Shown here piece by piece: positions 1-64,000 of a stretch of DNA of 64,000 nucleotides (position 1 is the stretch's first letter; each line of letters starts with the position of its first letter). The DNA comes from a virus. Taxonomy: Duplodnaviria; Caudoviricetes. The notes under the pieces are model-generated. The model did no database searches. It saw nothing but the letters and a program-made list of their open reading frames with translations, and had not been told where the DNA came from. The position numbers were made by a program, and so were the translations under genes. The stretch lies in IMG/VR virus record IMGVR_UViG_3300027983_002388. One strand, 5' to 3'.

Positions 1-1
1 T

Positions 2-352
2 ACCTACTATGACATTGGTAACGGCGGTAATGGAATCACAGGTTTGTTCAGTTGGCTCGCAACGAACTACAACTTCACCGATCCAATCGGTTTGCACCAG
101 TCCTCGAAGAGAGGAGCCGGTCCAGGCTCAAAGGGTTATTCCGCAGACGGTACACTGATGCTGTTTGATGGTTGCGGTGTTGCTATGGAACAATGGAACC
201 TAAGTCATATGTGGCCACAGGCGATTAACTTTGGCGAACTGGACTATTCTTCCTCAGAAGAAGTAACAGTTGAATTGACGCTTCGCTACAGCGAAGTGGA
301 GTACATCCCACTTTGCGGTGGCCGCATCAATCCTTGCTGTGCAGGTTGCTAA
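2..352 (+). CDS. Tail tube protein, T4 gp19-like (5'-partial)
   Basis: Frame open from window start; motif W-x5-WPQAINFGELDYSSSEEVTVELTLRY typical of the gp19 C-terminus. Confidence 0.75.
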   Translation, partial: TYYDIGNGGNGITGLFSWLATNYNFTDPIGLHQSSKRGAGPGSKGYSADGTLMLFDGCGVAMEQWNLSHMWPQAINFGELDYSSSEEVTVELTLRYSEVEYIPLCGGRINPCCAGC

Positions 353-379
353 TTACCCTACAAAAAATAAGATAAACCC

Positions 380-523
380 ATGCCAAGATCAGGTAATGGT
401 CAGGATGTGGGGTTTGGACATCTTGCGGACGCAGACCTTGTATTCAAACGCAAATTTCGATGGGCGTTTGAGGTACAAGGTCTTGTCCGTAGGGATGTGC
501 CATCTCATTGGGTGTCTTTCTGA
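380..523 (+). pseudogene. Truncated 47-aa tail-tube paralog (N-terminal part only)
   Basis: MPRSGNGQDVGFGHLADADLVFKRKFRWAFEVQG aligns with the next gene's MPSTGNGRNMGFDFGLEDPNACFKRKNRWLFKIED, then stops at TGA. Confidence 0.5.
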
Positions 524-531
524 GGTAAATT

Positions 532-1059
532 ATGCCAAGCACTGGTAATGGAAGAAACATGGGGTTCGACTTTGGGTTAGAAGACCCAAATGCTTGCTTC
601 AAAAGAAAAAATCGTTGGTTGTTCAAAATTGAAGACGTGAGTGCAGATGGAGTAAGTTCTTTGCCTCCATCTAAAGCTGCACGTCCTTCATTGTCCTTTA
701 AGGAAATAGAAGTTCAACACTTGAACGAAACAGTGTATTATCCAGGCAAACCTGAATGGAAACCCATCACACTGACTTTGTACGATCTGAAGAAAAACTC
801 TCTGAATCCTGTGTTCGAGTGGCTTTCCGAGCTTTATGATCCTCGATCCAAAAGCAAATACCGTCCATCCTGTAATGGATTCAAAAAGCGAAAGGCCACG
901 TTAGAACTTTACGATGGATGCGGAACAAAGATTGAGACTTGGATTTTTGAGACGGTTTGGCCACAGGCAGTAGAGTTTGGCGACCTAGATATGTCCACCA
1001 GCGAACTAATTACTTGTGAATTAACCCTTAGATACGACAGAGCGTATATCGAAAATTAG
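532..1059 (+). CDS. Tail tube protein, gp19-like
   Basis: KRKNRWLF...RPSLSFKEIEV...WKPITLTLYD...WPQAVEFGDLDM...LTLRYD motifs. Confidence 0.8.
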   Translation: MPSTGNGRNMGFDFGLEDPNACFKRKNRWLFKIEDVSADGVSSLPPSKAARPSLSFKEIEVQHLNETVYYPGKPEWKPITLTLYDLKKNSLNPVFEWLSELYDPRSKSKYRPSCNGFKKRKATLELYDGCGTKIETWIFETVWPQAVEFGDLDMSTSELITCELTLRYDRAYIEN

Positions 1060-1334
1060 TCTTCGCTATTTTCTTCTTCTTCCTCTTCAAGTTCTTCGCT
1101 CATTTCTTTTTTCAAGAGTTCTTGACAGGCTTTTATTGAGTCTTCAAGCTCTTTAGGTTTACATTTAAGAACCCGGCAGGCTCCACTTTTGTTGAGTCTG
1201 CCTTTTTTTGTGTATACTTTTCCGTCATTTAGTAGAAACGCATCAACAAGATTGCCATAACCACTGTCGATCAGCTTTTGAATCAATTCTTGATTTTCAA
1301 GCTGGTCGAATGAATTACTGTTATAATTTGCCAT
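1056..1334 (-). CDS. Hypothetical protein with acidic tail
   Basis: ORF; ATG at 1334 chosen. Confidence 0.6.
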   Translation of the reverse strand: MANYNSNSFDQLENQELIQKLIDSGYGNLVDAFLLNDGKVYTKKGRLNKSGACRVLKCKPKELEDSIKACQELLKKEMSEELEEEEEENSED

Positions 1335-1416
1335 ATTCCTCACAACCAAGAAAAAAAGACCAGGGCAGTATTTACCCTGGTCTGCCTAAATAATTCTAGG
1401 TCTTTACAACCACGAA

Positions 1417-1968
1417 TCAATAGTCGTTGGCAAGATTATGCCTTTTGTATATACTTTTTGCCTTCGATGCTGGTAGTTGTTGGTCCATTTGTATCTGCAA
1501 GAAATCAAGATACTTACGCTTTAGCTCATTGTAGTTTCTGGCAGTTCTGTACAGTTGTCGGAAGTGGTTTAATATGCAGGTAGTCATATAGTTGAATGCC
1601 TTACCCTTATTAGGGTCAAAGCGATCAATCTTCTCGAAACAAATCATGACGCCTTCTTGCACTGCGTCGTCTTGGTCAATAAGATTGAACTTTGCGTAAC
1701 GTACAATATTCTGTGATAGCTTATAAAACGCTATTGCCAATTCATCCTGTACCTGAGAAAACTCAAAAGCTACAACGTGATAGGTTTTTTCAATAGTAAC
1801 CCATGCGGCAGGCTTCTGGTACTTACCACGCTTCGCCGTTCTTTGTTCGGTTGCGGCAATGTCATCCATGAACATCTGGTATTTGGTACGTTCTTTCTTG
1901 GCTTGTTGGAATTTCACAATCAGACTCTCGAACGTCTTATTGTTTAGATATTCTGTTGTTGCCATCAA
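1417..1968 (-). CDS. Phage RNA polymerase sigma factor, gp55-like (late sigma)
   Basis: YLNNKTF N-terminus; DDAVQEGVMICFEKIDRFDPNKGKAFNYMTTCI region-2 motif. Confidence 0.75.
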   Translation of the reverse strand: MMATTEYLNNKTFESLIVKFQQAKKERTKYQMFMDDIAATEQRTAKRGKYQKPAAWVTIEKTYHVVAFEFSQVQDELAIAFYKLSQNIVRYAKFNLIDQDDAVQEGVMICFEKIDRFDPNKGKAFNYMTTCILNHFRQLYRTARNYNELKRKYLDFLQIQMDQQLPASKAKSIYKRHNLANDY

Positions 1969-2034
1969 GCTCCTTGAGGCCCCGCAAGGGGTCCGTGATA
2001 AAGAAATTGGGGTATCTATATACTGCGCCTAGTA

Positions 2035-2883
2035 TCATTTCTCGCTCGCTTGCTCCCAACTTCTCAGTCTTTCAAGAGCTTCAATCTTGGCATCCTCATA
2101 CCATTTATTGACAATCTCGTAGTAATCTGGGCTGTATAATTTGCCTGATGTAAAACTACGAAGATGGTCTATGTTTTCGTCTTTCTTTCTTTCAAAGTTC
2201 TTTTCGCTACCAATCAAATGTGGTTTGATCTTAAACGATCTCAAGATGTAATTGCCCAATATCTCCGTGTCCGGCCATTGAGGACGAGTGACATTGGGCC
2301 TGTAGTCGTGAATGTTATAATAGTTACATAATCTTCTCATGCTCCAACCAAATCCAATTCGGTCCATAGTAGGCATGTGATACATGCTGGCCGTGTGTGA
2401 AACCATTCCGTGCCAATCAGCATGACATCGAGGGCTTATCTCGTATCCGACAACAGAAGATTTGCTTGGACATAAAGTTGTGAGATGTTCTACAAAATCA
2501 CGCCGACGTAAAAATACATCGGCGTGAGTGGCAAATAAAAGTTCGGTGCGGCACAAGCTAAAAGCCATATCCATTGCCATAGCTGGGAAGTCAGAGGGGT
2601 GCAACACACCATTTAACCGGATGGCGTGTACTTCCACATCTTCGTCACGAAGAGTCTCTATTTGAGCATATTGCTCTGGCGAGCTTCCGGTGTCGATAAT
2701 CAATACATATGGTCGTTCAGATTGCATTTGCAATAAGCGTACACATATTTCTAGTTGTTCATAGGTATCAAGAACCGGCACTACTGCGGTTACACGATAC
2801 TGCCAGGGTTTCTTAGTACAGTTGCCCTCCCAAGGTTGTTGCCATTGGGGAACATTTCTAAGAGGGGCCAAATCCTTTTTCAC
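2035..2883 (-). CDS. Glycosyltransferase family 2-like
   Basis: TAVVPVLD...LIIDTGS...HADVF (GT-A fold, DxD-like). Confidence 0.7.
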   Translation of the reverse strand: MKKDLAPLRNVPQWQQPWEGNCTKKPWQYRVTAVVPVLDTYEQLEICVRLLQMQSERPYVLIIDTGSSPEQYAQIETLRDEDVEVHAIRLNGVLHPSDFPAMAMDMAFSLCRTELLFATHADVFLRRRDFVEHLTTLCPSKSSVVGYEISPRCHADWHGMVSHTASMYHMPTMDRIGFGWSMRRLCNYYNIHDYRPNVTRPQWPDTEILGNYILRSFKIKPHLIGSEKNFERKKDENIDHLRSFTSGKLYSPDYYEIVNKWYEDAKIEALERLRSWEQASEK

Positions 2884-3055
2884 TTGTGTCGCTCTATTTC
2901 ATTTATGGAAATCTATCAGATACTACTTGCCATATTGGACAAACCCAATGTGCCGAAGTTCTATCGTGAACTTCGGAATCACTACCAAACCGCTGGTATG
3001 CTACATGAGGTATCTGCCATCAGTCACTTAATAGAGAATAAGTTCGAGAAAAAAG

Positions 3056-4042
3056 ATGTCAGTACCCTTGACGATTCACTTGATAATCAAGAACAACGAG
3101 GAAACAGTTGAGCATACTCTGGAGTCTTTGCTGCCGCTGAACGCTCACATCTTGGTTGGCGATCTAGGGTGTAAAGATGAAACTGTAAGTAAATGCAAAC
3201 AGTACGGGGCAACCGTAGAACGTATTTCTTTGAATAATGATCTATCGCAGGCAAGAAATCATTTGTTGAAGTTTTCAGACTCCAAATGGAACTTACACAT
3301 CGAACCGTGGGAAACCATCTTGGGTGGACACGAAATAATCCAACAAGCGATAGTAGGGACTCAAACAGCCTACAAAATGAGCATTATTCAAGGAGATGTG
3401 ATAACCAAGCAAATCAGACTTTGGCACAAAAGCACAGAACTAAAGTTTAAGAATCCGGTATTTGAAACACTGAATTACAACGACGCAAAAGACCTTTCGG
3501 CCTACATTGCTGTGGGTCCAAACAATAATTCAATTCTGTATTTAGAGCTTGTCGAGAAGTGGCGAGATCGTTGCCCTTTGGCTAATGAACCCATTTATTA
3601 TACTGCCTGCTCTCATTTAAGTGGGAAGAATTGGGATGCGTTTTTGAATTGGGCAGGCTTGTATTTACATCAAGAAAAATCTGATTCAATGTCAGTTTAT
3701 ATGACGCACTATTATTGCTCGATGGTCAATTGTTACATTAAAAAAGATTACCAACACGCAATACAATCGCTTTTGCCTTGTCTGGCAAAAAAGCCGACGA
3801 TGGCAGAGTTTTGGTGCTTGTTGGGCGATGCCTACTATGCCATTAAGGACTATGATAAAGCAAAGGCTTTTTATGAAAACGCCATTATTTTAGGGAGCAA
3901 GCGACTTAAAGATGATGGATGGCCATTAGAAATATCCAAATACAAAGAATACCCTCAGAAGATGATTGAGGGCTGCGATAAAATCAAGCAGTCTTTGCGA
4001 TTCTATGGCTCAAGGGCTGCGAATCACAACAATCCCCATTGA
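3056..4042 (+). CDS. GT2-like glycosyltransferase with TPR repeats
   Basis: LIIKNNEETV...VGDLGCKDET...ARN; TPR-like AEFWCLLGDAYYAIKDYDKAKAFYENA. Confidence 0.65.
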   Translation: MSVPLTIHLIIKNNEETVEHTLESLLPLNAHILVGDLGCKDETVSKCKQYGATVERISLNNDLSQARNHLLKFSDSKWNLHIEPWETILGGHEIIQQAIVGTQTAYKMSIIQGDVITKQIRLWHKSTELKFKNPVFETLNYNDAKDLSAYIAVGPNNNSILYLELVEKWRDRCPLANEPIYYTACSHLSGKNWDAFLNWAGLYLHQEKSDSMSVYMTHYYCSMVNCYIKKDYQHAIQSLLPCLAKKPTMAEFWCLLGDAYYAIKDYDKAKAFYENAIILGSKRLKDDGWPLEISKYKEYPQKMIEGCDKIKQSLRFYGSRAANHNNPH

Positions 4043-4454
4043 TCTTTTCAAGAATGTGACGCTTCAACTCAGACATTTTTTCCAAATGAGGGATAATCAT
4101 TGATGCCTCAATGCTTATGATTCCCGTTATGTCACGAATGGTTCCTTCGATAAACCCTTTGTCTTCATTGAATTTTGCAGTCAAGCTAACCGTTATCTCT
4201 TTGCCATCTTTGCGTTTCATATTGACTTGAAAGTCAGACACTTCACCATGTCGGCGAAGTTCTTCAACAAATTCTTCTCTTTCTTTTGCATCGTAGAGAT
4301 CAATCGCAACGTGTTGTGATAAATCATTGAAATCAGAAAAGCCCAAAATGCCTATGGCAGCTTCATTGGCATCAATGAAATGCCCATCTTCTATATTGGT
4401 TCGCCACAAACCAACGGGTGCTGTTTCGTATAGGTCTTTATATTCGTTACTCAT
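3984..4454 (-). CDS. Stand-alone PAS sensor-domain protein
   Basis: YKDLYETAPVGLW...IDANEAA..ILG...KRKDG...EGTIRDIT (PAS/PAC signature). Confidence 0.8.
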   Translation of the reverse strand: MSNEYKDLYETAPVGLWRTNIEDGHFIDANEAAIGILGFSDFNDLSQHVAIDLYDAKEREEFVEELRRHGEVSDFQVNMKRKDGKEITVSLTAKFNEDKGFIEGTIRDITGIISIEASMIIPHLEKMSELKRHILEKINGDCCDSQPLSHRIAKTA

Positions 4455-4478
4455 AATGATCTCCCAAATATATAGTCA

Positions 4479-4859
4479 TCAATATATGACATCTAATTCA
4501 TTTACAACTACCGTAACAGTATCTTCAAACCGGGCAACAGCAAGTTGTTTGCGTCCAGGAGGCAACTTTCTAAGTCGTGCCTCTAGTTCATCAATGTGAC
4601 AGTTTATAACGCTGAAGTTATTGTCGGCCAGCTTTTTGGCCTCTTCTTCTAAATTAGCTACCGATCTATTTGGGTAGTAAGCCTGAAGCTGAGGCTTGGC
4701 GTGCATCATGATTTTTTTATAAATTGGTACATTGCACGCACATCCTGGGTTTTGCAGGTATTTCTGCATATCTTCCAGGAAATCACTAGATAAGCTCTCC
4801 CGGAAGCGCTTGTCCCGTAGGGCCTGTTTCACGTCCATTAGTCCGATTGGTCTGCTCAT
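4479..4859 (-). CDS. Hypothetical protein
   Basis: ORF within a minus-strand gene run. Confidence 0.6.
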   Translation of the reverse strand: MSRPIGLMDVKQALRDKRFRESLSSDFLEDMQKYLQNPGCACNVPIYKKIMMHAKPQLQAYYPNRSVANLEEEAKKLADNNFSVINCHIDELEARLRKLPPGRKQLAVARFEDTVTVVVNELDVIY

Positions 4860-5106
4860 CTGGTGTTGTCTCCACTAAGGTCAATTTGGTTGCTTTAATC
4901 ACATATCCACAACCCGGACACTTAAACGATTTAGCCCGGTTCATAGAAGGCGGAATAACTACTTTTTTGGTAAAAGGATCAACGAAAGGCGATCCACGAG
5001 GAATAGCAGCCTGCTTGACTTTAACTAAATCCTGGATGTCGTCGCCTTTGGTGATTCTTTTGTAGCCACAGTTGTCACAAAAGAATTGGTATGTTTTAAG
5101 ACTCAT
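4786..5106 (-). CDS. Zn-ribbon protein
   Basis: CDNC and CPGC motifs. Confidence 0.6.
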   Translation of the reverse strand: MSLKTYQFFCDNCGYKRITKGDDIQDLVKVKQAAIPRGSPFVDPFTKKVVIPPSMNRAKSFKCPGCGYVIKATKLTLVETTPDEQTNRTNGRETGPTGQALPGELI

Positions 5107-5434
5107 GGTTCTCGTCATTTGGCAAATTGACAATAGTTGCCGCTTCGAGCCAGTTTAGGATTACAGCAGCAAAATTTGCCAAAAATCCTCCTGCACACCC
5201 GCAAGCGAAAATCTGAAGTGGATTTTGTGAAATCCATATTGCGCCCATCAAGAAACCGCACCATGTACCACAGCACAAGTAGCAGTCTACGACACCGCCC
5301 ATGCTAGGCAGTCCAATCTTGGCTGTAATCGACTTCACAAGTTTTCGGAACCATTCCATAATGGACCCATCAACTATTATGTGACTTAACCCAATACTGG
5401 ACAAAGCGAACAAAATCAAAGTTTCAATATTCAT
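5096..5434 (-). CDS. Small membrane protein (DUF1360-like)
   Basis: Three hydrophobic segments; CYLCCGTW motif. Confidence 0.5.
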   Translation of the reverse strand: MNIETLILFALSSIGLSHIIVDGSIMEWFRKLVKSITAKIGLPSMGGVVDCYLCCGTWCGFLMGAIWISQNPLQIFACGCAGGFLANFAAVILNWLEAATIVNLPNDENHES

Positions 5435-5466
5435 AGATTCCCTTTATTTATGTTTTGAAGAAAAAA

Positions 5467-5826
5467 TCACCGCCAAAATGTGACGTGGATTCTATCTTTA
5501 TCTGTGTGGATACAAAAATCTCTGTAGCCAGTGAACTTACAAAGCTCATCAACTTCACCGATTTGCCAATCACAACAGGCGGTTAGCCGGTGGTCAATTT
5601 TATCCACTAGAATTGTATCTGAGAAATACTCTTCTAGTTTGCGAATACGAATTTCGTCAAGCGAGTTGAGTAGTTCCAATACACTGCGTTGACCAAGAGT
5701 TTTCATTCCTGGAATGCGTTGACCCAACTGCCATTGGTCAAAAAAATGGCGAAATTCGGGGAACAAGGCGTGTGCCTTTTTGTCGAAGAAAATTAGTTCC
5801 TCGATATTTTGCAGATTTATTTCCAT
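5467..5826 (-). CDS. Hypothetical protein
   Basis: ORF. Confidence 0.6.
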   Translation of the reverse strand: MEINLQNIEELIFFDKKAHALFPEFRHFFDQWQLGQRIPGMKTLGQRSVLELLNSLDEIRIRKLEEYFSDTILVDKIDHRLTACCDWQIGEVDELCKFTGYRDFCIHTDKDRIHVTFWR

Positions 5827-5887
5827 GACACTATGTTAACCCCAAGATGATGAACTTGCTATAAGCTAGTAATCCAAGGAGACAAAT

Positions 5888-7066
5888 ATGGCTGATGATA
5901 CTTTTCGTCCAAGACGACCAAACCCGCCAGATGATGAAGATCAGGTAACGGGCGAAGATGAAGGCGGCATGTCCGCTTTGAATATGGCAGAGAAGATGCG
6001 ACAACAGGCGGCTGGAGAGGATAGTCAATCAGATGACAATCCTAAGCTAACTGGCAACTTCAATATTAAGGGGATGGAAAACGCCCCGCCTGAATTCATG
6101 CAAGCACTAAAAGCCGCTCAGGGTGGCCCGCAGCAGAAAGTTCAGCAAGAAACATCCGGTCATGAGCCGAAGCGTGGCTTTGGCCAGATGTCTGGTGGTG
6201 GAGAAGGTCCAGGTTCAGCACCCGCAGCACCAGTCGCCAAGAAGCGTGACGCTGCATCGACAAGCTCAGGCCACTTGAAAGAATTGCTGGAAGGACTGAA
6301 AGGTTCGACCACAATTTATGAAGAGATTGAGTTGCCTTCGAGGGGTCGTTTTTACGACGGCACTGATGGTCCCGCAAACGGAGTTGTTTCTATTCGTCCG
6401 ATGACGGGCGAAGAAGAACAAATTCTGGCAACCCCACGATTCGTTCGTAAGGGACAAGCCATCAACATGATCTTCCAGCGATGCCTCAAGGAACAGTTCC
6501 GTCCCGAACAACTCTTGACCATCGACCGGACCTACATGCTGATTTACCTGCGTGGTATTTCGTATTCACCGAATTACGATGTTGAGGTAAAGTGTCCTGA
6601 ATGTGAAAAGAAGTTCGGAACCACAATTGACCTCAATACGCTATATGTCGAACCGTGTCCTGAAACATATGGGCCACAATTGCAAGATGTATTGCCAACA
6701 ACCAAGCTGCCTTTCTCATATCGGCTTTCAACTGGTCGAGATGAGCAAGAGATCACGGATTACCGTGATCGCCGCATCAAGGCTTTCGGTGACGCCTCTG
6801 CTGACGATACTTTGATCTACAGAACGTCTATGCTGCTTGATGATATCGACGGCTTGACCAATAAGGGCGAACTTCAGATTCTTCTAAAGAATCTACCGAT
6901 CAGCGACGTATCGTATGCACGCAACTGTATCAACGAGCCACCATTTGGCGTTGATACAAATGTAGAAATTGTTTGCCCTAGCTGTCTACAGGACTTTGAA
7001 GTTGATCTTCCACTGGAGGCCAATTTTTTCTTCCCTCGACGGAAGAAAAACAAGACCCAAGCATAG
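5888..7066 (+). CDS. Baseplate hub / tail assembly chaperone, T4 gp26-like, with long low-complexity N-terminus
   Basis: IELPSRGRFY...IRPMTGEEEQIL...L..IDRTYMLIYLRGISY...CPEC...CPSC. Confidence 0.75.
   Translation: MADDTFRPRRPNPPDDEDQVTGEDEGGMSALNMAEKMRQQAAGEDSQSDDNPKLTGNFNIKGMENAPPEFMQALKAAQGGPQQKVQQETSGHEPKRGFGQMSGGGEGPGSAPAAPVAKKRDAASTSSGHLKELLEGLKGSTTIYEEIELPSRGRFYDGTDGPANGVVSIRPMTGEEEQILATPRFVRKGQAINMIFQRCLKEQFRPEQLLTIDRTYMLIYLRGISYSPNYDVEVKCPECEKKFGTTIDLNTLYVEPCPETYGPQLQDVLPTTKLPFSYRLSTGRDEQEITDYRDRRIKAFGDASADDTLIYRTSMLLDDIDGLTNKGELQILLKNLPISDVSYARNCINEPPFGVDTNVEIVCPSCLQDFEVDLPLEANFFFPRRKKNKTQA
7024..7030 (+). other. Candidate -1 slippery heptamer T TTT TTC
   Basis: In the 0 frame of the gp26-like ORF; the -1 frame is open into the downstream ORF at 7069. 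Confidence 0.6.
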
Positions 7067-7068
7067 AA

Positions 7069-7263
7069 ATGTGGAAGGGACTAGCGGAAGAAATATTCTT
7101 CTTCCAATATCACTTACACTTAGCTATGTCAGGGTCAATGAGTCTGCCGATCAATCTGCGAAAATGGATGATCGAACGCTTTATCGAGCAAAAAGAAAAA
7201 GAAAACGAGGCAATGGAAGCCTCACGCAGAAAGGCGCAGTCTCAATCAAAGTCAAGGCGATAA
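7069..7263 (+). CDS. gp51-like small ORF / frameshift (GT-type) extension of the gp26-like gene
   Basis: EEIFFFQYHLH...LPINLRKWMIERF; lies in the -1 frame with no evident SD. Confidence 0.6.
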   Translation: MWKGLAEEIFFFQYHLHLAMSGSMSLPINLRKWMIERFIEQKEKENEAMEASRRKAQSQSKSRR

Positions 7264-7266
7264 AAA

Positions 7267-8010
7267 ATGGCAACAAAAGAACGATACCAAAATCCTACTT
7301 GCGGTGACTCAGTAAATCTTCGGTTGTTTACTTACAACAGCAACAACCGAAGAGACGTGCAATCTATCGAGAAAGTGGAAATTTACACTTATGACGATAC
7401 CTTCAGGTCTGCTGATAATCCTCAAGGAATGAGATTGGTTCAAACCGTTCTCGGCACAGATGTCGTACAAGAAGCAACAGGTCAATATTTGTTACAGCTA
7501 ACGGTTTCAAACCCGTTGTATACAATCGGCTCATATAGAGACGTTTGGTCTGTTGTCTTTGAGGACGGCGAATGTGCAACTGCTCAGGTTGCGAACGACT
7601 TTCAGATTTATTCTGATTTGTGGTTCACAACACCAATCCCGCCAATATATGATTTTAATTTTAACTTCCGTCCCAATAAAGTCCGTAAAGGATCAAAGCG
7701 ATATTTGCTGATCCAGGTCGTACCGAATGTTCCACGAGGGTCCGAGATTCTTCCCTACTATGAAAATCTCGCCATAGTCTCAGATTTACGGGTATCTATA
7801 GAACTTGCCTGCGGGGAGTGTGTCCCGGCAGAGCAAGACCTACGCCTGATAGAAGATCGGACCCTTGTGAACTATCGTGAAAAAGGTTACGCATATTTCT
7901 TCCTTGATACGGAAGAATATGATGAAGGCATTTACAATATTTGGTTTGAACTTGCCTTTGGCGAAAACGTGTTCGTGTCTGACAAAAACTCTTTCCAGGT
8001 ATACAGCTAA
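7267..8010 (+). CDS. Putative virion structural protein (beta-rich)
   Basis: Co-oriented with baseplate genes; beta-strand-rich composition. Confidence 0.5.
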   Translation: MATKERYQNPTCGDSVNLRLFTYNSNNRRDVQSIEKVEIYTYDDTFRSADNPQGMRLVQTVLGTDVVQEATGQYLLQLTVSNPLYTIGSYRDVWSVVFEDGECATAQVANDFQIYSDLWFTTPIPPIYDFNFNFRPNKVRKGSKRYLLIQVVPNVPRGSEILPYYENLAIVSDLRVSIELACGECVPAEQDLRLIEDRTLVNYREKGYAYFFLDTEEYDEGIYNIWFELAFGENVFVSDKNSFQVYS

Positions 8011-8531
8011 TGGCCGTTTTTAATCTTCCCGATGAACCAGATTCGCCAGCAGGAAAGGCAATCCAAACTGCATTGGCACCATCAGCAGAAAAGCTGGCAT
8101 CTCTAGTGATGCCAAATAAATTTCAGTTGGTATTCAAATCAGACCCATATTTGGGCGATAGTGTTCATGGCTTGATACTTGACCTGGGCCGCAAAGAATT
8201 GATTTTCAACACAATAGAAAACGGTCAATACAATTGGATTGACTGGCTTTTAGAAGTGCCTGAAGATGAAGTTGTTACGTTATTCTTTTTAGACGAAGAC
8301 AATAAACACAGGTGTATATTGGTCATGGAAGGACTCTATGTGTTTGAACATACTTGTGCAATGAATAATACACAGAACGCTTATGGCATCGACTCGACTG
8401 AAAATCTCGAACACAAAGTAACAGTGCAATTCACCAATATTGAAAGACTACATCCAGAAGGGCAGGGGAAAAGTTTGAAAAAAGTGGTCAGAAGACCCAA
8501 GGAGAATGTTGATCGCCAAAGACAAGAGTAA
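8010..8531 (+). CDS. Hypothetical protein, possibly a degenerate tail-tube-like fold
   Basis: ORF; NKFQLVF...VTLFFLD...VTVQF spacing weakly resembles gp19. Confidence 0.4.
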   Translation: MAVFNLPDEPDSPAGKAIQTALAPSAEKLASLVMPNKFQLVFKSDPYLGDSVHGLILDLGRKELIFNTIENGQYNWIDWLLEVPEDEVVTLFFLDEDNKHRCILVMEGLYVFEHTCAMNNTQNAYGIDSTENLEHKVTVQFTNIERLHPEGQGKSLKKVVRRPKENVDRQRQE

Positions 8532-8579
8532 AGGTAAGATCAAAGACTCCTCCCAAAATGCAACAAAAAGGCTCGCCAA

Positions 8580-9995
8580 TTGGCGAGCCTTTTTTCGTGT
8601 AAAATCACTCGACTCTCAATCTCTGCAAGGCTTGTTTTGCAGAGGACTTACGGCAAAAAACATGGTGGGAGAGAAAGGCAGGCTTTCGAGAATATTTCTG
8701 TTCAATCTTTACAACCAGACTTTTTTGACGTACTATCTGAGGGAACGAAACGTCTTCTTCACGAAAGGAAGGTGCAAATGGCATCAAAACGTGGTATTCG
8801 TAAACGGAACGAGCGTATCGTCCGTCAAAAACTCGAACAGGAGTCAAACATGGCTGAAAACAAGTTGACCGGAAATGTAGGTCGCACTTCGGTAGCCGAT
8901 CTGATACTAGCCCGTACTAGATTTCTTCACCCGGACAAACCTTCGATTCAGGTGGTACAACCTCAACCTGCGGCCCCTCTGGAGAAGCCCGGCGACAAAC
9001 CTGTGGCTGCATCTCCGGCACTTCAGGACACCGCTCCAGTTGCAGTTGATCCAATCATCAGCAGCGTTCGTCACAAAGAGATGATCTTTCGTGAAGCCGA
9101 CGAGAATCGGGATCACTACCTCTTAAAGCAACTGGAAGACGGCGAAAAATTGCCGTGGTTTCGATACGTCCGCAAAGAGAGTCAATACTCCGAATTCGTC
9201 ATGCTCACAACAGAGATGGCGAAAGCAATGCTTCAGAGCGTCTGGACCGAGACGGAAGGCAACCGAAAGCTGAAAGTTTGGCTGAAAGATGCCTACAAGC
9301 GAGACATTGATAATGATCGCTGGATTCCCTCTGACGAATCGATTGGTATCGACTTCAATGGTGTTGTATACAATGGACGGCATCGACTCACGGCACTCGT
9401 GGAATCGGGCAAAGAATGGCCGTTCTACGTCACTTTCAATTGCTTGGAAGAGGCCAAGTTCACGGTTGATTCCGGGGCGAAACGCAACTCAGCAGAGAAG
9501 TTACGTCTCGTGATCGACACCAAGCTGGGAAATCGAACCACTGGCTTCTGCAAGGCTATCATGAAAGGTCTTCAGAGCAAGGTTCGTTACACAGAGACGG
9601 AAATCGCTGAATTTGCACACAAGTGGCAGGATTTAATTGCCTGGATCAGTAGCAACTTGCCAGTCGCACGAGCCGAAGTTCAAGCGGCAATTGCAAAAGC
9701 ATATCTGTGGTATGGCCCGGAAAAAATCGAACTGTTTGCCGAACGTCTTCGGGAAGTGAAATTCACGGAAGATGGTGATCCAGCACGAGCGTTGTATTTG
9801 GCTCTCACCAAGGCGAAAATCAATCGCATCAACGTCGCATTGGTTGCTTACAAAAAGACGCTGGCAAGCGTTGAGGCTACGGTGACAAACAAGCCGCTTT
9901 CCCGTCTGTATGAGCGAGACGAGGACATTTTCCAGTGGCAAGAAGGCTGGGAACTCCCGCAAGGATCGTGGTGGGAAGCCCAACCAAAAGAGTAA
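8580..9995 (+). CDS. ParB/Srx-like domain protein (start uncertain)
   Basis: NRKL...AYKRDIDNDRW...ESIGID.NG...NGRHRLTA motif. Confidence 0.6.
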   Translation: MASLFSCKITRLSISARLVLQRTYGKKHGGRERQAFENISVQSLQPDFFDVLSEGTKRLLHERKVQMASKRGIRKRNERIVRQKLEQESNMAENKLTGNVGRTSVADLILARTRFLHPDKPSIQVVQPQPAAPLEKPGDKPVAASPALQDTAPVAVDPIISSVRHKEMIFREADENRDHYLLKQLEDGEKLPWFRYVRKESQYSEFVMLTTEMAKAMLQSVWTETEGNRKLKVWLKDAYKRDIDNDRWIPSDESIGIDFNGVVYNGRHRLTALVESGKEWPFYVTFNCLEEAKFTVDSGAKRNSAEKLRLVIDTKLGNRTTGFCKAIMKGLQSKVRYTETEIAEFAHKWQDLIAWISSNLPVARAEVQAAIAKAYLWYGPEKIELFAERLREVKFTEDGDPARALYLALTKAKINRINVALVAYKKTLASVEATVTNKPLSRLYERDEDIFQWQEGWELPQGSWWEAQPKE

Positions 9996-10041
9996 AATAT
10001 AAAGGCTGGCCCGGAAATATCCGGGCCAGCTTCGTTTTGGG

Positions 10042-10070
10042 TTTACACTTCCTTATTTCCGTGGTAGAAT
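10042..10070 (+). promoter_or_regulatory. Promoter TTTACA-N12-CGTGG-TAGAAT
   Basis: 17-bp spacer, extended -10; recurrent motif in the window. Confidence 0.7.
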
Positions 10071-10122
10071 ATTCCCAACACCGTGGAACTCGAATATCCC
10101 CAGGAATTAAGGGAAGAAAAAA

Positions 10123-11727
10123 ATGGCTAGTGCCAATAATGTCCTAACAGCGAAATTAGACTTTTGGGTAAAGCACAACAAGAATGTGCTTTTCATCGGA
10201 AAACATGGCGTCGGCAAGACTGCTATGATTAAGGACGCCTTTGATCGGCACGGCTTGAATTGGCGGTATTTTTCTGCATCTACGATGGACCCGTGGGTTG
10301 ACTTCATTGGAGTACCACGAGAAAAAACCGACAACAAGGTTCCCGAACAATTCGAGATCATTAAGGAACTAGCATCCATTGATTTGCCGCTTGCCTACGA
10401 GTGGGTCCAGAACAATTGGAAACTCAGCGACGAAGCGTCCAAGCGTGTCGTCGATCACGCTGTAAATCGCCAGCAAGGATTGACATATCTCGATCTGGTT
10501 CGTCCGCAAACTTTTGCCGCTGGTGAAGTCGAAGCGTTATTCTTCGACGAATATAATCGGTCGCCAAAGAAAGTCCGCAACGCCGTGATGGAACTGATTC
10601 AGTTCAAGTCCATCAATGGTATGAAGTTTCCAAACCTTCGTATCGTTTGGGCGGCAATCAACCCGGACGATGATGAAAACGAAACCTACGACGTTGAACG
10701 TCTCGACCCTGCTCAGGCCGACCGATACCATATCGCAGTTGAAGTACCTTATCGGCCAAATGCCGATTGGTTCCGAGGCGAATATGGTCAGCGTGTTGGT
10801 GATGCTGCCATTCAGTGGTGGGACGACTTGTCGGAAGAAGAAAAAAACCGCATCAGCCCTCGTCGTCTTCAATATGCTCTCGACGTATATCGTGAGCGAG
10901 GGGATATGAGGGATGTGTTGCCTCTGACGGTAAATGTCAGCAAGCTGACCACGGCATTGAATACAGGACCGATCACCGAGAAGTTGGAACAGTTGATGAA
11001 GTCGAAGGACGTGGCCGAAGCACGAACCTTCCTGAACAACGAAAACAACTACACGGCGGCAATGAAGTTTATTCCGAAGTCGGAAACTTTGACGACATAT
11101 TTCATCCCGTTGCTGCCGAAAGAAAAGATGGCAGCACTGATGAACGATGACGACAAGACTTGCAATTACATCATTACCAATACCGACAAAGTGCCGGTAT
11201 TCAAAGATGTATGTAAGGAACTTATCAACGCCAACACCAATGTTAGACTCGCCAAGAAGATTCGCCGGGCGATGACGGAGAATCAAGATTTGGCTACAGC
11301 ATTCGCATCTGAGACAGATGCTTCAGTGCCACCGGCTGAATCGCATTTTAACAAAGTCAAGGCAGGAACAAAGTCCTGGAGTGATACCTTGACCGAATTG
11401 AAGACCGCTCCACAGGATACGTCACAACAGCGTATCCAAAATTACGACAAAATTGCATCCAGCATCCCGGAGAAGCAAACGGCAGACGAGGCATTGGCAA
11501 CATTGGAAATTCTCAATGCAGTGTTTAGCGGCAATCAATTTGCCTCTAGTATCACTGCCAAACCTTTTGAAAAGCTAATGGGGATTGTGAACCACTGCAT
11601 TGCAGAAATCCACCGGAACACCGGATCGGATTGGACTACAATTCTCAGTAAGCATGGCGTTCGCTTCAAGACTTTGTTGGAGAAGATTAAAGTCGGCGGA
11701 TTGTCTTCTCGGTTGTACACTCCATAA
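10123..11727 (+). CDS. MoxR/dynein-related AAA+ ATPase
   Basis: Walker A GKHGVGKT, Walker B LFFDEYNR, LDPAQADR. Confidence 0.85.
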   Translation: MASANNVLTAKLDFWVKHNKNVLFIGKHGVGKTAMIKDAFDRHGLNWRYFSASTMDPWVDFIGVPREKTDNKVPEQFEIIKELASIDLPLAYEWVQNNWKLSDEASKRVVDHAVNRQQGLTYLDLVRPQTFAAGEVEALFFDEYNRSPKKVRNAVMELIQFKSINGMKFPNLRIVWAAINPDDDENETYDVERLDPAQADRYHIAVEVPYRPNADWFRGEYGQRVGDAAIQWWDDLSEEEKNRISPRRLQYALDVYRERGDMRDVLPLTVNVSKLTTALNTGPITEKLEQLMKSKDVAEARTFLNNENNYTAAMKFIPKSETLTTYFIPLLPKEKMAALMNDDDKTCNYIITNTDKVPVFKDVCKELINANTNVRLAKKIRRAMTENQDLATAFASETDASVPPAESHFNKVKAGTKSWSDTLTELKTAPQDTSQQRIQNYDKIASSIPEKQTADEALATLEILNAVFSGNQFASSITAKPFEKLMGIVNHCIAEIHRNTGSDWTTILSKHGVRFKTLLEKIKVGGLSSRLYTP

Positions 11728-11731
11728 ACGA

Positions 11732-11760
11732 TATACAACCAGCATAAAACGTGGTACAAT
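11732..11760 (+). promoter_or_regulatory. Promoter TATACA-N12-CGTGG-TACAAT
   Basis: Same consensus; followed by hairpin AGAGGGCTGG/CCAGCCCTCT at ~11762-11786. Confidence 0.6.
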
Positions 11761-11808
11761 CAGAGGGCTGGCAGAACCAGCCCTCTGTTTCTTTAGGATG
11801 GATGTAAT

Positions 11809-13230
11809 ATGATTGAAGCAAACGAAGGCGAATTGGATAGTGTTCCTGGGGTTGCCGAGGACGGCACCTTAGATGTTGCGTCATCCAACAAATACAAAGT
11901 CCGCATCTCAAATGAGGAATGGTTTGAGATCAGCCGAGCGCTCGAACCACACCATGCTGTATTTTACAAAGTATGGCAAATGGGTAAGCCAATTTTTAAC
12001 GATGAAATCGAGACTGCTGCTGTGCAGTTCGATGAAAATGGAAACTTCATTTGGTTCCATTTCAATCCTCACTTCTGGAAGAGGATGCAATTCAAAGACA
12101 AGTTATTCGTGATCTGTCACGAAGCGTTGCATATTGTCTTGAATCACGGACTCCGCACTAGAGATTGTGGTTCCAATCGTCGAGCCACAAACGTAGCCCT
12201 TGACGTTGTGGTGAACCACACGCTCGCCAACAACTTCGGATTTGAGCGAACCAACATCGAAGGTTGGGAAGACTATTGTTGGGTCGATACGGTATTCAAA
12301 GATAAAAAGCCGCAACCGCCCGACAATGAAATGTACGAGCATTACTACAACCTCTTCGAGAAAGTCTATGGCGACGGCGGCATGGGCGATGGAGAAGGCG
12401 GCGGTCCAGGTCTTGTCGATGACCACGAAATGATGGGAGAGGGTTCTGATAAATGGGATAAGGTCATCGACCAACTGAATGAAGGCATGTCCGAGGAAGA
12501 GAAAGAATCTCTCAAGGCGACAGTCAATAAGCACTTTCAGAAAAATGAAACGAAGCCCGAGAAAAACCAACCGGCTGGAACTGGTACGGGTGGTCAATGG
12601 GTATTCACCAATGTCGGAAAAGTAAAGAAGAAATCGAAGTGGGAAACGGTCATCAAGAAGTGGAGTAGGAAATATCTGATCGACAAAGAAAAAGAAGTTG
12701 AGCAGTGGGCCAGACTTCAACGTCGAATGACTATGCTGCCAAGGAATATGTTCCTGCCAACTGACATGGAAGTCGAAGACAACGAAAAGGAAAAAACAAG
12801 GATCGACGTGTGGTTTTATCTCGACACGTCAGGATCGTGTTGGGGATTGAAGGATCGTTTCTTTGAAGCGGCATTAAGCCTGCCTACAGAGCGATTCAAC
12901 GTCCGTCTTTTCTGCTTCGATACCAAGGTTGAAGAAACCACCCTCGAAAGTCGTAAGGTATATGGGGGTGGCGGCACGACGTTCGATATTCTTGAATCTG
13001 AAATTCAGAATGAACTCCGCAAGGGTGGTGGCACAAAGAAAACCCTTGAAGGAAAAGAAGTGCCGATGATTACCAAATACCCGGAAGCTGTATTCGTCAT
13101 CACTGATGGATACGGCACTAACGTAAAGCCTGAAAAGCCTGACAACTGGTATTGGTTCATCACGGAAGGTGGCGTTAAATCTCACATCGACCGGGGATGT
13201 AACTTCTATAAACTGGGTGATTTTGAATAA
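11809..13230 (+). CDS. Metallopeptidase-vWA protein (DUF2201-like), partner of the AAA+ ATPase
   Basis: HEALH zincin motif; MIDAS LDTSGS, GGGT, VITDG. Confidence 0.85.
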   Translation: MIEANEGELDSVPGVAEDGTLDVASSNKYKVRISNEEWFEISRALEPHHAVFYKVWQMGKPIFNDEIETAAVQFDENGNFIWFHFNPHFWKRMQFKDKLFVICHEALHIVLNHGLRTRDCGSNRRATNVALDVVVNHTLANNFGFERTNIEGWEDYCWVDTVFKDKKPQPPDNEMYEHYYNLFEKVYGDGGMGDGEGGGPGLVDDHEMMGEGSDKWDKVIDQLNEGMSEEEKESLKATVNKHFQKNETKPEKNQPAGTGTGGQWVFTNVGKVKKKSKWETVIKKWSRKYLIDKEKEVEQWARLQRRMTMLPRNMFLPTDMEVEDNEKEKTRIDVWFYLDTSGSCWGLKDRFFEAALSLPTERFNVRLFCFDTKVEETTLESRKVYGGGGTTFDILESEIQNELRKGGGTKKTLEGKEVPMITKYPEAVFVITDGYGTNVKPEKPDNWYWFITEGGVKSHIDRGCNFYKLGDFE

Positions 13231-13239
13231 GAGGGCAAA

Positions 13240-14664
13240 ATGGACTTCACAGTATTCGACCATCGTGAGCATATGACGGCGCTCACATGGTTGGGTCGTA
13301 AAGACTGGATGCTCTATCGAGACATTCCAGCCCAACGAGCCATCAGCGCTAAACCCCGCAAATTGGTACTCAAGCCCAAACAGCTTCTCGCTCCTGGGCC
13401 TGAGTCACCTATTACTGTGGGCGAAAAAGAATTCAACCGCTACCCCGCAGAAATGTGGAAGGTATTACGGGAGATCATGAACGTCCTTGAATTCGACGTA
13501 GTGGGAACCCTATGGTACAACACCTTGGCTAAAGCATTGGCTGGTGGACCAAAGATTTTTCGACCGTCGCCGCTCCAATGTGAAGCATTGGAACACGCTG
13601 AAGCACGATATGCCTTCAAGGACTACAAGCAACCATTTCCGGTCATCACACTGGAGATACCGGAAGAATATCGTCAGCAACTTCAGCAAAAATATGGCAT
13701 TGATGAATCGCCTCGATATGTTCTTGTCAACCATGATGACAAAAACCGATTCATTACTGTGAGTGCTTTTTACAACAAAGGAAATATCATTACGCATATT
13801 ACGCCTGATCGGGCTGAATATGCAACAATTGAAGAAAGTCTCGTTCGCAATCGAGATCGTCGTCAAGATGACGTACAAGAAGTATCGGCGGGCAAATTTT
13901 TAATGCCCGGCAATCCAGCTATTCAAGGTAGCACCGAGGGTGAATTCGATGCTGCTGAGAATGTACAACGACTCGGCATTAACTTCGCCATGATGATGTC
14001 GCTATACACAGTAAAAGTAGCCGGACCCTTGGATGCTAACAACTACAAGATTTGGCAACAAGAAGCAAGGGCAAAGCGAGGCGGTAGCGTTCCAACTCGG
14101 AGAGCAATGGAATCGCAGCAAAAGCTGGCGGCTACTATGCAACTCATTCAGTTCGACCAGAAAGTCGAATTCTATGACGAAGTTGAAGAACAAATCGAAG
14201 TGGCACAGGGAGTAGATATTGAAAGTTTGCACAAGTCTCCTAGATCTCACTGGAGACGTGGGCATTTTGCAATGCAACCTTTTGGCCTTGGTCGTCGTGA
14301 ACGAAGAATGATTTTTCGTAAGCCGCTATTGGTTAGAGCCAAATACTTCCTGGGAGATATTAAGGACGCAAGCGTCACTTACACAATTCATCCAGGACGA
14401 CCGGCTGCGCCATTGCCAGCACCGCCACCAGAAATGATGGTCAACACTCCAACTCAACTCCCTCCACCGGAGCCTGGGTTGAAGACTGGACAACGAATTG
14501 AAATCATTCAGGCAGAAGAATGTTCTGTCGGTCCTGGAACTCAGGGCAAGATCGTCAAGGTAGTTGATCTTGGATCGAACATGGTACAAATTGACGCATT
14601 GACCGACGATGGGCAAAAATTCTCGCTAATTACCCCGCCAGATGAGTTCAAAATATCAGGATGA
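13240..14664 (+). CDS. Hypothetical protein with HWRRGH motif
   Basis: SPRSHWRRGHF motif; Pro-rich linker; small C-terminal beta domain. Confidence 0.55.
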   Translation: MDFTVFDHREHMTALTWLGRKDWMLYRDIPAQRAISAKPRKLVLKPKQLLAPGPESPITVGEKEFNRYPAEMWKVLREIMNVLEFDVVGTLWYNTLAKALAGGPKIFRPSPLQCEALEHAEARYAFKDYKQPFPVITLEIPEEYRQQLQQKYGIDESPRYVLVNHDDKNRFITVSAFYNKGNIITHITPDRAEYATIEESLVRNRDRRQDDVQEVSAGKFLMPGNPAIQGSTEGEFDAAENVQRLGINFAMMMSLYTVKVAGPLDANNYKIWQQEARAKRGGSVPTRRAMESQQKLAATMQLIQFDQKVEFYDEVEEQIEVAQGVDIESLHKSPRSHWRRGHFAMQPFGLGRRERRMIFRKPLLVRAKYFLGDIKDASVTYTIHPGRPAAPLPAPPPEMMVNTPTQLPPPEPGLKTGQRIEIIQAEECSVGPGTQGKIVKVVDLGSNMVQIDALTDDGQKFSLITPPDEFKISG

Positions 14665-14670
14665 TCGATC

Positions 14671-15168
14671 ATGTGGAAATGGCCATTAAAAGAATTTTGT
14701 GATGTTCCTATTGAGAAACATCCTGGTGCGTTCGGTGCCATAAGAACACATGATATTCATACTGGTGTTGATTTATATTGCAAAAACAAAGACCTTGTAT
14801 TTGCTGTAGAAGATGGCACTGTCGTACTTGTGGATGACTTTACAGGAAAAATAACGAATACTCCTTGGTGGAACGACACAAAAGCTGTAATGATAGAAGG
14901 TGCGACAGGAGTTGTAAACTACGGCGAAATTGAGCCTTATTGTAAATTGAATCAAATTATAAAAAAAGGTGATTTAATTGGTTATGTCGTTCCTGTCTTG
15001 AAGTCAAAAAAAGAAAACATCCCAGGACATTCAGTTGCAATGCTTCATGTAGAACTATACAAACATGGCGTTCGCAATTTCGTTGACAAATGGGAACATG
15101 GACAAAATTGTCCTGTTGATTTGTTAAATCCGACTCAATACTTGACAAATTGCTCCATGAATCTTTAA
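14671..15168 (+). CDS. M23-family peptidase
   Basis: HTGVD...AVEDGTV...MLHVE. Confidence 0.8.
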   Translation: MWKWPLKEFCDVPIEKHPGAFGAIRTHDIHTGVDLYCKNKDLVFAVEDGTVVLVDDFTGKITNTPWWNDTKAVMIEGATGVVNYGEIEPYCKLNQIIKKGDLIGYVVPVLKSKKENIPGHSVAMLHVELYKHGVRNFVDKWEHGQNCPVDLLNPTQYLTNCSMNL

Positions 15169-15174
15169 TTTTGC

Positions 15175-15218
15175 TGTACAACTCTAAATCTCCGTGGTAT
15201 ACTCTACCACGGAGATTT
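15175..15218 (+). promoter_or_regulatory. Promoter TGTACA-N12-CGTGG-TATACT inside a perfect 14-bp inverted repeat
   Basis: AAATCTCCGTGGTA (15186-15199) / TACCACGGAGATTT (15205-15218), followed by a T tract. Confidence 0.7.
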
Positions 15219-15243
15219 TTTCAATTGCAGGCAAAGGTGATAT

Positions 15244-16425
15244 GTGTCAAACGAAAAACAACAAATCGGGATTTTGCCCCCTGAATTCGTAGACATGATG
15301 ACTCGGCAAGAAGAGTTACATCCTGATCTAGCTTCTTGCATCTTTGAAGAAGGCACATTAGGTAAATGCCTTAAACATCCACTCATTATTGGCTTGTTCT
15401 ACCATCCCGGTATGAATGCCATGTACAACTCACAATACCAAGCCAAACTCAAATACATCGCAGAAGCCGAAGAGAAGAAAAACTGGTCCAGCTATATCTG
15501 GATGCACGAGCGTCCTTATCGGTTAGAAAAATTCTCTGAAATTGAGAGTGAACTATCGGACCAAGAATATTGGGAATTACTGGGTAGCATTTGGTCTGAT
15601 AGTGAAAACCTTTGGCAATACGGCAGCATATTGGGCTGGCTTATCAACAAGAATCGTTCTGGTCGTGAATCCATGATGGATGAACACGAGAAGAAGCTCT
15701 TGGCAAAACTTCCTGATGAATTCACAATTTATCGTGGGCATCAAACCAAGAATCGTCTGGGTTATTCTTGGACCTTGAGCTATTGGCGAGCTAAATGGTT
15801 CGCCAATCGTTTTCAACAAAAAGGACAAGGCGTAGTAAAGGCCACTGTCAAGAAAGAACACGTTATTGCTGTATTGTTGGGACGAAATGAATTTGAAATC
15901 GTTGCATTGCCAAAACATCTAAAAATCGACACAGTTCGGAAAACAATGAAGCGACTACGTTGGCTCGAAGCCGCAAAAGAAGAATTTGATGCAACCTTCA
16001 TGGCAGGGCTAGGAAAACGCAATGCAAGTTTGTCTGTGCATGGCCCGTGGCATTGGGAAAAGGTCGAAAAGAACGCATTGATCTTGGCAAAAAATACGCC
16101 TGGCGCTGATAAGGTCGTGGCTCAATTATTTGCTCTGATTCATGATACAAAACGTCAAAATGAAGATGAAGACCCGGAACACGGTCATCGCTCGGCAGCA
16201 TACGCCGAAGAACTATTCAAACAGGGAAAGTTGGATATTACTGAAGACCAACTTGCTGTATTGATGGAAGCGTGTAAGCATCACAACGATGGGCAAATCA
16301 CAAACAACCCTACTATTGGCGTTTGTTGGGATGCAGATCGTTTAGACCTTACCAGAGTTGGCATTATCCCAAACCCGGAATTGCTGTCCACAAAGGCCGG
16401 TAAAGAACTTCTTTGGAGCATTTGA
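15244..16425 (+). CDS. Two-domain protein with C-terminal HD phosphohydrolase
   Basis: HGPWHW...IHDTKR...HG...H...DADRLD. Confidence 0.75.
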   Translation: MSNEKQQIGILPPEFVDMMTRQEELHPDLASCIFEEGTLGKCLKHPLIIGLFYHPGMNAMYNSQYQAKLKYIAEAEEKKNWSSYIWMHERPYRLEKFSEIESELSDQEYWELLGSIWSDSENLWQYGSILGWLINKNRSGRESMMDEHEKKLLAKLPDEFTIYRGHQTKNRLGYSWTLSYWRAKWFANRFQQKGQGVVKATVKKEHVIAVLLGRNEFEIVALPKHLKIDTVRKTMKRLRWLEAAKEEFDATFMAGLGKRNASLSVHGPWHWEKVEKNALILAKNTPGADKVVAQLFALIHDTKRQNEDEDPEHGHRSAAYAEELFKQGKLDITEDQLAVLMEACKHHNDGQITNNPTIGVCWDADRLDLTRVGIIPNPELLSTKAGKELLWSI

Positions 16426-16426
16426 G

Positions 16427-16729
16427 ATGCAAACAGTAGGTGATGCAACAAAATCCATCATGAGTTCCCCGCATTGCAAGGCAGTTATTCCTTGTCCAGT
16501 AGTATGTCTACAGGTCTTCAAAACAACGGAGTGCGATTCTCGGTCGCTTGAAGAACTCGTCCTGAAGCGAAACGAAGTTCAAAAACTGTTGCAAGATAAC
16601 AACAAACTTAAAAGAAAAGTTCACGCTGCCCAAGAATTCTTGGACAGACTTCAAAATAGTCTGCCCAAGTATTCTTGGACAGACTTCAAAATAGTCTGCC
16701 CAAGTATTCTTGGACAGACTTCAAAATAG
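16427..16729 (+). CDS. N-terminal half of a gene interrupted by the 35-bp repeat array
   Basis: Ends at a TAG inside repeat copy 3; same frame as 16745-17278. Confidence 0.5.
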   Translation: MQTVGDATKSIMSSPHCKAVIPCPVVCLQVFKTTECDSRSLEELVLKRNEVQKLLQDNNKLKRKVHAAQEFLDRLQNSLPKYSWTDFKIVCPSILGQTSK

Positions 16730-16764
16730 TCTGCCCAAGTATTCTTGGACAGACTTCAAAATAG
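16626..16764. repeat. Four tandem copies of a 35-bp palindromic unit CTGCCCAAGTATTCTTGGACAGACTTCAAAATAGT
   Basis: Copies start at 16626, 16661, 16696, 16731; no spacers. Confidence 0.95.
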
Positions 16765-17278
16765 GTTTACTATGTCGTCGAAACCAGCACTAATCGGACA
16801 AGTGGCGAGCCAAATGATGAAAAGCGGTCGTCCAGGACGGCTTATTGCTACAGATAAACAGAAAGAAAACTTTCAGTTGCGACACAAAAAGCATATTGCT
16901 TGGGCGATTGACAGCCTTCCTCGAAGTAGTACTGCTGTCCCTGCCGTTGTTGTCAAGTGCCTTATTAAGTACGACAACAATAGGGTGGTGGAATTTTGCA
17001 AGGCTTTACGAAGTGGGCTATTTCAAGGGCAAGACGATCCTGCGCTTCAACTGTGGAAGTTTTTGCAAAAACACCGTGGACATGATACCGTTTCTGTGTA
17101 CCAACGGGCGGTCGGTGCTGCAAAGGCTTATATGGAAGGTAGAACACTCAGTTCTCTCAGGCCGTTGAAAGAAGATGTATTTGCCTGGGACGAAGGATGG
17201 ACGGTCCCGGACGATCTTCTTGGCAACTGGACCCCGGATAATCTTCCGAAAGCAGATTCGGATCGACCAATCTCTTGA
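16745..17278 (+). CDS. Paralog of the C-terminal domain of the 8580-9995 protein
   Basis: DDPALQLW...LKEDVFAWDEGWTVP vs GDPARALY...DEDIFQWQEGWELP. Confidence 0.6.
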   Translation: MDRLQNRFTMSSKPALIGQVASQMMKSGRPGRLIATDKQKENFQLRHKKHIAWAIDSLPRSSTAVPAVVVKCLIKYDNNRVVEFCKALRSGLFQGQDDPALQLWKFLQKHRGHDTVSVYQRAVGAAKAYMEGRTLSSLRPLKEDVFAWDEGWTVPDDLLGNWTPDNLPKADSDRPIS

Positions 17279-17330
17279 GTAAAGGCGTTCACCCTAAAAG
17301 GTGGGAACATATCAAGAGTGTACTGAAAGA

Positions 17331-17360
17331 AAAAAGCACCGGGTTGTCCGGTGCTTTTTT
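17331..17360. terminator. Bidirectional intrinsic terminator
   Basis: AAAAAGCACCGG-GTTGT-CCGGTGCTTTTTT between convergent genes. Confidence 0.8.
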
Positions 17361-17385
17361 GTTTGTTCTTTGACTTCTGGAGATA

Positions 17386-19038
17386 TTACTTAGGCTTAAC
17401 CAGCGTATATCGCACAACTCGTACTTGTCCAAGTTTGATAATCGGCTGAATCATAGTTTCGCCGACCTGAAGTGAACCTTTGGTGCGAATAAAATCAGCC
17501 ATCCGGTCTTTGACCAACCGCATATCTTCACCAGGACAGATCATTTTGAACATATCCCTCAGCGTAAATACATAACCATCATCATTTAGATCAGCCCATT
17601 TTGTGATAGAATCCAAAATTTCTGTTCCAATCGTTCGACCTGCAATAGATTGGGCCGAATTCCTCGCCGCCTTAATGAAATTAAGGGCTGAAATTGGAAA
17701 TTGTTCTTCATTGACCGAATGGCATCGCTCAAGTTCTTCTTCTTTAAGATATGCCGAGAGCATTCTCTCCACTCGCTTATAAAGCAGAGCCACAGCATCA
17801 GCACTTGTTGGAGCGCTTGTCATCGTTTCCTTGAGGTATCTTCGCAAAGAACGCAGGGACGTGGTTCCTGGCTGTCTCGAAATGGTCTGCCTCTCGACCT
17901 TTTCACCATCGGTCAGAAGATAATCATAGGCATATTCCAACTTTTCTTTGCTGATGCCATAAACGTATGCCCTAAGAAACACGGCCTTGACAATGCCCAT
18001 TCCAACTCTGCGTTTTTGTCCATCCGTGTAACGAGACAACAGGTCATTGAGCCAAGTCAACGGTTCTTGGAAATGGTCAATCATCTTCCTAAGAGTCTTG
18101 AAGCTGAATTGAGTATTCTCTTGCTTTCCTCTGCTATAAGCGACCCTTATTACAGTTGCATTTTTGTTGTTGTACAATGATTCATTAGGATTGTTGCCAG
18201 CCATTGTTTCTGCGTCGTCCATAGTTCGACCGGCTCCGGTATCAATTACCGGCACTTCTTCGTCGGAAATACGACGACGAGTCATAACTCGAATCGACTT
18301 GCCAGATAATAGGCAAGCCAAAGAGCGATGACAACCATTTCTGATGCCGTCATGATTGAACAGGAACATTGAATCACCGATGTAGTAATTTTTTTGTTCA
18401 ATGTCTTGAATAAGGCCAAACACTTTGCCTTCTCGCACTTTGCGATTCGTGGCATTCATCACGATCAACCAAGCGATTTCCGGCGTAATTGTCTCTTCAG
18501 AGTAATCACGAGGATCGCTTTCGCTAATCCTTTTGTATTCAGCCCAATCCTTTTCTGTGGGGGTCAGCTTTGGAAAGGACATCCTAATTGATTTGGGAAT
18601 CCAATTAGGAATATTGAAGTTAAATCCTGCGGACGACGACAGTAAATCAAGCTGAACCTTTGGTTCGCTCATTTTTAGTTCCTTGAAAATAACACTCGAA
18701 CAAAAACCTGAGTCGGTAAGACATTCAGGTAACTCCACATCAATTAGGCGATGGTACTCAATTCCAAATTTTCGATCAATCCAATTTTGGCGCATTTCGA
18801 CAATCAGAGAAATTAGCTCTTGGTCCAAGTAAAACCATTCTTTATGGCTGTTGATGTAATGAAAATATGTATGAAGGTAATCTTCATCGGACAATGTTCC
18901 CGGATAAATAGCCAACAAAACCTGCTTTTCATCGGGCGACATGCCGCTTAACGTAAAAATACGATCAGGCAAACTATTGCTATGACCGATTTTAACCTTT
19001 TTAAGCTGTGGCGAATAAAGAAAATAAACATATCCCAT
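17386..19038 (-). CDS. GIY-YIG/T5orf172-like N-terminal domain fused to a ParB-like domain
   Basis: GYVYFL...VKIGHS...RI..L; later NRKV...IRNGCHRSLA. Confidence 0.6.
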   Translation of the reverse strand: MGYVYFLYSPQLKKVKIGHSNSLPDRIFTLSGMSPDEKQVLLAIYPGTLSDEDYLHTYFHYINSHKEWFYLDQELISLIVEMRQNWIDRKFGIEYHRLIDVELPECLTDSGFCSSVIFKELKMSEPKVQLDLLSSSAGFNFNIPNWIPKSIRMSFPKLTPTEKDWAEYKRISESDPRDYSEETITPEIAWLIVMNATNRKVREGKVFGLIQDIEQKNYYIGDSMFLFNHDGIRNGCHRSLACLLSGKSIRVMTRRRISDEEVPVIDTGAGRTMDDAETMAGNNPNESLYNNKNATVIRVAYSRGKQENTQFSFKTLRKMIDHFQEPLTWLNDLLSRYTDGQKRRVGMGIVKAVFLRAYVYGISKEKLEYAYDYLLTDGEKVERQTISRQPGTTSLRSLRRYLKETMTSAPTSADAVALLYKRVERMLSAYLKEEELERCHSVNEEQFPISALNFIKAARNSAQSIAGRTIGTEILDSITKWADLNDDGYVFTLRDMFKMICPGEDMRLVKDRMADFIRTKGSLQVGETMIQPIIKLGQVRVVRYTLVKPK

Positions 19039-19099
19039 GAAAGATTATATGGGCCAAGCGACAAATAAGTGGCTCGTTGTGTTTATTTGCGAATTTTTT

Positions 19100-19669
19100 T
19101 CAAGATATTTCAGGTGCATTTGATGATTCGATAAAGAAGTCATCCTCAAGTTTCAATAAATGTTCCAAAGCAACAACTGACCATTTCCCATATTGTAACT
19201 TGTATTTGAAAGTATGTCCGACCAAATCTTTGGTGTGAACAAAAGCCAACCACGGCTTTCGGGTTTTCTTCCAGCAAAGAAGCGGCTTTCTTCCGCAACG
19301 CTTGCTGTCTTGGGTGACTTGATCTAAGAACGCATCAAGCTCGCTGTTCCCCCGCACAAAGACAGAACTCATGTCGATGCCGTCATAGCCGCCTTTGCTC
19401 TCTATGACGAAGCGGAAGCCTTGGGGAACGATTAGATCGCCGGAGAAGACCTCTCGTGCGTGCTTGGGAAGATGATTGACTTGTCCCCAACGATTGCCGG
19501 AGCCAACAGAGCGACTAAAGCCGTCACCAAATCTAGTGTTCAGGACTTTGGTAAGGTCAAGTTCAGTGCGATTGCCCTTCTTCTTGCCATCAACTTTTTT
19601 GGTAGTCTTTTTTTTGCTAAGAATATCGTCAGTGACGAAATCCTCCATATCCTCAAAATCATGTTTCAT
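19100..19669 (-). CDS. Holliday junction resolvase-like PD-(D/E)xK nuclease
   Basis: KKKGNRTE...RSVGSG...GDL...IESK. Confidence 0.7.
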   Translation of the reverse strand: MKHDFEDMEDFVTDDILSKKKTTKKVDGKKKGNRTELDLTKVLNTRFGDGFSRSVGSGNRWGQVNHLPKHAREVFSGDLIVPQGFRFVIESKGGYDGIDMSSVFVRGNSELDAFLDQVTQDSKRCGRKPLLCWKKTRKPWLAFVHTKDLVGHTFKYKLQYGKWSVVALEHLLKLEDDFFIESSNAPEIS

Positions 19670-19697
19670 GTTGTAACCTCTAACAATTATATAGAGA

Positions 19698-20876
19698 TTA
19701 CCGAGATATAATGCCGCTCAATCCTTCCAGGTCTTGACGTTGCTGTTCCAGGTCTTGCAATAATTGATCGAAATCATGTCGCTGTATTGACTGCTCTTGG
19801 ACCAATTGCTCTGTATAAGTGCGGATATTGTTAATCAAATCAATCATCTCGTCGCACTTCTTCTCCACTTCAGATAAAGGGAACTCTTCCCACTCAACAA
19901 TCTTAGGCAACGGTCGCTCTTTTGGAGGTTTCTGCACTTGCAGGATGCGATCTTTTTCATCGAGACTGGTAATGACTTCAAAAGAAGCATTACGTTGAAT
20001 TGGGTCGTGCTTCTTGCCGTCAAATTGCCACGGCGTCGAGCCTTCTTTACAAACCTCAAATCGCTGGACGTTTTTGGGAGTTGTCTCTTCAAGAGTGATT
20101 TTGAATTCCCAAATTTCTTCAGTGGGTAATTCAATTAGTTTTTGTGTACGAGCTAGACTTTTAATGCCAGAACATTCATGAACAGCGTCTTCCCATATCG
20201 TCGGTTCAGACACAAAGAAAACTTGACCAAGAGGCTCTCGCATATCGACAATCCACAATGGACGGTGACGATTACGAAACAACCATAACATGCGACTGCC
20301 ATTTTCTCTTCGTTCACCTACGGCGACCGCCATGTGTCCTTCGTTGATGAGACTAAAAATATCTCGAATGCCTGCTAATCTTTGCGGCAATTCGGCATCG
20401 CCAAAATCTTTCTTTAACTCTTTGGCTGAATAACTCTCACCAGATTCAAATATCCTAAGAAGGATTTCTGAATCGCATTGAGTTTGCAAACCGTATTTTT
20501 GTTTCAGAGAATGATATTCACAATCATCAACACGACCATTGTGAATCAAACCTATTGATTTGTCCTGGCTGGTAAATGGGTGATTGTTTTGATTTGCACT
20601 TGGCTCACCAACACCTTTTGAAGCACCACGAGCATGAATCAACAAGAGATTGGGATTGTGTTTGGATACTAATTTCCAAACATCCTTCTTGATGAAATGG
20701 CTAGATTTGCCCGGTTCTTTGTGATAGAGAACATTGCCGTTAACGCCGCTCTCCGTACCCCAATAACCAGCAGCATCGACGCCCCGACATTCGCTCTTCT
20801 CAAATAATTTGGTTATCAGTTGATAGGTAAGAACTGGCTTCTTTGATTCGCCTATGTAACCGGCAATTCCACACAT
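19698..20876 (-). CDS. Class II (Ntn) glutamine amidotransferase domain protein
   Basis: MCGIAG N-terminus; HAR, NHPF, HNG, DSE. Confidence 0.85.
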   Translation of the reverse strand: MCGIAGYIGESKKPVLTYQLITKLFEKSECRGVDAAGYWGTESGVNGNVLYHKEPGKSSHFIKKDVWKLVSKHNPNLLLIHARGASKGVGEPSANQNNHPFTSQDKSIGLIHNGRVDDCEYHSLKQKYGLQTQCDSEILLRIFESGESYSAKELKKDFGDAELPQRLAGIRDIFSLINEGHMAVAVGERRENGSRMLWLFRNRHRPLWIVDMREPLGQVFFVSEPTIWEDAVHECSGIKSLARTQKLIELPTEEIWEFKITLEETTPKNVQRFEVCKEGSTPWQFDGKKHDPIQRNASFEVITSLDEKDRILQVQKPPKERPLPKIVEWEEFPLSEVEKKCDEMIDLINNIRTYTEQLVQEQSIQRHDFDQLLQDLEQQRQDLEGLSGIISR

Positions 20877-20890
20877 TAGCATCCTCGTTC

Positions 20891-21409
20891 TTAGAAACCA
20901 TCCATAGGGCCAGGATTGCCCGCCAATGGCGGCGTAGCCAAACTTCCTGTACCTCCTGGTGGAGCTACAGGGCCAGCCTTATCAATTGTAGCTGATTGTG
21001 GCGGCGGGGCAGATTGATCTGGTTTGTCTGTGCCTTTATCATCTTCTTCTGGTGCCGTGTCTGTTGTGGCCAACTTATGAATTGGCACTCCCAGATTAGC
21101 GACAAGTTTTTCAAGAGATGTAGCACATCCAGCAATAGTTCCAGGTAGATCATCTTTTTCCTCGATTGATTTCATCAAGGCAACGCCAACTTTTTGTAGC
21201 GTTAAAAGATGTTTTTTTTCTTCCCTGGGCCAATTACTGTGTAAAATCCGGCGAATTTGATTGACGATACGCTCTGAGAACCGAGTTAAATCTCTAGTTC
21301 CCATATTATTGGCGTCATCACGCAGTTCTTGCGCAGCGGTCAATATATCGCCGACTTTTTGGCCGAGATAGGCTTGGGACTCGTTAAGTAAAAATTGTTT
21401 GAACCTCAT
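20891..21409 (-). CDS. Putative head-packaged protein (CTS-like N-terminus MRFKQFLLNE)
   Basis: N-terminal motif; TAAATA 10 nt upstream of ATG. Confidence 0.5.
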   Translation of the reverse strand: MRFKQFLLNESQAYLGQKVGDILTAAQELRDDANNMGTRDLTRFSERIVNQIRRILHSNWPREEKKHLLTLQKVGVALMKSIEEKDDLPGTIAGCATSLEKLVANLGVPIHKLATTDTAPEEDDKGTDKPDQSAPPPQSATIDKAGPVAPPGGTGSLATPPLAGNPGPMDGF

Positions 21410-21447
21410 GCTCTATTTAGAGAACGTATTCACATAATTTCTCCAAT

Positions 21448-23100
21448 TCACTGAGACTCTACAGGATTCTCTGGTTGAAGTTTCAATCCTCTGTGCTGAA
21501 TTGCCGCTGTAATCAGCCCTTTGAACAAAGGAGCGGCGTTCATCAACCTGCTTTTGAATTCAGGGTGAGCCTGAGTTCCAATGAAATAAGGGTGAATATT
21601 ACGATCCAACTCCATAACTTCAATAAGTCCAGTTTCCGGGTTTCGCCCACTAATTCTAAATCCCCGTTTAGCATATTGTTCAGAAAATTCCGGGTTTACC
21701 TCATATCGGTGGCGATGTCGTTCGCTAATCAATGGCTTGCCATAGACTTCGGACGCAATGCTATCCTTGGTCAATTCACACTCATACGAACCCAATCGCA
21801 TATTGGCTGATTTCTTATTCAGCTTTTCTTGCCCCTCAACAAAGTGAATGACCGGATATGGAGTTTCCTTATTGAATTCAAGGCTATTAGCTCCATCTAA
21901 ATCACATTCATTCCGAGCAAATTCAATTACAGCACACTGTAGTCCCAGGCAAATGCCCAAAAATGGAATCTTCTTCTCACGAACGTACTGAATGGCTTTG
22001 ATTTTACCTTCAGTACCTCGATTATCGAATCCACCAGGAACAATAATGCCATCCAAGCCCTCAAAATGCTTGTGGATGCCTCGCAAGTCTTTGTATTTCT
22101 CCAATTCATCAGCTTTGATCCACTTGATGTTAACACGAACATCATTGGCAATACCAGCATGAAGAAGGGATTCCTTCAAAGACATATACGCTTCATCACA
22201 ATTGTCGTATTTGCCAAATACGCCGATCTCAATGGCGGGCATGTGGTTGGAGACGTATTTTTCTACAACTTCACGATATTTGTGAATTCTACAAGCACTC
22301 CGATTCAATCGGAAAAGGTCAACGAAAAGATCGTCAACGTGCCGGTCGTAGAATTCAAGTGGAACCTGATAAATGCTCTGTACGTCTGGAGCATCAAATA
22401 TACACTCCCGTTTGACGTTGGTGAGCATCGAGACTTTGGCCAACAGCTTCTCAGGGATCGCACGATCTACACGACAGAAAATCACGTCGGGTTGCAGGCC
22501 ATGCCGCTGAAGCTCTTTAACGCTGTTCTGGAGGGGCTTTGTTTTGAATTCTTTTATCGTATTCACCCACAGAATAGGTGCGACCATAGCGATCAACACA
22601 TCGTCTTTGAACTTCTGCTTGAATTGTCGCATAGCTTCAAAGAAGGCAAAGCTCTCACTATCGCCAACGGTGCCGCCAATCTCAACAATAACAACGTCTT
22701 TATCTTTGCCCAAATCCACGAGGCGTTGCTGGATTTTATCTGTCAAATGCGGAATAAGCTGGATGGTTTGACCAAGATATTTGCCAGCTTCTTGTTCCTC
22801 GATCAATTCCTTGTGCAAAGTCCCTGACGTGCAAATGTTCATCTTGTTGACATTGATGCCAGCAATTCGCTCATAGTGTCCGAGATCAAGGTCGGTTTCC
22901 GTGCCATCATCGCAAAGGAAACACTCCCCGTGTTCACGGGGAGCCAAAATTCCCGCATTTGTGTTCAAATACGGGTCGAATTTGACGAGGGTGATGTTGT
23001 GACCACGGAACTTCAGCAAAAGCCCGACGCTCGCTGCCGAGACGCCCTTGCCAGTACCAGAAATCACACCACCGACCACTATAAGGTACTTAGCTGACAT
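21448..23100 (-). CDS. pyrG: CTP synthase
   Basis: GGVISGTGKG, KFDPYLN, DLDLGHYER, GICLGLQ, QAHPEF. Confidence 0.97.
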   Translation of the reverse strand: MSAKYLIVVGGVISGTGKGVSAASVGLLLKFRGHNITLVKFDPYLNTNAGILAPREHGECFLCDDGTETDLDLGHYERIAGINVNKMNICTSGTLHKELIEEQEAGKYLGQTIQLIPHLTDKIQQRLVDLGKDKDVVIVEIGGTVGDSESFAFFEAMRQFKQKFKDDVLIAMVAPILWVNTIKEFKTKPLQNSVKELQRHGLQPDVIFCRVDRAIPEKLLAKVSMLTNVKRECIFDAPDVQSIYQVPLEFYDRHVDDLFVDLFRLNRSACRIHKYREVVEKYVSNHMPAIEIGVFGKYDNCDEAYMSLKESLLHAGIANDVRVNIKWIKADELEKYKDLRGIHKHFEGLDGIIVPGGFDNRGTEGKIKAIQYVREKKIPFLGICLGLQCAVIEFARNECDLDGANSLEFNKETPYPVIHFVEGQEKLNKKSANMRLGSYECELTKDSIASEVYGKPLISERHRHRYEVNPEFSEQYAKRGFRISGRNPETGLIEVMELDRNIHPYFIGTQAHPEFKSRLMNAAPLFKGLITAAIQHRGLKLQPENPVESQ

Positions 23101-23137
23101 TGACTCTCCTTTGGTAATTCCAAACAATATTTTCAAG

Positions 23138-23196
23138 CAAGCCCTGCTTTCACCTAAGAGCGAGCACCCGACCTCTTTAGGATCGGGGTAGTTGAC
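23138..23196 (-). mobile_element. IS200/IS605-family end-hairpin remnant (MITE-like)
   Basis: Minus strand GTCAACTACCCCGATCCTAAAGAGGTCGGG...GGGCTTG; no tnpA/tnpB/iscB nearby. Confidence 0.55.
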
Positions 23197-23275
23197 AGGG
23201 CTTATTCTTTATGCACTCTGGAGTGTTCGTCGTAGTGGGTCGATCAGGACCGGAACTTTATCCGATCTCACAAAA

Positions 23276-25549
23276 TCATATTGAGCAAGCTCCACCGGCA
23301 CAAGCAATTGTGTCCATCGGCTTGGTTTCGTCGGTTTCTTCGATCATCAAAGAATAATCTACGTCTTTGTATTCTCTCTGCAAATCTTGCCAGAGCTTCC
23401 AATTGTGGACTTCTTTGAGGCAATATGTCATATGACGTGAATCACCCTCGAAATATCGGTTGGCAAACTGCACTGCACGACGAACAAAATCCTTCTTTGC
23501 CTCCCAAGAAGCATGAGCAATTTTGTGGGCATGATGTTCTTGCATATGTTCATAATTGATGACATCACCCACCAATTCGGCTTCTGGAGACTTGGGTTCA
23601 ACCAAGGGATCGCCATAACCTAATACGGTTTCGCAAGCTACCCAGAGGTTATCATCAAATGCACGCAATCCATGAACAATTAAACCACTGGCAAACAAAC
23701 TGCCTTCGCCATACATCTGAACGATTTCACGGGCAGTATGAACGGTAGTGAAGGGGGCTTGGGGATAATCCAAATCGCCTGATTGCGGAAGCAATGCGAT
23801 GCCTGCAAAGAATCTACGATTGTCGAAAATATAATCAGTGACAGCATCCCATTCATCGGGACGTACATTGATCGTATTGGATACGTTATGAGTGAGCCAC
23901 GGTTGAGTACAAAGTTCAGGACGTGTGCCAGCCATAACCCAATTTGCCTGTGTACTCTTGACGTGTTCCAGGAGCTTCAAAGCAGACAATTGGTTCTTGG
24001 TCTTTGCACCATCAGGAACTTCTACACAGAACGTAATGACCTCATCGGTCTTATTGGCGCTCCATACAGATTTCTCAACAGCAATCCCATTTCGCTCTTT
24101 GAAGAACTGCAAAGGAGCTTCCATATAGTTGCCCTGAATACGACGAAAATAACGCTTGGCATGATGCGGGTGAATACCGCTGGCACTGCCAAGAATACAG
24201 CTAGTCGTTCCGGCTGGCTTTACGCATGTTGCACGGGCGGCTGGGTTGATTCCAATCTGCTTGGCCATCCACTCATTCGTATCAAGAATGAGCTTTGCCA
24301 TTTCCTGTTGATTTTCCTCATCGAAAATAATATCAGGATTATCCATCATACCCGTAATGCTGACGCCCAATAGAGCTTCTCGTTCCACAATCTCCTTGGA
24401 TGTTTGTCCAAGATATTCAAAGTTTGTATACGATGCTTGAAGAGTGCCAATAATGGCTGCGGCTTTGGCCGCAATAGCAAAATCTTCTTTGCTCTTGATC
24501 TTGCGACCATTGATTTCGCAAAGATTGCACATCTGCCAACCTGAAATGCCAGTCTTCCAATGAACCGGCCACATGCCAATTTCAACACATGGGTTCACAA
24601 CAAGGTCGGGATGATCGGCAAATACGAATCCAGGTTCTCCGAATTCTTTTACATCCTTCATTGCCTCTTCAAATTGCTCTTTAGTGGTTTCGCCACGAAT
24701 GAGCAACATAGAGTTGTTGGACCTTGCTCTCTGAGGATTTTCCGTAAACCAATTACCAGTCTTGGCTTTACGCATATCCATATCGTCTACCGAGAACAAA
24801 CAAATGGTAGCCGACCGTCGAACGCCACCACTCAAAACGGCATCGCTGATGTGCATAACAATATCGTATGCGTCAATAGACCGCAGGCGTTTGAACCTCT
24901 TGCAGCGATCATCCATGAGCTTACAAATAATCTCTAGTGAACGACGTAATGGTTCTGGTCCTGGGGCCTTGCCAACTCCCGATGCCAATACAGCACCGGC
25001 TGGGCGAATGTGTGAAAAATCAAAGGTCACATCACAGCCATACCATTCCGAAAATTCTTCATGGGGCATGTATGTTGCCAACAAGATACCCAAAGCATCA
25101 GACCATCCCTCAATTGAGTCAGGAATGATATACTTTCGCTTTTTGTGAACCTGTCCGCTTGTACGACTTTCATGGAAATCAGGTAGCTTTCCAATATGGT
25201 GATGTTGCACAGAAAAACCTGTGCCGCAACCGCATAATAAAAGCCAGAATGTTTCTTGGAAAAAACGCACTCGGTCGCAATATGAGACACAGCAGTTGTA
25301 CATGCGGGCATTTTTTTGTTCAATTGACTTGCCGCCAAATTGGAGCGCCCGTTGTGAGCCTAGCACTAATTTTTGCTTAACTTTATCGAATGCCCATTCA
25401 ATGTCCGAAATCATGTGCGGGAACTTACGAATGTGCATTTGCATCACTCGATCAACCGCCTCATTCCAAATCTCTCTTCTTTTTTCTTTCTGATTAAATC
25501 GAGCATATCTGCTGACGTAAGTGTATTCCTGTAAAGCCTTTATAGACAT
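23276..25549 (-). CDS. nrdJ: Class II (B12-dependent) ribonucleotide reductase, monomeric RTPR-like
   Basis: NCC, GGVRRSA, NPCVEI, TCVKPAGT, C-terminal ACAGGAC. Confidence 0.9.
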   Translation of the reverse strand: MSIKALQEYTYVSRYARFNQKEKRREIWNEAVDRVMQMHIRKFPHMISDIEWAFDKVKQKLVLGSQRALQFGGKSIEQKNARMYNCCVSYCDRVRFFQETFWLLLCGCGTGFSVQHHHIGKLPDFHESRTSGQVHKKRKYIIPDSIEGWSDALGILLATYMPHEEFSEWYGCDVTFDFSHIRPAGAVLASGVGKAPGPEPLRRSLEIICKLMDDRCKRFKRLRSIDAYDIVMHISDAVLSGGVRRSATICLFSVDDMDMRKAKTGNWFTENPQRARSNNSMLLIRGETTKEQFEEAMKDVKEFGEPGFVFADHPDLVVNPCVEIGMWPVHWKTGISGWQMCNLCEINGRKIKSKEDFAIAAKAAAIIGTLQASYTNFEYLGQTSKEIVEREALLGVSITGMMDNPDIIFDEENQQEMAKLILDTNEWMAKQIGINPAARATCVKPAGTTSCILGSASGIHPHHAKRYFRRIQGNYMEAPLQFFKERNGIAVEKSVWSANKTDEVITFCVEVPDGAKTKNQLSALKLLEHVKSTQANWVMAGTRPELCTQPWLTHNVSNTINVRPDEWDAVTDYIFDNRRFFAGIALLPQSGDLDYPQAPFTTVHTAREIVQMYGEGSLFASGLIVHGLRAFDDNLWVACETVLGYGDPLVEPKSPEAELVGDVINYEHMQEHHAHKIAHASWEAKKDFVRRAVQFANRYFEGDSRHMTYCLKEVHNWKLWQDLQREYKDVDYSLMIEETDETKPMDTIACAGGACSI

Positions 25550-25761
25550 TTTTCCTCTTTTCCTTCTGCCAAATATTGTTTGGTCTTGTTTGCTGGGAAG
25601 GTAGCTAGTTGTTATGAGCTGAATTTTTTGACTATTATTGTCGGGGGTTACAATAATAGCTTTTAAGGCATTTTATGGCAAGCCATAAGTCGCTCTGAAA
25701 GTAACTTATATCGTGCAAAAACGTGCAAAAACCTTTCGCACGAACACATAAATGGTCTTCT

Positions 25762-27798
25762 TCATTCTTGAGACAATTTAGTATATCCACCTTCATGAAC
25801 CATTCTGATAACGTCTGATCCTTCGAGCATTCGCATAAGGTCTGGATCATGAGTCGTGACAAACACTTGCTTGTCTTCGGCCAACTCACAGATCATATTG
25901 TAAATGCCTTGGACACCCAAAGGATCGACATTGGTGCTGACTTCATCTAAGAAGACAATAGACGGGATGGAACCGGAGCTAACGGTCATGACGTGTGCGA
26001 AAGATTGGCTCACAGCAAGATTGAGACGCCGACGTTGCCCTGTAGACATAGCATGATATACATAAGGATCGCCATCCACTGGATTACGTTCAATTTTTTC
26101 GTTCAACTCATTATCGAACTTGAGCGTGATCTTATTGTCGATAAGGAACTGAAGCCAATAATTGATACGGCTGTTAAGCTCTGGAATAATCCCATCCACA
26201 ACCCATTTGCGAATACCATGTTCGCCGAGGCCAGCAATCCAATAATCAAAATATGGCAATTCAGCTTCGAGAGCTTTTACCTCGACTTCTTTATTGGCCA
26301 CATTGAGAGTGACGTTATCAAGTTCCACTTTATCGTTGTCGATAAAGTCTTGATATGGCGAGCGACCTGCCAACTCTGTTTTTTTGCTTTCAACCGAATT
26401 CTTGATTTGAGAAATCTCTTGTTCCAAAAGAGCTTCAGCACTATCCGCTTTTGGTTCACGCACCTTAGAGGCGGCAACCAGATCATTTCTCAATGTTCTG
26501 AGTTGGGAATCAATTGAACCAATCTTTGTCACAACCTGACCGATCATGGTTGTGACTTTTCCCTGTCGCAGCTTCAGATCATCAGTTTTAACGGCAATCT
26601 CTTTGCCTCCCGTCATGGCCGTCTGAATATCAAGATTGATCTCATTGATTTCTAATTTAAGACCATTCACATATTCAAGGATATTTTCCTCTTCAACAAC
26701 ACTGCGGCATTTTCCGCAGCGGGTGCCGGGCTTATTGGATTCCAAATCAGCAATCTCAAATTCTTTTTTCTTCCGATCAGCCAACTTAACTCTCGCAGTC
26801 GCAGAAAACTCTTCATACTGCTTGGTAAGTCCCTGAGCCTCTAATTTCAATTCCGCTTCTTTGTCTTTCACCAACTGAAGTTTCTTCTCCAGATCAGCCT
26901 TAGAAACCTCCAAAGGAGGAATCGAATCATTGATAGAGGTAATCTTGACCTGAGCCTCTTGGTATGCCAGGAGTGCAGCGCCAGTATCAGTAGAGGCTAA
27001 TTCTTGTCTCTTGGTTAGAATGGATTTCTCAAGAACAACGATCTCATTTTTCTTCGTGAGTTGCCAATCAACATGCTTCTTTTCAGTCAACAAAAGACGA
27101 CGATTGGCATCATCCTTAATGGACAATAGAAGGTTGTATTCTTTTGCTTTCGAGTCGATATTCTGTTTAATCACCTTCCGCAACTCTTTGGCGTTTTCAT
27201 GCCACTCTCGATAGTCGCCCAATGAAAGCAGATTTTCTACGATCTCTTTCTTTTGAGGATTATCACACTCCAAGAAGCACAATCGCTGATCGTCTGTGAA
27301 TATGCACATATTCACAAAAGCGTCATAAGACAAACCGATGACACTTTCAATCTTCTTTTGAGTAGTCTGCATTGTGCCTTGAGTAATCTCTGTGGTCTTG
27401 TCCCAGATGGCATCTGGGCTTTCCCACAATCTCAAGCTGTTTCCGTCTTTGCGATCCAACCGTGTACGAACAACACGGTAATCGCCAAAGATAAGTTCAA
27501 CTTTGCAGTCTTTACCTACAAGGTTGTGAACGACATCATTGACTTTCAATTTTTGTTTTACGGTTTTGCCAAAAAGACCATAAACAATAATCTCTTGCAA
27601 TGAGCTTTTGCCTGTTCCATTACTGGAAATCTTGGTTTCATCAGATTGTTCACTTGATGAATCAATTGCCTTAGCATCTCGATTCTCGCCACGAATCAAA
27701 ATGATATTGCCGTATTTCTCCAATGGAAGTTGGATACCTACGGGACCGAAGGGCAAAAAGTTCCACGCCGCAATGTGTTTGAAGGTTAGATTTATCAT
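25762..27798 (-). CDS. sbcC: SbcC/Rad50 (gp46-like) ATPase
   Basis: NGTGKSS, coiled coil, CGKC hook, MSTGQ, FLDE, THD. Confidence 0.9.
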   Translation of the reverse strand: MINLTFKHIAAWNFLPFGPVGIQLPLEKYGNIILIRGENRDAKAIDSSSEQSDETKISSNGTGKSSLQEIIVYGLFGKTVKQKLKVNDVVHNLVGKDCKVELIFGDYRVVRTRLDRKDGNSLRLWESPDAIWDKTTEITQGTMQTTQKKIESVIGLSYDAFVNMCIFTDDQRLCFLECDNPQKKEIVENLLSLGDYREWHENAKELRKVIKQNIDSKAKEYNLLLSIKDDANRRLLLTEKKHVDWQLTKKNEIVVLEKSILTKRQELASTDTGAALLAYQEAQVKITSINDSIPPLEVSKADLEKKLQLVKDKEAELKLEAQGLTKQYEEFSATARVKLADRKKKEFEIADLESNKPGTRCGKCRSVVEEENILEYVNGLKLEINEINLDIQTAMTGGKEIAVKTDDLKLRQGKVTTMIGQVVTKIGSIDSQLRTLRNDLVAASKVREPKADSAEALLEQEISQIKNSVESKKTELAGRSPYQDFIDNDKVELDNVTLNVANKEVEVKALEAELPYFDYWIAGLGEHGIRKWVVDGIIPELNSRINYWLQFLIDNKITLKFDNELNEKIERNPVDGDPYVYHAMSTGQRRRLNLAVSQSFAHVMTVSSGSIPSIVFLDEVSTNVDPLGVQGIYNMICELAEDKQVFVTTHDPDLMRMLEGSDVIRMVHEGGYTKLSQE

Positions 27799-27841
27799 GC
27801 GGGCAGTATAGAACTTCTCGCAATGTGCTGCAATACGATTG

Positions 27842-28576
27842 TTATTTATTGTTATTTATATTGCTGTCAAGCACAGTCTTTGGCATCAACTTACGAAGAA
27901 CGGCACTCTTTTTTCGATCAAGAGTTTGATATAGCTCTTTGTGCCGTTCCCAGAAGAAAATGTTTCTATTGTTAAGCATTCTCTTGATCTGTCCGGTAGG
28001 GTGAACCGTCTTTTGAATTTGACCCTTATAGGTCAACTTGCCATCCACGTCTTTCAAATGCGGAATGTCAGTAAAGTTCCAAGTGTTGTCGGTCTTCACA
28101 AGAAACTTACCAAAGTGGTTAATCAAGCACTCATGAAAACTGCCTTTGTCATTCATGAAAGACATGATATTCAAAATATCCTGCACGCACATCCATTGAT
28201 AAGACGGACCAACCAAAAAACCGTGACTACGATTAGAAGATACAACCAGATCATCTTTAGCTATCTTGAATATTTCGCTAATGTCATCCTGAAAGGAAAC
28301 ATCGGCATCCCAATAAGCAAATACAGCAGATTCTTTTTTGGCGAAGTTGGCAATTGCTCGCAATGTATCGGAACGTATATCTCCAAAAGAAATGCCAGTA
28401 AACAGCATCGCTCCGGTTTCAAGAATTTTACTTTTGGTGTTGGTCGAAAGACCAAACCCAACAATGACTATGCGTTCTGGATCGTGTTTGGCAATTTCTC
28501 GCAAGGAAACTAACCAAGATACACCCCACAAGTGCCAATACGCTTCGTCAAAACCAGTTACAACATAGTTTTTCAT
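27842..28576 (-). CDS. Hypothetical protein, glycosyltransferase-like
   Basis: VVTGFDEAY...YWDADV (DxD). Confidence 0.45.
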   Translation of the reverse strand: MKNYVVTGFDEAYWHLWGVSWLVSLREIAKHDPERIVIVGFGLSTNTKSKILETGAMLFTGISFGDIRSDTLRAIANFAKKESAVFAYWDADVSFQDDISEIFKIAKDDLVVSSNRSHGFLVGPSYQWMCVQDILNIMSFMNDKGSFHECLINHFGKFLVKTDNTWNFTDIPHLKDVDGKLTYKGQIQKTVHPTGQIKRMLNNRNIFFWERHKELYQTLDRKKSAVLRKLMPKTVLDSNINNNK

Positions 28577-28577
28577 A

Positions 28578-29636
28578 TCACTCCACTTTTTGACAAATTT
28601 TGCGACCGATACGCAGAAGCTCATCTCGATCAAGATTTTTGGGGCCAATCTCATCAACATACTTACCAAGCATTTCATCGCCCCTGTATAAGATAGCTTT
28701 GGCATCTTGGATTACATGCTGATCCATAATCTTTTTTTGCTGCTTGATCTCCAAGCTGCCCATATTATTGGATTCCAGCATCTCTTTTCGCAGGGCAACC
28801 AAATCGGTTGCTCCAATATCGTCAACTTTAATACGAATGAAATTTTTGTTCAAATCGTATTTGTCTTTATCCTTGATGCTGATGACCAAGTGAACGGGAC
28901 TGAAATCATTTGGGATATATGTCTTCTTGCCAGTTTTACCATTGAAAGCAATGATGTGCTTCTTCTGGAATGCTTCACCGAAAGAAAGCTCCAAAGGAGA
29001 ACCAACATATTCGACCTTCTCATTAACCCGTTGTTCGGCATGGTAGTGACCAAGGAACGTGTGTTTATAATGATCGAATAAACTAACGCCCACACTCACC
29101 ATATCGCCGTCATGTTCGATGGAAATATCAGACTGATGGGTGCCATGCAGGATAGCTCCGTCAATAGCAATATGTCCTAACGCATATTCTGGGCTTCCTG
29201 GTTTTTCCTTGAGTTCTTCCAACGTGGTAATCGGATTGTGTGTGAACGGAATAAAGTCCCAATTCGATCCAGCGATATTGATACGCTCAGGACGAGCGAT
29301 AATCTGAACGCCGGGCAGTGCCGATAAAGGAATGACGCTGCTGACCGAGGTTTTATCGTTGTACCAAAGATCGTGATTTCCCAGCAGCAAATATAGTTTG
29401 AATTTGCCGCCCCTCAGTCGCTTCTCCAAAGTCTCGAAAGCTCTTTGGTAGGTGTAGACCTCGATTTTTTGACGGTCGTGATATAGATCGCCACCAAATA
29501 GAATATTGGTTATTCCTCGTTGTTCAGCAACGTCAAATACCCAATCAAGTGCCTTTAGGCAATCTTCCAATCGACCATTGGATCGCTTGTGCGGGTGAAC
29601 GTGAATATCGCTAAAGATCAAAACTTCATCATTCAT
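28578..29636 (-). CDS. sbcD: SbcD/Mre11 (gp47-like) nuclease
   Basis: FSDIH, GGDLYH, GNHD, GHYH. Confidence 0.9.
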   Translation of the reverse strand: MNDEVLIFSDIHVHPHKRSNGRLEDCLKALDWVFDVAEQRGITNILFGGDLYHDRQKIEVYTYQRAFETLEKRLRGGKFKLYLLLGNHDLWYNDKTSVSSVIPLSALPGVQIIARPERINIAGSNWDFIPFTHNPITTLEELKEKPGSPEYALGHIAIDGAILHGTHQSDISIEHDGDMVSVGVSLFDHYKHTFLGHYHAEQRVNEKVEYVGSPLELSFGEAFQKKHIIAFNGKTGKKTYIPNDFSPVHLVISIKDKDKYDLNKNFIRIKVDDIGATDLVALRKEMLESNNMGSLEIKQQKKIMDQHVIQDAKAILYRGDEMLGKYVDEIGPKNLDRDELLRIGRKICQKVE

Positions 29637-29920
29637 ACCGATTCTCCGAGCAGTTCGAGAAGGACATCGCCATGACAGAGTTTGGGACGACACCAGCAAC
29701 CCAGACGTTTTCCACGAAGGTCTTCAAGCGATGCCATTAAATCAGGTTGGGTCTTTATCCATTCCCGATATTTGTCAATGGCTTCATAACGGGTCGCAAC
29801 TTTTGTCTCGGCCAAGCAACTTGGTTTATGACTGAAAGGGTTGCCCCAGATTGAAGGTCGTCCGATATAAACGTCGTACTCATCACGACCGCAGTGTACG
29901 ATACTGGTTTTCATGTTCAT
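29633..29920 (-). CDS. DUF4326-family protein
   Basis: DVYIGRPS.WGNPF...LRGKRLGCWC.P..CHGDVL. Confidence 0.8.
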   Translation of the reverse strand: MNMKTSIVHCGRDEYDVYIGRPSIWGNPFSHKPSCLAETKVATRYEAIDKYREWIKTQPDLMASLEDLRGKRLGCWCRPKLCHGDVLLELLGESV

Positions 29921-30005
29921 GGGCGTATTGTGCCTAAACCAGTGCGTTCAATCAAGACAAGATAAAAAAATAGACGACTCGTAAATAGTCGTCTATAAAG
30001 CAGAT

Positions 30006-30323
30006 TTATTGATTTTGCATATCGGGCTTATCGGGCTTTTCCTGTCCGTCTCCACTGAGAACTCTTTCCAAAACGTCCCAGACGTTGTATGCTTTGAGCT
30101 TCTGAGGAGCGGTGCCACCAGCCGGTGCGCCAGGCATCCCTCCCATCGGTGGAGCGCCCATGCCCATTCCACCACCCATCGGTGGCATTCCACCCATTGG
30201 GGGAGCGCCGCCAGCAGGCAGTAATGCCCCAGGACCACTGATTCCACCAGCCCCGCCCGGTGGAGGCGGTGGTGGTGCAGCTTCGTTCAGTTTGAATTCG
30301 AGAAATTTCTTGAAGGTATTCAT
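30006..30323 (-). CDS. Pro/Gly/Met-rich protein with CTS-like N-terminus (MNTFKKFLEFKLNE)
   Basis: SD TAAGGTG before ATG; low-complexity body. Confidence 0.6.
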   Translation of the reverse strand: MNTFKKFLEFKLNEAAPPPPPPGGAGGISGPGALLPAGGAPPMGGMPPMGGGMGMGAPPMGGMPGAPAGGTAPQKLKAYNVWDVLERVLSGDGQEKPDKPDMQNQ

Positions 30324-30463
30324 CACCTTATGTAGTGACGAAAATCGGAAATTTCCCAAAAGGATCGAACCTGAATCGTTTTTGACTCTCTAAGGTATCT
30401 GAAGCCAAGTCGCTGGAAGTCTCGGAACCGACAAGTGCGTTTTCAACTTTGTCGAGAAGTAAC

Positions 30464-30492
30464 TTTACAAGTGACAAAAGCCGTGGTATGAT
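30464..30492 (+). promoter_or_regulatory. Promoter TTTACA-N12-CGTGG-TATGAT
   Basis: Matches window consensus; no credible ORF downstream. Confidence 0.7.
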
Positions 30493-30498
30493 ACCAAC

Positions 30499-30780
30499 GT
30501 CCTGATCGGACAACGCTTCTTGTGAGTCTGGGCGTGTGGGGCTTGCCTCATTATCAGACGAGGGTGGGAGTCAACCTAATGACCGGGTTTTAATGTTTGC
30601 ACCAAAGCATAAGCAAGCGTCGGCTTCTATGGGTTGTCTGTGCCGTAATCAGACCACCCGGCTTCTATGGGTTGTCTGTGCCGTAATCAGACCACCCGGC
30701 TTCTATGGGTTGTCTGTGCCGTAATCAGACCACCCGGCTTCTATGGGTTGTCTGTGCCTCAATCAGACCACCCGCCTGCG
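30499..30780 (+). ncRNA. Candidate structured ncRNA of unknown class
   Basis: Follows a promoter; no credible ORF; GCTTGC/GCAAGC and ACGCTT/AAGCGT pairings; ends in hairpin repeats. Confidence 0.4.
30621..30772. repeat. Four tandem copies of a 38-bp hairpin unit CGGCTTCTATGGGTTGTCTGTGCCGTAATCAGACCACC
   Basis: Copies at 30621, 30659, 30697, 30735 (last has CTC for CGT); no spacers. Confidence 0.95.
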
Positions 30781-30806
30781 AGTTGAATAAAATTTCAGAT
30801 TCCGTC

Positions 30807-30835
30807 TTGAAATTTTGTTTCGAGACGACTACTAT
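30807..30835 (+). promoter_or_regulatory. Sigma70-type promoter TTGAAA-N17-TACTAT upstream of the tRNA array
   Basis: Consensus boxes with 17-bp spacer. Confidence 0.65.
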
Positions 30836-30883
30836 AACAGACACAAGCGAACAAAACGTCCGCACAATCAATTGGAGTTCATC

Positions 30884-30964
30884 GTGAACACTTTATCCCT
30901 CAGTCTATCGCTCTCTTATTCCTTGCTATCATTTAGCAACGGAGAAGGCTGCGTCCTGACTTAA
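30884..30964 (+). CDS. Putative attenuator leader peptide MNTLSLSLSLSYSLLSFSNGEGCVLT
   Basis: GGAG SD at 30874-30877, GTG start; 7 Leu + 7 Ser codons. Confidence 0.65.
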   Translation: MNTLSLSLSLSYSLLSFSNGEGCVLT

Positions 30965-31037
30965 AGGGACAATTGTGGGGAAGAATAAACCCCCGGCAGC
31001 TTTCTCCAGAAATGGAAAAGCTGCCGGGGGTTTTTTT
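30941..31037 (+). promoter_or_regulatory. Antiterminator/terminator switch (attenuator)
   Basis: GGAGAAGGCTGC (30941-30952) pairs with GCAGCTTTCTCC (30996-31007), excluding the terminator. Confidence 0.7.
30990..31037 (+). terminator. Intrinsic terminator directly before the first tRNA
   Basis: CCCCCGGCAGCTTT/AAAGCTGCCGGGGG stem, GAAA loop, T7 tract. Confidence 0.9.
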
Positions 31038-31042
31038 AGTTT

Positions 31043-31132
31043 GGGAGTAAGGCGACTGCTGGTTGTGTCGCACCTGCCTGTAAAGCAGGGCCTACAAGGT
31101 AAACATCGCAGGTTCAATTCCTGCTGCTCCCA
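31043..31132 (+). tRNA. tRNA-Tyr(GTA)
   Basis: GGGAGTA/TGCTCCC acceptor; CCTGC-CTGTAAA-GCAGG; GCAGG-TTCAATT-CCTGC; long variable arm. Confidence 0.85.
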
Positions 31133-31204
31133 CTGTGTACGTCAGATTTATTGTTGCGTCCTCACTCTTGTAGTGCGGAGGCAACTAATGAAAGAATAAC
31201 AAAC

Positions 31205-31276
31205 GGATCGGTAGCTGAGATGGAGTATCGCTGGCCTGAAAAGCCGGAGACGAGGATTCGAGCGACTCCCGATCCA
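31205..31276 (+). tRNA. tRNA-Phe(GAA), degenerate D and T stems
   Basis: GGATCGG/CCGATCC acceptor; CTGGC-CTGAAAA-GCCGG; imperfect T stem. Confidence 0.55.
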
Positions 31277-31288
31277 CTGAAAGGAACA

Positions 31289-31849
31289 ATGATGGAACCG
31301 ATTTATTTGCCATCTGCTGGCAACGATATGAGCAGAGTGGTTAACTCTATTTTCGATGAAACGAAGGGTCTTGAATGGCTGACCGAGAGGTCTGCCCGGA
31401 AAGAATACTTCATGTCCACGAAAGACAGAGAGTATAGCTACGGGAACAGACATCAAGGCGACGTAATGTACAGAAGCAAGCCATTCAGTTTTTTAGTGGG
31501 ACAGTTTATGGAGTACATAAACGAAACACAGAAATCTGAATTCAATGTTTGTTTTCTGAACCGCTACGAAAACGAACAACAGCACCTTGGATGGCACGCT
31601 GATGATTTTCCGGGAATGAGAGCCGATCAGTCAATCGCCGTGTTGTCGTTGGGAGCAGAACGGGAAATATGGTGGAAGGAAAAATCCTTCAAAGGAATTA
31701 TTCCACCAGAAAATAAACAACTGTTGGAACACGGCAGCATATGGATTATGCCTGTTGGATTTCAAGATGTTTATCTTCACAAAATTCCAAAACATGGAAA
31801 GCCTTGTGGAGAAAGGATCAGTTTGACATTCAGAAGTTTTGTTGATTGA
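31289..31849 (+). CDS. alkB: AlkB-family 2OG-Fe(II) dioxygenase
   Basis: LNRY...GWHAD...SLG...H.IPK...RISLTFR; true start after tRNA-Phe. Confidence 0.9.
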   Translation: MMEPIYLPSAGNDMSRVVNSIFDETKGLEWLTERSARKEYFMSTKDREYSYGNRHQGDVMYRSKPFSFLVGQFMEYINETQKSEFNVCFLNRYENEQQHLGWHADDFPGMRADQSIAVLSLGAEREIWWKEKSFKGIIPPENKQLLEHGSIWIMPVGFQDVYLHKIPKHGKPCGERISLTFRSFVD

Positions 31850-31946
31850 CGGTAGAAGTCTGTATGTTGTCCACCGGCTTGCCGAGTTCAACGGGACTCT
31901 GAGCTAATGACTCAGACGAAAGATTGATGCTCCGATCAACAAAAAT

Positions 31947-32021
31947 GGCACGGTGATGCAATTTGGCAGACATCTCACGCTTAGAACGTGGGTTCTGTGG
32001 GTTCGAGTCCCACCCGTGTCA
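31947..32021 (+). tRNA. tRNA-Leu(TAG), short variable loop
   Basis: GGCACGG/CCGTGTC; TCACG-CTTAGAA-CGTGG; GTGGG-TTCGAGT-CCCAC. Confidence 0.85.
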
Positions 32022-32037
32022 CTTTCCTGGAAAACAA

Positions 32038-32123
32038 GGGTTCTGTTCCTCATGCCTGACTGTAAATCAGGTGACAAAAAATTTTGAGGCGGCTGTCGAG
32101 GGGTTCAACTCCCTCAGAACCCA
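32038..32123 (+). tRNA. Non-canonical tRNA-Tyr(GTA)-like RNA lacking a D arm
   Basis: GGGTTCT/AGAACCC; CCTGA-CTGTAAA-TCAGG; only ~9 nt where the D arm should be; 25-nt variable region. Confidence 0.6.
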
Positions 32124-32162
32124 CTTCGGCTTTACAGCCGAATTTGATGGTGATAGAATCAT

Positions 32163-32239
32163 GCCCAGGTGATGCAACCTTCGGTAGACATCCGATACTC
32201 AAAATATCGGTTTTACGGGTTCGAGTCCCGTCCTGGGTA
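32163..32239 (+). tRNA. tRNA-Leu(CAA), short variable loop
   Basis: GCCCAGG/CCTGGGT; CCGATA-CTCAAAA-TATCGG; ACGGG-TTCGAGT-CCCGT. Confidence 0.85.
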
Positions 32240-32255
32240 CTTTGCGGAGAATGTG

Positions 32256-32786
32256 ATGGAAGAGAAATGCACGGAGTTGACTCTCGAACAATGTGAATTT
32301 GCTTGCAAGATGGTTTGCCAGTGGATGAATATTTGCGAGGACAATAAGCGTGGATCAAGTTCGGCTGATGTCGATCATTCTGCCCTTTTGCGAAGGATGT
32401 TGATGGGTGGGACGGTTCATAAAAATCCTCCACCAAAAAGATTCAGTTATCCTTGTTGGGGATTGGTTGAACAAGAAGAGATCGAAATCCAAGACATGCA
32501 CGAATATGACATAGACATTGAAGGCATGAAAGGAACTGTGGTTGTCGATCAACATCGTGAATACGAATGGGTGGATAAAGAAAATAAAATCATCAAACAC
32601 ACACGATTGGGCATTGAGTATCAATATTCCGAACGTGAAGTAACACCAGATGCCAGACGTTTACGAAAGGGTTTGAACCCCGAAGACCATAAATACACTG
32701 GTAAATTTTTGAAGAGATTGAATGATCCACCAACAGGAAAAGAAGAAGTGTGGAAAATGCAAGTGAGTGGCTTTTGTTCAGGATGA
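32256..32786 (+). CDS. Hypothetical protein
   Basis: ORF; start placed after the tRNA. Confidence 0.55.
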   Translation: MEEKCTELTLEQCEFACKMVCQWMNICEDNKRGSSSADVDHSALLRRMLMGGTVHKNPPPKRFSYPCWGLVEQEEIEIQDMHEYDIDIEGMKGTVVVDQHREYEWVDKENKIIKHTRLGIEYQYSEREVTPDARRLRKGLNPEDHKYTGKFLKRLNDPPTGKEEVWKMQVSGFCSG

Positions 32787-32940
32787 ACATCAGGCTGACC
32801 CCGGTAGCGTAACTCGCCAATGATCGGTAAGTAACATCATCAAGGAAGATGAAACCACTAAGGAATAAAATGATGAAAAATAATCACGAAAGTTTGGGTA
32901 GCGTCTTTTAAGTGCATTCCGCACTTAGGAGAATCGCTAC

Positions 32941-33393
32941 ATGGCAAAAAAAAGATGGTTCTCGGCATTCCTTCGGTATCCGAGAACAACACAAGAACTA
33001 AGAGCAAACCAAGACCGCAATGATCCCTATGTCCGTGGAAAGAGACGAAACCTTCCCACGGCATGGGACGATCGGTTTGTTCGCAAGCAAAAATCATGGA
33101 AATATCTCGGTCGAGATCATCAATACCGAGAACAAGGTCATGGTTACGAGTGGCATGAATTCCAATACTCGTGGCGTGATACTGAACGGAGAATGATCGC
33201 CAGAACCATCATGGACTGGCTGGAACGACTTGGATGCTTCTACGAAACGATTCGTGGCGGCTTCCGTTGGTTTGGACCAGCATGGTGGATCAAAGGTCAT
33301 TGTCGCTGTTGTTATACACAATTGATTTCTGACACCCAATCCGAAGAGTTCGGAGATTGGTGTCCAAACCCGGACTGTTGCTTCCTTAACTAA
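32941..33393 (+). CDS. Basic hypothetical protein (PRTTQE...LPTAWDD...SWK)
   Basis: ORF with SD; Arg/Trp-rich; C-terminal Cys cluster. Confidence 0.6.
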   Translation: MAKKRWFSAFLRYPRTTQELRANQDRNDPYVRGKRRNLPTAWDDRFVRKQKSWKYLGRDHQYREQGHGYEWHEFQYSWRDTERRMIARTIMDWLERLGCFYETIRGGFRWFGPAWWIKGHCRCCYTQLISDTQSEEFGDWCPNPDCCFLN

Positions 33394-33470
33394 GAGAAAA
33401 ACCATGAACAAATTCACTCAAATCCTTGGACTCATCAAACCTATTACCCAAACCCATTATGGAGGGAACG

Positions 33471-33770
33471 ATGAGAAGGTGGAACGAGGATTACAAGATC
33501 ACTCTGCGTGAGTGGAAAAAGCACCGTCGCTCTCATGTTGAGAGTAACAAAAGCTGGATAAATCGCATCGGAGTCAGCGCCTATGTCGTTGATTGTGAGC
33601 GTGATGAACAAAAAGGTCGATTCCGTAAGAAAGACGCTTTCGATTGTGGCAATACGCAGTGCAGAATTTGTCACAGCGACAAGTATCCCAAGCGGGAAAA
33701 ACACGAACACGAATTGAAGTCCGATGTGGACTTCAAAGAACAACTCAAAGAGTTGCGTGGTGAAGAGTAA
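33471..33770 (+). CDS. Basic hypothetical protein with CGNTQCRIC Zn motif
   Basis: SD GGAGG; ORF. Confidence 0.6.
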   Translation: MRRWNEDYKITLREWKKHRRSHVESNKSWINRIGVSAYVVDCERDEQKGRFRKKDAFDCGNTQCRICHSDKYPKREKHEHELKSDVDFKEQLKELRGEE

Positions 33771-33804
33771 AAGAAGACGAAGGTTTGAAAAAGCCTTCGT
33801 TTGA

Positions 33805-33881
33805 GTCCAAGTAGGCAAACCTCCGGCAAAGCCGCCAGATCGAGAGTCTGGTGTTTGTGGGTTCGACTCCCACCTTGGACA
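33805..33881 (+). tRNA. tRNA-Leu(GAG), short variable loop, atypical anticodon loop (TC-GAG-AG)
   Basis: GTCCAAG/CTTGGAC; CCAGA/TCTGG; GTGGG-TTCGACT-CCCAC. Confidence 0.75.
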
Positions 33882-33958
33882 TTTTCTAAATCCTGTTCAA
33901 CAATCAACGAGAATTGGGAGTGTCAGACAATGCAGTTAGAAAACGGCAGTTAGAAAAC

Positions 33959-34032
33959 GGCTCAGTAGGCAATCGGCAGACCACCCAGGCTTAAACCCAG
34001 GGATGCTGTGAGTTCAAATCTCACCTGAGCCA
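33959..34032 (+). tRNA. tRNA-Leu(TAA), short variable loop
   Basis: GGCTCAG/CTGAGCC; loop CTTAAAC; GTGAG-TTCAAAT-CTCAC; one A-A mismatch in the anticodon stem. Confidence 0.8.
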
Positions 34033-34047
34033 CTTGATTTTTAATAC

Positions 34048-34129
34048 GGCTTTGTGGTGAAATTGGCAAACGCACAGCACTCAAAATGCTGCGTCGAAAG
34101 ACTTGTGGGTTCGAGTCCCACCAAAGCCA
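34048..34129 (+). tRNA. tRNA-Leu(CAA), canonical long variable arm
   Basis: GGCTTTG/CAAAGCC; CAGCA-CTCAAAA-TGCTG. Confidence 0.92.
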
Positions 34130-34247
34130 CTGTTTCGATTTCTGGATCTGGCTCTTACTCGTTGTGAGTAGAAACACCTTTTTTTGGTGGGGTTATAGAA
34201 GTCAAACCTCCAACGGTGATCTCGTAAAGATCACAGGAGAAAGTAAA

Positions 34248-35420
34248 GTGAAGAAAGTCCACATCAATGTCGGAACGATTGGTCACATTGACCACGGGAA
34301 GACGACTCTGACAGCAGCAATTCTCGCTGTTCAGTCCGAGAAGGGTTACGCAAAAAAGAAAGCATACGGCGACATCGCCAAGGGCGGCACCGTTCGTGAC
34401 GTTACCAAAACGGTAACGATCACCACGTCGCACGTTGAGTATGAGACGGATACCCGTCACTATGCTCACATTGACTGCCCCGGTCACGCCGACTATGTAA
34501 AAAATATGATTACCGGGGCTGCTCAAATGGACGGCGCTGTATTGCTCGTCAATGCAGCAGACGGTCCTATGCCTCAGACGAAAGAGCATATTCTGCTCGC
34601 TCGTCAGGTGGGCGTGCCGGATATTGTAGTATTCCTCAATAAGTGCGATCTTGTCAAAGACGAAGAATTGCTGGAACTGGTCGAGATGGAAACAAGAGAC
34701 TTGCTGACGAAGTATGGCTTCGACGGCGAGAAGACTCCGTTTATCCGTGGAGCAGCAAAACCTGCCTTGGATAATCCTGCTGATCCCGCAGCAAGCAAGT
34801 GTATTGTAGAATTGTTGGCGGCTCTGGATTCTTATATTCCTGACCCCAGCCGTTCTATCGACCGTCCCTTCTTGATGCCCGTCGAAGGTGTTCACAATAT
34901 CGAAGGTCGTGGCTGCGTAGTCACGGGCAAGATCGAGCAAGGAACCATCACGGTCGGAACCAAAGTTGAAATCCTTGGGTTGACTGATATTCTGGAGTCA
35001 GTTGTCACCAGCGTCGAGGCTTTCAATAAGCAACTGGAATATGGAGAAGCTGGACAGAATGTCGGTTTGCTGCTGAGAGGCATCAAGGCCGATCAAGTTC
35101 AGCGTGGACAGGTTGTGGCACAACCACGAAGCATCAAGCCTCACACCAAGTTCAAGAGCGAAATTTACGTCTTGGGCAAGGATGAGGGCGGGCGTCACAC
35201 CCCGATCTTCAATGGTTACAAGCCACAGTTCTTCTTCAGAACTACCAACGTCACCGGCCTTGTCCAAATGCCGGAAGGAATTGAGTTGGTCATGCCGGGC
35301 GAGAACACTTGCCTGTTTATCACCCTGGATAAGCCGATTGCTATCGAAAAAGGTAGTCACTTCGCCATTCGTGAGGGTGGTATGACAGTCGGTTCTGGCG
35401 TCGTGACGGAATTGCTGTAA
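34248..35420 (+). CDS. tuf: Elongation factor Tu (Planctomycetota-type switch I)
   Basis: [20 protein letters not shown]; GTG start with GGAGA SD. Confidence 0.97.
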
Positions 35421-35443
35421 AACGGCTGTAAAACGGCTGTAAA
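35414..35443. repeat. 11-bp tandem repeat GCTGTAAAACG (~2.7 copies)
   Basis: Direct reading; overlaps the tuf stop codon and the -35 box. Confidence 0.85.
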
Positions 35444-35485
35444 GCAAAGCGAAAGCGTGGTATAATCAAATACCACGCTTTCGCT
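35438..35485 (+). promoter_or_regulatory. Promoter TGTAAA-N12-CGTGG-TATAAT inside a perfect 16-bp inverted repeat
   Basis: AGCGAAAGCGTGGTAT (35448-35463) / ATACCACGCTTTCGCT (35470-35485). Confidence 0.75.
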
Positions 35486-35528
35486 GCAACGGTTAAGAAA
35501 TTTCCATTGGCACGCACCAGGCATAAAC

Positions 35529-35810
35529 ATGCGTCGAGAAACAACCATCATCGGCATGATAACAATCATTTTCATGATTGTCGTTTTCTTCATTTCAAGT
35601 GCCACTAATTCCAGCGATCAAGCCAAAATACAAAAATGGGCTAGTGACAACAAATATGTCATAGTCACATCTGAACGGTGTTTTTTCTACTCCGGCCCTT
35701 ATTGGACGACTAAAAACACTCGGATTTACAAAGTCGATTTGGAAAATAACAAAACCCATTGGTTCCGATTCGGACTTTGGGGAACCGACACCGACATCGA
35801 GGAATATTGA
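35529..35810 (+). CDS. Membrane-anchored hypothetical protein
   Basis: N-terminal TM helix. Confidence 0.6.
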   Translation: MRRETTIIGMITIIFMIVVFFISSATNSSDQAKIQKWASDNKYVIVTSERCFFYSGPYWTTKNTRIYKVDLENNKTHWFRFGLWGTDTDIEEY

Positions 35811-36947
35811 TGCGAAGACAAAGACCCACCGCTTGTGAAATCCGAAAACAAATGAACACTGCCGATAGCACCCACCAAAGGTGTGTGTCGGATTATTCAT
35901 TTGGTAAATTCAAAATGAAACCGGGAGAAGTAATTCTTACTTGGCACGACAAAGAAAACGACAAGCACAATAGAATGGTATTGACCCACCGTTCAACTGG
36001 CGTCCAAATATTTGGATATATCAAGCCAGGATACAACCCATCCAAAAAAGAGATCAGCGAAATGCGAAAGCATTTTATCAAAAAGAATTTGTCTTTACTT
36101 GAAAGCATGACGAGGCGACACCTTAGAGCGTGCATGGCAAGTCAGTATGGACCCATTCCAAAAGGACAGTTCGATGAGTAGAAATCAAATCAAACGATGT
36201 GCCTGTGGGCTACCGCTTCATTATCGAGACAAAACCAAAGAAGCGGAAGTTCAAGGAGAGATCGACAAGCTCGGAGAATGGATACCATTCAGCATTGGTC
36301 AAAGTCGATATTTGGTGCAAAGACACTACAAAGAACTGCACGGCCTTAATCCAAATGAAGTTCCTGCTTTAATGAAGCAAGGAATTATCAGAATAAACAA
36401 GGATTAAAGTCGATATGAACACCTACTCCAACGAACTCATGCAAAAACTGACAAATCAGTTTTAGGCGACATTTTACAATTGGTGCCAAACATTTGGAAG
36501 TTGCTAGTTTTTCGACCTTTTCATGAATTGGCAATAGCATCAATCACAGACAATGTTGCATCATCAGATATTGTCGCTAGAGCTTTGGGCAATTTTTTTA
36601 GCTCCCAAGATTTTCTTTGTTGGTTGGCAATAATTCAGACGCCCAATTATACATTTCAGATAATAAATCTCCAAATTGTTTGGCTCGACTTTGATTACAA
36701 AAATGTAAAGGATAATTGCTATGAGGAAAATGCCAATTAGAACAACCATCCCACTTAATGTGTCCAATTAACAATGGATCTTCATCAGAAACTTCTTGAT
36801 TTCCTTGGTAAATAAAAAAATTAACAATATGTCCATTTTTATGCAAGTCAGCCAACACCACATAAGGATCTTCTGATCCTTGAAAGAACTCTCTTAATGT
36901 ATTCGACATTTCATTGTCTTTCTAAATTTATTTTATTGTCTAATGGC

Positions 36948-37208
36948 TCATACAACAATTCTTACGTTTCCGGGTGGCTTTCTAGGAGCCATCTCTCCCT
37001 GTCCCAAAATCATTACAGAGTGTCCAACTTGTGTTAGGTGAAACTCTAAAGTCACATCCTCAACCATCCAAAGTCCCATGCCAGTTCCATTACAGTGTGG
37101 ACAAGGTCCATCAACCAAACCACTGCAATTACAATTTCCACAAGATTTCTTTACGAAAAAATCCATATCCATCTCCGCCACAAGTGTAACAAAAATCACA
37201 TGGCACAA
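36948..37208 (-). CDS. DnaJ-like Zn-finger/C-terminal fragment (uncertain)
   Basis: CGNCNCSG...CPHCNGTG...GQG...PGNVRIVV. Confidence 0.4.
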   Translation of the reverse strand: MCHVIFVTLVAEMDMDFFVKKSCGNCNCSGLVDGPCPHCNGTGMGLWMVEDVTLEFHLTQVGHSVMILGQGEMAPRKPPGNVRIVV

Positions 37209-37481
37209 AATCGCTCAGTGGAAGAAAGAATGAACATTTTGGCTCTTATCCCAATTGGTGGGATTGCCGGTATGCCGCCATATACGCCACATGCAGGATC
37301 AGGAAAAATCGCCTGTGCTGGCTGTGGTATAGCTTGTTGGATCGGTCCTCGTCAAACCGTGATGAAGCTCGAAAAGCCTGAACTCCCGGCATTGTGCATG
37401 TTGTGTGCGTGCAAAGAAATACAAAAACAAAAAGAATCAGACGAAGAAGTAACTGCATCCGTGATTCCATTAGGTGATTGA
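37200..37481 (+). CDS. Small Cys-motif protein
   Basis: CAGC...C and CMLC motifs. Confidence 0.5.
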   Translation: MAQNRSVEERMNILALIPIGGIAGMPPYTPHAGSGKIACAGCGIACWIGPRQTVMKLEKPELPALCMLCACKEIQKQKESDEEVTASVIPLGD

Positions 37482-38134
37482 ATATGCAAAGAGATTATAG
37501 TTGGAAGCCATCCTGGAGTCCTATTCACAAAGAATGTGACGTTCACCCTCATGTCCCTGCGGAACGTGCTGATTTATTTGAGGTCGCCGATGGCGGCTCT
37601 ACTGAATATGAAGTCTTAAATTGGCTTCATTCCACAATCCGAGTATTGAAGCCACAACTGGTTCTTGAAACTGGTGCGTGGGAGGGTTTCGGAACAACCG
37701 CCCTAGCTCATGCTTGCAAACTCAATGGATTCGGCAAGGTGCATTCTCTTGAAGTTCTGCCGCCACAATGCGTGCGACTTCAGACGGTTCTTGAAGAAGA
37801 ACACTTGCTTAAATGGGTTGAAGTGCATTGCGTAGATTCGCTTGAATTCTTGCAACAATCTAATATTATCTTCGATATTGGATTCTTTGATAGCCTGACC
37901 GAGATCAGGCCCATCGAATGCGAGATAATGCTCAACAAAGGCACGTTGAGAAACCTTGCTGTCTTCCACGACACATCGCCTCATCGGTCTGAATCCGCTC
38001 CTGATTGGACCAGCACAGAAACTCAAAACACATACAGAGAAAAGGTCTTGGCCTTAGCCAAACATCCCCGATGTACTGGCTACTATGATTCCCCACTATC
38101 CAGAGGATTCATGGCCTTGTTCTTAAAAGGCTAA
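37478..38134 (+). CDS. Class I SAM-dependent methyltransferase (Methyltransf_24-like)
   Basis: [10 protein letters not shown]...SLE...FDIGFFDS...FHD. Confidence 0.75.
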
Positions 38135-38135
38135 C

Positions 38136-38473
38136 ATGAAAAACGTAGTTGTAATGTTCCCATATCCATCGGGTGCCGGTTTACACTTGGGGCATTACTA
38201 TAATTATGCCATTATCGACAGCTATTGTCGATTTCTGCGATATGAGGGCGAAGAAGTCTTTCAGCCTTTTGGATATGACGCATTCGGACTGCCTGCCGAG
38301 ATCAAGGCTTGAAGAATTCAGTACGAAATTATTTGTTCTTTTGGAAAGTGAACAAGGTGGTCAGCACATTCATGACCTTCTATAACGACAACAAAGACAA
38401 AAAAGTCTCGCCCGCCAACGCCAAAGAGATTGTCCAGTTGCTTCAAAATTTTGCACCTGGATTTAATCTTTGA
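38136..38473 (+). pseudogene. leuS: Leucyl-tRNA synthetase relic: HIGH-motif N-terminus plus out-of-frame anticodon-binding-domain fragment
   Basis: 38136-38312 [14 protein letters not shown]...[12 protein letters not shown]; other frame to 38473 VNKVVSTFMTFYN...LLQNFAPG. Confidence 0.8.
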
Positions 38474-39189
38474 AAATATCGTTCTGCACAACTTGTATGG
38501 GCAGGGTTCATCATCTAATGAGAACCCTGCCCATAAATATTCATGTCGCTCCAGATTGCGAATTTGTGTTGCTTAACTATGGCAGCAAAGATGGAATGCA
38601 CGAGTGGGTCCGAGACAATATGCGTCCTTGGATAAATCGAGGAACCATCAAGTATTATAGAACTCAGCTTCCTGAATACTTCGTGGCGACACATGCCAAA
38701 AACATTGCACATCGCCAAGCGACCGGCGATATTCTTTGCAATTTAGACGCAGACAATTTCTTGATTGACGGCTTTGTTGAATTGGTTAAAAAGACCATGA
38801 GCGACAAACAAAGCATTATGACTGCTCCTATATTTGATATGTTCAATATGTCGGGCAGTTGCGGAAAGATAGCAGTTCATCGAGAGCATTTCTATAGCGT
38901 AAATGGATACAACGAAGACATCAATTTGGGATGGGGGTGGGATGATATTGATTTTGAATTACGTGCAGCCATGCACAACAAATTGAAATACGCTCAAACT
39001 CCCGTGAAGTTTTGCCGAGTAATAGACCACGACGAATCAGATCGAGTCAAGAACTTTCGCACCAAAAACTTGAAGGATTCCCAACGGACAAATGGGGAAC
39101 TGTTGGAAACGGTGAAAAATACTAGAAATTACGTTGTCAACAAAAACAGAGAGTGGGGAGTTGCATTAGATTTATCCAGTGATATATAA
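38470..39189 (+). CDS. GT2/GT7-like glycosyltransferase
   Basis: NLDAD; VNGYNED...GWGWDDIDF. Confidence 0.75.
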   Translation: MKISFCTTCMGRVHHLMRTLPINIHVAPDCEFVLLNYGSKDGMHEWVRDNMRPWINRGTIKYYRTQLPEYFVATHAKNIAHRQATGDILCNLDADNFLIDGFVELVKKTMSDKQSIMTAPIFDMFNMSGSCGKIAVHREHFYSVNGYNEDINLGWGWDDIDFELRAAMHNKLKYAQTPVKFCRVIDHDESDRVKNFRTKNLKDSQRTNGELLETVKNTRNYVVNKNREWGVALDLSSDI

Positions 39190-39192
39190 GAC

Positions 39193-39417
39193 ATGATTAA
39201 ATTCAAAGACTGGATGCAGACAAGAGAAGCCAAACTCCGAGAAATGGGGAGTGGTCCATATATTGGAAACTGCACTGACACCAGTGATTATCAAGTAATT
39301 GGTGCTTGTAGCGATCAAAATTCCGAAGAAAAGAACAAGGCGTATCGAAAAGGTGGCGTAGACCACAAAAAAGTCCACAAGCATTCCGACAAGATCAGAT
39401 CAAAAGTCGGTATATAA
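39193..39417 (+). CDS. Small protein with CTS-like N-terminus (MIKFKDWMQTRE)
   Basis: TATATAAG 10 nt upstream of ATG. Confidence 0.55.
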   Translation: MIKFKDWMQTREAKLREMGSGPYIGNCTDTSDYQVIGACSDQNSEEKNKAYRKGGVDHKKVHKHSDKIRSKVGI

Positions 39418-39420
39418 GGT

Positions 39421-39840
39421 ATGATGACGTTCAAGGAATTCGTGGGATCGCAAGAAGTACAGCCGCAGGTGCAACAGCCTCAAGCGGCTGGTTCTCAGCA
39501 ATCATCCAAATGGAAGGCCACAAAAGATGAAATTGTGGGCTACTGGAAGAACTTACGTCCCGACACACCCGTCCAAATGCGAGCCATTGATTACACCCAT
39601 AAGGGATCAACATATGGCGAAGACGGAATGCGACTAACAGGCAGTCCGCAGTTTATTGCATCAATTTTAGCCAGAATGAAAGAGTTGTTGACTTACGAAA
39701 CTCCAACAACCAAACTCGCCGTTACATATCGACAAACAGAGTCCCCCAGCAAGATGGCAATGGGACAAAGTAAAACTTCCTACGTCTTTTACGTTGCTGC
39801 TCGTCAACGTGGCGGCAAAACTCAAATCGCACCCAACTAG
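39421..39840 (+). CDS. Protein with CTS-like N-terminus (MMTFKEFVGSQE)
   Basis: TATATAAG 10 nt upstream of ATG. Confidence 0.6.
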   Translation: MMTFKEFVGSQEVQPQVQQPQAAGSQQSSKWKATKDEIVGYWKNLRPDTPVQMRAIDYTHKGSTYGEDGMRLTGSPQFIASILARMKELLTYETPTTKLAVTYRQTESPSKMAMGQSKTSYVFYVAARQRGGKTQIAPN

Positions 39841-39917
39841 ACTTGATTTTATCTTTCGTGATTGTATACTCATAACTTGTGTTGAGAACCAACCAAGGCC
39901 CCAAAGGAGAGTTTACA

Positions 39918-40370
39918 GTGAGTATGAAAATTGCGTGGACGATTGCCGGAATTGTCGGAATTTCCGCTCTGTGTGTGGGATCAATGACGTGGCACGCCTG
40001 GAGTGTCCAGAAGGAAAACCAACGACTCTCGCTGGTGAATTACATCTATGTTGCGGAGCATCGTATTCTCAAGGATGAAATCTCTGAACTTGCATCTAAG
40101 CCAACATACGATCAGGGATATAAAGACGCTCTGATCCGCATCGGCGGACCACAAGTCCCTGGTGCATACCAAGATGGCTGGGACGACGCTCAGAAGCTCT
40201 GTGGTGCGGAAAACAATTACGCAGACGGGTATCACGCTGCAATCCAACAGTTTGGATATACTAAGACTACAACAATGGCTCGTTGGTTGGTTCCCGAACC
40301 AAAAGACAAGGCTATTGCTGCGGATAAGTCCAACAAGGAAGGCATCACGCCTGCTAAATTGGAAAAGTAA
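39918..40370 (+). CDS. Membrane-anchored protein
   Basis: Signal-anchor helix; repeated YxxGY motifs. Confidence 0.55.
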   Translation: MSMKIAWTIAGIVGISALCVGSMTWHAWSVQKENQRLSLVNYIYVAEHRILKDEISELASKPTYDQGYKDALIRIGGPQVPGAYQDGWDDAQKLCGAENNYADGYHAAIQQFGYTKTTTMARWLVPEPKDKAIAADKSNKEGITPAKLEK

Positions 40371-40450
40371 TCCAAACCGCTATAGAAAGCATTGGCTACA
40401 GTAAATCGGGTGATTTAGGGAAAGGTACGTCCTTTCCTTTGGGGAAACAA

Positions 40451-40555
40451 AGACAGCCAGGATGTTGGCCTAGAAGTAGCCAACATTCAAAGAGTAGGGT
40501 TACACAGGGACTTCCTGTTAACGGACCCTTTTGGTGTAATAACACACTGGCCGAG
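40451..40555 (+). ncRNA. 23S rRNA GTPase-associated-centre (H42 distal/H43/H44) mimic with a 38-nt hairpin insertion
   Basis: AGACAGCCAGGATGTTGGCCTAGAAGTAGCCAACATTCAAAGAGT-[38 nt]-GTGTAATAACACACTGGCCGAG; compensatory changes. Confidence 0.85.
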
Positions 40556-40593
40556 CCACCCAACACTCGACACTGGCAATGCTGGTGCCTGGA

Positions 40594-40636
40594 GAGCATG
40601 TCGCCGACGAAGGCTTAGGCGACATGCTCATTTTTT
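40594..40636 (+). terminator. Intrinsic terminator after the rRNA-mimic RNA
   Basis: GAGCATGTCGCC/GGCGACATGCTC + T6. Confidence 0.85.
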
Positions 40637-40651
40637 GAAAAGAAAGATGAA

Positions 40652-40834
40652 ATGATAGCTTGTATTTGCGGTGGATTTTTGGAACTAGGTTACATCCTAG
40701 TGATGGCAATTATTTCTATTTCGGGAGCAATATTTGGCACCAACTGGTACAATACAGCACGATATAAAAAGTACATAAAATACAAAGACAAACACAAAGG
40801 CTGTGGTTGCGACTGTCACAAAGAAGACGAGTAG
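40652..40834 (+). CDS. Small membrane protein with Cys/His tail
   Basis: TM helix; HKGCGCDCH. Confidence 0.55.
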   Translation: MIACICGGFLELGYILVMAIISISGAIFGTNWYNTARYKKYIKYKDKHKGCGCDCHKEDE

Positions 40835-40837
40835 TGC

Positions 40838-40919
40838 GGCCCTGTGGTGGAATTGGAATACACATGGGACTTAAAATCCCACGCCGAAAGGATTGCGGGT
40901 TCGAGTCCCGCCAGGGCTA
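40838..40919 (+). tRNA. tRNA-Leu(TAA), canonical long variable arm
   Basis: GGCCCTG/CAGGGCT; TGGGA-CTTAAAA-TCCCA. Confidence 0.92.
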
Positions 40920-40922
40920 CGT

Positions 40923-40951
40923 TTTACAAGATGCCTAAAACGTGGTAAAAC
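40923..40951 (+). promoter_or_regulatory. Promoter TTTACA-N12-CGTGG-TAAAAC
   Basis: Window consensus with imperfect -10. Confidence 0.5.
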
Positions 40952-40952
40952 T

Positions 40953-41033
40953 GGCCGAGTGGTGGAATGGCATACACGATGGTTTTAGGAACCATTGCCG
41001 CAAGGCTTGCAGGTTCAAGTCCTGTCTCGGTCA
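40953..41033 (+). tRNA. tRNA-Leu(TAG), canonical long variable arm
   Basis: GGCCGAG/CTCGGTC; ATGGT-TTTAGGA-ACCAT. Confidence 0.92.
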
Positions 41034-41043
41034 CTAATGAGGA

Positions 41044-41556
41044 ATGAGGAATGAGGATACGATGGAAGTTTCGGTTGGCGATTACGGTCGCATGATGTTC
41101 GAGATGATGGTTGCTGAAAAAGGCAATCTCCCGGAACACTGGCAAAGCATTCAAGTCCTTGCTGAACCTCTAGTTCGTCAGCTTATTGCCCTCAACGGTC
41201 AAATGACTAACGGTGGATATGAAATCCACGGTTATGTTGAACCGGGCAACAAGAAAATATTATCCAAACACGAACTGATCCAAGCCGCTCAAGAAAAAGC
41301 CCTAAAGTTCCCTGCCAATAAATTGAAGATAGGCGACCGTCTTTGGTTGATTGAAGATGGTGAGCTTGACATGAGTTTCGACCAAGACCCTGTGGCAGTA
41401 AGTGATATTGGCAATACAGGCAGCATCTATGTTGAAATGCAAGGCGGATACGTTGCCCAAATCCACCCTTCTAACCTTGTGTTGAAGGCACCAGACGATT
41501 GGGATGAAAACGAAGATCAATATCGTTCTGATGATTACTGGTTAAATGCAAAATGA
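41044..41556 (+). CDS. Hypothetical protein
   Basis: ORF. Confidence 0.55.
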   Translation: MRNEDTMEVSVGDYGRMMFEMMVAEKGNLPEHWQSIQVLAEPLVRQLIALNGQMTNGGYEIHGYVEPGNKKILSKHELIQAAQEKALKFPANKLKIGDRLWLIEDGELDMSFDQDPVAVSDIGNTGSIYVEMQGGYVAQIHPSNLVLKAPDDWDENEDQYRSDDYWLNAK

Positions 41557-41652
41557 AAATTAAGCCTATTGATTCAACAAAAAAGAAGAAAAGCCTTTGG
41601 GCGTCGAAGTCATCTACTTGAAAAGAGAATCAGACGGCAACTGGAAAACCTT

Positions 41653-42537
41653 ATGAAAGTTTTTTACAACGAAAATCAGTCAGTGGAAAATAATCCAAGC
41701 ATTTCGCCAAGTGCCAAGAAGCCCACGGCAGTATTGAAGTCGTGGCAGGAAATTGTGCCTGTCGAGATCATGCCAGTTGTTCCTGTAACCGTTGCAGACT
41801 TGGAGTTGGTGCATGACAGAGAATACGTTAATGATGTTATCTCTTGTCGCATAGAAAATGGGTTCGGCAACAAACTGAAAACCATTGCTGATTCTTTGCT
41901 GTGGACAAATGGTAGTTTTCTTAGTGCTGCTAAATACGCAGTTGAAAACAAAACAAATACAGTTAGCCCAACAAGTGGTTTTCACCATGCAGGATATTAT
42001 GCTGGTAGTGGATTTTGTACATTTAATGGACTTATGTTGGCGGCAATAACGCTCAAAAATGCCATGCTGGTCAATCGAGTTGCCATTGCTGATTTAGATA
42101 TGCACTATGGCAATGGCACGGATTGCATCCTTGAGCAGTTATCCATTCGAGGAATGAAAGATTTCATCTCTCATTATACTTTTGGCGGGCATTTAGACAC
42201 TGTTGATCGTGGAGCTAAAAGTCGGCTTGCTTTTGGCCAAGCATACACAAAACTTTTGCCCGACATTATCACTAGGTTGCTTGATGATGCAGATGTTCTG
42301 TTCTATCAGGCTGGGGCTGACCCTCATGTGAATGATCCATATGGCGGCGTTCTCACGACTGAAGAGTTAAAAGAAAGAGATCGCATTGTTTTTACAATTG
42401 CGAAAGAAAGAGGAGTGCCGGTTGTTTGGAATTTAGCAGGCGGGTATCAAACCGACTTTTCTAAAGTCTTGGAAATCCACAACAACACAGCTTTGTTGCA
42501 CGTTGAGATATTCGAGAATGCACCGGAAACCTTGTGA
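41653..42537 (+). CDS. Zn-dependent histone deacetylase/AcuC-family protein
   Basis: GFHHA, GFCTFN, DLDMHYGNGT, GADPH.NDP.G, GGY. Confidence 0.9.
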   Translation: MKVFYNENQSVENNPSISPSAKKPTAVLKSWQEIVPVEIMPVVPVTVADLELVHDREYVNDVISCRIENGFGNKLKTIADSLLWTNGSFLSAAKYAVENKTNTVSPTSGFHHAGYYAGSGFCTFNGLMLAAITLKNAMLVNRVAIADLDMHYGNGTDCILEQLSIRGMKDFISHYTFGGHLDTVDRGAKSRLAFGQAYTKLLPDIITRLLDDADVLFYQAGADPHVNDPYGGVLTTEELKERDRIVFTIAKERGVPVVWNLAGGYQTDFSKVLEIHNNTALLHVEIFENAPETL

Positions 42538-42896
42538 GGCATTTAATTATGTGGGCTGTTCTTTGCACGGATGGACAATTGAACCTCAACGAAGTTCGCA
42601 ACGAATGTGTGCCCGGCAAATGGGTGCCATTATTCGTTTACAGAACGAACCCTGAAGACAATCCTGTTGTCCCTGTATTCCACGATGGGTTAACTACCAA
42701 GAAATTCGCCAAACGAAACATGCCTAAGAATTGGATGTGTGGCGGGGTAGAGCTTACCGACAGGGATGTTGAGTGGATGAAAGAAAAAGGATGGATCATC
42801 AAAGAAATGACTTATCCTCAAAAAGTTGACAACTTCATCTGTGGCTTTGAGGTTCTTGAGTTTGCCGAAGCCCCTGATTTCAGGACAAGTAGATGA
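42534..42896 (+). CDS. Hypothetical protein
   Basis: ORF overlapping its neighbours by 4 nt. Confidence 0.55.
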   Translation: MRHLIMWAVLCTDGQLNLNEVRNECVPGKWVPLFVYRTNPEDNPVVPVFHDGLTTKKFAKRNMPKNWMCGGVELTDRDVEWMKEKGWIIKEMTYPQKVDNFICGFEVLEFAEAPDFRTSR

Positions 42897-43516
42897 AACG
42901 TGAAGTTGACGACATTCATGTTGCCGCCAAAAAGTTCGTGTCTCGATATATTCGAGGCCGCAAACCTCGTCGTTTACACACATCCAGCAGCAAGCTGGCT
43001 CTGAAGGATATTCATCTCACACCACAAATCACCGATCACAAACCTAAAGGCATTTGGTACGGAATTGCCGATTCATGGATTGATTGGTGTATTAGCGAAC
43101 ATTTTGGAGGCATCCACCAATACATCTACGAAGTCGTATTGGACGAAGGCAATATATTGACCATTGACAATATCCAAGACTTTGAAAAGTTCGAGGACGA
43201 ACACAAGGATATTCCTGAGTGGCGTAAAGAACTTCAGTCCGTCGATGGCTTCCCATTTGATCTGCCATTCGGAAGATCGAGATATTTTGACAGCATGAAC
43301 TACAGGAAGGTTTCTGAAACTTTCGGAGGGATTGAAATTACTCCCTATCAATGGGAAAAAAGACTTGAATCTATGTGGTATCATGGTTGGGACTGTGCCA
43401 GCGGGTGCATTTGGAATCCCAGCGTCATCAAGGATTTAAGGCTTTTTGCCTACTTTGATGCCCGAAAAGGTGAGTTCGTCAAAACGAGTTTACAACCCGA
43501 CAAAACCAAGGTATAA
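42893..43516 (+). CDS. Hypothetical protein (KPKGIWY...WDCASGCIW)
   Basis: ORF. Confidence 0.6.
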   Translation: MKREVDDIHVAAKKFVSRYIRGRKPRRLHTSSSKLALKDIHLTPQITDHKPKGIWYGIADSWIDWCISEHFGGIHQYIYEVVLDEGNILTIDNIQDFEKFEDEHKDIPEWRKELQSVDGFPFDLPFGRSRYFDSMNYRKVSETFGGIEITPYQWEKRLESMWYHGWDCASGCIWNPSVIKDLRLFAYFDARKGEFVKTSLQPDKTKV

Positions 43517-43517
43517 T
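43489..43517 (+). promoter_or_regulatory. Promoter TTTACA-N17-TATAAT
   Basis: Consensus boxes upstream of the DUF350 operon. Confidence 0.65.
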
Positions 43518-43577
43518 CCTTTCGTTGCTTCTAAACCTTCAGTTCACAGTTCACAGTACACAAACAGGGGAGTTGAG

Positions 43578-43796
43578 ATGAATTTGCCAGAGAACTTTTG
43601 GATCGGTGTGTTTGGTTCTTTGATTTTCGGTTTCATGGGCATCGTGTTGTTGCTCGTTGGCTTCAAGATGTTCGACTGGCTTCTGCCCAAGGTCGATTTC
43701 CAGGCTGAAATGAGAGGAAACCCGCTCGCAACGTCCATCATCGTTGCCTCGTTTTTTCTGGCGTTAGCACACATCATCGCCTCGTGCGTACACTAA
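43578..43796 (+). CDS. DUF350 membrane protein
   Basis: Two TM helices; FDWLLPKVDFQAE..GN.A. Confidence 0.8.
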   Translation: MNLPENFWIGVFGSLIFGFMGIVLLLVGFKMFDWLLPKVDFQAEMRGNPLATSIIVASFFLALAHIIASCVH

Positions 43797-43886
43797 CGGT
43801 ATTCACGTTGCTCGATCATAAGTCCGGCTAACGGCGAGCAGCAATTGCGGCTTGTCTAGTCGGACTTTTTCTTATGTGAGCGAGTC

Positions 43887-44249
43887 ATGCCAATAAGTCG
43901 ATTCATGAACAACAAGATGACTAAAAAGGTCGGACTTGTTCTGATCTCGTCATCTTTGATCCTCAATGGATGTTCACATCATGTGCCAGAGCAAGACCCT
44001 TCACAAGAGGGTCAACCGCAAATAATTCATGGTGGCGTTCATCCGTTTTGGTATTTCCATCACAGTGGCGGCTACGTTGGCGGAAGTGGATATAGTGGCG
44101 GGGGTTTCCATCCCGGCACTTATACGCATGGTGGCGGCATAGTCTCAAGCGGTGGAATTCGCAGTGGTGGAGGATTCAAAGCATCGCCATCAGTTAGCGC
44201 CCGTGGCGGCTTTGGTGCTTCCAGTCATGCCTTTGGTGGAGGATCATAA
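43887..44249 (+). CDS. Gly-rich lipoprotein (DUF1190/YjfM-like position)
   Basis: Lipobox LNGC; C-terminal RGGFGAS. Confidence 0.65.
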   Translation: MPISRFMNNKMTKKVGLVLISSSLILNGCSHHVPEQDPSQEGQPQIIHGGVHPFWYFHHSGGYVGGSGYSGGGFHPGTYTHGGGIVSSGGIRSGGGFKASPSVSARGGFGASSHAFGGGS

Positions 44250-44250
44250 C

Positions 44251-44472
44251 ATGGCAGTTGAAACAGATATTACAAAGCGTTGGGAACAAGGGATAGATCA
44301 CCATCCCAAAAGCATCGCTTTGTTCAAAAAACTAGCAGAAATCGACTTCAAATTCGGTGGAGATTTCTTCGACTGGTCATCAGGTGGCGATGGAGACAAT
44401 GGCGAACATTTAATGTACGAAATGGACATTATGTTCGAGAAAGAAGATGCTGAAATAGGAGCTTCATCATGA
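44251..44472 (+). CDS. Hypothetical protein (GGDGDNGE motif)
   Basis: ORF with SD. Confidence 0.55.
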   Translation: MAVETDITKRWEQGIDHHPKSIALFKKLAEIDFKFGGDFFDWSSGGDGDNGEHLMYEMDIMFEKEDAEIGASS

Positions 44473-45614
44473 AGCGACACACAACCGATCTTAGGCATGA
44501 TTGGAAAAAGACCATTGAAGGTCAGGGAATGTTATTTCATACATTTGATGGCGATATTTATTGGGACGAGTCAGCATACTACGAGTTAAACAGTCCTGAA
44601 GTAGACACCATAGAGGCGGCTACTTACGAACTGAATGATCGTTGTCTTGAAGCTGTTCAACACGTCATCGACAATGATCTGTTAGATGCTTTCTTGATCC
44701 CGCCCGAATTCCATCAGTTTATCCAAGACAGTTGGGAGAGAGACGAACACACCATTTATGGTCGGTTTGACTTTTCCTATGACGGAAAAACCCAACCAAA
44801 GATGTTGGAGTTCAATGCCGACACGCCTACCGGCCTGATAGAAGCTGCTGTTACCCAATGGTATTGGGCAAAAGACAAGTTTCCAAATCGGAACCAATTC
44901 AACTCAATACACGAGCGGCTAATTAAGGTTTGGAAAGAACTGAAGTCCGTGACGCCAGGAGTATTGTATTTTACGGCACTCGCTGGCAATCTCGAAGATT
45001 ACATGAACGTCAATTATCTTCGAGACACTGCCATCCAAGCCGGGTGGGATACTGAATATATTGACATTGAAAACATCGGATGGAACGAAGGTCGCCGTAC
45101 ATTCACCGACCTGAACGAAAATCCAATACAGACATGCTTCAAGCTGTATCCTTGGGAATGGATGCAGACCGACGAGTTTGGCAGAAAACTATTCCTCAAG
45201 ACCACCAAATGGCTTGAGGCTCCGTGGAAGGCAATCCTTAGCAACAAGGCCATTCTGCCTATATTGTGGGAGTTGTTTCCCGATCATCCAAACTTATTAG
45301 AAGCATCGTTTCAACCAATTCGCACAAAACCTTACGTTCAGAAGCCAATTCTGAGTCGTGAGGGAGCTAATGTGCAAATATTTGAGCATGGCGAATTGCT
45401 GCTTAAAACTGATGGTCCTTACGATGGACCATGTGTATATCAACAACTATGGGAACTTCCCAACTTTGATGGCAATCACGCCTGCATTGGTAGTTGGTTG
45501 GTCAACGGCTGGGCTTGTGGAATAGGCATTCGAGAAGACAAAACCATTGTAACGGGGAACCTGAGTCGGTTCGTACCGCACATTTTCGGTGTTCGACCAA
45601 AATACGGGAGTTAA
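44469..45614 (+). CDS. Glutathionylspermidine-synthase-like ATP-grasp ligase (YgiC/YjfC family)
   Basis: YWDESAYY, GRFDF, LEFNADTPT, FKLYPWEW, KPILSREG, GSW. Confidence 0.92.
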   Translation: MKRHTTDLRHDWKKTIEGQGMLFHTFDGDIYWDESAYYELNSPEVDTIEAATYELNDRCLEAVQHVIDNDLLDAFLIPPEFHQFIQDSWERDEHTIYGRFDFSYDGKTQPKMLEFNADTPTGLIEAAVTQWYWAKDKFPNRNQFNSIHERLIKVWKELKSVTPGVLYFTALAGNLEDYMNVNYLRDTAIQAGWDTEYIDIENIGWNEGRRTFTDLNENPIQTCFKLYPWEWMQTDEFGRKLFLKTTKWLEAPWKAILSNKAILPILWELFPDHPNLLEASFQPIRTKPYVQKPILSREGANVQIFEHGELLLKTDGPYDGPCVYQQLWELPNFDGNHACIGSWLVNGWACGIGIREDKTIVTGNLSRFVPHIFGVRPKYGS

Positions 45615-45618
45615 GATC

Positions 45619-46872
45619 ATGGCTGCAAACAAAAAGATTCACATCATCGGTGGTGGAACGGTCGCACAAATTGGCCCGCACTTGGCTTTGTGCGCCCCAG
45701 CTTATGGTGGCACTGCAAAGAGACTACATCACTTGTGCTGGCAGCAGTGCCACACTCTGGACTCTGAACTCCATCTCACCAAGATGGCTGGCGGAAATGA
45801 ACTGGAAACCAATGCTGATATTGCAAAATTGGTGAACGAAATCGTTGCCGATCCAGCATCAAAGATCGTGTTTTTGAATGCTGCTCTGGTTGATTTTCAA
45901 TACGATGGTGTTGCCGACAAATACGGCGAGCGAATTAAATCTCGTGAAACTCCACACCTTCAGTTGAACTTTGTTCCAGCGGATAAAGTCGTTGGCAATA
46001 TCCGCAAGAATCGTAAGGATATTTTTGCCGTCGCATTCAAAACGACTTCAGGAGCAACGCCAGAAGAACAATACATCGCTGGCTTAAATCTCCTGAAAGA
46101 GTCCAGCCTGAATTTGGTTTTTGCCAACGATGTGAAAACTCGATTGAACATGGTCATTACGCCTGAAGAGGCTCGTTATCACGAAACCACAGATCGTGAT
46201 GAAGCCCTGGAAGGCTTGGTCGAAATGACTTTGCTTCGATCTCATTTGACCTTCACTAGATCAACCGTCGTAGACGGTCAACCTGTGCCTTGGGACTCGG
46301 AATTGGTGCCTGAAGCACTCCGCACGGTTGTCGATCACTGCATCAGTGCTGGTGCCTACAAGCCATTCCGAGGGGCGACTGTGGGGCATTTTGCTTGTAA
46401 GGTAAACGACACAACTTTCCTTACAAGTATTCGCAAGTCGAACTTCAACGATCTACCCAATACTGGTCTGGTTCGTATTGTGACTGATGGGCCAGACAGC
46501 GTGATCGCTTATGGTGCCAAACCGAGTGTCGGTGGGCAAAGTCAACGTATTGTGTTCCACGATCATCAGGAATACGACTGCATTGTTCACTTCCATTGCC
46601 CGATTAAACCGGGATCAGAAGTACCAGAAGTCTCACAGCGGGAATACGAGTGTGGGTCGCATCAATGTGGAGAGAACACCAGCAAAGGACTGAAGCAGTT
46701 CGGAAACTTGAGCGCCGTTTATCTTCAAGAGCATGGACCCAATATTGTTTTCAATCGCTCGATCAATCCGCAAGAAGTGATCGACTTCATTGATGCCAAC
46801 TTCGATCTGAGCGATAAGACTGGCGGTTATGTGAGCTTGGGGCAAATCCTCACGACTCCTCACGACTCCTGA
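45619..46872 (+). CDS. CoaB/DFP-like nucleotidyltransferase-fold domain fused to a class II aldolase-like domain
   Basis: GGGT...AALVDF...VAFK...VFAND; C-terminal IVHFHCP. Confidence 0.6.
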   Translation: MAANKKIHIIGGGTVAQIGPHLALCAPAYGGTAKRLHHLCWQQCHTLDSELHLTKMAGGNELETNADIAKLVNEIVADPASKIVFLNAALVDFQYDGVADKYGERIKSRETPHLQLNFVPADKVVGNIRKNRKDIFAVAFKTTSGATPEEQYIAGLNLLKESSLNLVFANDVKTRLNMVITPEEARYHETTDRDEALEGLVEMTLLRSHLTFTRSTVVDGQPVPWDSELVPEALRTVVDHCISAGAYKPFRGATVGHFACKVNDTTFLTSIRKSNFNDLPNTGLVRIVTDGPDSVIAYGAKPSVGGQSQRIVFHDHQEYDCIVHFHCPIKPGSEVPEVSQREYECGSHQCGENTSKGLKQFGNLSAVYLQEHGPNIVFNRSINPQEVIDFIDANFDLSDKTGGYVSLGQILTTPHDS

Positions 46873-46908
46873 CACTGTGGATTTTCTACGCTTTTCCTAT
46901 GAGGGGCA

Positions 46909-47661
46909 ATGATGAAGAAGGTTGTGCTTTTTGCTTGTTTGTTAATGATTGGATGTAGCAAATCCACCGAAACAGTTGCCGAGGCACAAGTGTCGGTACA
47001 GACAGAGCCGACAATGCTTCAAAGGTTTTTTGGAGGCCCCACCAAAGAAGAGATTGCCACACAGCAAGAACTATTGGCTCAACAGCAAGAGTTGCACGCT
47101 CAACAACTCAAGGCCAAACAAGAGTTGCAGGCTCAACAGCTTAAAGACGGAGACGCATTGGTTGCTAAGTGGGCTGATAAGATTCAAGAAACAGCAACTA
47201 AAGACAGCTTCGGATATGAGCGAATGGAAGGTTTGACGGAAGCTGATCCCTGGGGTCAGCAAATTAAGGTGAACTATCGCCAAGAATGGTTCAAAGAAAT
47301 TGCAACTATTCAATCTGCTGGACCTGATGGTGTTTTTGGAAATACCGATGACTTGATTAGAACAAGATCAGCCAAGAATCCCGCTGGAATCATTGAGGGA
47401 ATTTCTTCATTAGGTTGGGTTGTATTGGCTTGGTTGTTTTGTGGTGGATTGGCATTGGCATTCTCGTCGGGAATTGGTCATCGCCGAGTCACTAAAGGCA
47501 AATCAAAAAATCATCGTCGTCCACTTGTGTTCGGCGTGACAACTGTATTATTTGCTCCTGTGGCGGTGTTGATTTACGGATTGCAATTCATTGGCGGGGC
47601 TTTGGGTGCAAACGGTGAATTCTTCGATGGATTTGACTTCGACTTCGACATTGACCTATGA
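46909..47661 (+). CDS. Lipoprotein/membrane protein with a GspG-pseudopilin-like C-terminal motif
   Basis: Lipobox MIGC; DPWG...SAGPDGVFGNTDDL; two TM helices. Confidence 0.6.
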   Translation: MMKKVVLFACLLMIGCSKSTETVAEAQVSVQTEPTMLQRFFGGPTKEEIATQQELLAQQQELHAQQLKAKQELQAQQLKDGDALVAKWADKIQETATKDSFGYERMEGLTEADPWGQQIKVNYRQEWFKEIATIQSAGPDGVFGNTDDLIRTRSAKNPAGIIEGISSLGWVVLAWLFCGGLALAFSSGIGHRRVTKGKSKNHRRPLVFGVTTVLFAPVAVLIYGLQFIGGALGANGEFFDGFDFDFDIDL

Positions 47662-47669
47662 GGATGAAT

Positions 47670-47825
47670 ATGAGCAACTGTCCACAAGAAGAACGTTACC
47701 AGGATATTTTACAAAAGAATACCTCCACGATGAACTTGCTCAATAACATTGAGCGGTCACAAAGGCGACGAAGATTCAACGCCTGGGTCAAACGATGGTG
47801 GTATAAACTAACCTTCCGAGGTTAA
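47670..47825 (+). CDS. Small basic ORF (51 aa)
   Basis: ATG after AGGA; fills the gap between genes. Confidence 0.4.
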   Translation: MSNCPQEERYQDILQKNTSTMNLLNNIERSQRRRRFNAWVKRWWYKLTFRG

Positions 47826-47827
47826 AA

Positions 47828-48370
47828 ATGAGCGAAAAAAAGTCAACAAGGGATGATTTTCGTAATGCCGTATTCAAACGGGATGGCTATGCCTGCGCTA
47901 TGTGCGGGCATAAACCAGAAAACGTCAATGAATTAGACGCCCACCACATTACAGATAGAACCTACATGCCATTCGGTGGATATTGTGCCGCCAATGGCAT
48001 TTCGCTTTGTACAGATCGCTGCAAGAAGGAATCTTGGCTGGGTTCTTCGCTCGATTGTCACCAGAAGGCAGAACACCTTCACGCTACCGGAATTGAATTT
48101 CCGGGATATGCTCCAGTGAACCTTTATGCTAGAATCAAGTCTTCCTATAAACAGGCTTATTCGCACAGTCTCAAGCTAGAGATCACAGCCAATAGAGCCG
48201 ACGCAATGATGGCCGTCATTGACGTAATCTCCAAAAAAGAATTGGAGGTATGTCTTCGCTTGTGTGAAAACACCAGCCCGGAGACATGGGAGTTAACTTG
48301 TGACGAACTAAGTGAGTGGGAACCCCTCAATAGAACTTACGGAAAAGGTCGCTATGTCCCTGACAAATGA
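47828..48370 (+). CDS. HNH endonuclease
   Basis: VFKRDGYAC..CG...DAHHI...NGISLC..CH. Confidence 0.8.
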   Translation: MSEKKSTRDDFRNAVFKRDGYACAMCGHKPENVNELDAHHITDRTYMPFGGYCAANGISLCTDRCKKESWLGSSLDCHQKAEHLHATGIEFPGYAPVNLYARIKSSYKQAYSHSLKLEITANRADAMMAVIDVISKKELEVCLRLCENTSPETWELTCDELSEWEPLNRTYGKGRYVPDK

Positions 48371-49445
48371 ACAGAAAGATGTCCTGAAGCTCTTAGTGGG
48401 CAATATGGACAACCACCAGCAGCAAACTCTTGGTGGATATGCGGGGACAGGAAAATCAACAATTATTCGAGTGATGCTCGACGCCCTTCAACGAAAAGGG
48501 CGATATTTTTGCGCAGCCGCATTTACCGGCAAAGCCACGAACGTATTGCGCAAAAAGGGAATGAATGCCAATACGATTCACAGCACGATATACCAGCCGT
48601 ACAAAGACGAGCATGGCGAAACCGTGTGGTTCTTAGCTGACAAAACTGACTTAGTGTCCAAGGGCATTGACGGCTTCATTATTGATGAAGCGTCTATGGT
48701 GAGCAAGGAAATACACGACGATCTTATGTCGTTTGGCCTGCCAATTATCTATGTTGGCGATCACGGTCAACTTGAGCCTATTGGCACCAAATTCAACCTT
48801 ATGCAAAAGCCAATGTATAAGCTGGAGACGGTTCATCGAAATGCTGGTGAGATTGCATATTTTGCCGAGCATCTTCGCAAGGGCAATTCTGCCAATTCCT
48901 TCATGGGAGCAACGAAGGTTCAGATTGTTCAAGAAAAAGCAATTGAGGATCGACACCTTGCTGCCGTCGATCAAATCATCTGCGCCTTCAATAAGACTCG
49001 TGTGCAACTCAACGAGCGTGTGCGTATCGAGAAAAAGATTCAATATACATTCATTGCCAAAGGCGAGAAGGTCATTTGTTTAAGGAACAATAAGAAGCAG
49101 GGTTTGTTTAATGGGATGCAAGGCGTTGTCCAGAAAATCCACAAGAACGACCGCTTTGACTTTATATCGGATGGCAACTTCTTCGAGAAGGTCCATTACG
49201 ATCCTGACCAGTTTGGAAAAGACTCAAATAAGTTTGAGTTTTCCCAGGCAGCAAATCCATTCGATTACGCATACGCCATCACTTGCCATAAGGCTCAAGG
49301 CGACGAATGGGGCAATGTGATCGTATACGAACAGCGATGCGATAAATGGGATAACGTGCGATGGTCTTATACAGCAGCCAGTCGTGCAAAAAACGGACTG
49401 ATCTGGATCGCTGTAGAAGAGTTCCGACCCAACTATCTAGGGTAA
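48354..49445 (+). CDS. RecD/Dda-like SF1B helicase
   Basis: GYAGTGKS, IIDEASMV, GDHGQLEP, YAITCHKAQG. Confidence 0.9.
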   Translation: MSLTNEQKDVLKLLVGNMDNHQQQTLGGYAGTGKSTIIRVMLDALQRKGRYFCAAAFTGKATNVLRKKGMNANTIHSTIYQPYKDEHGETVWFLADKTDLVSKGIDGFIIDEASMVSKEIHDDLMSFGLPIIYVGDHGQLEPIGTKFNLMQKPMYKLETVHRNAGEIAYFAEHLRKGNSANSFMGATKVQIVQEKAIEDRHLAAVDQIICAFNKTRVQLNERVRIEKKIQYTFIAKGEKVICLRNNKKQGLFNGMQGVVQKIHKNDRFDFISDGNFFEKVHYDPDQFGKDSNKFEFSQAANPFDYAYAITCHKAQGDEWGNVIVYEQRCDKWDNVRWSYTAASRAKNGLIWIAVEEFRPNYLG

Positions 49446-49545
49446 TGTTAAAAGAACCAATCAGTAAATGTGCATCGCATTGGGCTGTGGGCGTACTCGA
49501 CACCAATCGTGCCGAATATTTCAAAGCCAAGAATTTGGAGATTAG

Positions 49546-49574
49546 TTTACAGATCGCCGAAATCGTGGTATCAT
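49546..49574 (+). promoter_or_regulatory. Promoter TTTACA-N12-CGTGG-TATCAT upstream of the RNase P RNA
   Basis: Window consensus. Confidence 0.7.
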
Positions 49575-49613
49575 CTATCGCAAAAATCAAGCTCCACGAG
49601 TATGATATAAGGG

Positions 49614-49888
49614 GATGCAACTTGTCGAGTCGTCGCTGTAATCCCCTCAAGGGGTTGTAGAGGAAGTTCTGGACACTACTGCTTTTAAGGTAGGAGCGAA
49701 AACCTCGAAAGGGGCTAATAGTGTTTGAACTACCGAGGGTGCAAGCCATACAGACCAAAATCTCGTAAGAGGTACGCCGGTGAGCAGGGCGTCATCATGG
49801 TCGGGTCGGTGCAGTCCGCAAGGACCGGGGGCAACTCCGAGATAAATGACGACATAGAACAGAATCCAGGCTATGGATAAGTTGCATC
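49614..49888 (+). ncRNA. rnpB: Minimal RNase P RNA (~275 nt)
   Basis: P1 49614-26/49876-88; P2 GTCGTC/GACGAC; CR-I GAGGAAGTTCTGGAC; CR-V ACAGAATCCAGGCTA with P4 covariation. Confidence 0.85.
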
Positions 49889-49915
49889 TCCTTTTCAAGT
49901 CAAAAAGGAGATGTC

Positions 49916-50707
49916 ATGCGTGCCGAAATTGTCCACGTTACGGACCACGCTTTGTTGCGATGGAAAGAACGTGCGTCGAAAACAGGTGAAGTCAACGTAG
50001 AAGAAATCGTTCAGGCTGTAAAAGAATCCAAGGTCATCAAAAAAAACGAACCTTTGCCTTACCCGATGCCTCGTTTAGATGGATCAGTTTACAGCTTCAA
50101 TGCCGGAGTGTTGTTCATTCTCGAATCAGTAACCATTGATGAATATCGACTCGTCACAGTTATCGCCGACGAGCCGACCTATCAACGGATTGCTCGACCG
50201 CCGAAGAAACAACTTAATCCTCGAAAGAGACAGAAATACGAGGAAGTTCAAAAGGTGCAAATCGACATTCCTTGCTTTGAAAGTTTCATCGAAGAACGTC
50301 AATGGTTGACCGACGAGAAACGAAAACTCGAAAGTGAACTGGCAACAACAGCGAAGAAATCTTCCACTCGCAAAGAAATATTGAAGGTGTGGGGCGAGAT
50401 TGAAGCCCGACTCACCGAGAACAAACCTCAATATCTCGAAGAGCGGAAAAAATCAGGAGACGGATATGTTGACTATGGTTCTCTTCTTTTGCAAATTATC
50501 AGAGAGTTAAAAGAAATACGCTCTGAACAACAGGAATTACGTAACCTAATCGAAGGCTCCAATGGACAACAACCGAGATCACCGAGCAATCGGAAAAAAG
50601 CTAGACCTCTTCATGTTCAGCCCTCTATCGCCGGGTTGTCCGATCTGGCTCCCGAAGGGAGTTGTGCTTTATCAGTCTTTGCTGAACCGCATTCGTCAAC
50701 TCAATGA
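49916..50707 (+). CDS. Protein with a RelE/DUF4258-like N-terminal domain (TDHALLRWKER) and coiled-coil C-terminus
   Basis: HAxxR helix, beta meander ending VTVI. Confidence 0.45.
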   Translation: MRAEIVHVTDHALLRWKERASKTGEVNVEEIVQAVKESKVIKKNEPLPYPMPRLDGSVYSFNAGVLFILESVTIDEYRLVTVIADEPTYQRIARPPKKQLNPRKRQKYEEVQKVQIDIPCFESFIEERQWLTDEKRKLESELATTAKKSSTRKEILKVWGEIEARLTENKPQYLEERKKSGDGYVDYGSLLLQIIRELKEIRSEQQELRNLIEGSNGQQPRSPSNRKKARPLHVQPSIAGLSDLAPEGSCALSVFAEPHSSTQ

Positions 50708-51785
50708 AGCCAATGGTTGCCAAGAAGTTCGGACCCCACTTATATGGAAGTCCGAACTTTATGCAACCAGCGGACACCTGGATCACTATGCAAAAAATAT
50801 GTTCTTCGTCAGTGATAAGCCTGCTGGCGAGTCCCACGAAGAAGGACATGAAGATCAGTGCTTAAAACCAATGAATTGTCCTGGGCATATGGAGATATTC
50901 CGCTCGAAACAGTGGAGCTATCGAGACTTGCCTGTTCGATTCGCTGAATATGGTCCTTTACACCGCAATGAAGTTTCTGGTGCCTTGGGTGGGCTAACTC
51001 GCTGTCGTGCATTCTGCCAGGATGACGCCCACATTTTCGTTTCGCCGGACAACCTACAAAGCGAAATCAAACGAATCCTTGTCATGATCGAAAGAGTTTA
51101 CGGATGGTTTGGAATGAAGTTCCGATCCGTACTCAGCACTCGTCCTTATAACTTCATGGGCGAGAAGTTGGTTTGGGATAATGCTGAGGCGAACCTCGAA
51201 GATGCTTTATGCGAAAATGGATTGAAGTTCGAGATTGCCCATAAAGACGGTGCGTTTTATGGTCCAAAAATAGACTTCATTGTGACTGATTCCCTTGGAC
51301 GTGATTGGCAAACAGCAACAATCCAATTGGACTTCCAGTTGCCTCAAAGATTCGGTTGTACCTATACCGACAAGGACGACAAAGAGCAAACTCCAATTGT
51401 CATTCACAGAGCAATATACGGCAGCTTTGAAAGATTCATTGGTGTATTGTTGGAACATACTGACGGGCATCTACCATTATGGTTGGCTCCTGTTGGTGTA
51501 ACCATTGCACCAATCAGCGACAAAGTTGCTGAATACGCTGATGAGATCAAAGAGGTTTTGCTTGCTCATGGAATTCGGTGTGAATGCGATCACTCGAATC
51601 GAACTCTGCAACAGAAGATTGCCATCGGGTACGATAAAAAAGTACCCTACATGGTCATCTTGGGAGAGAAAGAAAAATCCGCAAGAACCGTTACCCTCAA
51701 ACAAATGAGATCAACTGCTGTCGCACAGGAAACCTTATCTTTGGAAGTATTCCTTCCTCAGATGGTCGCACTGGCGAAAGAGTAA
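50562..51785 (+). CDS. thrS: Threonyl-tRNA synthetase lacking the N-terminal TGS/editing domains
   Basis: Starts RDHRAIG; LKPMNCPGH, HRNEVSG, AFYGPKID, IHRAIYGSFERF; anticodon domain present. Confidence 0.95.
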   Translation: MDNNRDHRAIGKKLDLFMFSPLSPGCPIWLPKGVVLYQSLLNRIRQLNEANGCQEVRTPLIWKSELYATSGHLDHYAKNMFFVSDKPAGESHEEGHEDQCLKPMNCPGHMEIFRSKQWSYRDLPVRFAEYGPLHRNEVSGALGGLTRCRAFCQDDAHIFVSPDNLQSEIKRILVMIERVYGWFGMKFRSVLSTRPYNFMGEKLVWDNAEANLEDALCENGLKFEIAHKDGAFYGPKIDFIVTDSLGRDWQTATIQLDFQLPQRFGCTYTDKDDKEQTPIVIHRAIYGSFERFIGVLLEHTDGHLPLWLAPVGVTIAPISDKVAEYADEIKEVLLAHGIRCECDHSNRTLQQKIAIGYDKKVPYMVILGEKEKSARTVTLKQMRSTAVAQETLSLEVFLPQMVALAKE

Positions 51786-51868
51786 GCCAAGGATGAGTGA
51801 TACATAATGTTGTATGAGGTACGACATTATTCAAAATTTACCCTTCCGAATATATTTGTTGGAAGTAG

Positions 51869-52084
51869 ATGGAACTACACAATATTGGATACATCGATGA
51901 CGATTTCCGAACGGACCTGCGTACATTCAGTGCCACGTCCAAAAATTCAAGCCCTGATTCAATCATCAAGGGCTTGAACGCTTTCCTGGAAAGTGAAGGA
52001 TACATCAACGTCGCCGAGTTGGTTTCCGAAGAATACAAAGCTGGCGTCGTCAGCATTCGATCACGACTCATAGAAAGAGACTAA
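51869..52084 (+). CDS. Hypothetical protein
   Basis: ORF. Confidence 0.5.
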   Translation: MELHNIGYIDDDFRTDLRTFSATSKNSSPDSIIKGLNAFLESEGYINVAELVSEEYKAGVVSIRSRLIERD

Positions 52085-52086
52085 TC

Positions 52087-53043
52087 ATGTCAGAGCATAT
52101 TGAGTTCACGCCCAATGGACTCGTGCTTCATAAGTGGAACGGCAACAAGCGTAAGTTTGTTCGCAAGCGTCCCAAGAAACTGAGCATCATTACTCATCTT
52201 AGATCTCGCTGCGAGATTGCCGAAGGCACTACCCTGAAGCAAATCTTCGAGACGGTTGACAAATACAAGTTTCTGAAATTGGTGATTTCCCAATATTCAT
52301 GGTGCCGTCAATTGGACGCATTCCACGCACAGGCTCAAGAACCTATGCGTGACGATCCAGATGATACTGATCCGCTTGAATATCTGGAACTCTATCATCA
52401 TCCCGAAGTTTACAAGTTAACGGAAAAGAAGAAACACCCTGGTGGTATGCGTGAACGCACCATTACCGTTGACTTCGACACGTCAGTTGGGTTCCACGGC
52501 ATTGGTCCCACCAAAGAAGAAGACGGTTTAGCCAACCGTACAGACGGGAAGACCAATTATTCCGTGTCTTATAGTCCCATGTGGAAGTTGGCTGATTTGC
52601 CGGTCAAACTCAACAAGACATTTGACGTATATGAACCTTTCGATACCAACAACCCTCGCAAAAAACCCGAAAAGCTGCTGACTGCTACTCGTGAATATAC
52701 TCTCCTGGAAGTCCTCGATGCCATCTATTGGGACATTTCCTTTATGGGCGGTCCCGAAGATAACGCTAATTTTCTGGATAACATGAAAGAAACGGTGGAT
52801 CAAATCAAAAACGGCGAAGTGCCGATGATCCCCATTGAACAAGTTTTCACCGACATGAAAGAAGACATGTCGGAAGAAGGCGAACCCAAACCGATGAAAA
52901 TTTTGATGCACCCGGATGTTGCCAGATTCTTCGGCTGCGACCCCGATAGCATCCCGTTGGATGACAAAGAAATCATTCGCAACGAAATCATTCGCAACGA
53001 AATCATTCGCAACGAAATCATTCGCAACGACGATGAGTCTTGA
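52087..53043 (+). CDS. Hypothetical protein with a C-terminal (EIIRN)4 expansion
   Basis: ORF; AIYWDISFMG motif. Confidence 0.65.
   Translation: MSEHIEFTPNGLVLHKWNGNKRKFVRKRPKKLSIITHLRSRCEIAEGTTLKQIFETVDKYKFLKLVISQYSWCRQLDAFHAQAQEPMRDDPDDTDPLEYLELYHHPEVYKLTEKKKHPGGMRERTITVDFDTSVGFHGIGPTKEEDGLANRTDGKTNYSVSYSPMWKLADLPVKLNKTFDVYEPFDTNNPRKKPEKLLTATREYTLLEVLDAIYWDISFMGGPEDNANFLDNMKETVDQIKNGEVPMIPIEQVFTDMKEDMSEEGEPKPMKILMHPDVARFFGCDPDSIPLDDKEIIRNEIIRNEIIRNEIIRNDDES
52969..53028. repeat. 15-bp tandem repeat GAAATCATTCGCAAC x4
   Basis: Direct reading. Confidence 0.95.
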
Positions 53044-53086
53044 CACTTCTTTTTGTTTGCTGTACAGTGACTTCAAGAAAGGAAGC

Positions 53087-53460
53087 GTGTCATCGTAGTC
53101 AAAGAAATTCTAAATGCTGGCGGCGTTTGTCCTTTCTAGGTCGAAGGAAAAACAGATAAAGGTGAAGAGATATACGCCCGTTATCGCTGGGGTCGATTAA
53201 GAGTCGAGGTTACTCATGGTGACGGTGAACGTGAAGTCATTTTCACCAAGCAGGTTGGCGAAGACCAAGACGACGAAGAAATAAACAAAATGCGAGCAGC
53301 CGGAATGAGCGAGGAGCGTCTCACTCAAATGGCTGAAACTTTCAAAAACGTACGTGCCTATTCCGAAGGTGAGCCTCTTTGTTTCGACGGATATATGGAC
53401 ATGGACAAACTCCGTGTTGCTACCGAAGGCGAAATAGAGTGGCCAGATTTTGAGGAATAA
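53087..53460 (+). pseudogene. Decayed gene with in-frame TAG (CPF*VEG...YARYRWG)
   Basis: TAG at 53137-53139 inside an otherwise open frame to TAA 53460; no in-frame start. Confidence 0.55.
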
Positions 53461-53489
53461 CTAATGTGGCCTTTCACCAGGAGAAAAAA

Positions 53490-53999
53490 ATGGGTGGTAT
53501 TAACGAGTCTGTTCTTGAGTCCGACGATAAGGGTGGAAAGAAGAAAAAAGATGCTGGTGCTGCTAGTCCCAGCATGGACGGAACAATCCTTGCACCTGAC
53601 CACGTTCAACCGCCTACGAACGTGGTCCCGCCGTTGTTGAGGCGGAAACCGCCGTCCTGGCCAAGGCGGAAACCGCCGTTAAACTTGCATGACGAGCAAG
53701 AAACTGGCGTTCCAATGCAGACTCAGGCTATTCGACAACATATGAATAATGGACAAGTCCATTTGCATGTAGATTTGCCACAGCCTCTCAAAGCTGCTGT
53801 GCCAGTTGCCGAATGGTTCGTCATCATGCGACATCTGCGTTCCTTGAACCCATTCACCTTTGTCGATGCAGAAAACAAGTGCGTGGCGTATTTACGCCCT
53901 TACGTTCATGGCGGTCTATTCGAGGTCGTCATTGAATTGGCTCCAATTGAAATTGGGCCTCGTTTCAACGATATGAATGCCGTCACTGGCAAGAGATAA
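53490..53999 (+). CDS. Hypothetical protein, Pro-rich
   Basis: AGGAG SD before ATG 53490. Confidence 0.55.
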   Translation: MGGINESVLESDDKGGKKKKDAGAASPSMDGTILAPDHVQPPTNVVPPLLRRKPPSWPRRKPPLNLHDEQETGVPMQTQAIRQHMNNGQVHLHVDLPQPLKAAVPVAEWFVIMRHLRSLNPFTFVDAENKCVAYLRPYVHGGLFEVVIELAPIEIGPRFNDMNAVTGKR

Positions 54000-54007
54000 G
54001 GTGACTA

Positions 54008-54385
54008 ATGGACAACAAAATATGGCAGGAATTTTACTGCGGCGAGTGTTCGGGCTATTTCCGTGTCAGATTGAACATGGCCCTGACTATCGGCGTAGAA
54101 ATCGTTTGCCCCAAGTGCAAACATAAACACCATCGCTTCATTAAGGATGGAACGATATACGAAAATGGTCGCAGAGAAAATGGGGCCAAGGAAGAAATCT
54201 GCCCGCCTTTGTCGGCTTACAGCAAAGAACCACTGACGGCCAAGATGAGATCGGCCACGGGGTATAGTGGTCGCAGGGACGGAGTGAAGATTGAGAAAGA
54301 AGAAGACCTCAACGAACGCAGTCCCATTGCCGATGCAATGATTAAAGAACGATGGTTCGAGTTATATGGAGGTAACATCAATTGA
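54008..54385 (+). CDS. Zn-ribbon protein
   Basis: CGEC...CPKC. Confidence 0.6.
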   Translation: MDNKIWQEFYCGECSGYFRVRLNMALTIGVEIVCPKCKHKHHRFIKDGTIYENGRRENGAKEEICPPLSAYSKEPLTAKMRSATGYSGRRDGVKIEKEEDLNERSPIADAMIKERWFELYGGNIN

Positions 54386-54660
54386 AAAAGTTCTACGACC
54401 CTCATCCTGGTGCGAGCATAGCATTGCCAGAAATTATTTCCCTTGTAGCCAAGGGAATCAGCGGCAAAGAAATGGAAATTGCCGATGTTGTCAGAATCAT
54501 TCAAGATGCTGCCGATACTTTGGTGGCAGACGGTTCTTTTGGTGACGCCAAAGTCGAAGACCAAAAAGACTACATCAGTCTTACCCTGGTTGAAGGAGAA
54601 GGTGGTGCCGAGGACTTTCCGAGGCACTCATTCAGAGTCATTCGATATAAGGAAAAGTAA
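54382..54660 (+). CDS. Hypothetical protein
   Basis: ORF. Confidence 0.5.
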   Translation: MKKFYDPHPGASIALPEIISLVAKGISGKEMEIADVVRIIQDAADTLVADGSFGDAKVEDQKDYISLTLVEGEGGAEDFPRHSFRVIRYKEK

Positions 54661-55035
54661 ATGACCGCCACAGTAGATCGTGAAATCGACGCTGCAATGC
54701 TTCGAGTAGGCAATAAACCCGGCAATCTGTCGGCCAAGATCAGGATTCCCGACATTTTGGGAATCATGGATGATCCATCACAAAAGGCACCCGAAGGGTT
54801 CGGTTGTTTCCGCATCATGACGCCAAAAGACGGCGACAAGCGTGTGGTGTGGGATAGCCGAGACTTCGCTCAAATCAGTGAAGCAAAAACAATGTTCGAC
54901 GAACTGGTCGTCCAAGGACTTGTTCCATATTGTGTGGGAGTAAACGGTCGAGCTTCATCAGAAGTCATGGCTGAGTTCGATCCTTACGCCGAAGAGATCA
55001 TCTTTCTCCCCGTAGCAATGGTTGCAGGAGGTTAA
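54661..55035 (+). CDS. Small protein ending in a ThiS/MoaD-like di-glycine (...IIFLPVAMVAGG)
   Basis: C-terminal GG-stop. Confidence 0.55.
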   Translation: MTATVDREIDAAMLRVGNKPGNLSAKIRIPDILGIMDDPSQKAPEGFGCFRIMTPKDGDKRVVWDSRDFAQISEAKTMFDELVVQGLVPYCVGVNGRASSEVMAEFDPYAEEIIFLPVAMVAGG

Positions 55036-55036
55036 T

Positions 55037-55870
55037 ATGGCCACAAGTGGATACTTGATACTCGGTAACAACAAATACACTGTAGGTAGTTGTGAAATCA
55101 CCTACGATTGTAATCCTGCTGCAACCTCCAGTTGTAATTCTTGGGTCAATTACGATTATGGCACCGGAACAGCCAGCCCTCGCATCAAAGTGAAGGCATA
55201 CCGTGCTGACCCTTGGTCTACTGGAAATGTCTATCGTGTTGCTTCGACAGCTACTACGGCGTGTACCATTCAATTGAATAATTGGGGCTGGAGCGATAAC
55301 GATTGCTCTGTTGAATACGAATACGAATGGTATGGAGTTGCCGCCAAGCCGATGTCGGCTGAAGAAAAGAAAGCCTATGAGGAAAAACGGCTCAAAGAAC
55401 GGTTTTCTCAAATCATCCAAGGTCGGTGTGCGCCGAATATCGCTATTCGGCAAAATACAAAACGGCAACCCTTGCCGTTGCCTGCGGATATTCGAGAACA
55501 ACGAGCGAGAGAAACGCTGCGAAGGGTTATTGGAGATCAGAAGTACGTCAACTTCATCAAGCACGGGTTTATCTCAGTGAAGGGTAGAAGTGGATTGGTC
55601 TACCAAATCTTCACTGGACAAGGTATAACCCATGTGTTCGACCAGGGCAACTTGGTTGAACGATTGTGCGTCGTACTTCAGGGCAGCTTCCCACCCACTG
55701 ACTCGCTTATTATGAGATATCTACTCATCCTAAATAATGAGCAGCAGTTCCGATCCCTCGCCATCAAGCACTCGATCTCTGGATACGAGCGCTCCCGCCA
55801 AGTTAATGGCCCTGCGGAAATTAAGCCGCTTGCGGAACTCTTCAAGGAATTGAAGTCCAAAGTTGCATAA
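55037..55870 (+). CDS. Hypothetical protein (RLC...PPTDSL motif)
   Basis: ORF directly after the GG protein. Confidence 0.6.
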   Translation: MATSGYLILGNNKYTVGSCEITYDCNPAATSSCNSWVNYDYGTGTASPRIKVKAYRADPWSTGNVYRVASTATTACTIQLNNWGWSDNDCSVEYEYEWYGVAAKPMSAEEKKAYEEKRLKERFSQIIQGRCAPNIAIRQNTKRQPLPLPADIREQRARETLRRVIGDQKYVNFIKHGFISVKGRSGLVYQIFTGQGITHVFDQGNLVERLCVVLQGSFPPTDSLIMRYLLILNNEQQFRSLAIKHSISGYERSRQVNGPAEIKPLAELFKELKSKVA

Positions 55871-55890
55871 CTCTGAAGATGAAACACGAA

Positions 55891-55920
55891 ATAGCCAGGG
55901 ATAAAACCCTGGCTATTTTT
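55891..55920 (+). terminator. Intrinsic terminator
   Basis: ATAGCCAGGG-ATAAAA-CCCTGGCTAT-TTTT. Confidence 0.8.
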
Positions 55921-55931
55921 ATATATAAGGC

Positions 55932-56390
55932 ATGAATTTTAAGAAATGGCTCCTCATAGAGCATGAACAAAATGTCAATCTACAGCAAGCAATCCAAATT
56001 GCTACGGCTCATAATGGACCTATTTCTGCAAAAGAAATGCGTATAGACACATTGCAGAATGCCGCTCGTTTAGAGAAGTCGATATCATTTGATTCAGAAT
56101 TCGCCGTAGCTAATATCGGCAGAAGAATTCAAGGATATGACATGCAACGAGTAATGCAGATGATTGGGGTCATGTTTCAAGCATTGAACCTACCTGCTCC
56201 CCAAGACCCACGACAGATCGACAAGCAAGTGGTTCAACAGCATGTTCCTAAAATCAAAGAGATGTTGCCACCGATCATTGTTAGCGTAATGCCAGATGAA
56301 TCCTATGATCTGGATGACGGCAACCACAGATTAGGCTGTGCGAGAGTTTTGGGGCTTCTAACCATGAAAGCCTTTGTAATCCGTGATTAG
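55932..56390 (+). CDS. ParB/Srx-like protein with CTS-like N-terminus (MNFKKWLLIE)
   Basis: PPIIV...LDDGNHRL; TATATAAG 10 nt upstream. Confidence 0.6.
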   Translation: MNFKKWLLIEHEQNVNLQQAIQIATAHNGPISAKEMRIDTLQNAARLEKSISFDSEFAVANIGRRIQGYDMQRVMQMIGVMFQALNLPAPQDPRQIDKQVVQQHVPKIKEMLPPIIVSVMPDESYDLDDGNHRLGCARVLGLLTMKAFVIRD

Positions 56391-56407
56391 AAACATTAAA
56401 GCACGAA

Positions 56408-56437
56408 AAAGTCAGGGATGTATCCCTGACTTTTTTT
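56408..56437 (+). terminator. Intrinsic terminator
   Basis: AAAAGTCAGGGA-TGTA-TCCCTGACTTTTTTT. Confidence 0.8.
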
Positions 56438-56520
56438 ATTGGTCGTCCAAACTAATTTAGTCAGCATATAAATTAGAAGCCCAATTACGGATCAAAATCG
56501 AGGAAAATATGGCAACCGGC

Positions 56521-56573
56521 TATTGTTATTGTTATTGTTATTGTTATTGATCTTGATCTTGATCTTGATCTTG
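56521..56573. repeat. Adjacent hexamer microsatellites (TATTGT)~5 and (ATCTTG)4
   Basis: Direct reading. Confidence 0.95.
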
Positions 56574-56597
56574 ATTTTATATTTTTGATCCGATAAG

Positions 56598-57017
56598 ATG
56601 GGATTTTTCGCCACCATCGCAATTTTCAATGAGACCGACATGCCAACCAAATACTCAGAACGACTGATTCTCCCCTCTGATGGCTCCGAAGAAATTGTAT
56701 TCAAAACAAAAAATGGCTTGACAATCGCCACTGGCTACAGAAAAGTGAATTTTAGCGAAAAAAAGCCACTTATCGAGTTTGTAGACTCAATGATTGAAAA
56801 AGAAAATATCTTCATGCCGCTGAACCAGCAGTGGAAAGAGAAAAACCCATCTATCCAATATGCTGAATATCGCAGCCGGGATTATTGCAATATCAGGATT
56901 TTGAGAGATAAAACAAATGGCAGGTTTTACATCTCGCCCTTTGATCTCATTTCTGATGAAATCCCCGTATTGATCTCACCACTGCGGCGTAAAAAAACCA
57001 TTCTCGCCATAGCCTAA
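56598..57017 (+). CDS. Hypothetical protein
   Basis: ORF. Confidence 0.55.
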   Translation: MGFFATIAIFNETDMPTKYSERLILPSDGSEEIVFKTKNGLTIATGYRKVNFSEKKPLIEFVDSMIEKENIFMPLNQQWKEKNPSIQYAEYRSRDYCNIRILRDKTNGRFYISPFDLISDEIPVLISPLRRKKTILAIA

Positions 57018-57072
57018 CCAGCATGATTTACGATGCCAGAAAGAAAACTGATGTTGGAATCATAAATACAGC

Positions 57073-57411
57073 ATGGCAGACTTTGAATATATCGGAAGTG
57101 GTGGCGCTGAAACACTTGGCTGTGCCGAATACAGTATGCAGGTGTACTACACCTACGCATTTGAAGTAGGTTCTATCGTATATCTTAAACATAAAGCAAA
57201 AAAAGGAATTTTGGAACGTGTTGCCATCAAACGAATATTCATTCGTCAAAACAAGGCAACTTGGGGACAACCAATATTCATTTATCAAGACACCTTAAAC
57301 TCGTTGTATAACGAAGCAGACCTAGTGACTCATCAGCAGGCCGTCGATTTGACATTGATCTACCATGAAAATATTCAACTCAACACCCTGGCCGCTCTAA
57401 GATTGTGCTAG
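57073..57411 (+). CDS. Hypothetical (likely late) protein
   Basis: TAAATA 10 nt upstream of ATG. Confidence 0.55.
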   Translation: MADFEYIGSGGAETLGCAEYSMQVYYTYAFEVGSIVYLKHKAKKGILERVAIKRIFIRQNKATWGQPIFIYQDTLNSLYNEADLVTHQQAVDLTLIYHENIQLNTLAALRLC

Positions 57412-57465
57412 ACCGACATCCATCTTCAAGTTACAATACAATATCCATTTTGACAACTTCAGGAG

Positions 57466-58077
57466 ATGAACATGCTTTATTGCTCAATCGACATTGAAAC
57501 AACAGGACTCAATCCAAAAACTTGCGATATTGTGCAGTTTGCGGCAATAATTGATGATCTGTCTAATCCGCAGCCACTCGAAAAGCTGCCGAAGTTTCAA
57601 ACTCATTTCGCACAGCCAACATATACTGGCGAGCCATACGCCTTGGGGATGCACCCTCAAATATTCAAGAAAATCGCCGATGCTCAAAAGAAGCGAATTG
57701 AAGAGAATGAATTCGGCGACCGATTCATGAATATTCTCGACCTGCCTTCTGCATTCAAGAACTTCTTAACACAGAATGGCGTCCCAGAAGACCCAAAGAG
57801 CGGTCGGGTCAGAATTACTATGGCAGGCAAGAATGTAGCTATGTTCGATCTTCCATTTTTGAACAAGAAGCTCAAAAAGCATTGGGGCGACATCACGATT
57901 TTACATCGTGTGATTGACCCGGCAATCCTTTATTATCAACCTGGAGATAAAAACCTGCCTGACTCGGCAACATGCCTGGAGCGAGCAGGATACGCTGGAG
58001 AAGTGGCTCACACGGCTCTGGAAGACGCCTTAATGGTCGTCAAGCTGGTACGACACAAGTTGCTGCCAAAGACTTAA
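57466..58077 (+). CDS. DEDDh 3'-5' exonuclease (DnaQ-like)
   Basis: IDIETTG, NVAMFD, HTALED. Confidence 0.88.
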   Translation: MNMLYCSIDIETTGLNPKTCDIVQFAAIIDDLSNPQPLEKLPKFQTHFAQPTYTGEPYALGMHPQIFKKIADAQKKRIEENEFGDRFMNILDLPSAFKNFLTQNGVPEDPKSGRVRITMAGKNVAMFDLPFLNKKLKKHWGDITILHRVIDPAILYYQPGDKNLPDSATCLERAGYAGEVAHTALEDALMVVKLVRHKLLPKT

Positions 58078-58496
58078 TCGAACCGTGAAACCTCCCATTC
58101 TGCGTCGATGGGTCTTGGAACAATCCTCTTTTTTCGGTTTTTGAATCGCACCTCGGCTTCGGCAGAAATTCTGAACGAATCAGTTGAACCATTACGAGCT
58201 AGGTCTTCAAGGATTTCCTTGTCGATCTCGCTCGCAATTTCTTGCGCTATAATATCAGCCAATGATTTTGCTGCATCTATGTTGTACAAATCTTGTGCGG
58301 CTTCCATGCTCCATACGGCTTTTAGCTTGCGTTGGACTGGAACAATTTCCTGGGACTCTATGCCCAACACGATTTCAGGGGCATACATACTTGTTGACAT
58401 ATTTTTTAATTGAGGAAATGCCATGTGTTGTGGTTCAAAACGGAGTGGTACAAGAGGCAGTAAATCTGGTAGAATAACCCGTGCCAGGAAGATCAT
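58074..58496 (-). CDS. Stand-alone fragment of a T4 gp23-type major capsid protein (start uncertain)
   Basis: RKLKAVWSMEAAQDLYNIDAAKSLADIIAQEIASEIDKEIL. Confidence 0.7.
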   Translation of the reverse strand: MIFLARVILPDLLPLVPLRFEPQHMAFPQLKNMSTSMYAPEIVLGIESQEIVPVQRKLKAVWSMEAAQDLYNIDAAKSLADIIAQEIASEIDKEILEDLARNGSTDSFRISAEAEVRFKNRKKRIVPRPIDAEWEVSRFD

Positions 58497-58522
58497 ACAA
58501 ACTCAGGCAATAGATACAAACA

Positions 58523-59965
58523 ATGAGCAACCTACTGAGAATAGAGAACGATTACTCGTACTTCCTGTCGGAAGACCTACAGACGAAACACGAGATTTGG
58601 GATCGTCTGAGATTCAGGGACAAGAACTACTTCCATAACCGTGCATACAAAATGCGGAAGTGGGATGGTTATATCCAATTCTTCGCTATGGAAACAGGCA
58701 AATTTCTCACAGGGTTGCTTCCTGAAGTCACGGCTGTTCTACGACATTTCAAAATTGATTTTGTTGTAGAAGACAACCGGAAGAAAACCTCTTTTATTTA
58801 TGAAGAAGTAGATCAAAATTTCTTAAATCAATGGCTTCCAGCTAAAACATTGGGCGGCGATCCAATGAAGCCGGTTACACTACATGATTATCAAGTTGAA
58901 CTCATCAATCAAGTCCTGAAGCATCGAAGGGGCGTTATTTATGCTCCCACCAGTGCCGGTAAAACTTTCATCATGTTGGGAATCCTGAAGTCGATCCCAC
59001 CAGGAACTCCCACTCTTGTTCTTCAAAACAGAGTAACGCTCGCCCAACAGAATTATGATGAAATCAACAATTGGGGTTTCAATAATGTAGGCACTCTTTG
59101 GGGTGGTGCGGTAAAACCAAATGTTATCACTGTTGCCAGCGTCCAAAGTGTTGCAAAAATTGAAAAACTTTTGCCTAAAATAAAAGTCCTCATCGTCGAT
59201 GAAATCCACGATATGATGAGTGCTTTACCAAAAGCTGTATATCGTCGCTTGAAGGCTTGTGATATACGAGTTGCAGTCAGTGCTACACCATTCAAATTTG
59301 GCGGCACAGACAACGTACAGAAGTTCCACGTTCGAGGATTCTTTGGTCCTATCCTCAAAGTGAAGAGTGCAGCAACCGGCGTATTGACGACTGCCGAGCT
59401 TCAAGGGCGAGGCATTCTATCATCCAGCAAGTGTACATTCTATCCTATTTATGAACCGATGATCCCGCACGACATCTATATCGATGCCGTGACCAGAGGA
59501 ATTGCGGAGTCCTATCATTTCCATAGAATTGTAACCAGACTGGCAAAGTTACAAACCGGACGAACTTTAATTTTGGTAGATCGAGTAGCACATGGAGATG
59601 CTTTACATAATTTACTACCAGGAAGTTTATGGGTGCAAGGAAAAGACACCCAAGCCACTCGCAAGGGAGTAATTAAACAACTACAAAAAGATGAACATTG
59701 TATTGCTATTGCGACACAACAGATATTCAACACAGGAGTGAATTGTCACATCCACAATCTTATCAACTGCGCAGGAGGTTCTGCCGAACATATGATAATT
59801 CAAAGAATGGGTAGAGGACTACGAACCGCTGCTGATAAAGCAGTTTTGAACTATTACGATTTTCTTTTCAAGATCAACGATTATCTTGAAAAACACAGCA
59901 ATGATCGTATAGCCATATTAAAAAGAGAAGGTCATGAAATTATCGTAAAAGAAATTGATTTCTAG
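58523..59965 (+). CDS. UvsW-like SF2 helicase
   Basis: APTSAGKT, VDEIH, SATP, QRMGRGLR. Confidence 0.9.
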   Translation: MSNLLRIENDYSYFLSEDLQTKHEIWDRLRFRDKNYFHNRAYKMRKWDGYIQFFAMETGKFLTGLLPEVTAVLRHFKIDFVVEDNRKKTSFIYEEVDQNFLNQWLPAKTLGGDPMKPVTLHDYQVELINQVLKHRRGVIYAPTSAGKTFIMLGILKSIPPGTPTLVLQNRVTLAQQNYDEINNWGFNNVGTLWGGAVKPNVITVASVQSVAKIEKLLPKIKVLIVDEIHDMMSALPKAVYRRLKACDIRVAVSATPFKFGGTDNVQKFHVRGFFGPILKVKSAATGVLTTAELQGRGILSSSKCTFYPIYEPMIPHDIYIDAVTRGIAESYHFHRIVTRLAKLQTGRTLILVDRVAHGDALHNLLPGSLWVQGKDTQATRKGVIKQLQKDEHCIAIATQQIFNTGVNCHIHNLINCAGGSAEHMIIQRMGRGLRTAADKAVLNYYDFLFKINDYLEKHSNDRIAILKREGHEIIVKEIDF

Positions 59966-60318
59966 TCAACTCAAGCATACGGGCTACAACAAAATATTGC
60001 TCAAGGAAATGCAAAGGCATAGACAAACGAAAAATCAAAAATGAAGGAATTAGACAGTGCAACAAATGCAAAGAAATATTGCCTATGTCAAACTTTGGAA
60101 ACAAAAAATGTCATTATTGCTTTGATGATCTCAATCCAACTGGAACAGGACTTGATAGAAAAGATAATGACAAAGGATACTTAATCGATAATGTGGTTTC
60201 TTGTTGTTGTACTTGCAACAGAATGAGATCGGATAAATTCAGCTACGAAGAAATGCTTGTGCTGTCTGTGACAATTAGAGCAATCAAGGAAAAAAGAGTT
60301 TCTAATGGACACTCCTGA
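59956..60318 (+). pseudogene. Degenerate HNH homing-endonuclease-like gene
   Basis: KYCSRKC...CNKC...CHYC...LDRKDNDKGY..DNVVSCC..CN; appears internally shortened, no clear start. Confidence 0.55.
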
Positions 60319-60610
60319 TTACGAACCAGAATTCTATGAGAAACAGATCAAGATGATGGAGGACAGATACTCCAAATTGTTCAAGAAATGGAATCTCAGT
60401 TGGGATGCGTATCACAACCATGTTATCGAAAAACTCAGAAACAAACGATATTGGGTGTGGTGCTACCTGTGCGGCTTCGAGAAGTTTGTACAGGAACAAG
60501 GTGATACAAAACGGGGTCGCTGTGATCGCCTTTACAAAGATGCCGACGAACGTATCAGACGTATCGTTGGCGATTACTTCAAAATACAATATTATGTGAA
60601 ATCATTATGA
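60305..60610 (+). CDS. Hypothetical protein
   Basis: ORF; CYLC/CDRL. Confidence 0.5.
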   Translation: MDTPDYEPEFYEKQIKMMEDRYSKLFKKWNLSWDAYHNHVIEKLRNKRYWVWCYLCGFEKFVQEQGDTKRGRCDRLYKDADERIRRIVGDYFKIQYYVKSL

Positions 60611-60813
60611 TTGCATTCATTAAAAAAATACCTTCGGTGCTGTTGTTCCTTCTCCTTGCCCTTGTGTACATCACTTGTGGTTACGTGATTGGCTATCACC
60701 AAGGATATAAAGCCGGACAAGAAGATTACATCGTTTACATCAACAAGGTATTAGAAAATGCCGATGTGGGTAAAATTGATAACGCACCAGTTGATGTCAA
60801 AAAACAACCTTAA
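60607..60813 (+). CDS. Small membrane protein
   Basis: TM helix followed by GYHQGYKAG. Confidence 0.55.
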   Translation: MIAFIKKIPSVLLFLLLALVYITCGYVIGYHQGYKAGQEDYIVYINKVLENADVGKIDNAPVDVKKQP

Positions 60814-62762
60814 ACAATAGTAAAAATGTCCCCTTGGAATCCTTGCAAGCCCCGACTGTTTTGAGCGCCTTGAGGGCCTTGGAATCCCTGGAATCCAATC
60901 GTCGCCACTCCCAAACTAACAACCTGACCATTGGAAAATAAAGTTCCGATGTCAGATAAGTAGCCAACGGAAAAGTTATAGTCGCCTGCGTTTTTTACAA
61001 CACTATTTGCCTCGAAAAACACATATTGAACTGCCGATCCCTCAGATGTTATGTACAACAGCGTTCCTATGCCTAAGCGATCAAGAACTCCTTGTTGTCC
61101 AACTCCATTTCTATCTGTTCTTGAAATATCCACATTAGTCACCGAAGACTTAGTGGCATGGTTGAATCTAATTTCACCTGAAGCCGCTGCCATTGTTGTG
61201 CTAGTGTTAAATGTATATGGAACGACAAATCCAACCATGACGGTGCCTTGGAAGCCTTGTGTTCCCTGACTGCCTTTCGTTGCTTGATTACCCTGAAATC
61301 CTTGGTTACCCTGCGGTCCTTGATGTCCTTGACGACCTTGGCTCCCAATAAACCCTTGTAATCCTTGTGATCCCGCTAGACCCTGATTGCCTTGGCTTCC
61401 TTGGCTTCCTTGATTACCTTGCCGACCTTGGTTGCCTTGAGAGCCTTGCGACCCTTGAGGACTACTGCCCTGGTTCCCCTGGTTCCCCTGGTTTCCTTGA
61501 CGACCTTGGTTGCCTTGAGAGCCTGTGGCTCCGATAACGCCTTGGTTGCCTTGAGAGCCTTGCGACCCTTGAGGACTGCTGCCCTGGTTTCCTTGTGAAC
61601 CTTGATTTCCCTGAGTTCCCTGGTTGCCTTGAAAGCCACGGTTGCCTTGATTTCCCTGAAAACCTTGGTTTCCCTGAGAATCTACTCCTTGGTTTCCTAC
61701 AAAACCTTGATTGCCTTGGTTGCCCTGATTGCCAATGTTACCCGCACTACCAACTGCTCCCTGCAATCCTGTCGGGCCATTGATCCATTCGAGTTGGGTA
61801 GTATCGGAATTCGTCTGCATATAGATATCGCCGCTATCGACACAAGCATAAACATTACCGTTTGCAGTGGCAGTCATACCAATCCAATTTCTCGAAGTTT
61901 GGCTTAGTGCAACGAAGTTCCCTGCTCCATTTGTCTGCATATAGATATCGCCAACCCAAACAGCAGCGTAAACATTGCCGTTTGGAGCGGTAGTCATGCC
62001 GTCCCAACCTCTAGTAGTCTGGCTTAGCGTAACGAAGCTACCTACTCCACCAGTCTGCATATAAATATCGCCGTTAAAGACACAAGCATAAACATTACCG
62101 TTTGAAGCGGTAGTCATGGCATACCAATTTCTAGTAGTCTGGCTTAGTGCAACGAAGTTCCCTGCTCCACCAGTCTGCATAAAAATATCGCCGCCCCAGA
62201 CACAAGCATAAACATTACCGTTTGGAGCCGTAGTCATGCCGAACCAAGCTCTCGCAGTCTGGCTTAGAGCAACGAAGTTCCCTACTCCGCCAGTCTGCAT
62301 ATAGATATCGCCGTTGTTGACACCAGCATAAACATTGCCGTTTGGAGCGGCAGTCAGAACAGTCCACTGCCTAGTAGTCTGGCTTAGCGTAACGAAGTTG
62401 CCTGCTCCACCAGTCTGCATAAAGATATCGTCATTATAGACGCAAGCATAAACATTACCGTTTGGAGCGGTAGTCATGCCATACCACCGCCTAGTAGTCT
62501 GGCTTAGTCCATCGAAAACAATGCTTCCGGGATAGCCCATAACTTGGCCAGGACTACCAACTGTGTTTGCAAATTGATATTGACTCTGAACCCCTAAAGT
62601 CACTGCTTGGAAATTGCCCATAGAGACAATATTGCCAAATCTAACAGCCACATTAGACGGACTTGGAGAATCAACACTTAGGTCCGGGTCATACCAATAC
62701 TGCACCTTATATTGATTGATTAAACTGGCTTCGGAATCAAATATAGATACAGATAATGTCAT
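60810..62762 (-). CDS. Fibre/receptor-binding protein: six ~39-aa propeller blades plus a collagen-like GxQ stalk
   Basis: Repeats WxGMTTAPNGNVYACVxxGDIYMQTGG; (GNQ/GFQ/GSQ)n. Confidence 0.8.
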   Translation of the reverse strand: MTLSVSIFDSEASLINQYKVQYWYDPDLSVDSPSPSNVAVRFGNIVSMGNFQAVTLGVQSQYQFANTVGSPGQVMGYPGSIVFDGLSQTTRRWYGMTTAPNGNVYACVYNDDIFMQTGGAGNFVTLSQTTRQWTVLTAAPNGNVYAGVNNGDIYMQTGGVGNFVALSQTARAWFGMTTAPNGNVYACVWGGDIFMQTGGAGNFVALSQTTRNWYAMTTASNGNVYACVFNGDIYMQTGGVGSFVTLSQTTRGWDGMTTAPNGNVYAAVWVGDIYMQTNGAGNFVALSQTSRNWIGMTATANGNVYACVDSGDIYMQTNSDTTQLEWINGPTGLQGAVGSAGNIGNQGNQGNQGFVGNQGVDSQGNQGFQGNQGNRGFQGNQGTQGNQGSQGNQGSSPQGSQGSQGNQGVIGATGSQGNQGRQGNQGNQGNQGSSPQGSQGSQGNQGRQGNQGSQGSQGNQGLAGSQGLQGFIGSQGRQGHQGPQGNQGFQGNQATKGSQGTQGFQGTVMVGFVVPYTFNTSTTMAAASGEIRFNHATKSSVTNVDISRTDRNGVGQQGVLDRLGIGTLLYITSEGSAVQYVFFEANSVVKNAGDYNFSVGYLSDIGTLFSNGQVVSLGVATIGFQGFQGPQGAQNSRGLQGFQGDIFTIV

Positions 62763-63718
62763 GCGTTGTTGTTATCCAGCAACAATAAAGGAAAGCCGCC
62801 CACCCATGCTGCTTGCGCCGCAATTGTTGCTGCTGGGTTGGTCAAAGCACCGGCAGACACGGCGAATTGGGCATATCCACCATCCATGAAGCCATTATCA
62901 ATGTTAATCGAACCGGGCCATGCTTTGGGCAATACTACTATTTGTCCCGTGGTTGCAGCAAGGCTCGGTCCACAACACAACATGCCTGCTGTTGTGCTTG
63001 TTGTGCTGGCCGACACGGCCATAAAATACAATTGGTCCTTGGACAGCGTTAGAGCAAGATCATCGCCAACTTTGCCCCATGTGCTCGCCGTTGTGGTAAT
63101 CGACATTTGCCCCGTCAATCTTTCCAACGTATCGCCGTTGTAGATCGCAGTTTGGTAAATTCCTGTGACATTACCAACGCCATAGAATCGAATCGTGTTT
63201 ACTATAATATTTTTTGGCGGTCTAAAATAGCTAATTCGGGCAATGGTGTTTGTTATATTGGTGGGTGTTGCTGCGATAGTGCCAGACATCTGAGCCATGC
63301 GCATGCCTTGCTGTGGATCGCTCCTGCCATAAGTCCAATGCAATTGTCCTTGCCAAGAATCGACAACGGATAAACCAGTATCAGATAAGTTGAAACCACT
63401 CTCAGCAAAATAGGTTATTGTGCCACTGGGTCCAATAGATATTTCTTTATACAGATTTTTTGAATTTGTCCCGTCATGGTGTAGGATTGTGACCACCACC
63501 GATGTCGTGTCGTCATTTGATATAATCAAACTTTTGACATTTCTTGTGCCTGATGATGGGCTGCTAACAACTGTTGTTGTTGTAGCACTTGAAATCGTTG
63601 TTGTTTGTCGTCCTGGAACAACCGTAGTATCATAATCCATGTAGCTTGAGTAAACACTCAAGCTAGTGGTGGTTGCCGTAGTGATCCGAATAGTATCAGT
63701 AGTTGCTAGGATAATCAT
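62759..63718 (-). CDS. Putative virion structural protein (Thr/Ser-rich beta protein)
   Basis: Lies between fibre genes; TAGATA 10 nt upstream. Confidence 0.6.
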   Translation of the reverse strand: MIILATTDTIRITTATTTSLSVYSSYMDYDTTVVPGRQTTTISSATTTTVVSSPSSGTRNVKSLIISNDDTTSVVVTILHHDGTNSKNLYKEISIGPSGTITYFAESGFNLSDTGLSVVDSWQGQLHWTYGRSDPQQGMRMAQMSGTIAATPTNITNTIARISYFRPPKNIIVNTIRFYGVGNVTGIYQTAIYNGDTLERLTGQMSITTTASTWGKVGDDLALTLSKDQLYFMAVSASTTSTTAGMLCCGPSLAATTGQIVVLPKAWPGSINIDNGFMDGGYAQFAVSAGALTNPAATIAAQAAWVGGFPLLLLDNNNA

Positions 63719-63762
63719 GCTGTATCTATATGCCCTTCAAAATTTTGTGAAATACAATCTTA

Positions 63763-64000
63763 TTATGGTCCGCACCATTCGCCTTGGTGTCCTTGGTAGC
63801 CCTTATCGCCCTGGAAGCCTTGGTAACCTTGGTAGCCCTGATGACCTTGGTATCCAATAATTGCGACACCTAATCCAATATTGGCCGAGTTTGAAAACAA
63901 CGAGCCTCCATTTGATAGGTATCCAACAGAAAAGTTATATTCTGTTGCGTTTTTCGTAACACTATTCGCCTGGAAAAAAGCGTGCTGCGTTGCAGTGATT
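63763..64000 (-). CDS. Second collagen-like fibre paralog (3' part only)
   Basis: FFQANSVTKNATEYNFSVGYLS...GYQGHQGYQG matches the C-terminus of 60810-62762. Confidence 0.75.
   Translation of the reverse strand, partial: ITATQHAFFQANSVTKNATEYNFSVGYLSNGGSLFSNSANIGLGVAIIGYQGHQGYQGYQGFQGDKGYQGHQGEWCGP

Follow-up and report, generated by a model that had tools for sequence, protein, structure and literature searches.

Huge phages with genomes of several hundred kilobases carry dozens of tRNAs, aminoacyl-tRNA synthetase genes, and EF-Tu, and the proposed role of these translation genes is to keep or redirect translation during infection (Al-Shayeb et al. 2020; PMC7162821). In the main text of that paper the strings "RNase P", "rRNA", and "attenuat" do not appear. 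That huge phages have translation genes is known; the interest here lies in the control of such genes and in what favors one set over another. The locus we describe resembles the published ones in belonging to a genome of several hundred kilobases with tRNAs, a synthetase, and EF-Tu, but differs in that its tRNAs are sorted by amino acid in an array that would be separately gated, and in that two structured RNAs lie nearby.

Ribosome-mediated attenuators are known for amino-acid and aminoacyl-tRNA synthetase operons (the trp, leu, his, and pheST leaders). The phage leader described below shares with them a short ORF in which regulatory codons follow one another and a terminator close behind that ORF; a candidate alternative pairing that uses the end of the ORF would be a further likeness. 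Unlike them, it is phage-borne, would regulate tRNA genes rather than biosynthetic or synthetase genes, and it mixes four amino acids, sampling up to 11 isoacceptor families. In T4 and T5, phage tRNAs replace host tRNAs cut by defense nucleases. Here too the phage-supplied set is limited to certain specificities, but no nuclease or defense system was identified in this neighborhood. We know of no counterpart of a demand-sensing leader among phage tRNA systems; if the reading is true, a leader-peptide attenuator placed before tRNA genes would be the first demand-controlled tRNA supply.

The window analyzed is a 64,000-nucleotide stretch of a 98.7-kb viral record, which CheckV estimates to be ~20% of a huge phage. 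The interval of interest (30464–51785; all features given below are on the plus strand) would belong to the early region, on the plus strand, of the genome of a huge freshwater phage. Other genes of the window encode a ribonucleotide reductase (RNR), SbcC/D-like proteins, a helicase, and a tail fiber. Only ~5 kb of the 21.3-kb interval is translation-related; the remaining three-quarters or so is unrelated backbone, including a family-2 glycosyltransferase, a DUF350/GSP-synthase/DFP-like group, a RecD-like helicase, and many unknown ORFs. An earlier note had described the interval as a single integrated system for sensing tRNA loss and supplying tRNAs. Nearly all of the components it listed are present, but their integration into one system is only partly borne out. 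The reading we favor, and hold to be somewhat better than an even bet, is of a modular translation set consisting of a leader-gated tRNA array, EF-Tu, a minimal RNase P RNA, an RNA resembling the GTPase-associated center (GAC) of 23S rRNA and, in some lineages, a threonyl-tRNA synthetase (ThrRS); these parts would have accumulated on a replication and repair backbone. The presence, conservation, synteny, and covariation of the parts, as well as the matching of leader codons to tRNAs, are direct observations.

The elements of the attenuator listed in the earlier note, a leader ORF and a terminator, are present at 30884–31040. Its leader ORF (30884–30964) has 26 codons and begins with GTG, 6 nt after GGAG; codons 4–18 specify exclusively Leu, Ser, Tyr, or Phe. 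An intrinsic terminator (30985–31040; −35 kcal/mol), placed 25 nt past the leader stop codon, consists of a ~19-bp stem and a U7 tail. Segment 2 of the putative attenuator (30941–30952), which falls near the 3' end of the ORF, has its complement in the terminator 5' arm (30996–31007), and the resulting 12-bp duplex of −20.7 kcal/mol is well below shuffled sequences (z = −4.7). A T-box riboswitch, the other established type of tRNA sensor, was also sought, and no covariance-model match was found at E ≤ 1 in 29500–52500. In the favored reading, scarcity of charged Leu, Ser, Tyr, or Phe tRNA would stall a ribosome in the leader, whereupon the last codons of the ORF would pair with the terminator 5' arm and the tRNA genes would be transcribed; a ribosome reaching the leader stop codon would allow the terminator to form. 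Leader and terminator together would gate transcription into a phage tRNA array of the same four specificities.

Nine loci, each representing a lineage, have a short Leu/Ser/Tyr/Phe-rich leader peptide, and in all nine a hairpin and U-tract of −20 to −35 kcal/mol starts 19–29 nt past the leader stop codon. By a crude test, antiterminator pairing exceeded that of shuffled sequences in the window, L002, and L084 (z ~ −4.5) and moderately so in L007 (z = −2.1), but not in L005, L033, L006, L010, and L008. The 1:2 stem of the attenuator shows one compensatory pair among close relatives. Apart from a single Val tRNA upstream of the leader in L007, a single CUA suppressor, and a single call without assignment, every tRNA that ARAGORN identified near the leaders is specific for Leu, Ser, Tyr, or Phe. 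Each Leu, Ser, Tyr, or Phe anticodon species near a leader has a matching codon in that leader (11 of 11 in both L002 and L006), and at the leader-less loci L004 and L026 other tRNAs flank EF-Tu. The window leader has eight Ser codons, and yet the window is without a tRNA-Ser. The agreement between leader codons and nearby tRNAs across nine lineages, the strongest new result of the analysis, gives strong comparative support to the idea that this element may act as a sensor of tRNA loss.

Nine tRNAs were found, eight of them at or above the Rfam gathering score in a scan of the whole window and the ninth (32163–32239; 40.1 bits) in a local scan. Three anticodons were read by eye and are backed by ARAGORN calls on homologous genes in relatives. 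Tyr GUA, Phe GAA, and Leu GAG occur once each, and Leu UAG, UAA, and CAA twice each. The array begins with a tRNA-Tyr (GUA) with a long variable arm (31043–31133) and a tRNA-Phe (GAA) of 36.5 bits whose anticodon was read from the sequence (31205–31276). Three short-arm tRNA-Leu genes follow: UAG at 31947–32022; CAA, the gene at 32163–32239, which lies 3' of a TTTACA-type promoter at 32131; and GAG at 33805–33881, whose homologue at L005:9297-9373 is called Leu(gag) by ARAGORN. A short-arm tRNA-Leu (UAA) and a long-arm tRNA-Leu (CAA) share 33959–34130, and long-arm Leu (UAA) and Leu (UAG) genes are found at 40838–41034. The tenth tRNA of the earlier count is a sub-threshold tRNA-like element (32038–32123; 24.3 bits against a gathering score of 29) that ARAGORN missed; it has a GUA anticodon and a long variable arm but most of the D arm is absent. 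It is conserved in three relatives with compensatory changes. In bacteria, the three tRNA classes with a long variable arm are those for Leu, Ser, and Tyr. In G003, 13 Leu/Ser/Tyr/Phe tRNAs and one CUA suppressor form a cluster of their own at 472–497 kb, the remaining tRNAs lying mainly at 0–56 kb. That the set is confined to Leu, Ser, Tyr, and Phe suggests some particular pressure acting on these tRNAs.

The EF-Tu gene (34248–35420) encodes 390 amino acids counted from the GTG at 34248, which is preceded by AGGAG and is probably the true start. Its identity rests on the GTP_EFTU, D2, and D3 Pfam domains, all present, and on full-length matches to solved EF-Tu structures (E 1e-169), in agreement with the earlier note. 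Switch I reads KTVTI in place of RGITI and has two extra residues. The pattern K(T/V)VT(I/V) with two extra residues recurs in 10 phage loci, from which the canonical RGITI is absent, whereas in 10 other EF-Tu proteins of viral contigs switch I is canonical or reads RGVTI or KGITI. The phage would thus supply its own EF-Tu with a changed switch I loop.

The GTPase-associated center of 23S rRNA (nucleotides ~1051–1108) is the site of L11 and thiostrepton binding. The GAC-like RNA of the phage (40418–40640; core 40431–40573) copies the distal part of H42 together with H43 and H44; its junction contains an additional hairpin, and a 5' hairpin and its own terminator flank it; 40442–40561 match LSU model positions 1078–1159 at E ~1e-8, which substantiates the GAC mimic of the earlier note as a copy of H42–H44. 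It occurs in six phage records. In an alignment of the six sequences, 92% of cells are paired and nine pairs show double changes; the rRNA-like helices are invariant, and the covariation falls in the closing stem and the inserted hairpin. The H43 and H44 hairpins are present, and their conserved loops (A1067, A1095) are invariant or nearly so. Alignment columns 47, 197, and 204 are C/C/G in five of the RNAs and U/U/A in the window alone, and we take these three co-changing positions to be the base triple 1072/1092/1099 (E. coli numbering). The phage RNA shares with the ribosomal center the loops of H43 and H44, the AGACA and CGAG flanks of H42, and the positions of the base triple; it is unlike it in being free-standing, ~140 nt long, and equipped with its own covarying closing stem, a junction hairpin, and a terminator. 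That it is part of a 23S rRNA gene was considered and rejected, as phage ORFs and tRNAs flank it and it has its own terminator; no other rRNA match was found within the window. This small RNA would be stable and would keep the tertiary fold of the ribosome's L11/L10-binding center, and most likely it titrates whichever protein or small molecule ordinarily occupies that site; it may be a new kind of viral decoy.

Type T RNase P RNA of the Thermoproteaceae is a reduced form in which the specificity domain is largely missing. The phage RNase P RNA-like gene (49617–49889; 273 nt) retains the catalytic-domain motifs and P4, and spans the bacterial type A model (RF00010) from end to end at 53.7 bits (E 1e-15), below the gathering score of 100; phage genes of this type are 238–294 nt long and score 47–67 bits against the same threshold, with values of 41–67 bits recorded among relatives. 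The CR-I (GAGGAA...) and CR-V (ACAGAAUCC...) motifs are conserved, as is a GGU loop, and compensatory changes in P4 distinguish the window from G004. The specificity domain (P7–P14) is incomplete, ~140 model positions being replaced by ~56 nt. Like type A, the phage RNA has P1–P4, CR-I, CR-V, and the GGU loop, and like type T it is largely without the specificity domain; it differs from both in being phage-borne, in its length, and in its sub-gathering score. The RNase P RNA listed in the earlier note is borne out as an RNase P RNA-like gene. Genes of this kind lie 14–25 kb from EF-Tu in seven records, on the same strand in six. No phage RnpA was found, and the minimal RNA probably cuts the 5' leaders of phage tRNA precursors with the host RnpA protein. 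As a naturally minimized bacterial-type RNase P RNA, it would be useful for defining the minimal ribozyme. A conserved neighbor (49916–50707) encodes a 263-amino acid protein. Its first ~85 residues bear a weak resemblance to the RelE/YoeB/ParE toxin fold; beyond them come a lysine-rich, disordered segment and then long helices.

The ThrRS gene (50562–51785) overlaps the preceding ORF by 146 nt. Its product has the class II core and the anticodon-binding domain (E 1e-99 to ThrRS structures) but is without the N-terminal TGS and editing domains: the alignment starts at ORF residue 4–5, equivalent to E. coli residue 241, and covers E. coli residues ~241–613 of 642. The synthetase named in the earlier note is thus present in an editing-less form, which would be an addition in some lineages; it is missing from one of the two ~90%-identical relatives. 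The proposed LeuRS relic (38136–38473) held up in its N-terminal part, where the 58 codons at 38136–38312 match LeuRS residues 37–88, HIGH region included (E 2e-14); a second frame, proposed as the C-terminal or anticodon-domain piece, gave no significant match. An AlkB-like 2OG-Fe(II) oxygenase (31289–31849; 186 amino acids; PF13532, E 1e-17) keeps the HxD...H and RxxxxxR motifs as read from the sequence. A class I SAM methyltransferase (Methyltransf_24; 37478–38134) and an HDAC-family deacetylase or amidohydrolase with a Hist_deacetyl domain (41569–42537) were also found. Although the three domains that had been named are real, their membership of a coordinated system finds no support: neither of the two relatives that are ~90% identical has AlkB, the deacetylase, or the LeuRS relic, and the methyltransferase adjoins the backbone glycosyltransferase. 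All four would be lineage-specific passengers rather than parts of the module.

The core order, namely attenuator, Leu/Ser/Tyr/Phe tRNAs, EF-Tu, GAC-like RNA, and RNase P RNA, joined by ThrRS in some genomes, is kept in relatives with EF-Tu only 65–75% identical. The gene order of G001 matches that of the window (EF-Tu 93% and ThrRS 90% identical, the two genes ~17 kb apart in both), and in the complete, 532-kb G003 (EF-Tu 68%) the order is EF-Tu, GAC RNA, GSP synthase, RecD, RNase P RNA, the homologue of the 49916 gene, and ThrRS. The earlier note had looked to synteny for confirmation and would have taken unlinked components in relatives as evidence against it; because the core is linked and collinear even in distant relatives, that objection does not hold for the core. 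Among relatives the parts are distributed in a nested way, with the EF-Tu variant followed by leader and tRNAs, RNase P RNA, GAC RNA, and ThrRS; therefore the parts can work without one another, and the pattern points to stepwise accretion rather than to one system. The sequence TTTACA-N17-TAnnAT occurs seven times in the window (0.44 expected), with four matches inside the interval: at 30464–30492 (TTTACA-N17-TATGAT, with an extended −10), heading the plus-strand block; at 32131; at 43489; and at 49546–49574 (TTTACA-N17-TATCAT), ahead of the RNase P RNA. This common promoter type speaks for the coordination that the earlier note proposed. The interval is not one operon, because several promoter-like and terminator-like sites break it up. 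Among the intervening genes are an unrelated group at 42893–46872 (an unknown ORF, DUF350, a glutathionylspermidine-synthase-like ATP-grasp protein, and a DFP-like protein) and a RecD/Pif1-like helicase at 48312–49445, a backbone gene. The glycosyltransferase and several other genes of the interval are backbone and occur as well in relatives from which EF-Tu, the GAC-like RNA, and the RNase P RNA are absent.

How the translation parts are regulated, what they catalyze and bind, and any purpose they have in counter-defense are inferred from sequence, as are the tRNA charging, the repair, and the decoying of stalk factors that the earlier note proposed; more than one account can be given of them. 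A fuller form of the modular reading is a self-regulating tRNA supply run by a clade of huge phages: the leader would poll all eleven Leu/Ser/Tyr/Phe isoacceptor families, shortage of any polled tRNA would open transcription of the matching phage tRNAs, EF-Tu, RNase P, and GAC RNAs would lend support, and the GAC RNA would soak up a host factor, which could be L11 or L10-L12, a component of the stringent response, or a defense effector aimed there. We advance this tentatively, at rather less than even chances. Plain accretion, in which host-derived translation genes and RNAs piled up independently in an early-gene region with no sensing or functional coupling, each useful in a small way of its own, for instance by compensating for codon usage or by adding EF-Tu, we consider unlikely, at about one chance in four. 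It draws on the nested and patchy distribution among relatives, on the loss or gain of AlkB, the HDAC, and the LeuRS relic as indels between ~90%-identical genomes (and of ThrRS in one), on the interleaving of the parts with backbone genes, on the internal promoter-like and terminator-like sites, and on the precedent of huge phages with many tRNAs, synthetases, and EF-Tu (PMC7162821). However, it leaves unexplained why leader codon families equal adjacent tRNA families in nine lineages, why the spacing from stop codon to terminator is so constant, and why the order of EF-Tu, GAC RNA, and RNase P RNA has survived ~30% protein divergence.

The short ORF might instead be no sensor, the terminator simply ending a non-coding transcript that starts upstream at 30464 and the Leu/Ser-rich frame arising incidentally from RNA structure. 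Upstream of the leader there are indeed a promoter-like site and ~300 nt of structured, untranslated sequence, the terminator forms in the free full-length fold whatever the leader, and antiterminator pairing is not significant in five of the nine lineages. Against this, the frame, Shine-Dalgarno sequence, and amino-acid bias are kept under strong nucleotide divergence, down to ~67% EF-Tu identity; close relatives show synonymous changes and a 3-nt indel that keeps the frame; and the L084 leader, in which Ser, Phe, and Tyr are abundant and Leu occurs once, mirrors the Tyr, Ser, and Phe tRNAs near it. We regard this account as improbable. More improbable still is that the GAC-like RNA is a dead captured 23S fragment or a cis-regulatory leader of a ribosomal protein gene rather than a trans-acting mimic. 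A plain 23S fragment does occur on another viral contig, L044, and bacterial ribosomal protein leaders can mimic rRNA sites. Against this account, the RNA is conserved in six phages: its core does not vary, its closing stem and insert covary, and the base triple has changed at all three positions together. It also has its own terminator, and no L10 or L11 gene was found in four records, among them the complete G003, which does have L12-like domains, but far away.

Upstream of the leader, 30621–30774 contain four tandem 38-nt units. The array was not seen in the relatives examined (L002 and L005), and a type III antitoxin RNA (ToxI-like), which calls for a conserved tandem series of ~36-nt units next to a ToxN-type gene, was rejected as an explanation because the array is found in this genome only and has no adjacent toxin gene. 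The copies are 98% identical, and a 9-bp hairpin is possible in each.

The window spans bases 5265-69264 of a 98.7-kb IMG/VR virus record (CheckV completeness ~20%) and encodes ribonucleotide reductase (RNR), SbcC- and SbcD-like proteins, a replicative helicase, and a tail-fibre protein. A 462-kb contig on record encodes a protein identical to the product of the window's ORF 49916-50707, and the window thus belongs to a fragment of a huge phage. The public DNA sequencing runs with nearly the whole stretch are freshwater and estuary metagenomes; no RNA run was listed as holding a 10-kb stretch, and a megablast search of the phage GenBank collection gave no match to 34086-42537. RNA runs listed for 40380-41040 were rejected as evidence of expression: only 40451-40493 and the tRNA genes were covered, and because the flanks are genuine 23S rRNA or foreign tRNA contexts, these are cross-matches that are mute on expression. 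The interval 30464-51785 opens a long plus-strand block that diverges from a minus-strand SbcCD/RNR block. By our count, ~5 kb of its 21.3 kb is translation-related, the remaining content including a family-2 glycosyltransferase, a DUF350/GSP-synthase/DFP-like group, a RecD-like helicase, and many unknown ORFs. Outside the interval, four tandem 35-nt repeats (99% identical) lie at 16626-16764, and long imperfect 120-nt and short 9- to 18-nt repeats occur at 61283-62516 inside a minus-strand tail-fibre-like gene (collagen-like and fibre repeats).

An earlier note had described the interval as one coordinated system for sensing tRNA loss and then supplying, maturing, charging, repairing, and delivering tRNAs. 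The components it listed are largely present, including an AlkB-like oxygenase, a Methyltransf_24 protein, and an HDAC-domain protein, all three of which were found; the exceptions are its tenth tRNA, which is a sub-threshold tRNA-like element, and a proposed second piece of the LeuRS relic, which has no match. Relatives were gathered by scanning viral contigs with EF-Tu and ThrRS. Two close ones, G001 (223 kb; EF-Tu 93% and ThrRS 90% identical) and G012 (a 49.6-kb fragment; EF-Tu 97% identical), are collinear with the window, and the complete 532-kb genome of the distant relative G003 (EF-Tu 68%) has the order EF-Tu, GAC-like RNA, DUF350/GSP synthase, RecD-like helicase, RNase P RNA, 49916 homologue, and ThrRS (54%). 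AlkB, the deacetylase, and the LeuRS relic are absent from both G001 and G012, and ThrRS is absent from the syntenic site in G012. The proposal was to fall if its parts proved unlinked in relatives; it does not fall for the core, because the core stays linked, whereas AlkB, the deacetylase, and the LeuRS relic are indeed unlinked. The reading as one coordinated system thus finds partial support, in the form of a conserved, syntenic translation-support core that is probably demand-regulated; the members assigned to repair, modification, and deacetylation are passengers.

Homologues of several interval genes occur in related contigs that have none of EF-Tu, the GAC-like RNA, and large tRNA arrays; these backbone genes are the SbcCD-like block, the glycosyltransferase, the 39421 protein, DUF350, and the RecD-like helicase. 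The phyletic pattern is nested, from the EF-Tu variant to the leader and tRNAs, the RNase P RNA, the GAC-like RNA, and finally ThrRS; judged by this gene content, translation parts appear to have been added stepwise onto the backbone. Huge phages with tRNAs, aminoacyl-tRNA synthetases, EF-Tu, and other translation genes were described by Al-Shayeb et al. 2020 (PMC7162821), who proposed interception of host translation; the terms "RNase P", "rRNA", and "attenuat" do not occur in the main text of that paper. Full-text literature searches returned nothing relevant on RNase P RNAs encoded by phages, on phage-borne mimics of the GAC or of rRNA, or on tRNA genes controlled by a leader peptide. The general kind of system, translation genes in huge phages, is therefore known; novelty appears to lie in the gating leader, the GAC-like RNA, and the mini RNase P RNA.

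The candidate demand-sensing element is a short plus-strand ORF at 30884-30964, with a GGAG and a GTG start and the translation MNTLSLSLSLSYSLLSFSNGEGCVLT, followed by a terminator of ~-35 kcal/mol whose onset lies 25 nt past the leader stop codon. Twelve bases at the end of the ORF (30941-30952) complement the terminator's 5' arm (-20.7 kcal/mol), a pairing predicted for the nascent transcript and predicted to be barred by a ribosome at the stop codon. The leader frame is preserved in close relatives through a 3-nt indel and synonymous changes, and a frame scan found a short Leu/Ser/Tyr/Phe-rich frame of the same layout at nine loci, with EF-Tu identity down to ~67%; at all nine, a strong hairpin with a U-tract has its onset 19-29 nt past the stop codon. 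The ARAGORN-assigned tRNAs near these leaders are for Leu, Ser, Tyr, or Phe, with three exceptions (a Val tRNA that lies upstream of the L007 leader, a CUA suppressor of G003, and a call without assignment), and each Leu/Ser/Tyr/Phe anticodon species is represented by at least one leader codon (11 of 11 in loci L002 and L006). At locus L084, where the neighbouring tRNAs are for Tyr, Ser, and Phe, the leader is rich in Ser, Phe, and Tyr codons and has only one for Leu; EF-Tu loci L004 and L026, in which EF-Tu is flanked by other tRNAs, have no Leu/Ser/Tyr/Phe-rich leader. The 13 Leu/Ser/Tyr/Phe tRNAs of G003 form, with one CUA suppressor, a separate cluster at 472-497 kb, the other tRNAs lying mainly at 0-56 kb, and a leader scan of that genome found no further amino-acid-biased leaders, including at the other tRNAs. 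Antiterminator pairing exceeded that of shuffled sequences in only four of the nine lineages. On this comparative evidence, leader and terminator seem rather likely to work as a ribosome-mediated attenuator of the tRNA array. Behind the promoter-like site at 30464, the untranslated region also contains four tandem 38-nt units (30621-30774; 98% identical), each with a predicted 9-bp hairpin. No tandem array exists at the equivalent place in L002 or L005 (the G003 locus), so the array is a recent amplification, and its reading as a ToxI-like antitoxin mimic was dropped because it is not conserved.

Nine tRNAs score above the Rfam gathering score in Infernal, six of which were also found by ARAGORN; their specificities are Tyr, Phe, and seven times Leu. 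Leu UAG, UAA, and CAA are each present in two copies, one with a short arm (75-77 nt) and one with a long arm (82-83 nt), at 31947-34130 and 40838-41034; short-arm tRNA-Leu is unusual for bacteria. The element at 32038-32123, with a GUA anticodon, a long variable arm, and a D arm that is nearly gone, reaches 24.3 bits, below the gathering score of 29. It is kept in three relatives, where the acceptor and anticodon stems show compensatory changes, and is called a tRNA-like element rather than a tenth tRNA. The window has lost its tRNA-Ser genes; G001 and G012 carry four of them, together with extra Leu and Phe tRNAs, at the site occupied in the window by AlkB. G003 (assembled from loci L005, L051-L053, and L058-L081) has 56 tRNA calls, including three with a CUA and one with a UCA anticodon, which hint at stop-codon recoding; one long-arm CUA tRNA lies inside the Leu/Ser/Tyr/Phe cluster.

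The EF-Tu gene is complete; its most likely start is GTG 34248, preceded by an AGGAG, rather than the start of the 444-codon ORF, which overlaps a tRNA. The switch I motif RGITI is near-universal in EF-Tu, and ten other viral-contig EF-Tus have it in canonical or near-canonical form; in all ten EF-Tus of the phage group (seen in the window and across loci L002-L010 and L033), it reads K(T/V)VT(I/V), with two residues extra. The altered switch I may be relevant to factors acting on that loop. ThrRS (50562-51785) has neither a TGS nor an editing domain, because its fourth residue aligns with E. coli residue 241 and the alignment runs onward from there. The LeuRS relic (38136-38312) is an N-terminal fragment containing the HIGH region (E 2e-14); a search for its proposed C-terminal piece found no match. 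Class I synthetase genes of ~510 amino acids, too short for an editing domain, occur in two relatives (G003:457390-458424 and G004:256262-257188), and the window fragment is 35% identical to that of G003. A family of ~230-275-amino-acid proteins with a weak class II synthetase core (L003:3271-3966 in G012; best match GlyRS, E 0.0025) is absent from the window; it lies directly upstream of the leader in G012 and G003 (499594-499977) and also occurs at G009:81224-81478 and G010:39808-40188.

The sequence at 49617-49889 covers the whole length of the bacterial type A RNase P model (E 1e-15), scoring 53.7 bits against a gathering score of 100 because ~140 specificity-domain positions are replaced by ~56 nt. 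CR-I, CR-V, the GGU loop, and other catalytic-domain blocks are kept in five aligned sequences, and P4 and P1 covary. Seven records (G000, G001, G012, G003, G004, G009, and G011) have an RNase P RNA-like gene of 238-294 nt at a distance of 14-25 kb from EF-Tu, on the same strand in six; a TTTACA-type promoter-like site lies upstream of the gene in the window, and no RnpA was found among the phage genes searched. A putative role in pre-tRNA maturation is reasonable. Directly downstream, the 263-amino-acid protein at 49916-50707 is a neighbour kept in G001, G012, and G003. Its first ~85 residues have a weak likeness to the RelE/YoeB/ParE toxin fold (Foldseek E only 0.009-0.1, with top matches mostly of that fold); beyond them come a disordered lysine-rich linker and three long helices. 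About 45 metagenome clusters make up the family, and a protein atlas search with the ORF gave no usable match.

The GAC-like RNA at 40442-40561, a free-standing copy of the 23S GTPase-associated centre, gives a match to helices 42-44 of the LSU rRNA model (E ~1e-8). Six records carry it (G000, G001, G012, G003, G004, and G009), and in all of them it is surrounded by tRNA-Leu genes; it has its own terminator and is absent from G002, G005, G006, G007, and G008. When all viral contigs were scanned with a pattern, the only matches were in these phages and in two plain pieces of rRNA; a metagenome scan with CATTCAAAGAGTRGG for further mimics gave chance 15-mer matches, and none of 80 loci fit model R1. 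In the alignment of the six sequences over ~140-220 nt, the rRNA-homologous parts (H42 flanks, H43, and H44 with their loops) are invariant or nearly so, and covariation falls in the closing stem and in an extra hairpin between H43 and H44 (40495-40540 in the window), which is found in no rRNA; the paired share of cells is 92%, both sides change in nine pairs, and slid registers are far worse. Three positions, which we take to be the 1072/1092/1099 base triple, switch jointly from C/C/G to U/U/A in the window alone, and this joint change argues for selection on the tertiary fold. A cis-regulatory leader for ribosomal proteins is unlikely, because neither an L10 nor an L11 gene was found in the four records searched. 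A decoy for stalk factors, as the earlier note had proposed, is a fair guess for the putative function of this RNA. The protein at 39421-39840 was considered as a partner of the GAC-like RNA and rejected; it is a conserved neighbour, but its family also occurs in relatives without the RNA, and it is thus a backbone gene. Two ORFs of G003 (186003-186209 and 31617-31706), one in a 235-amino-acid frame, match the L7/L12 C-terminal domain, and both are far from the GAC-like RNA.

The motif TTTACA-N17-TAnnAT, scored as a consensus match only, has seven occurrences in the window, where 0.44 would be expected; four of the seven lie in the interval (30464, 32131, 43489, and 49546). It would fit shared early transcription by the host polymerase and is not specific to translation genes; several terminator-like sites divide the interval into separate units. 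At 42893-45614, an unknown ORF, DUF350, a second unknown ORF, and a GSP-synthase-like ATP-grasp protein stand in a row, followed by a DFP-like protein; the DUF350/GSP-synthase-like/DFP-like row is kept in part in G003, and the arrangement recalls the yjf gene group of E. coli.

Follow-up and report, generated by a model that had tools for sequence, protein, structure and literature searches.

A Probable Leader-Peptide Attenuator at the Head of a Phage tRNA and EF-Tu Gene Unit

Introduction

Leader-peptide attenuation is known from the enterobacterial leaders trpL, hisL, leuL and pheL and from multivalent attenuators, namely the ilvGMEDA leader with its Ile, Leu and Val codons and the thr leader with its Thr and Ile codons. 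In E. coli, the pheM leader controls pheST, which encodes phenylalanyl-tRNA synthetase, and one amino acid is sensed. T-box riboswitches, located upstream of aminoacyl-tRNA synthetase and amino-acid genes, bind uncharged tRNA directly and act without a ribosome.

The purpose of phage tRNA genes has been debated for decades, with codon compensation and the replacement of degraded host tRNAs under discussion. Evasion of tRNA-targeting defences has been proposed as a role of phage tRNAs (PMC10264068, PMC11555353). Our literature search found no description of leader-peptide attenuation controlling tRNA genes, and a preliminary description of the present locus likewise named none for phage tRNA arrays. 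In this study, we analyzed a stretch of 64,000 nucleotides of phage DNA, hereafter the window. We read the region in front of its tRNA array as a multivalent attenuator of the trp/ilv type, in which the regulated product would be the tRNA set itself.

Results

The features of the locus are shown in Table 1. The leader promoter agrees with the consensus at 9 of 12 positions, and its extended form, CTACTATA, occurs once within the window. The leader ORF starts with GTG, not ATG, and contains all six Ser codons, five of the six Leu codons (CTT is absent), one TAT and one TTT. Twelve different codons are used in the control-codon run and 13 in the whole ORF, and Ser makes up about 40% of the control codons. 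When the run was read in the other two frames, 7 and 5 of the 15 codons specified Ser, Leu, Tyr or Phe. A six-frame scan of the 98.7-kb genome, in which the background frequency of these codons is 0.255, found at least 13 such codons in a stretch of 14 only in the leader ORF and in one poly-Ser segment. The preliminary description had proposed the promoter, the Shine-Dalgarno (SD) site, the 26-codon ORF, the hairpin TTGCTA/TAGCAA, a 12-bp helix between segments 2 and 3, and the strong terminator. All of these were present where it had placed them, and a codon count confirmed the codon use it gave for the leader.

Table 1. Coordinates of the leader cassette and of the genes behind it in the window.
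Feature	Position	Strand	Remarks
Leader promoter	30807..30835	+	TTGAAA (30807), 17 nt, TACTAT (30835); sigma-70-type
Shine-Dalgarno site GGAG	30874..30877	+	6 nt 5' of the GTG start
Leader ORF	30884..30964	+	26 sense codons and TAA; predicted product (M/V)NTLSLSLSLSYSLLSFSNGEGCVLT
Control-codon run (segment 1)	30893..30937	+	Codons 4-18; 15/15 Ser/Leu/Tyr/Phe
1:2 structure	30915..30948	+	Core hairpin TTGCTA/TAGCAA, 30923-30939
Segment 2 (putative antiterminator 5' strand)	30941..30952	+	GGAGAAGGCTGC
Small hairpin GUCCU/AGGGA	30953..30970	+	Stop codon in loop; inside the predicted antiterminator junction
GGGG element	30977..30980	+	12 nt 3' of the stop; pairs with CCCC at the base of the terminator 5' arm
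Intrinsic terminator (segments 3 and 4)	30990..31037	+	Stem 30990-31030, then seven U
tRNA-Tyr(GTA)	31043..31133	+	First gene behind the terminator
tRNA-Phe(GAA)-like	31205..31276	+	Rfam tRNA only, 36.5 bits
AlkB-like 2OG-Fe(II) oxygenase gene	31292..31849	+	
tRNA-Leu(TAG)	31947-32022	+	
Leu(CAA)-like tRNA	32163-32239	+	
tRNA-Leu(GAG)	33805-33881	+	
tRNA-Leu(TAA)	33959-34033	+	
tRNA-Leu(CAA)	34048-34130	+	
Phage EF-Tu homologue	34086..35420	+	EF-Tu domains from ~34254
Next strong + strand terminator	40594..40629	+	9.6 kb downstream of the leader terminator

Segment 2 pairs with segment 3 (30996-31007, GCAGCTTTCTCC) over 12 bp, 11 of which are Watson-Crick and one G-U. The energy of this 2:3 duplex was −23.8 kcal/mol, compared with −12.2 ± 2.8 kcal/mol for 1000 dinucleotide shuffles, none of which was as good. 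The 2:3 state as a whole folded at −34.8 kcal/mol, with 16.8 of the 19 nucleotides of the terminator arm paired. Pairing of the pyrimidine run at 30915-30922 with GGAGAAGG at 30941-30948 lengthens the core hairpin of the 1:2 structure, whose local fold reached −16.3 kcal/mol. The terminator (−38.3 kcal/mol) is the strongest on the + strand between 30 and 42 kb. It is located at a divergent junction, about 150 nt downstream of the leader promoter. Its end is 5 nt away from tRNA-Tyr, which leaves no room for a promoter between the two. In MFE and co-transcriptional snapshots, the run paired with segment 2 until segment 3 was made. Once segment 3 has been made, the untranslated nascent RNA prefers the 2:3 pairing at equilibrium, so a state in which no translation means termination rests on a kinetic argument.

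The tRNAs for Tyr, Phe and Leu expected from the preliminary description were found downstream by ARAGORN or Rfam. The Phe-like gene was detected by Rfam only; its homologue in L001 was called Phe by ARAGORN. The Leu genes (TAG, GAG, TAA and CAA) were assigned by ARAGORN or by reading the Rfam alignments. No tRNA-Ser gene is present in the array of the window phage, despite all six Ser codons in its leader, and the AlkB-like gene lies approximately where relatives have four tRNA-Ser genes and a tRNA-Leu(CAG). ORFs are interspersed among the array tRNAs on the + strand between 31947 and 34130. The next strong terminator in Table 1 is likely the far end of a rightward unit starting at the leader. 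Through a promoter-like site at 32131-32159, inside the array, the distal tRNAs and EF-Tu could in part escape control by the putative attenuator.

The comparison set consisted of phages with a pure Ser/Leu/Tyr/Phe tRNA array adjoining a related phage EF-Tu gene. In all ten distinct IMG/VR records, which fall into seven sequence lineages, the cassette of promoter, SD site, Ser/Leu/Tyr/Phe leader and terminator was found upstream of the array on the same strand. The arrays behind these leaders contain Ser, Leu, Tyr and Phe tRNAs only, plus one amber-suppressor-like tRNA(CTA) in L004. Across the ten leaders, 152 of the 155 run codons (98%) specify these four amino acids in frame, compared with 46 and 50 of 155 (about 30%) out of frame. 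The order of the residues is scrambled between lineages, while their composition and the reading frame are kept. The promoter block of −35, spacer and −10 is retained in relatives and in the distant lineages L063, L066, L007 and L005, and the start codon in all lineages. An SD-like site at similar spacing is present in all eight leaders examined for it. The terminator is strong in every lineage, at a distance of 19-33 nt from the stop codon. Lineages A, B, C and E all retain the GGGG element, its equivalent being GACC/GGUC in L066 and GAGC/GCUC in L007, and a hairpin at the position of the stop-codon hairpin also occurs in lineages C and E. Among close relatives, at about 85% nucleotide identity, the ORF of L001 and L002 stays in frame despite a 3-nt insertion, and all five substitutions within the run are synonymous or exchange Ser and Leu. 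The 1:2 hairpin carries a compensatory change from U-A to C-G at 30924/30938. The anatomy and the conservation of the cassette support the trp/leu/his-type attenuator layout proposed in the preliminary description. Coupling of the pyrBI type, in which the ribosome physically blocks the terminator, is ruled out by the position of the stop codon 19-33 nt before the terminator arm.

The preliminary description also named other phage tRNA arrays, and conservation of the leader ORF and antiterminator, as points to check. The architecture recurred in the ten records and the ORF in all lineages, but column-wise covariation failed across all lineages, as the distant leaders could not be brought into register; per-sequence folds were used instead. 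In silico, lineages A, C and E shared a common three-way antiterminator when folded with a stalled ribosome, and sequestration of the 5' arm exceeded the shuffle mean in 10/10 leaders. When the modelled ribosome was placed within the run, the arm stayed sequestered in lineages A, D and E, and it was released when the ribosome was placed beyond the run. Outside lineage A and one member of lineage C, no single leader showed significant complementarity between ORF tail and terminator arm (p = 0.14-0.32 in the duplex comparison and 0.07-0.32 in the stalled-ribosome folds). The predicted antiterminator is statistically clear in the lineage of the window and only suggestive in the others.

A leader codon cognate to every anticodon of the array was present in 10/10 leaders. 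Full coverage is not unlikely for a single leader (p = 0.08-0.73); multiplying the nine non-redundant null probabilities gives about 1.6e-5, a figure that overstates independence because of shared ancestry. Of eight leaders tested, five had a codon diversity above expectation (p = 0.009-0.043).

At mixed-array loci and at the other tRNA clusters of two jumbo phages, no such leader was found beside the tRNAs. A generic search for a leader plus terminator at the jumbo clusters and the L003 and L016 loci returned nothing, and its strict criteria missed the L016 leader, which has no SD site. Besides known records, a gapped pattern for the terminator of the A/C type recovered a new leader in L032 as well as three GC-rich false positives, and a single metagenome scan gave near-identical copies of lineage A and one false positive. 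Contigs of four runs covering the region yielded only single-copy repeat variants and a variant whose terminator loop carries a 2-nt insertion. There was no match to an exact leader 20-mer in IMG/VR or in a search anchored on AlkB. Among cultured phages, the DNA search found no relative of the leader region and the protein search found distant AlkB homologues only, with no tractable isolate. The EF-Tu matches resemble bacterial EF-Tu at about 61% identity, for example in Salmonella enterica contigs. Sequencing runs containing the phage were freshwater and estuary metagenomes only, with no RNA run among them. cmscan of 29500-35000 at E <= 1 returned tRNA matches and chance-level hits of CopA and Pseudomon-1 on the terminator; the leader families of Rfam (Leu, His, Thr, Trp) and the T-box gave no match.

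Discussion

From the anatomy, the folds and the conservation, it is quite likely that a ribosome-mediated transcription attenuator heads the rightward tRNA/EF-Tu unit. Transcription would start at the leader promoter, and a ribosome loading at GGAG/GTG would read 15 consecutive codons that together cover almost the full codon set of the four amino acids. If decoding is fast, the ribosome at the stop codon would cover segment 2, the stop-codon hairpin and the GGGG element, or it would leave and the run would pair again with segment 2. In either case the 5' arm would be free, the −38 kcal/mol hairpin would form, and the polymerase would stop 5 nt before tRNA-Tyr. A shortage of any sampled aminoacyl-tRNA would stall the ribosome in segment 1, and segment 2 and the GGGG element would pair with the whole 5' arm in the three-way antiterminator. 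The polymerase would then enter the tRNA genes, the AlkB-like gene and probably EF-Tu, and the new tRNAs would relieve the stall, giving negative feedback on decoding capacity. The tRNA and EF-Tu genes are thus probably made only when ribosomes read Ser, Leu, Tyr and Phe codons slowly. We infer the translation of the leader, the stalling, the switch and its physiological trigger, and the response of read-through to stalling is predicted from the anatomy.

The leader might report general translation capacity, such as inactivation of EF-Tu or ribosomes in infection, rather than how well particular tRNAs are supplied. Slower elongation of any kind on the leader would then open the terminator and induce phage EF-Tu together with the tRNAs. 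The EF-Tu gene belongs to the same rightward unit, is separated from the leader terminator by no further strong terminator, and is the constant neighbour of the pure Ser/Leu/Tyr/Phe arrays in all lineages. However, such a sensor would need neither a run with 98% Ser, Leu, Tyr and Phe codons in scrambled order nor a codon diversity that matches the anticodons of the array. In another phage, L016, an array of Met, Thr, Lys and Gly tRNAs is preceded by a leader of Met, Thr, Lys and Gly codons, which indicates codon-specific sensing. We therefore consider a sensor of general capacity unlikely.

The ORF could also encode a functional micropeptide rich in Ser and Leu, the hairpin then being a normal terminator of this small gene that leaks to some extent, and the tRNAs being expressed through constitutive read-through or from other promoters. 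This would fit the conservation of the ORF in every lineage, the SD-like site in eight leaders and a C-terminal G-x-G-C motif that recurs in lineages A and C. However, the codons of G-C coincide with the RNA segment GGCUGC, which pairs with GCAGC(C/U) of the terminator, so the constraint on the motif is explained at the RNA level. In addition, conservation in the run extends to its composition and not to residue order, and the composition tracks the tRNA set. The 5-nt gap before tRNA-Tyr also speaks against a separate promoter there. A micropeptide gene is consequently a very improbable reading of the ORF.

Equally hard to credit is a translation-independent RNA element, for processing, stability or a small-RNA domain, built on pairing of pyrimidine-rich with purine-rich stretches and with the ORF as incidental: the leader does fold into a long hairpin (z = −7.5), and the terminator could equally end a non-coding transcript from an upstream promoter at 30464-30492, which is conserved and followed by about 300 nt that are ORF-free, 97% conserved and devoid of a terminator of their own, but the codon signal is frame-specific, the runs include AGY and UAY codons, their other frames are interrupted by stops, start codon and SD-like sites are kept as described above, indels are in frame, and the cassette has its own conserved promoter. 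That no CCN (Pro) codon occurs in the runs indicates that the leader is more than pyrimidine-rich RNA.

If the locus is an attenuator as proposed, the phage would measure tRNA supply and respond to it, and the array is predicted to be induced when a matching isoacceptor is depleted. The cassette would be a compact, isoacceptor-resolved sensor of decoding speed. As its promoter (sigma-70-type), SD site and intrinsic terminator are generic bacterial parts, it should be testable in laboratory strains. A broader reading, which we put forward tentatively and regard as somewhat less than an even chance, is a widespread modular circuit of 'on-demand tRNA replacement' in large phages. A tRNA block with EF-Tu would stay silent behind a codon-matched leader and be switched on only upon depletion of the matching host isoacceptors, such as might follow from defence nucleases that cleave tRNA or from tRNA loss caused by infection. 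Here the block would comprise all tRNA types with a long variable arm (class II) and Phe. Under this broader reading, phage tRNAs would serve as inducible counter-defence and homeostasis, and not as constitutive supplements to codon usage. Cleavage of host tRNAs by anticodon nucleases as the trigger is speculation. Bacterial Schlafen nucleases are unsupported as a class-II-specific trigger, as the tRNAs cut by the characterised enzyme are those for Lys, Ala and Met (PMC13056530).

The proposed attenuator resembles T-box riboswitches in that a choice between terminator and antiterminator would report tRNA status and control translation-related genes. Unlike the T-box, with its specifier loop and T-box motif, it has a leader ORF and gives no T-box match. 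With the enterobacterial attenuators it shares a short promoter-proximal ORF with a run of control codons, overlapping 1:2, 2:3 and 3:4 helices, and an intrinsic terminator. As in the ilvGMEDA and thr leaders, more than one amino acid would be sensed per leader, and the expected logic is that stalling favours the antiterminator. However, the phage cassette is viral, has no sequence similarity to the enterobacterial leaders and matches none of their Rfam families at E <= 1, and its genes are tRNAs, EF-Tu and an AlkB-like gene instead of biosynthetic enzymes. Its leader would sense four amino acids, with nearly every synonymous codon used once or twice, which suggests that it probes isoacceptors individually instead of a single amino-acid pool. 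Leader-peptide attenuation would thereby extend from metabolic genes to the tRNA pool. The closest parallel in output is pheM/pheST, where leader-peptide attenuation likewise acts on a component of the translation apparatus and negative feedback arises because the output allows the control codons to be decoded again. There the product is a synthetase and one amino acid is sensed, whereas in the phage the product would be a set of tRNAs under a multivalent leader.

Leader cassette and its genome setting

The preliminary description proposed that a leader-peptide attenuator gates the phage tRNA array and senses tRNA depletion. All of its coordinates proved correct when the sequence was read again, except that the leader ORF starts with GTG.

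Features of the leader cassette in the window, and leader peptides of related phages by sequence lineage (the window phage, L001 and L002 belong to lineage A; L numbers are IMG/VR loci)
Feature	Position or locus	Strand	Basis
Promoter TTGAAA - 17 nt - TACTAT	30807-30835	+	read from sequence
Shine-Dalgarno GGAG	30874-30877	+	read from sequence
Leader ORF, GTG start, product (M/V)NTLSLSLSLSYSLLSFSNGEGCVLT	30884-30964	+	read from sequence
Hairpin TTGCTA/TAGCAA	30923-30939	+	read from sequence
Segment 2, purine-rich, GGAGAAGGCTGC	30941-30952	+	read from sequence
GGGG element	30977-30980	+	read from sequence
Terminator, long GC-rich hairpin, then seven U	30990-31030 (stem)	+	read from sequence
tRNA-Tyr(GTA)	starts 31043, 5 nt past U tract	+	tRNA prediction
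Phe(GAA)-like tRNA	31205-31276	+	
Leader peptide, lineage B, MHALLSYSLSSLSSLFSEPGETAAVA	L005		
Leader peptide, lineage C, VNFFSLSLSLFSSSSLFSYSAEGGCTV	record of L004		
Leader peptide, lineage C, VNFLSLLSLSLFTLLSSYSTGGGCIV	L006		
Leader peptide, lineage C, MNVFLLSLSSLSGLFYSSGSGCIL	record of L032		
Leader peptide, lineage D, MTFSFSSSLLYLYSLSREHDTVMD	L007/L008		
Leader peptide, lineage E, MRTLLSSLFSLSLLSSLYSDGIGGSV	L009		
Leader peptide, lineage F, MRSLLSSLSSLFYSLTRG	L063		
Leader peptide, lineage G, MQSLFSSLSSLYYSLLSGEE	L066		

Codons 4-18 of the leader form an unbroken run of 15 Ser/Leu/Tyr/Phe codons; among trinucleotides, the background share of such codons is 25.5%. In a six-frame scan of the whole genome, at least 13 of 14 Ser/Leu/Tyr/Phe codons were reached only by the leader ORF and one poly-Ser stretch. 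The leader ORF has 13 different codons among its 16 Ser/Leu/Tyr/Phe codons, compared with 10.3 expected from phage codon usage (p = 0.024). The promoter block TTCGAGAYGACTACTATA occurs once in the window and is conserved in several lineages.

The window comes from a 98.7-kb genome on one contig, found only in freshwater and estuary metagenomes. Left of ~30500 the genes run leftward, with an SbcCD-like nuclease and ribonucleotide reductase, and on the other side they run rightward. Because gene orientations flip here, the cassette marks a divergent junction and comes first in the rightward unit. Past the terminator follow tRNA-Tyr, the Phe(GAA)-like tRNA, an AlkB-like oxygenase gene, Leu-anticodon tRNAs (TAG, CAA, GAG, TAA, CAA), and an EF-Tu homologue. 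Only two strong plus-strand terminators were found between 30 and 42 kb, that of the leader and one at 40594-40629. The leader terminator is the strongest of the region and stands ~150 nt past the promoter, heading a 9.6-kb unit rather than closing it, as an attenuator would be placed. The distal genes may have some independent expression from a promoter-like site at 32131-32159.

A second, stronger promoter-like site (30464-30492; TTTACA, 17 nt with TG, TATGAT) is aimed at an ORF-free stretch of ~300 nt, whose identity to L001/L002 (~97%) is above that of the adjoining genes; site and stretch together span 30464-30790. Within the stretch, a 38-nt unit is present in 4.1 copies in the window phage (30621-30774) and in a single copy in L001/L002. 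No terminator was found between the 30464 site and the leader's own terminator. The stretch may encode a non-coding RNA, or act as regulatory sequence for the leader into which it feeds.

The window phage genome has no tRNA-Ser gene, although its leader holds six Ser codons. The AlkB-like 2OG-Fe(II) oxygenase gene (31292-31849) is absent from L001/L002; in these close relatives, roughly its position (3425-4580 in L001) is taken by a small ORF (MGWATG...), four tRNA-Ser genes, and tRNA-Leu(CAG). That the AlkB-like gene sits where the relatives have Ser tRNAs would account for a leader that keeps its Ser codons. The nearest phage homologues of its product are ~40% identical and come from large Caulobacter, Xanthomonas, and Stenotrophomonas phages.

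Leu-anticodon tRNAs at 31947-32022 (TAG), 32163-32239 (CAA), 33805-33881 (GAG), and 33959-34033 (TAA) are just 75-77 nt long, and their short variable region, also seen in L001, departs from normal bacterial tRNA-Leu. Loss of the long arm from Leu tRNAs may explain this, or the tRNAs may be charged differently. A weak tRNA-like match to the Rfam tRNA-Sec model (32037-32123, 23 bits) was inspected by eye: its anticodon loop reads CUGUAAA (GUA, Tyr), the variable arm is long, the T arm good, and the D arm poor. ARAGORN may have overlooked a second, aberrant tRNA-Tyr here.

Codon-matched leaders in related phages

Relatives were drawn from IMG/VR with the EF-Tu gene as anchor, on phage contigs from 34 to 533 kb long. 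L001 and L002 carry the same cassette at ~85% nucleotide identity to the window phage. Their leader ORF has a 3-nt insertion (a Tyr codon) that keeps the frame, all five substitutions in the run are synonymous or exchange Ser and Leu, and the hairpin shows a compensatory change from TTGCTA/TAGCAA to TCGCTA/TAGCGA. Their arrays (Tyr; Ser GGA, GCT, CGA, TGA; Leu CAG, GAG, TAG, TAA, CAA; Phe) hold exactly the leader's four amino acids, with an isoacceptor for each codon used in the leader.

More distant phages could not be aligned at the DNA level. Each of these phages has one short ORF with a 13-14/14 Ser/Leu/Tyr/Phe window, upstream of the array on its strand and followed by a strong terminator. 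Ten distinct records, the window phage included, have arrays of Ser/Leu/Tyr/Phe tRNAs only beside a related EF-Tu, and the cassette was present in every one. Mixed-array loci had no Ser/Leu/Tyr/Phe leader beside their tRNAs; their remaining 13-14/14 matches lay apart from tRNAs in AT-rich frames, and no evident terminator occurred within 90 nt. In two jumbo phages, the cassette was not found at the mixed tRNA clusters, yet it was present on their Ser/Leu/Tyr/Phe array.

Read in frame, the run codons of the ten leaders are Ser/Leu/Tyr/Phe in 152 of 155 cases, compared with 46/155 and 50/155 in the other two frames, which contain stops; none is a Pro codon. Conservation thus acts on the codons as read by the ribosome, and neither on pyrimidine richness nor on peptide sequence. 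Every array anticodon has a cognate leader codon in 10/10 leaders, which is unremarkable for any one leader (p = 0.08-0.73). The chance of such coverage in all nine non-redundant leaders is ~1.6e-5 assuming independence, which holds only partly. The ten records with matched leaders thus give strong comparative support to a leader-peptide attenuator ahead of the phage tRNA array, its regulation being predicted from sequence.

The records of L004 and L005 (G001 and G003) are jumbo phages with ~60 tRNA genes each, whose Ser/Leu/Tyr/Phe tRNAs form a separate array beside EF-Tu; the large clusters examined (1-40 kb in G001, 160-200 kb in G003) hold other amino acids in mixed order. Inside the Ser/Leu/Tyr/Phe array of L004 (IMG/VR 3300049215_000771, 533 kb) is a tRNA with anticodon CTA, of amber-suppressor type (6374). 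At 7001-8320, a stop codon lies in the stretch upstream of the EF-Tu homology, and the open frame ends at 7138. Stop-codon recoding is possible in this phage.

L016 (IMG/VR 3300028841_000141) has a second codon-matched leader, of different amino-acid composition. Its ORF MTGKTTNKMTFTGKGTAVYWDE (2842-2910, beginning MTGKTTNKMTFTGKGT) has no obvious SD, is followed by a terminator, and uses all four Thr, three Gly, and both Lys codons plus ATG. The array downstream of it surrounds another phage EF-Tu, and its tRNAs are all for Met, Thr, Lys, or Gly.

Predicted switch

The leader folded at -84 kcal/mol (z = -7.5 against dinucleotide shuffles). The fold predicted without translation has the pyrimidine-rich run paired to the purine-rich ORF tail and the stretch just past the stop codon, and the terminator forms adjacent to this structure. 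Co-transcriptional fold snapshots kept the pairing of the run with segment 2 in place until segment 3 (30996-31007) was synthesised. When a ribosome was masked inside the run, lineages A, C, and E shared one three-way junction that pairs nearly the whole terminator arm, the 5' strand of the stem. Its outer helix joins the ORF tail to the loop-proximal part of the arm; a small hairpin carries the stop codon in its loop, and a GGGG-loop-CCCC hairpin occupies the arm base. For the window, the folding model has 16.8 of the 19 arm nucleotides paired by this junction. The equivalent element is GGAUUGACC in L066, a near copy of the 3' arm of its own terminator, and GUUAUGG plus GAGC in L007.

Segments 2 and 3 form 12 bp, one of them G-U, at -23.8 kcal/mol, compared with -12.2 +/- 2.8 in shuffles (reached by 0/1000). 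Arm sequestration was above the shuffle mean in 10/10 leaders, with p = 0.01-0.03 in lineage A and 0.07-0.32 elsewhere. Since single p values were low in lineage A only, the antiterminator described earlier stands firmly in the window, and is suggestive in the other lineages.

A ribosome that has reached the stop codon would sit over segment 2, the stop hairpin, and GGGG. In the model, arm sequestration in the window fell from 0.88 to ~0.57 after the A site passed the run, and L007 and L009 dropped similarly. The folds with the ribosome in and past the run suggest that a stall at any sampled codon should open the terminator. From this anatomy, the leader would act as an OR gate for a dozen or so isoacceptors, and newly made tRNAs would close the terminator again.

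A small conserved ORF (beginning MGWATGYI..KLQ.GETV.F) is the first protein gene past the leader terminator in lineage A relatives and lineage C (L001, 3439 onward; L006, 1530 onward; L108, ~2960 onward). In lineage C it parts the leader from the first tRNA by ~1.3 kb; the predicted attenuator would therefore also control this protein.

Possible trigger and comparison with known systems

In bacteria, a long variable arm is typical of the tRNAs for Ser, Leu, and Tyr. Three papers describe defence nucleases cutting tRNA-Tyr, one of them in the variable loop, and phage tRNAs rescuing infection (PMC13096335, PMC11555353, PMC12673091). It is therefore reasonable to regard the leader as a candidate sensor of tRNA depletion, as first proposed. 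To date, one bacterial Schlafen nuclease has been characterised, and it lacks class-II specificity (PMC13056530).

The cassette has each sequence-level defining feature of leader-peptide attenuators, and no curated Rfam leader or T-box model matched it. A full-text literature search, with few subscription journals among its sources, turned up no account of tRNA genes, phage or cellular, being under leader-peptide control. Like the attenuators of enterobacterial amino-acid operons, the cassette is, as far as sequence and folds tell, a multivalent leader-peptide attenuator, and it shares with the pheM/pheST attenuator the control of a part of the translation apparatus. In contrast to the enterobacterial systems, it is viral, would target tRNA genes plus EF-Tu, and samples almost every synonymous codon for four amino acids.

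Follow-up and report, generated by a model that had tools for sequence, protein, structure and literature searches.

Why does a large virus carry its own gene for the elongation factor EF-Tu (tuf), from where was the gene obtained, and what could its product do that the host factor does not? These questions are raised by a gene at positions 34248-35420 (+ strand) of a 64,000-nt stretch of viral DNA (referred to below as the window). A preliminary description, prepared from the sequence of the window, recognized the gene as a phage tuf with a planctomycete-type switch I (effector) region, and proposed that it points to a planctomycete host and serves as a backup against defences that target EF-Tu. 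Our analysis makes it probable that the gene encodes a working GTPase that carries aminoacyl-tRNA (aa-tRNA) within a phage translation module, and that it belongs to a side-lineage of planctomycete EF-Tu with a retuned amino-acid pocket.

The tuf gene, its product and its tRNA surroundings

We found that tuf forms an intact ORF of 390 aa with a GTG start codon, located 8 nt downstream of a Shine-Dalgarno sequence, AGGAG (34235-34239, +), recognized by direct reading of the sequence. Against the NCBIfam equivalog model TIGR00485 the product scores 602 bits, above the cut-off of 522.4 bits, over profile positions 9-392 of 394, and its alignment with EF-Tu chains of known structure covers the whole length (E = 1e-169, ~60% identity). 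The initial EF-Tu call, with a non-canonical switch I, is thus confirmed. Like bacterial EF-Tu (E. coli TufA/TufB, T. thermophilus), the protein comprises three domains and retains G1-G4 and most aa-tRNA contacts. The G1 (GHxDHGKT), G3 (DCPGH, with the catalytic His84) and G4 (NKCD) motifs and the Mg-binding Thr of switch I (E. coli T61) are all found, without variation throughout the clade to which the protein belongs, and according to the alignment H84, T25, T61, H66, E215, T228, E259, F261, N273, Q329, T338, E378 and T382 are all kept. In contrast to bacterial EF-Tu, the protein, which begins with VKKVHIN, lacks the first 7-8 residues of the primary factor, as does the whole clade; switch I is two residues longer, and the G5 motif is relaxed, with GAAK instead of the canonical GSAL. 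It also differs by the substitutions D216G, F218H, G257S, M260A, R230K, R233Q, R327K, Y331F and D336N (E. coli numbering), and the gene does not lie in the tRNA-tuf-tRNA-Trp context of its bacterial counterparts. Comparison with the 97%-identical genes of two relatives (L005 and L008) gave dN/dS values of 0.030-0.040 at dS of 0.30-0.48; tuf is under strong purifying selection.

Within the window, tuf is flanked by tRNA-Leu genes and small ORFs. Two tRNA-Leu genes (taa, 75 nt; caa, 83 nt) are located directly upstream (33959-34130, +), an arrangement found likewise in L005. Farther upstream, genes for Tyr-gta and Leu-tag tRNAs (31043-32022, +) belong to the same translation island, and another tRNA-Leu pair (taa, tag) lies downstream (40838-41034, +). 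A perfect 16-bp hairpin (35448-35485, without assigned strand), detected by pattern scan only, is placed 28 nt past the tuf stop codon and may act as a terminator. We located tuf within a tRNA array in every phage locus examined (eight loci, with 8-22 tRNAs per 13 kb), and its place in such arrays is syntenic across a family of myoviruses of ~0.4-0.7 Mb. The arrays of this lineage encode chiefly Leu, Ser, Tyr and Phe tRNAs.

Several members of these arrays are unusual. Two tRNAs with Leu anticodons in the window (31947-32022 and 33959-34033) measure 75-76 nt and are devoid of the long variable arm; such tRNAs are also present in L010, L013 and L016 and are numerous in related phages. They occur beside tRNA-Leu of normal length (82-83 nt), and all carry A73. 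In a 532-kb IMG/VR phage, ARAGORN predicted a tRNA with the CTA anticodon (amber-reading) approximately 700 nt 5' of tuf (L011:5218-5308). Amid the tRNA island of the window we also noted a gene for an AlkB-like 2OG-Fe(II) oxygenase (31151-31849, +; PF13532, E = 8e-18).

A search of five phage records, the complete one included, revealed no EF-Ts, and host EF-Ts is therefore presumed to recharge the phage factor. Such reliance on host EF-Ts would favour an EF-Tu of host origin. The same negative result would also accord with a non-translational use of the protein, either as a decoy for toxins that bind EF-Tu or nucleases that depend on it, or as a head assembly or chaperone factor of the T4 kind; EF-Tu is known to bind the major head protein of T4 and to be a cofactor for several toxins, according to work cited in PMC13157829. 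However, the residues for GTP hydrolysis, Mg binding and contact with the T-stem and acceptor of tRNA, for which a decoy has no need, are kept under purifying selection, and tuf always resides within tRNA arrays. We consider a non-translational role highly improbable.

The phage and its relatives

The window falls within a single IMG/VR virus record of 98,662 bp, with a CheckV completeness of ~20%. The assumption that the contig derives from a phage, and not from a chromosome, proved sound: the record contains tail sheath and baseplate genes. Those for a tail sheath protein of 787 aa and a sheath stabiliser are located just beyond the window (L001), while the baseplate hub gene, a phage hallmark, lies at 5888-7066 (+; PF12322, phrog_150). 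Genes for a DnaB-like helicase, a Dda-like helicase, a class II ribonucleotide reductase and a CTP synthase, together with six tRNAs, are also found on the contig. It further encodes a threonyl-tRNA synthetase (ThrRS; 50562-51785, +) truncated at the N-terminus but with its catalytic and anticodon-binding domains (TIGR00418, 463 bits, profile positions 170-558). SbcC/SbcD-like nuclease genes (25762-29699, -) precede tuf and are syntenic with it in related phages.

The same neighbourhood surrounds tuf genes with 97% (226-kb contig) and 81% (262-kb contig) identity on independent contigs that stem from other samples. The shared order is SbcCD-tuf-glycosyltransferase-GSP-synthase. Of the remoter relatives in IMG/VR whose tuf is of this type, G308 is 532,729 bp long and 100% complete and G307 measures 436 kb (85%); three of them encode a tail sheath protein of ~785 aa. 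A further relative is found on a 669-kb contig. The phage is most likely a myovirus of ~0.5 Mb, of which only 98.7 kb are assembled, the size being judged from the ~20% completeness and the 436-669 kb relatives. In INPHARED no near relative was present; the matches are host fragments or mislabelled records with at most 62% identity.

The labels given by IMG/VR to two of the relatives (G308 and G310) read 'provirus', which might raise the suspicion of a bacterial or chimeric contig with an ordinary host tuf. This is contradicted by the recurrence of the tuf neighbourhood, at 81-97% identity, on independent contigs obtained in other samples, by the phage structural genes on the contig, and by the GC content of tuf, which agrees with that of the phage and not with that of the bacterial copies. 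Neither the canonical tuf context nor NusG accompanies the gene, NusG having been found in none of the remoter IMG/VR relatives that carry such a tuf (G307 and G308 included). Such an artefact is thus effectively refuted by synteny, and we regard it as extremely improbable.

Other genes of the window deserve mention. The CTP synthase gene (21448-23136, -) has at least 120 close metagenomic relatives (69-95% identity) on contigs that reach 673 kb, which suggests a large and widespread family of huge phages. A full-length glutathionylspermidine-synthase-like gene is located at 44469-45614 (+; PF03738, E = 7e-145), and a gene of this kind is found downstream of tuf in L005 as well. The protein encoded at 46909-47661 (+, 250 aa), which had been described as GspG-like and compatible with a planctomycete host, gave no match in Pfam (even at E = 0.05) or in PHROG, so this designation could not be upheld. 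It possesses a lipoprotein-type signal peptide (LMIGC), a coiled stretch rich in Q, E and K, and two C-terminal hydrophobic helices; the motif DPWG...GPDG..G..DD is its only pseudopilin-like trait.

Phylogenetic placement, gene exchange and host

Switch I of the phage protein (residues 40-58, encoded at 34365-34421, +) pairs with the canonical YDQIDKAPEEKxRGITI plus two extra residues in the alignment to solved chains, and all 14 close homologues that were aligned share its KGG-type sequence. We surveyed this region in 155 EF-Tu genes, for which outgroup bacteria were a broad sample matched by the universal HADYVKNM pattern and planctomycetes were retrieved by a separate genome search, and distinguished three forms. 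The first is the canonical IDxAPEEKxRGITI. The second, VAKASESQGRRDPTKILTI, is that of Phycisphaerae and one Planctomycetaceae copy, with scattered examples in Verrucomicrobiota, Lentisphaerota, Acidobacteriota, Hyphomicrobiales and Saccharibacteria. The third, the KGG type, is characteristic of the phage group and of the majority of the 30 Planctomycetota genes that match best; its sole carrier outside Planctomycetota among the 155 genes is a MAG labelled 'Bdellovibrionota' (L044), placed by the tree within the planctomycete polytomy. Exact look-up assigned KGG-form genes to Polystyrenella, Caulifigura, Rubinisphaera, Planctomyces, Blastopirellula and Aquisphaera, and those bacterial genes that we checked reside between tRNA-Thr/Tyr/Gly/Thr and tRNA-Trp. 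The view of this switch I as a planctomycete trait is therefore correct for the primary EF-Tu of Planctomycetia, but does not extend to the phylum, as Phycisphaerae and some Planctomycetaceae copies differ.

With regard to the VAKASESQGRRDPTKILTI form, its loci comprise L046, L088, L095, L097, L060, L103 and L117. These proteins group with planctomycete EF-Tu (100/99) and not with canonical EF-Tu.

Three trees, calculated with FastTree (189 rows), a quick IQ-TREE run and a careful IQ-TREE run (76 rows, LG+C20+F+G4 PMSF), agree with each other. In the careful tree the phage protein belongs to a 37-row clade (support 100/99) on a long stem of 0.23. Its sister group is the primary tuf of Planctomycetaceae (94/88), and both are enclosed in a 99/96 clade which includes Blastopirellula. 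The 37-row clade is nested within Planctomycetota (SH-aLRT of 99 for the phylum in the quick IQ-TREE), far from the canonical EF-Tu outgroups, and the tree thus bears out the planctomycete origin expected from switch I. The clade pools only genes of huge phages, several of which are classed as such only by their IMG/VR labels and tRNA arrays, and non-primary bacterial tuf copies. A second, unrelated clade of phage EF-Tu (L032-L036, IMG/VR; L032 on a 427-kb contig) shows very long branches and, unlike the KGG-type protein studied here, retains the canonical switch I.

The nearest bacterial relatives (76-78% identity) are not primary tuf genes, but stand-alone second copies in Gemmataceae and Isosphaeraceae. 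In Aquisphaera insulae, the primary gene (681 bits, tRNA context) is 64% identical to the phage protein, and the second copy (WP_165221193.1; 589 bits), which adjoins purH and has no tRNAs beside it, is 76% identical. We observed a matching pair in a second MAG, with a primary tuf in tRNA context and a second copy outside it. As the Aquisphaera primary tuf falls outside the 99/96 clade, the second copy is not a recent duplicate made within the genome. Second copies are not the rule, since 25 of the 30 planctomycete genomes surveyed possess a single tuf. The second copies share with the phage protein the clade, the short N-terminus and the G/H pocket described below; unlike the phage genes, they are placed in chromosomal, high-GC loci (57-64%) without tRNA neighbours. 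In turn, the primary tuf genes of Planctomycetia (Polystyrenella, Caulifigura, Rubinisphaera, Blastopirellula, Aquisphaera) have the same KGG switch I and 64-71% identity, but their products are 398 aa long with an N-terminus reading MAKE.F.RTKPH; the phage gene has neither this N-terminus nor their tRNA-Thr/Tyr/Gly/Thr to tRNA-Trp context. Two others of these 30 genomes possess a separate and deeper lineage of N-terminally short second copies, L171 (G075:C1, Planctomycetaceae-like) and L172 (G195:C5, Blastopirellula), which carry pocket changes of their own (D216N, G257Q, M260S).

Phage and bacterial rows interleave within the clade: in one subclade, P0016 has a phage-like context and P0018 and P0102 stand among bacterial genes. 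In AU tests, which relied on fast searches under LG+F+G4, a simpler model than that of the PMSF tree, the placement of all phage rows in one clade was rejected (delta lnL 100.5, p = 0.007), while a single clade of bacterial second copies was not (p = 0.14; 0.07 with the deep lineage included). Because phage monophyly is rejected, at least two transfers between phage and bacterium are needed, and these phages and planctomycetes have thus exchanged tuf repeatedly, whichever the direction. Even the closest bacterial copy shares no more than 78% identity, so none of these transfers is recent. The GC content of tuf tracks that of each phage (43-62%), in contrast to 62-69% in the bacterial copies measured, which indicates long residence in phages.

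As for the host, we consider a planctomycete reasonably likely, the signal coming from the EF-Tu gene alone. The two other genes proposed as phylogenetic markers did not corroborate it. Compared with 40 genomes of many phyla, ThrRS displayed 39-49% identity, with the best scores in Acidobacteriota and Syntrophobacteraceae, and CTP synthase (PyrG) 38-45% identity everywhere; neither revealed a preference for planctomycetes. The GC content of this phage, 44%, is much lower than in the Aquisphaera locus and the second MAG, which carry the closest named copies, and the range of 38-55% in these phages fits Planctomycetaceae or Pirellulaceae better than such high-GC loci. Phages infecting planctomycetes have been predicted before, in a study that reconstructed phage and phage-like fragments of more than 300 kb (Jaffe et al., 2022; PMC9040852).

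The amino-acid pocket and the putative role of the phage EF-Tu

The clade is set apart by substitutions at sites that are 87-100% conserved in a comparison set of 30 canonical, eight 'type 2' and 22 planctomycete primary sequences. At 12-13 such sites it has a different consensus: V104L, P163D, D216G, F218H, R230K, R233Q, G257S, M260A, D272Q, R327K, Y331F and D336N (E. coli numbering). The phage protein bears the signature of this accessory clade (short N-terminus, G216/H218, S257, A260, K230 and Q233), and the phage and bacterial members of the clade differ from each other at only three consensus positions. By contrast, primary tuf of Planctomycetia keeps D216, F218, G257 and M260.

The most distinctive change affects residues E213-G214-V215-H216 of the phage protein (34884-34895, +), which the alignment equates with E. 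coli E215, D216G, V217 and F218H. D216 and F218 line the pocket for the amino-acid side chain (PMC6386890). When the six canonical pocket residues (H66, E215, D216, F218, T228, N273) were inspected, 216 and 218 were changed and the other four kept. Positions 216/218 read G/H in 135 clade sequences versus D/F in 131 other EF-Tu, and the variants are accessory copies: L016 (G/Y), L014 (D/H), L032 and L036 (D/H, i.e., F218H in two members of the unrelated phage EF-Tu clade), L088 (G/R) and L095 (G/Q). The last two are second copies in Hyphomicrobiales, VAKASESQGRRDPTKILTI-form genes of Rhodomicrobiaceae and Bradyrhizobium, respectively. A second altered segment, in domain 2 (35010-35063, +), carries G257S, M260A, R262N and D272Q; the changes at 257, 260 and 272 lie beside E259, F261 and N273, pocket residues that are conserved. 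Farther on, positions 327-336 lie next to Q329 and T338, which contact the T-stem.

The same pocket positions have been targeted in engineered factors. EF-Sep and EF-pY both carry D217G, with F219Y in EF-Sep and F219G in EF-pY (UniProt numbering), among the mutations selected for phosphorylated, negatively charged side chains; alanine at E216 and D217 was used to admit bulky ones (PMC6386890). L016 naturally displays the G/Y pair. Unlike in EF-Sep and EF-pY, the pocket of the phage EF-Tu is remodelled in part, with H66, E215, T228 and N273 retained, and nothing ties the natural variant to phospho-amino acids.

We read the protein as functional but specialised, the specialisation being inferred from the positions of the substitutions only. 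In the reading that we favour, a lineage which branched from the primary tuf of Planctomycetia, near Planctomycetaceae, would supply a full-length, constrained EF-Tu to the translation module of the phage, inside its tRNA arrays, and host EF-Ts would recharge it. The rebuilt pocket for the amino acid and A76 (D216G, F218H, G257S, M260A, D272Q) may shift the preference in aa-tRNA binding, to which the domain-3 changes R327K, Y331F and D336N may contribute. The phage would thereby possess more than a spare copy, namely an elongation channel tuned to its own tRNA set, rich in Leu, Ser, Tyr and Phe. Because bacteria also keep the paralogue, its role is not purely phage-specific.

A plain backup, which replaces host EF-Tu inactivated in abortive infection (Lit cleavage, Doc phosphorylation) or raises its dosage, would be another explanation and is the one given in the preliminary description. 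Al-Shayeb et al. (2020; PMC7162821) report EF-G, EF-Tu and EF-Ts among huge-phage genes, the EF-Tu likewise accompanied by tRNAs and aminoacyl-tRNA synthetases, and propose that phage elongation factors sustain efficient translation. That tuf is intact and strongly constrained, and placed among tRNA genes, themselves commonly taken as counter-defence, would agree with such a function. The known target sites argue otherwise: the Lit-site changes R58K, G59T and I60V (RGITI to KTVTI) recur in every KGG-type EF-Tu of planctomycetes, the primary ones among them, and T382, the target of Doc, does not vary. No phage-specific escape is visible at either site, and nothing in these comparisons supports evasion of the two toxins. 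A backup also leaves unexplained the ~12 changes fixed in the clade and concentrated in the aa-tRNA pocket, as well as the retention of the same paralogue by bacteria. We regard it as unlikely.

The substituted positions also allow a different reading, in which the pocket and the interface of domains 1 and 2 (G257S, R230K, R233Q, D216G, F218H) resist a small molecule or toxin that plugs the pocket. We take the pocket altered in this clade to be the binding site of thiopeptide antibiotics, and G257 and R230 to be resistance sites for GE2270A and pulvomycin, respectively. Given that presumed site, resistance to a pocket binder would be an equally direct reading of the changes. Self-resistant second tuf genes of antibiotic producers provide a precedent. 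Divergent second copies are sporadic in bacteria, as is typical of resistance genes, and independent accessory lineages (L032, L036, L088, L095) also change 216/218. On the other hand, no biosynthetic cluster or toxin gene adjoins the bacterial copies examined, Q124, G316, Q329 and A375 of the kirromycin site show no change, and a literature search for GE2270A and G257S returned nothing that would bear out the presumed resistance sites. As an account of the gene as a whole, we consider insensitivity to an inhibitor rather improbable.

A bolder version of the specialised-factor reading may be put forward tentatively, although we think it unlikely. The protein might be a natural 'orthogonal' factor, whose enlarged and de-acidified pocket and altered domain 3 would make it the dedicated carrier of a subset of aa-tRNA, and which planctomycetes would have acquired from huge phages. 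Candidate cargo would be the phage Leu/Ser/Tyr/Phe arrays, including the 75-76-nt tRNAs with Leu anticodons. If this were true, huge phages would run a partly private elongation pathway.

The presence of EF-Tu in huge phages is already published, while the paralogue clade, its pocket signature and the exchange with planctomycete chromosomes were not found described in our literature search; the accessible text of PMC7162821 contains no mention of Planctomycetes, and none of pocket remodelling or exchange with bacterial paralogues. Returning to the favoured reading, that of a planctomycete-derived EF-Tu with a retuned pocket, its implications are several. It provides a sequence-based lead to Planctomycetia as hosts of a widespread, uncultured family of freshwater phages of ~0.5 Mb, and it shows a core translation factor that has passed between huge phages and bacteria repeatedly. 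It also presents a natural EF-Tu that differs at the very positions which engineers mutate to alter aa-tRNA specificity, and which may become a tool for work on the genetic code. The pocket signature thus offers a concrete and testable case for elongation tuned by a phage.

Follow-up and report, generated by a model that had tools for sequence, protein, structure and literature searches.

A phage-encoded RNA family predicted to mimic the GTPase-associated centre of 23S rRNA

A 64-kb stretch of phage DNA (64,000 nucleotides, referred to here as the window) carries an element that, as comparative sequence analysis strongly supports, mimics the GTPase-associated centre (GAC) of 23S rRNA, is free-standing and is under selection. 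The support comes from covariation in a family of phage RNAs, from a base triple that is exchanged as a set in close relatives, and from compensated changes in the flanking hairpins and terminator. The locus is best explained as the gene of a predicted stable non-coding RNA of ~230 nt (about 40406-40636), which ends at its own terminator and is co-oriented with the genes on either side. An earlier note on this DNA had placed a free-standing GAC mimic at 40400-40636, a proposal now borne out by a match to the large-subunit (LSU) rRNA model over H42-H44, by the family covariation and by the exchanged triple.

The element and its relation to 23S rRNA

In a relaxed Rfam search with Infernal, window positions 40442-40561 on the + strand aligned with positions 1078-1159 of the LSU model RF02541, i.e., the distal part of H42, H43 and H44, with a score of 32.9 bits (E 1.8e-8). 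This is the sole significant match within the 401 nt from 40300 to 40700, where the other matches were at chance level. The alignment skips a 49-nt stretch inside H44, and the score is below the RF02541 gathering score (50 bits); the rest of 23S rRNA is absent around the element, while the local sequence and pairing of H42-H44 in the model are present. Across the 64-kb window no rRNA was found at Rfam gathering scores, only eight tRNA matches, in line with the lack of flanking rRNA stated in the earlier note. That note had also proposed searches with both the LSU and the L10-leader models, of which the former matched and the latter did not: cmscan detected neither L10_leader (RF00557) nor any other leader family in 40300-40700 at E up to 10.

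When the 38-nt insert is removed, the element shares the secondary structure of the 23S GAC (E. coli 1051-1108) and is identical to it at 48 of 58 positions, a count that the earlier note had given as approximate and that is exact against Salmonella LT2 23S rRNA 1051-1108; identity rises to 52 of 58 with one metagenomic true 23S rRNA having U1072. The nucleotides singled out earlier, i.e., A1067, A1095 and the triple U1072/U1092-A1099, are all in place (Table 1), as are the pairs U1090-A1101 (40495-40544) and G1051-C1108 (40456-40551), the insert in H44 with both of its named stems (AGGGU/ACCCU and ACAGG/CCUGU, with the loop GACUU), the 5' hairpin and the dedicated terminator. Also retained from the 23S GAC are U1060-A1088, U1082-A1086, G1071 and the H42 internal loop (AGACA/CGAG), the 5' strand of the H42-like stem lining up with AGACA, which is conserved in the LSU model. 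The phage gene differs in being free-standing, in its 38-nt hairpin at 1090/1091 and in having flanking hairpins and a terminator of its own. Within the core, the window element departs from 23S rRNA at C1065, A1078 and A1101, and its A at 1078 (in place of U) is the sole case among 57 distinct family cores.

The U-U-A form of the triple is found in ribosomes as well. In a metagenome scan for the window-type H42/H43, 75 of 76 stretches were true 23S rRNAs with U1072 and the single non-rRNA match was a phage of the L008 type; since true 23S rRNAs with U1072 and U1092-A1099 occur in metagenomes, the triple is a natural variant.

A 241-nt stretch has a minimum free energy (MFE) of -90.6 kcal/mol (z = -4.66 against shuffles). 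A sigma-70 scan of 40371-40405 found no promoter, and the terminator at the 3' end was overlooked by a terminator scan because its loop is 12 nt long.

Table 1. Parts of the element, with positions in the 64-kb window
Feature	Position	Strand	Remarks
Outer closing stem, 5' arm UCGGGUG, 7 bp	40406-40412	+	Pairs with 40564-40570; MFE fold
5' hairpin, 8-bp stem GGGAAAGG / CCUUUCCU, loop UACGU	40418-40438	+	Sequence and MFE fold
H42-like 5' strand: proximal GGG, internal-loop AAAGACA as in 23S, distal GCCAG	40441-40460	+	
H43 equivalent (A1057-U1081)	40462-40486	+	A1067 = 40472, U1072 = 40477, A1078 = 40483
Junction UCAAAGAGU (1082-1090): U1082-A1086 pair, A1088, G1089, U1090	40487-40495	+	
38-nt insert between U1090 and G1091	40496-40533	+	Hairpin 40496-40529, then linker UUUG
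H44 equivalent GUGUAAUAACACAC	40534-40547	+	U1092-A1099 = 40535-40542, A1095 = 40538; ends at C1104
H42-like 3' strand: UGGC, internal-loop CGAG, proximal CCC	40548-40561	+	LSU alignment
Outer closing stem, 3' arm CACUCGA	40564-40570	+	MFE fold; conserved in relatives
3' hairpin, 7-bp stem, AAU loop	40571-40587	+	MFE fold
Intrinsic terminator, 12-bp stem 40594-40605 / 40618-40629, 12-nt loop, T6 40631-40636	40594-40636	+	

Conservation in close relatives and in a phage RNA family

In two relatives with conserved synteny the RNA follows the same 163-aa gene: L340, which is from the same record as L343 and has an EF-Tu 97% identical to that of the window phage, and L344. Relative to the window, the triple changes as a set, from U1072/U1092-A1099 to C1072/C1092-G1099 in both. 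In the three-way comparison 98.9% of cells are paired in a 62-pair structure, and seven pairs are changed on both sides, a number reached by 2 of 500 shuffles. Such changes occur throughout the proposed molecule. The terminator stem shows two compensatory double changes from G-C to A-U in the relatives, the 5' hairpin has three pairs altered on both sides among the window, L343 and L344, and the stem at the base of the insert goes from U-A to A-U in L343. The outer closing stem retains all seven pairs in the two relatives with one G-U to A-U change, and the 3' hairpin is kept, with an apex that is 5 nt longer and one U-G to C-G change. As these compensated changes extend over the outer stem, hairpins, insert and terminator, the outer stem, 5' hairpin, GAC domain, 3' hairpin and terminator are taken together as one conserved structured RNA of ~230 nt.

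Segments 40441-40469 and 40543-40558 are invariant among the three sequences, and H42 is identical on both strands, its AGACA/CGAG loop included, while the surrounding hairpins and stems have drifted. The sequence G(A/C)CUUCCU in the loop region of the window insert is likewise conserved in both relatives, and position 1078 of L343, where an extra hairpin of 20 nt is present, is a second permissive site. In a more distant relative, in which the neighbouring gene is 51% identical (L345), the RNA is absent.

A blastn comparison with phage records revealed that Yersinia phage fHe-Yen9-04 and Ralstonia phage RSP15 hold copies of H43 in intergenic stretches that carry no annotation; AAAGAGU and UUUGGUGUAAYAACACAC are there spaced 170-240 nt apart, as compared to 38 nt in the window. 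A search of both loci in full gave no Rfam LSU match. (A further blastn match, in Paenibacillus phage Pd_22F, was discarded; it is a complete 23S and 5S rRNA, i.e., host DNA in the record.) IMG/VR was scanned with words anchored in H43, in H44 and in the junction, which returned 10, 110 and 79 stretches, respectively. A covariance model (R1), built on an alignment of 24 short-insert members that includes the window (A1), gave 51 matches in 55 sources (the window and 54 loci) and 84 in a further 100 loci, i.e., the family numbers over 130 model matches in loci of IMG/VR. Against R1 the window, itself one of the 24 seeds, reaches 93.8 bits; the values are 68.8 bits for L340 and 77.3 bits for L344, its two relatives outside the seed. 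Members verified with the covariance model are present in four isolated phages, i.e., fHe-Yen9-04, RSP15, XacN1 and UNO-G1W1. A long form of the RNA matches all records of the Prevotella Lak megaphages by blastn, and against R1 this long form matches weakly and in its 5' part alone (21.4 bits). A search of Rfam with a long-form member (L029) matched nothing at relaxed thresholds. There is one copy in the window and one in each complete jumbo genome; loci L027 and L061 have two.

In A1 (24 members), 85% of the cells of the proposed structure form pairs, as compared to 65% in shuffled alignments, and the covariation score of 0.49 (0.13 shuffled) was reached by none of 500 shuffles. In a control in which the 3' partners were slid by 1-3 columns, every version scored far lower. 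The H42-like closing stem (helix 2) is paired in 92% of cells and five of its six pairs have changes on both sides, with no conservation of sequence; its distal five base pairs, GCCAG/CUGGC in the window, covary across the family. Covariation is found also within the GAC fold. In 57 distinct 36-nt cores the pair 1058-1080 is U-A in 19, A-U in 19, G-C in 15 and C-G in 3, the pair 1064-1074 is C-G in 45, A-U in 8 and G-C in 3, and 1063-1075 covaries as well. The junction pair 1082-1086, which is a feature of the three-dimensional fold of the GAC, is U-A in 48, A-U in 5 and C-G in 3. Compensatory changes, which the earlier note had asked for across phage homologues, are thus seen both family-wide and in the close relatives.

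Other positions are held constant. U1060 and A1088 are invariant in the 57 cores, A1088 in part by construction as the search expression fixed GAGU at 1087-1090, and the U1060.U1078 mismatch is retained in 53 of them. The H43 invariants A1057, G1062, U1066, A1077, C1079, U1081, A1084 and A1085, together with U1072, are all present in the window. In a search that did not constrain H44, G1093, U1094 and A1098 are found in 32 of 32 cases and A1095 in 30 of 32; among the former, only U1094 was freely observed, because the detection expression G[TC]G....A.C fixed 1091, 1093, 1098 and 1100. Position 1067 is A or G about equally often and 1068-1070 vary, a pattern by which the tip of the H43 loop is less constrained in the family than in rRNA.

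The site of the insert is fixed, between GAGU (1087-1090) and UUUGG-UGUAAYAACAC (H44), and the lengths range from 35 to 354 nt (38 nt in the window); the stem at its base (helix 6) covaries. Inserts of about 310-354 nt mostly hold a sarcin-ricin-loop (SRL) hairpin with the core AGUACGAGAGGA and covarying flanks. Carriers of this SRL copy are L017 (310 nt) and most of the Lak-type set of 340-354 nt, and the tetraloop varies (GAGA, GGGA, AAGC, UAGA). In most members a generic stem takes the place of H42, such that binding of uL10 cannot be a function common to the whole family; the window lineage and L008/L319, unlike nearly all others, keep the rRNA internal loop of H42. The window copy is the minimal member of this large family of phage RNAs, the smallest among them and the one closest to rRNA.

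Cellular genomes were covered with a scan of the GTDB species representatives for the H44 word, which gave 94 stretches. Most are chance occurrences of a 16-base word; 17 match the covariance model, about 7 of them strongly, and are insert-bearing copies of the family type. The H44 word with an insert is found in no 23S rRNA of any GTDB species representative, and the insert-bearing GAC architecture is, as judged from these scans, specific to the phage family. The copy in fHe-Yen9-04 differs from enterobacterial 23S rRNA at 1065, 1068, 1069, 1072, 1092, 1099 and 1101, and these seven core positions indicate that the mimic has been inherited among phages rather than copied from each host. Carriers infect unrelated hosts (Yersinia, Ralstonia, Xanthomonas, Pseudomonas and Prevotella) and include a planctomycete-type phage, a distribution that fits a universal host ligand.

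Genomic context and expression

The window is part of a 98.7-kb IMG/VR record to which CheckV assigns a completeness of about 20%, implying a huge phage; the phage sequence derives from freshwater and estuary samples, among whose sequencing runs it was found in DNA runs and in no RNA run. A gene for EF-Tu, with planctomycete proteins as its nearest named homologues (about 76% identity), is located 5 kb upstream of the element at 34086-35420. Downstream are a 60-aa ORF at 40652 and two tRNA-Leu genes on the + strand at 40838 and 40953, i.e., 293 and 408 nt from the element. Proximity to tRNA genes is common: a tRNA is present in the locus of 66 of the 85 distinct elements, the nearest one within 100 nt in 29 and within 500 nt in 50, and in 49 of these 50 it is on the same strand as the element. 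In UNO-G1W1 the element exactly fills the gap between tRNA-Trp and tRNA-Arg, with a "hypothetical protein" annotated antisense over it. Clustering of the ORFs around the 85 elements yielded no common protein family; the clusters consist of clade-specific genes, HNH endonucleases, TerD and RNase H.

Phage-encoded ribosomal proteins such as bL12 are known (PMC6375957). None of uL11, uL10 and bL12 was found in three complete jumbo genomes that have the RNA, and any such partner of the RNA would therefore be that of the host; the closest to an exception was one sub-threshold L12-like match in G003. The available record of the window phage has no L10, L11 or L12 gene either.

Contigs of wastewater and sludge metatranscriptomes are similar to the long-form member L029 over the element (738-1141) alone and not over its flanks, and in one of them a sequencing adapter directly adjoins L029 position 740. 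These contigs are suggestive of the long-form RNA as a discrete species, with the reservation that the flanks are less conserved and carry-over of DNA is possible.

With the stable RNAs of phage tRNA arrays (tRNAs, tmRNA-like and tRNA-like RNAs) the element has in common the context, the strand and presumably the processing; unlike these it is not tRNA-shaped, and the window copy ends in its own terminator rather than at tRNA-processing sites.

Possible functions and significance

The isolated 58-nt GAC RNA binds L11, and H42-H44 binds L10(L12)4. In the phage RNA the nucleotides that define this fold are retained and, in the window lineage, so is the loop of H42, from which binding of the same proteins is predicted. 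The central domain (40441-40561) would adopt the tertiary fold of the 23S GAC, and the RNA would be a free copy of the base of the ribosomal stalk that binds host uL11; given the invariant AGACA/CGAG loop, uL10-(bL12)n is probably bound too in the window lineage. The RNA would then act in trans during infection, as a stalk-base mimic or sponge. We assign this reading a probability of roughly one half. Its downstream effect is a matter of speculation and may be titration of ribosomal proteins, a RelA-blind state or competition for the ligands of the stalk base. The looser tip of H43 and the A at 1078 in the window count against it, and the SRL copy of the long forms points towards factors or toxins rather than ribosomal proteins. 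The presence of G1067 in half of the family weakens those readings that require thiostrepton or a contact of EF-G at 1067. A more elaborate version, which we regard as doubtful, is an off-ribosome "stalk-base particle" composed of the RNA, host uL11 and uL10-(bL12)n, to which the SRL would be added in the long forms.

The SRL is the other classical target of toxins besides the GAC, and its presence in the long forms, together with the location of members among tRNA genes, is compatible with a different role, namely that of a decoy substrate. The RNA would absorb enzymes or small molecules that attack the host GAC (RNA ADP-ribosyltransferases, nucleases belonging to defence or competitor systems, thiopeptides) and so keep translation running in infection, in analogy to the phage tRNAs that stand in for, or protect, cleaved host tRNAs. 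There is precedent for exactly this site in the toxin Tre23, which ADP-ribosylates H44 at bases 1095-1098 (PMC8661411). The H44 loop is also the best conserved loop of the family, but the SRL copies vary at the very tetraloop that toxins target, and an attacker confined to one lineage fits poorly with conservation in phages of many phyla, which speaks for a universal partner instead. Furthermore, no NADAR gene is present in the available part of the window phage genome. We know of no anti-phage system that has been shown to target the GAC, and on balance the decoy role appears unlikely.

GAC and SRL together form the factor-binding site of the ribosome, and the long members hold both. This combination raises the possibility that the RNA, either bare or loaded with stalk proteins, binds EF-G, EF-Tu, IF2, RF3 or RelA off the ribosome, where these GTPases or RelA would be sequestered or stimulated. 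In vitro, oligonucleotide mimics of the GAC and the SRL reportedly bind EF-G (Munishkin and Wool, 1997). Those synthetic oligonucleotides are likewise isolated rRNA elements, whereas the phage RNAs are natural, evolved and phage-encoded, and the long members join both elements in one RNA. The window copy keeps A1067 and A1095, and its phage encodes its own EF-Tu, but the window member has the GAC only, about half of the family has G in place of A1067, and EF-Tu is absent from four other genomes with the RNA. Sequestration of elongation factors would, moreover, hurt translation of the phage as well. We consider such a platform rather improbable.

The range of insert lengths at one fixed site, the conserved modules of the larger inserts and the conserved insert loop region in both window relatives would also be expected if the GAC fold served only as a compact clamp, resistant to nucleases, that closes off and stabilises a functional insert which varies between members, with the window member (a 34-nt hairpin) as a reduced form. 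A clamp would have no need for the rRNA-identical loop nucleotides G1093, U1094, A1095, A1098, G1071 and U1066, nor for the invariant internal loop of H42, and minimal members retain the GAC with hardly any insert, which makes a role as a mere scaffold improbable to a greater degree still.

In known ribosomal-protein leaders, binding of the protein tunes expression downstream. The order of elements in the window, i.e., a structured domain, a hairpin and a terminator followed by the 60-aa ORF and the two tRNA-Leu genes, could be read in the same manner, with a stalk protein on the GAC domain tuning termination at 40594-40636. This arrangement in cis is very unlikely: most members lie flush between tRNAs without a terminator, as in UNO-G1W1, no convincing antiterminator pairing was found in the window element, and the leader-model search at E up to 10 was negative. 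The phage RNA and the rplJ (L10) leader are alike in that both are extra-ribosomal RNAs imitating a binding site of stalk proteins. The leaders are loose mimics that act in cis before ribosomal-protein genes, whereas the phage RNA is a near-exact copy in a separate transcript unit, with no ribosomal-protein gene nearby. This locus involves neither a ribosomal-protein operon nor such a leader.

Capture of an inert piece of host rRNA (the case that the earlier note had named as refuting its proposal), or host contamination of the assembly, would account for the high 23S identity of the 5' half (52 of 58 with one metagenomic 23S rRNA), but is excluded for practical purposes by the covariation data, i.e., conservation accompanied by compensatory changes, both in over 130 phage loci and in the syntenic relatives, and is opposed by the lack of other rRNA in the 64 kb, by the insert-bearing H44 word being found in no GTDB representative 23S rRNA and by the seven core differences of the fHe-Yen9-04 copy.

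We regard the phage GAC mimic as an element of a new kind: a score below threshold and the lack of flanking rRNA set it apart from 23S rRNA genes, and it is not a ribosomal-protein leader, since it matches no leader model and has no ribosomal-protein gene nearby. This RNA is not represented by any family of Rfam 15, and the searchable full-text literature yielded no prior description of it. To our knowledge, there is no virus or cell for which a distinct, trans-acting copy of a functional rRNA domain has been demonstrated.

The GAC fold, which is both a docking site for factors and the site of the stalk proteins, is found under clear selection in well over 100 large phages of unrelated bacteria; four of these phages are in culture. 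If the RNA binds stalk proteins, factors or ribosome-directed toxins, it would offer phages a new route to manipulate or protect translation, and the family would also account for part of the unannotated space in phage tRNA arrays and supply natural, evolved minimal models of the GTPase centre. The window member, being the smallest and most rRNA-like, is the most convenient for binding and structural work. Should the stalk-base particle exist, it may capture or activate factors (possibly the phage EF-Tu), render RelA blind or absorb immune effectors directed against ribosomes, and would represent a new layer of viral translation control through rRNA mimicry.

Protein genes of the window phage

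The window phage carries a full-length EF-Tu gene (see table) for which the nearest named homologues are found in Planctomycetota (Gemmataceae, Aquisphaera) at ~76% identity. Relatives with 81-97% identity are encoded by contigs 226 kb and 262 kb long. The glutathionylspermidine synthase gene is syntenic in L340, a relative of the window phage.

Protein-coding features of the window phage
Feature	Position	Strand	Remarks
EF-Tu gene, full-length	34086-35420	+	GTP_EFTU, D2 and D3 domains
60-aa ORF	40652-40834	+	immediately 3' of the GAC-mimic terminator
Histone-deacetylase-family domain protein	41569-42537	+	
Glutathionylspermidine synthase	44469-45614	+	

The 60-aa ORF is without a match in Pfam. 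Its predicted product has a hydrophobic N-terminal half and a tail rich in Cys and Lys (CGCDCH). Because the ORF is retained at the protein level in the syntenic relatives L340 and L344, it is probably a genuine gene for a small membrane protein.

Genomic surroundings and copy number of the GAC mimic

The GAC mimic that most resembles that of the window phage is found in the phage L008, the 259-kb record of which is a provirus according to the IMG/VR classification, and an identical GAC mimic is found on a 424-kb metagenome contig (L319). L008 also harbors a tRNA with the anticodon CUA (7101-7174), called as tRNA-Pyl by ARAGORN, which hints at reassignment or suppression of TAG in this phage. 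In the window, Rfam models at their gathering thresholds yield no match to RNase P RNA.

In Ralstonia phage RSP15 (L002), the Rfam tmRNA model matches positions 1984-2037 (20.6 bits, E 4.5e-5) at its two ends only, i.e., the acceptor stem and the T-arm. This match is located ~180 nt downstream of the GAC mimic, both residing within one 630-nt intergenic gap, and suggests a small tRNA-like or mini-tmRNA-like RNA. In Xanthomonas phage XacN1 (L346 28-678) the GAC mimic is adjoined by an RNA-repair gene, annotated as 2'-5' RNA ligase, immediately behind which it lies. The GAC mimic of Pseudomonas phage UNO-G1W1 occupies the gap between tRNA-Trp and tRNA-Arg, and the annotated 35-aa "hypothetical protein" CDS that runs antisense across this RNA (L347 774-881) is probably spurious.

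The complete jumbo genomes that were checked each harbor a single GAC mimic. Two separate copies, ~1-2 kb apart, are found on each of the phage contigs L061 (1108-1243 and 2163-2372) and L027 (2690-2903 and 4750-5064).

Insertion sites and insert modules

In the closest relative of the window phage (L343, ~3080-3100; the same element is found at L340 15824-15971), the GAC mimic carries an additional 20-nt hairpin, CCGGA-GCAA-UCCGG, at H43 position 1078, and the GAC mimic of L025 likewise carries an insert at this position, which is a second permissive insertion site of the family. In the phage locus L237 (11703-12060) the insert is 307 nt long and comprises both a tRNA-like T-arm (GGGUUCGAGUCCCGCC) and a hairpin resembling the sarcin-ricin loop, with the loop UAGA. 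The inserts of the GAC-mimic family are modular and can include tRNA-like parts.
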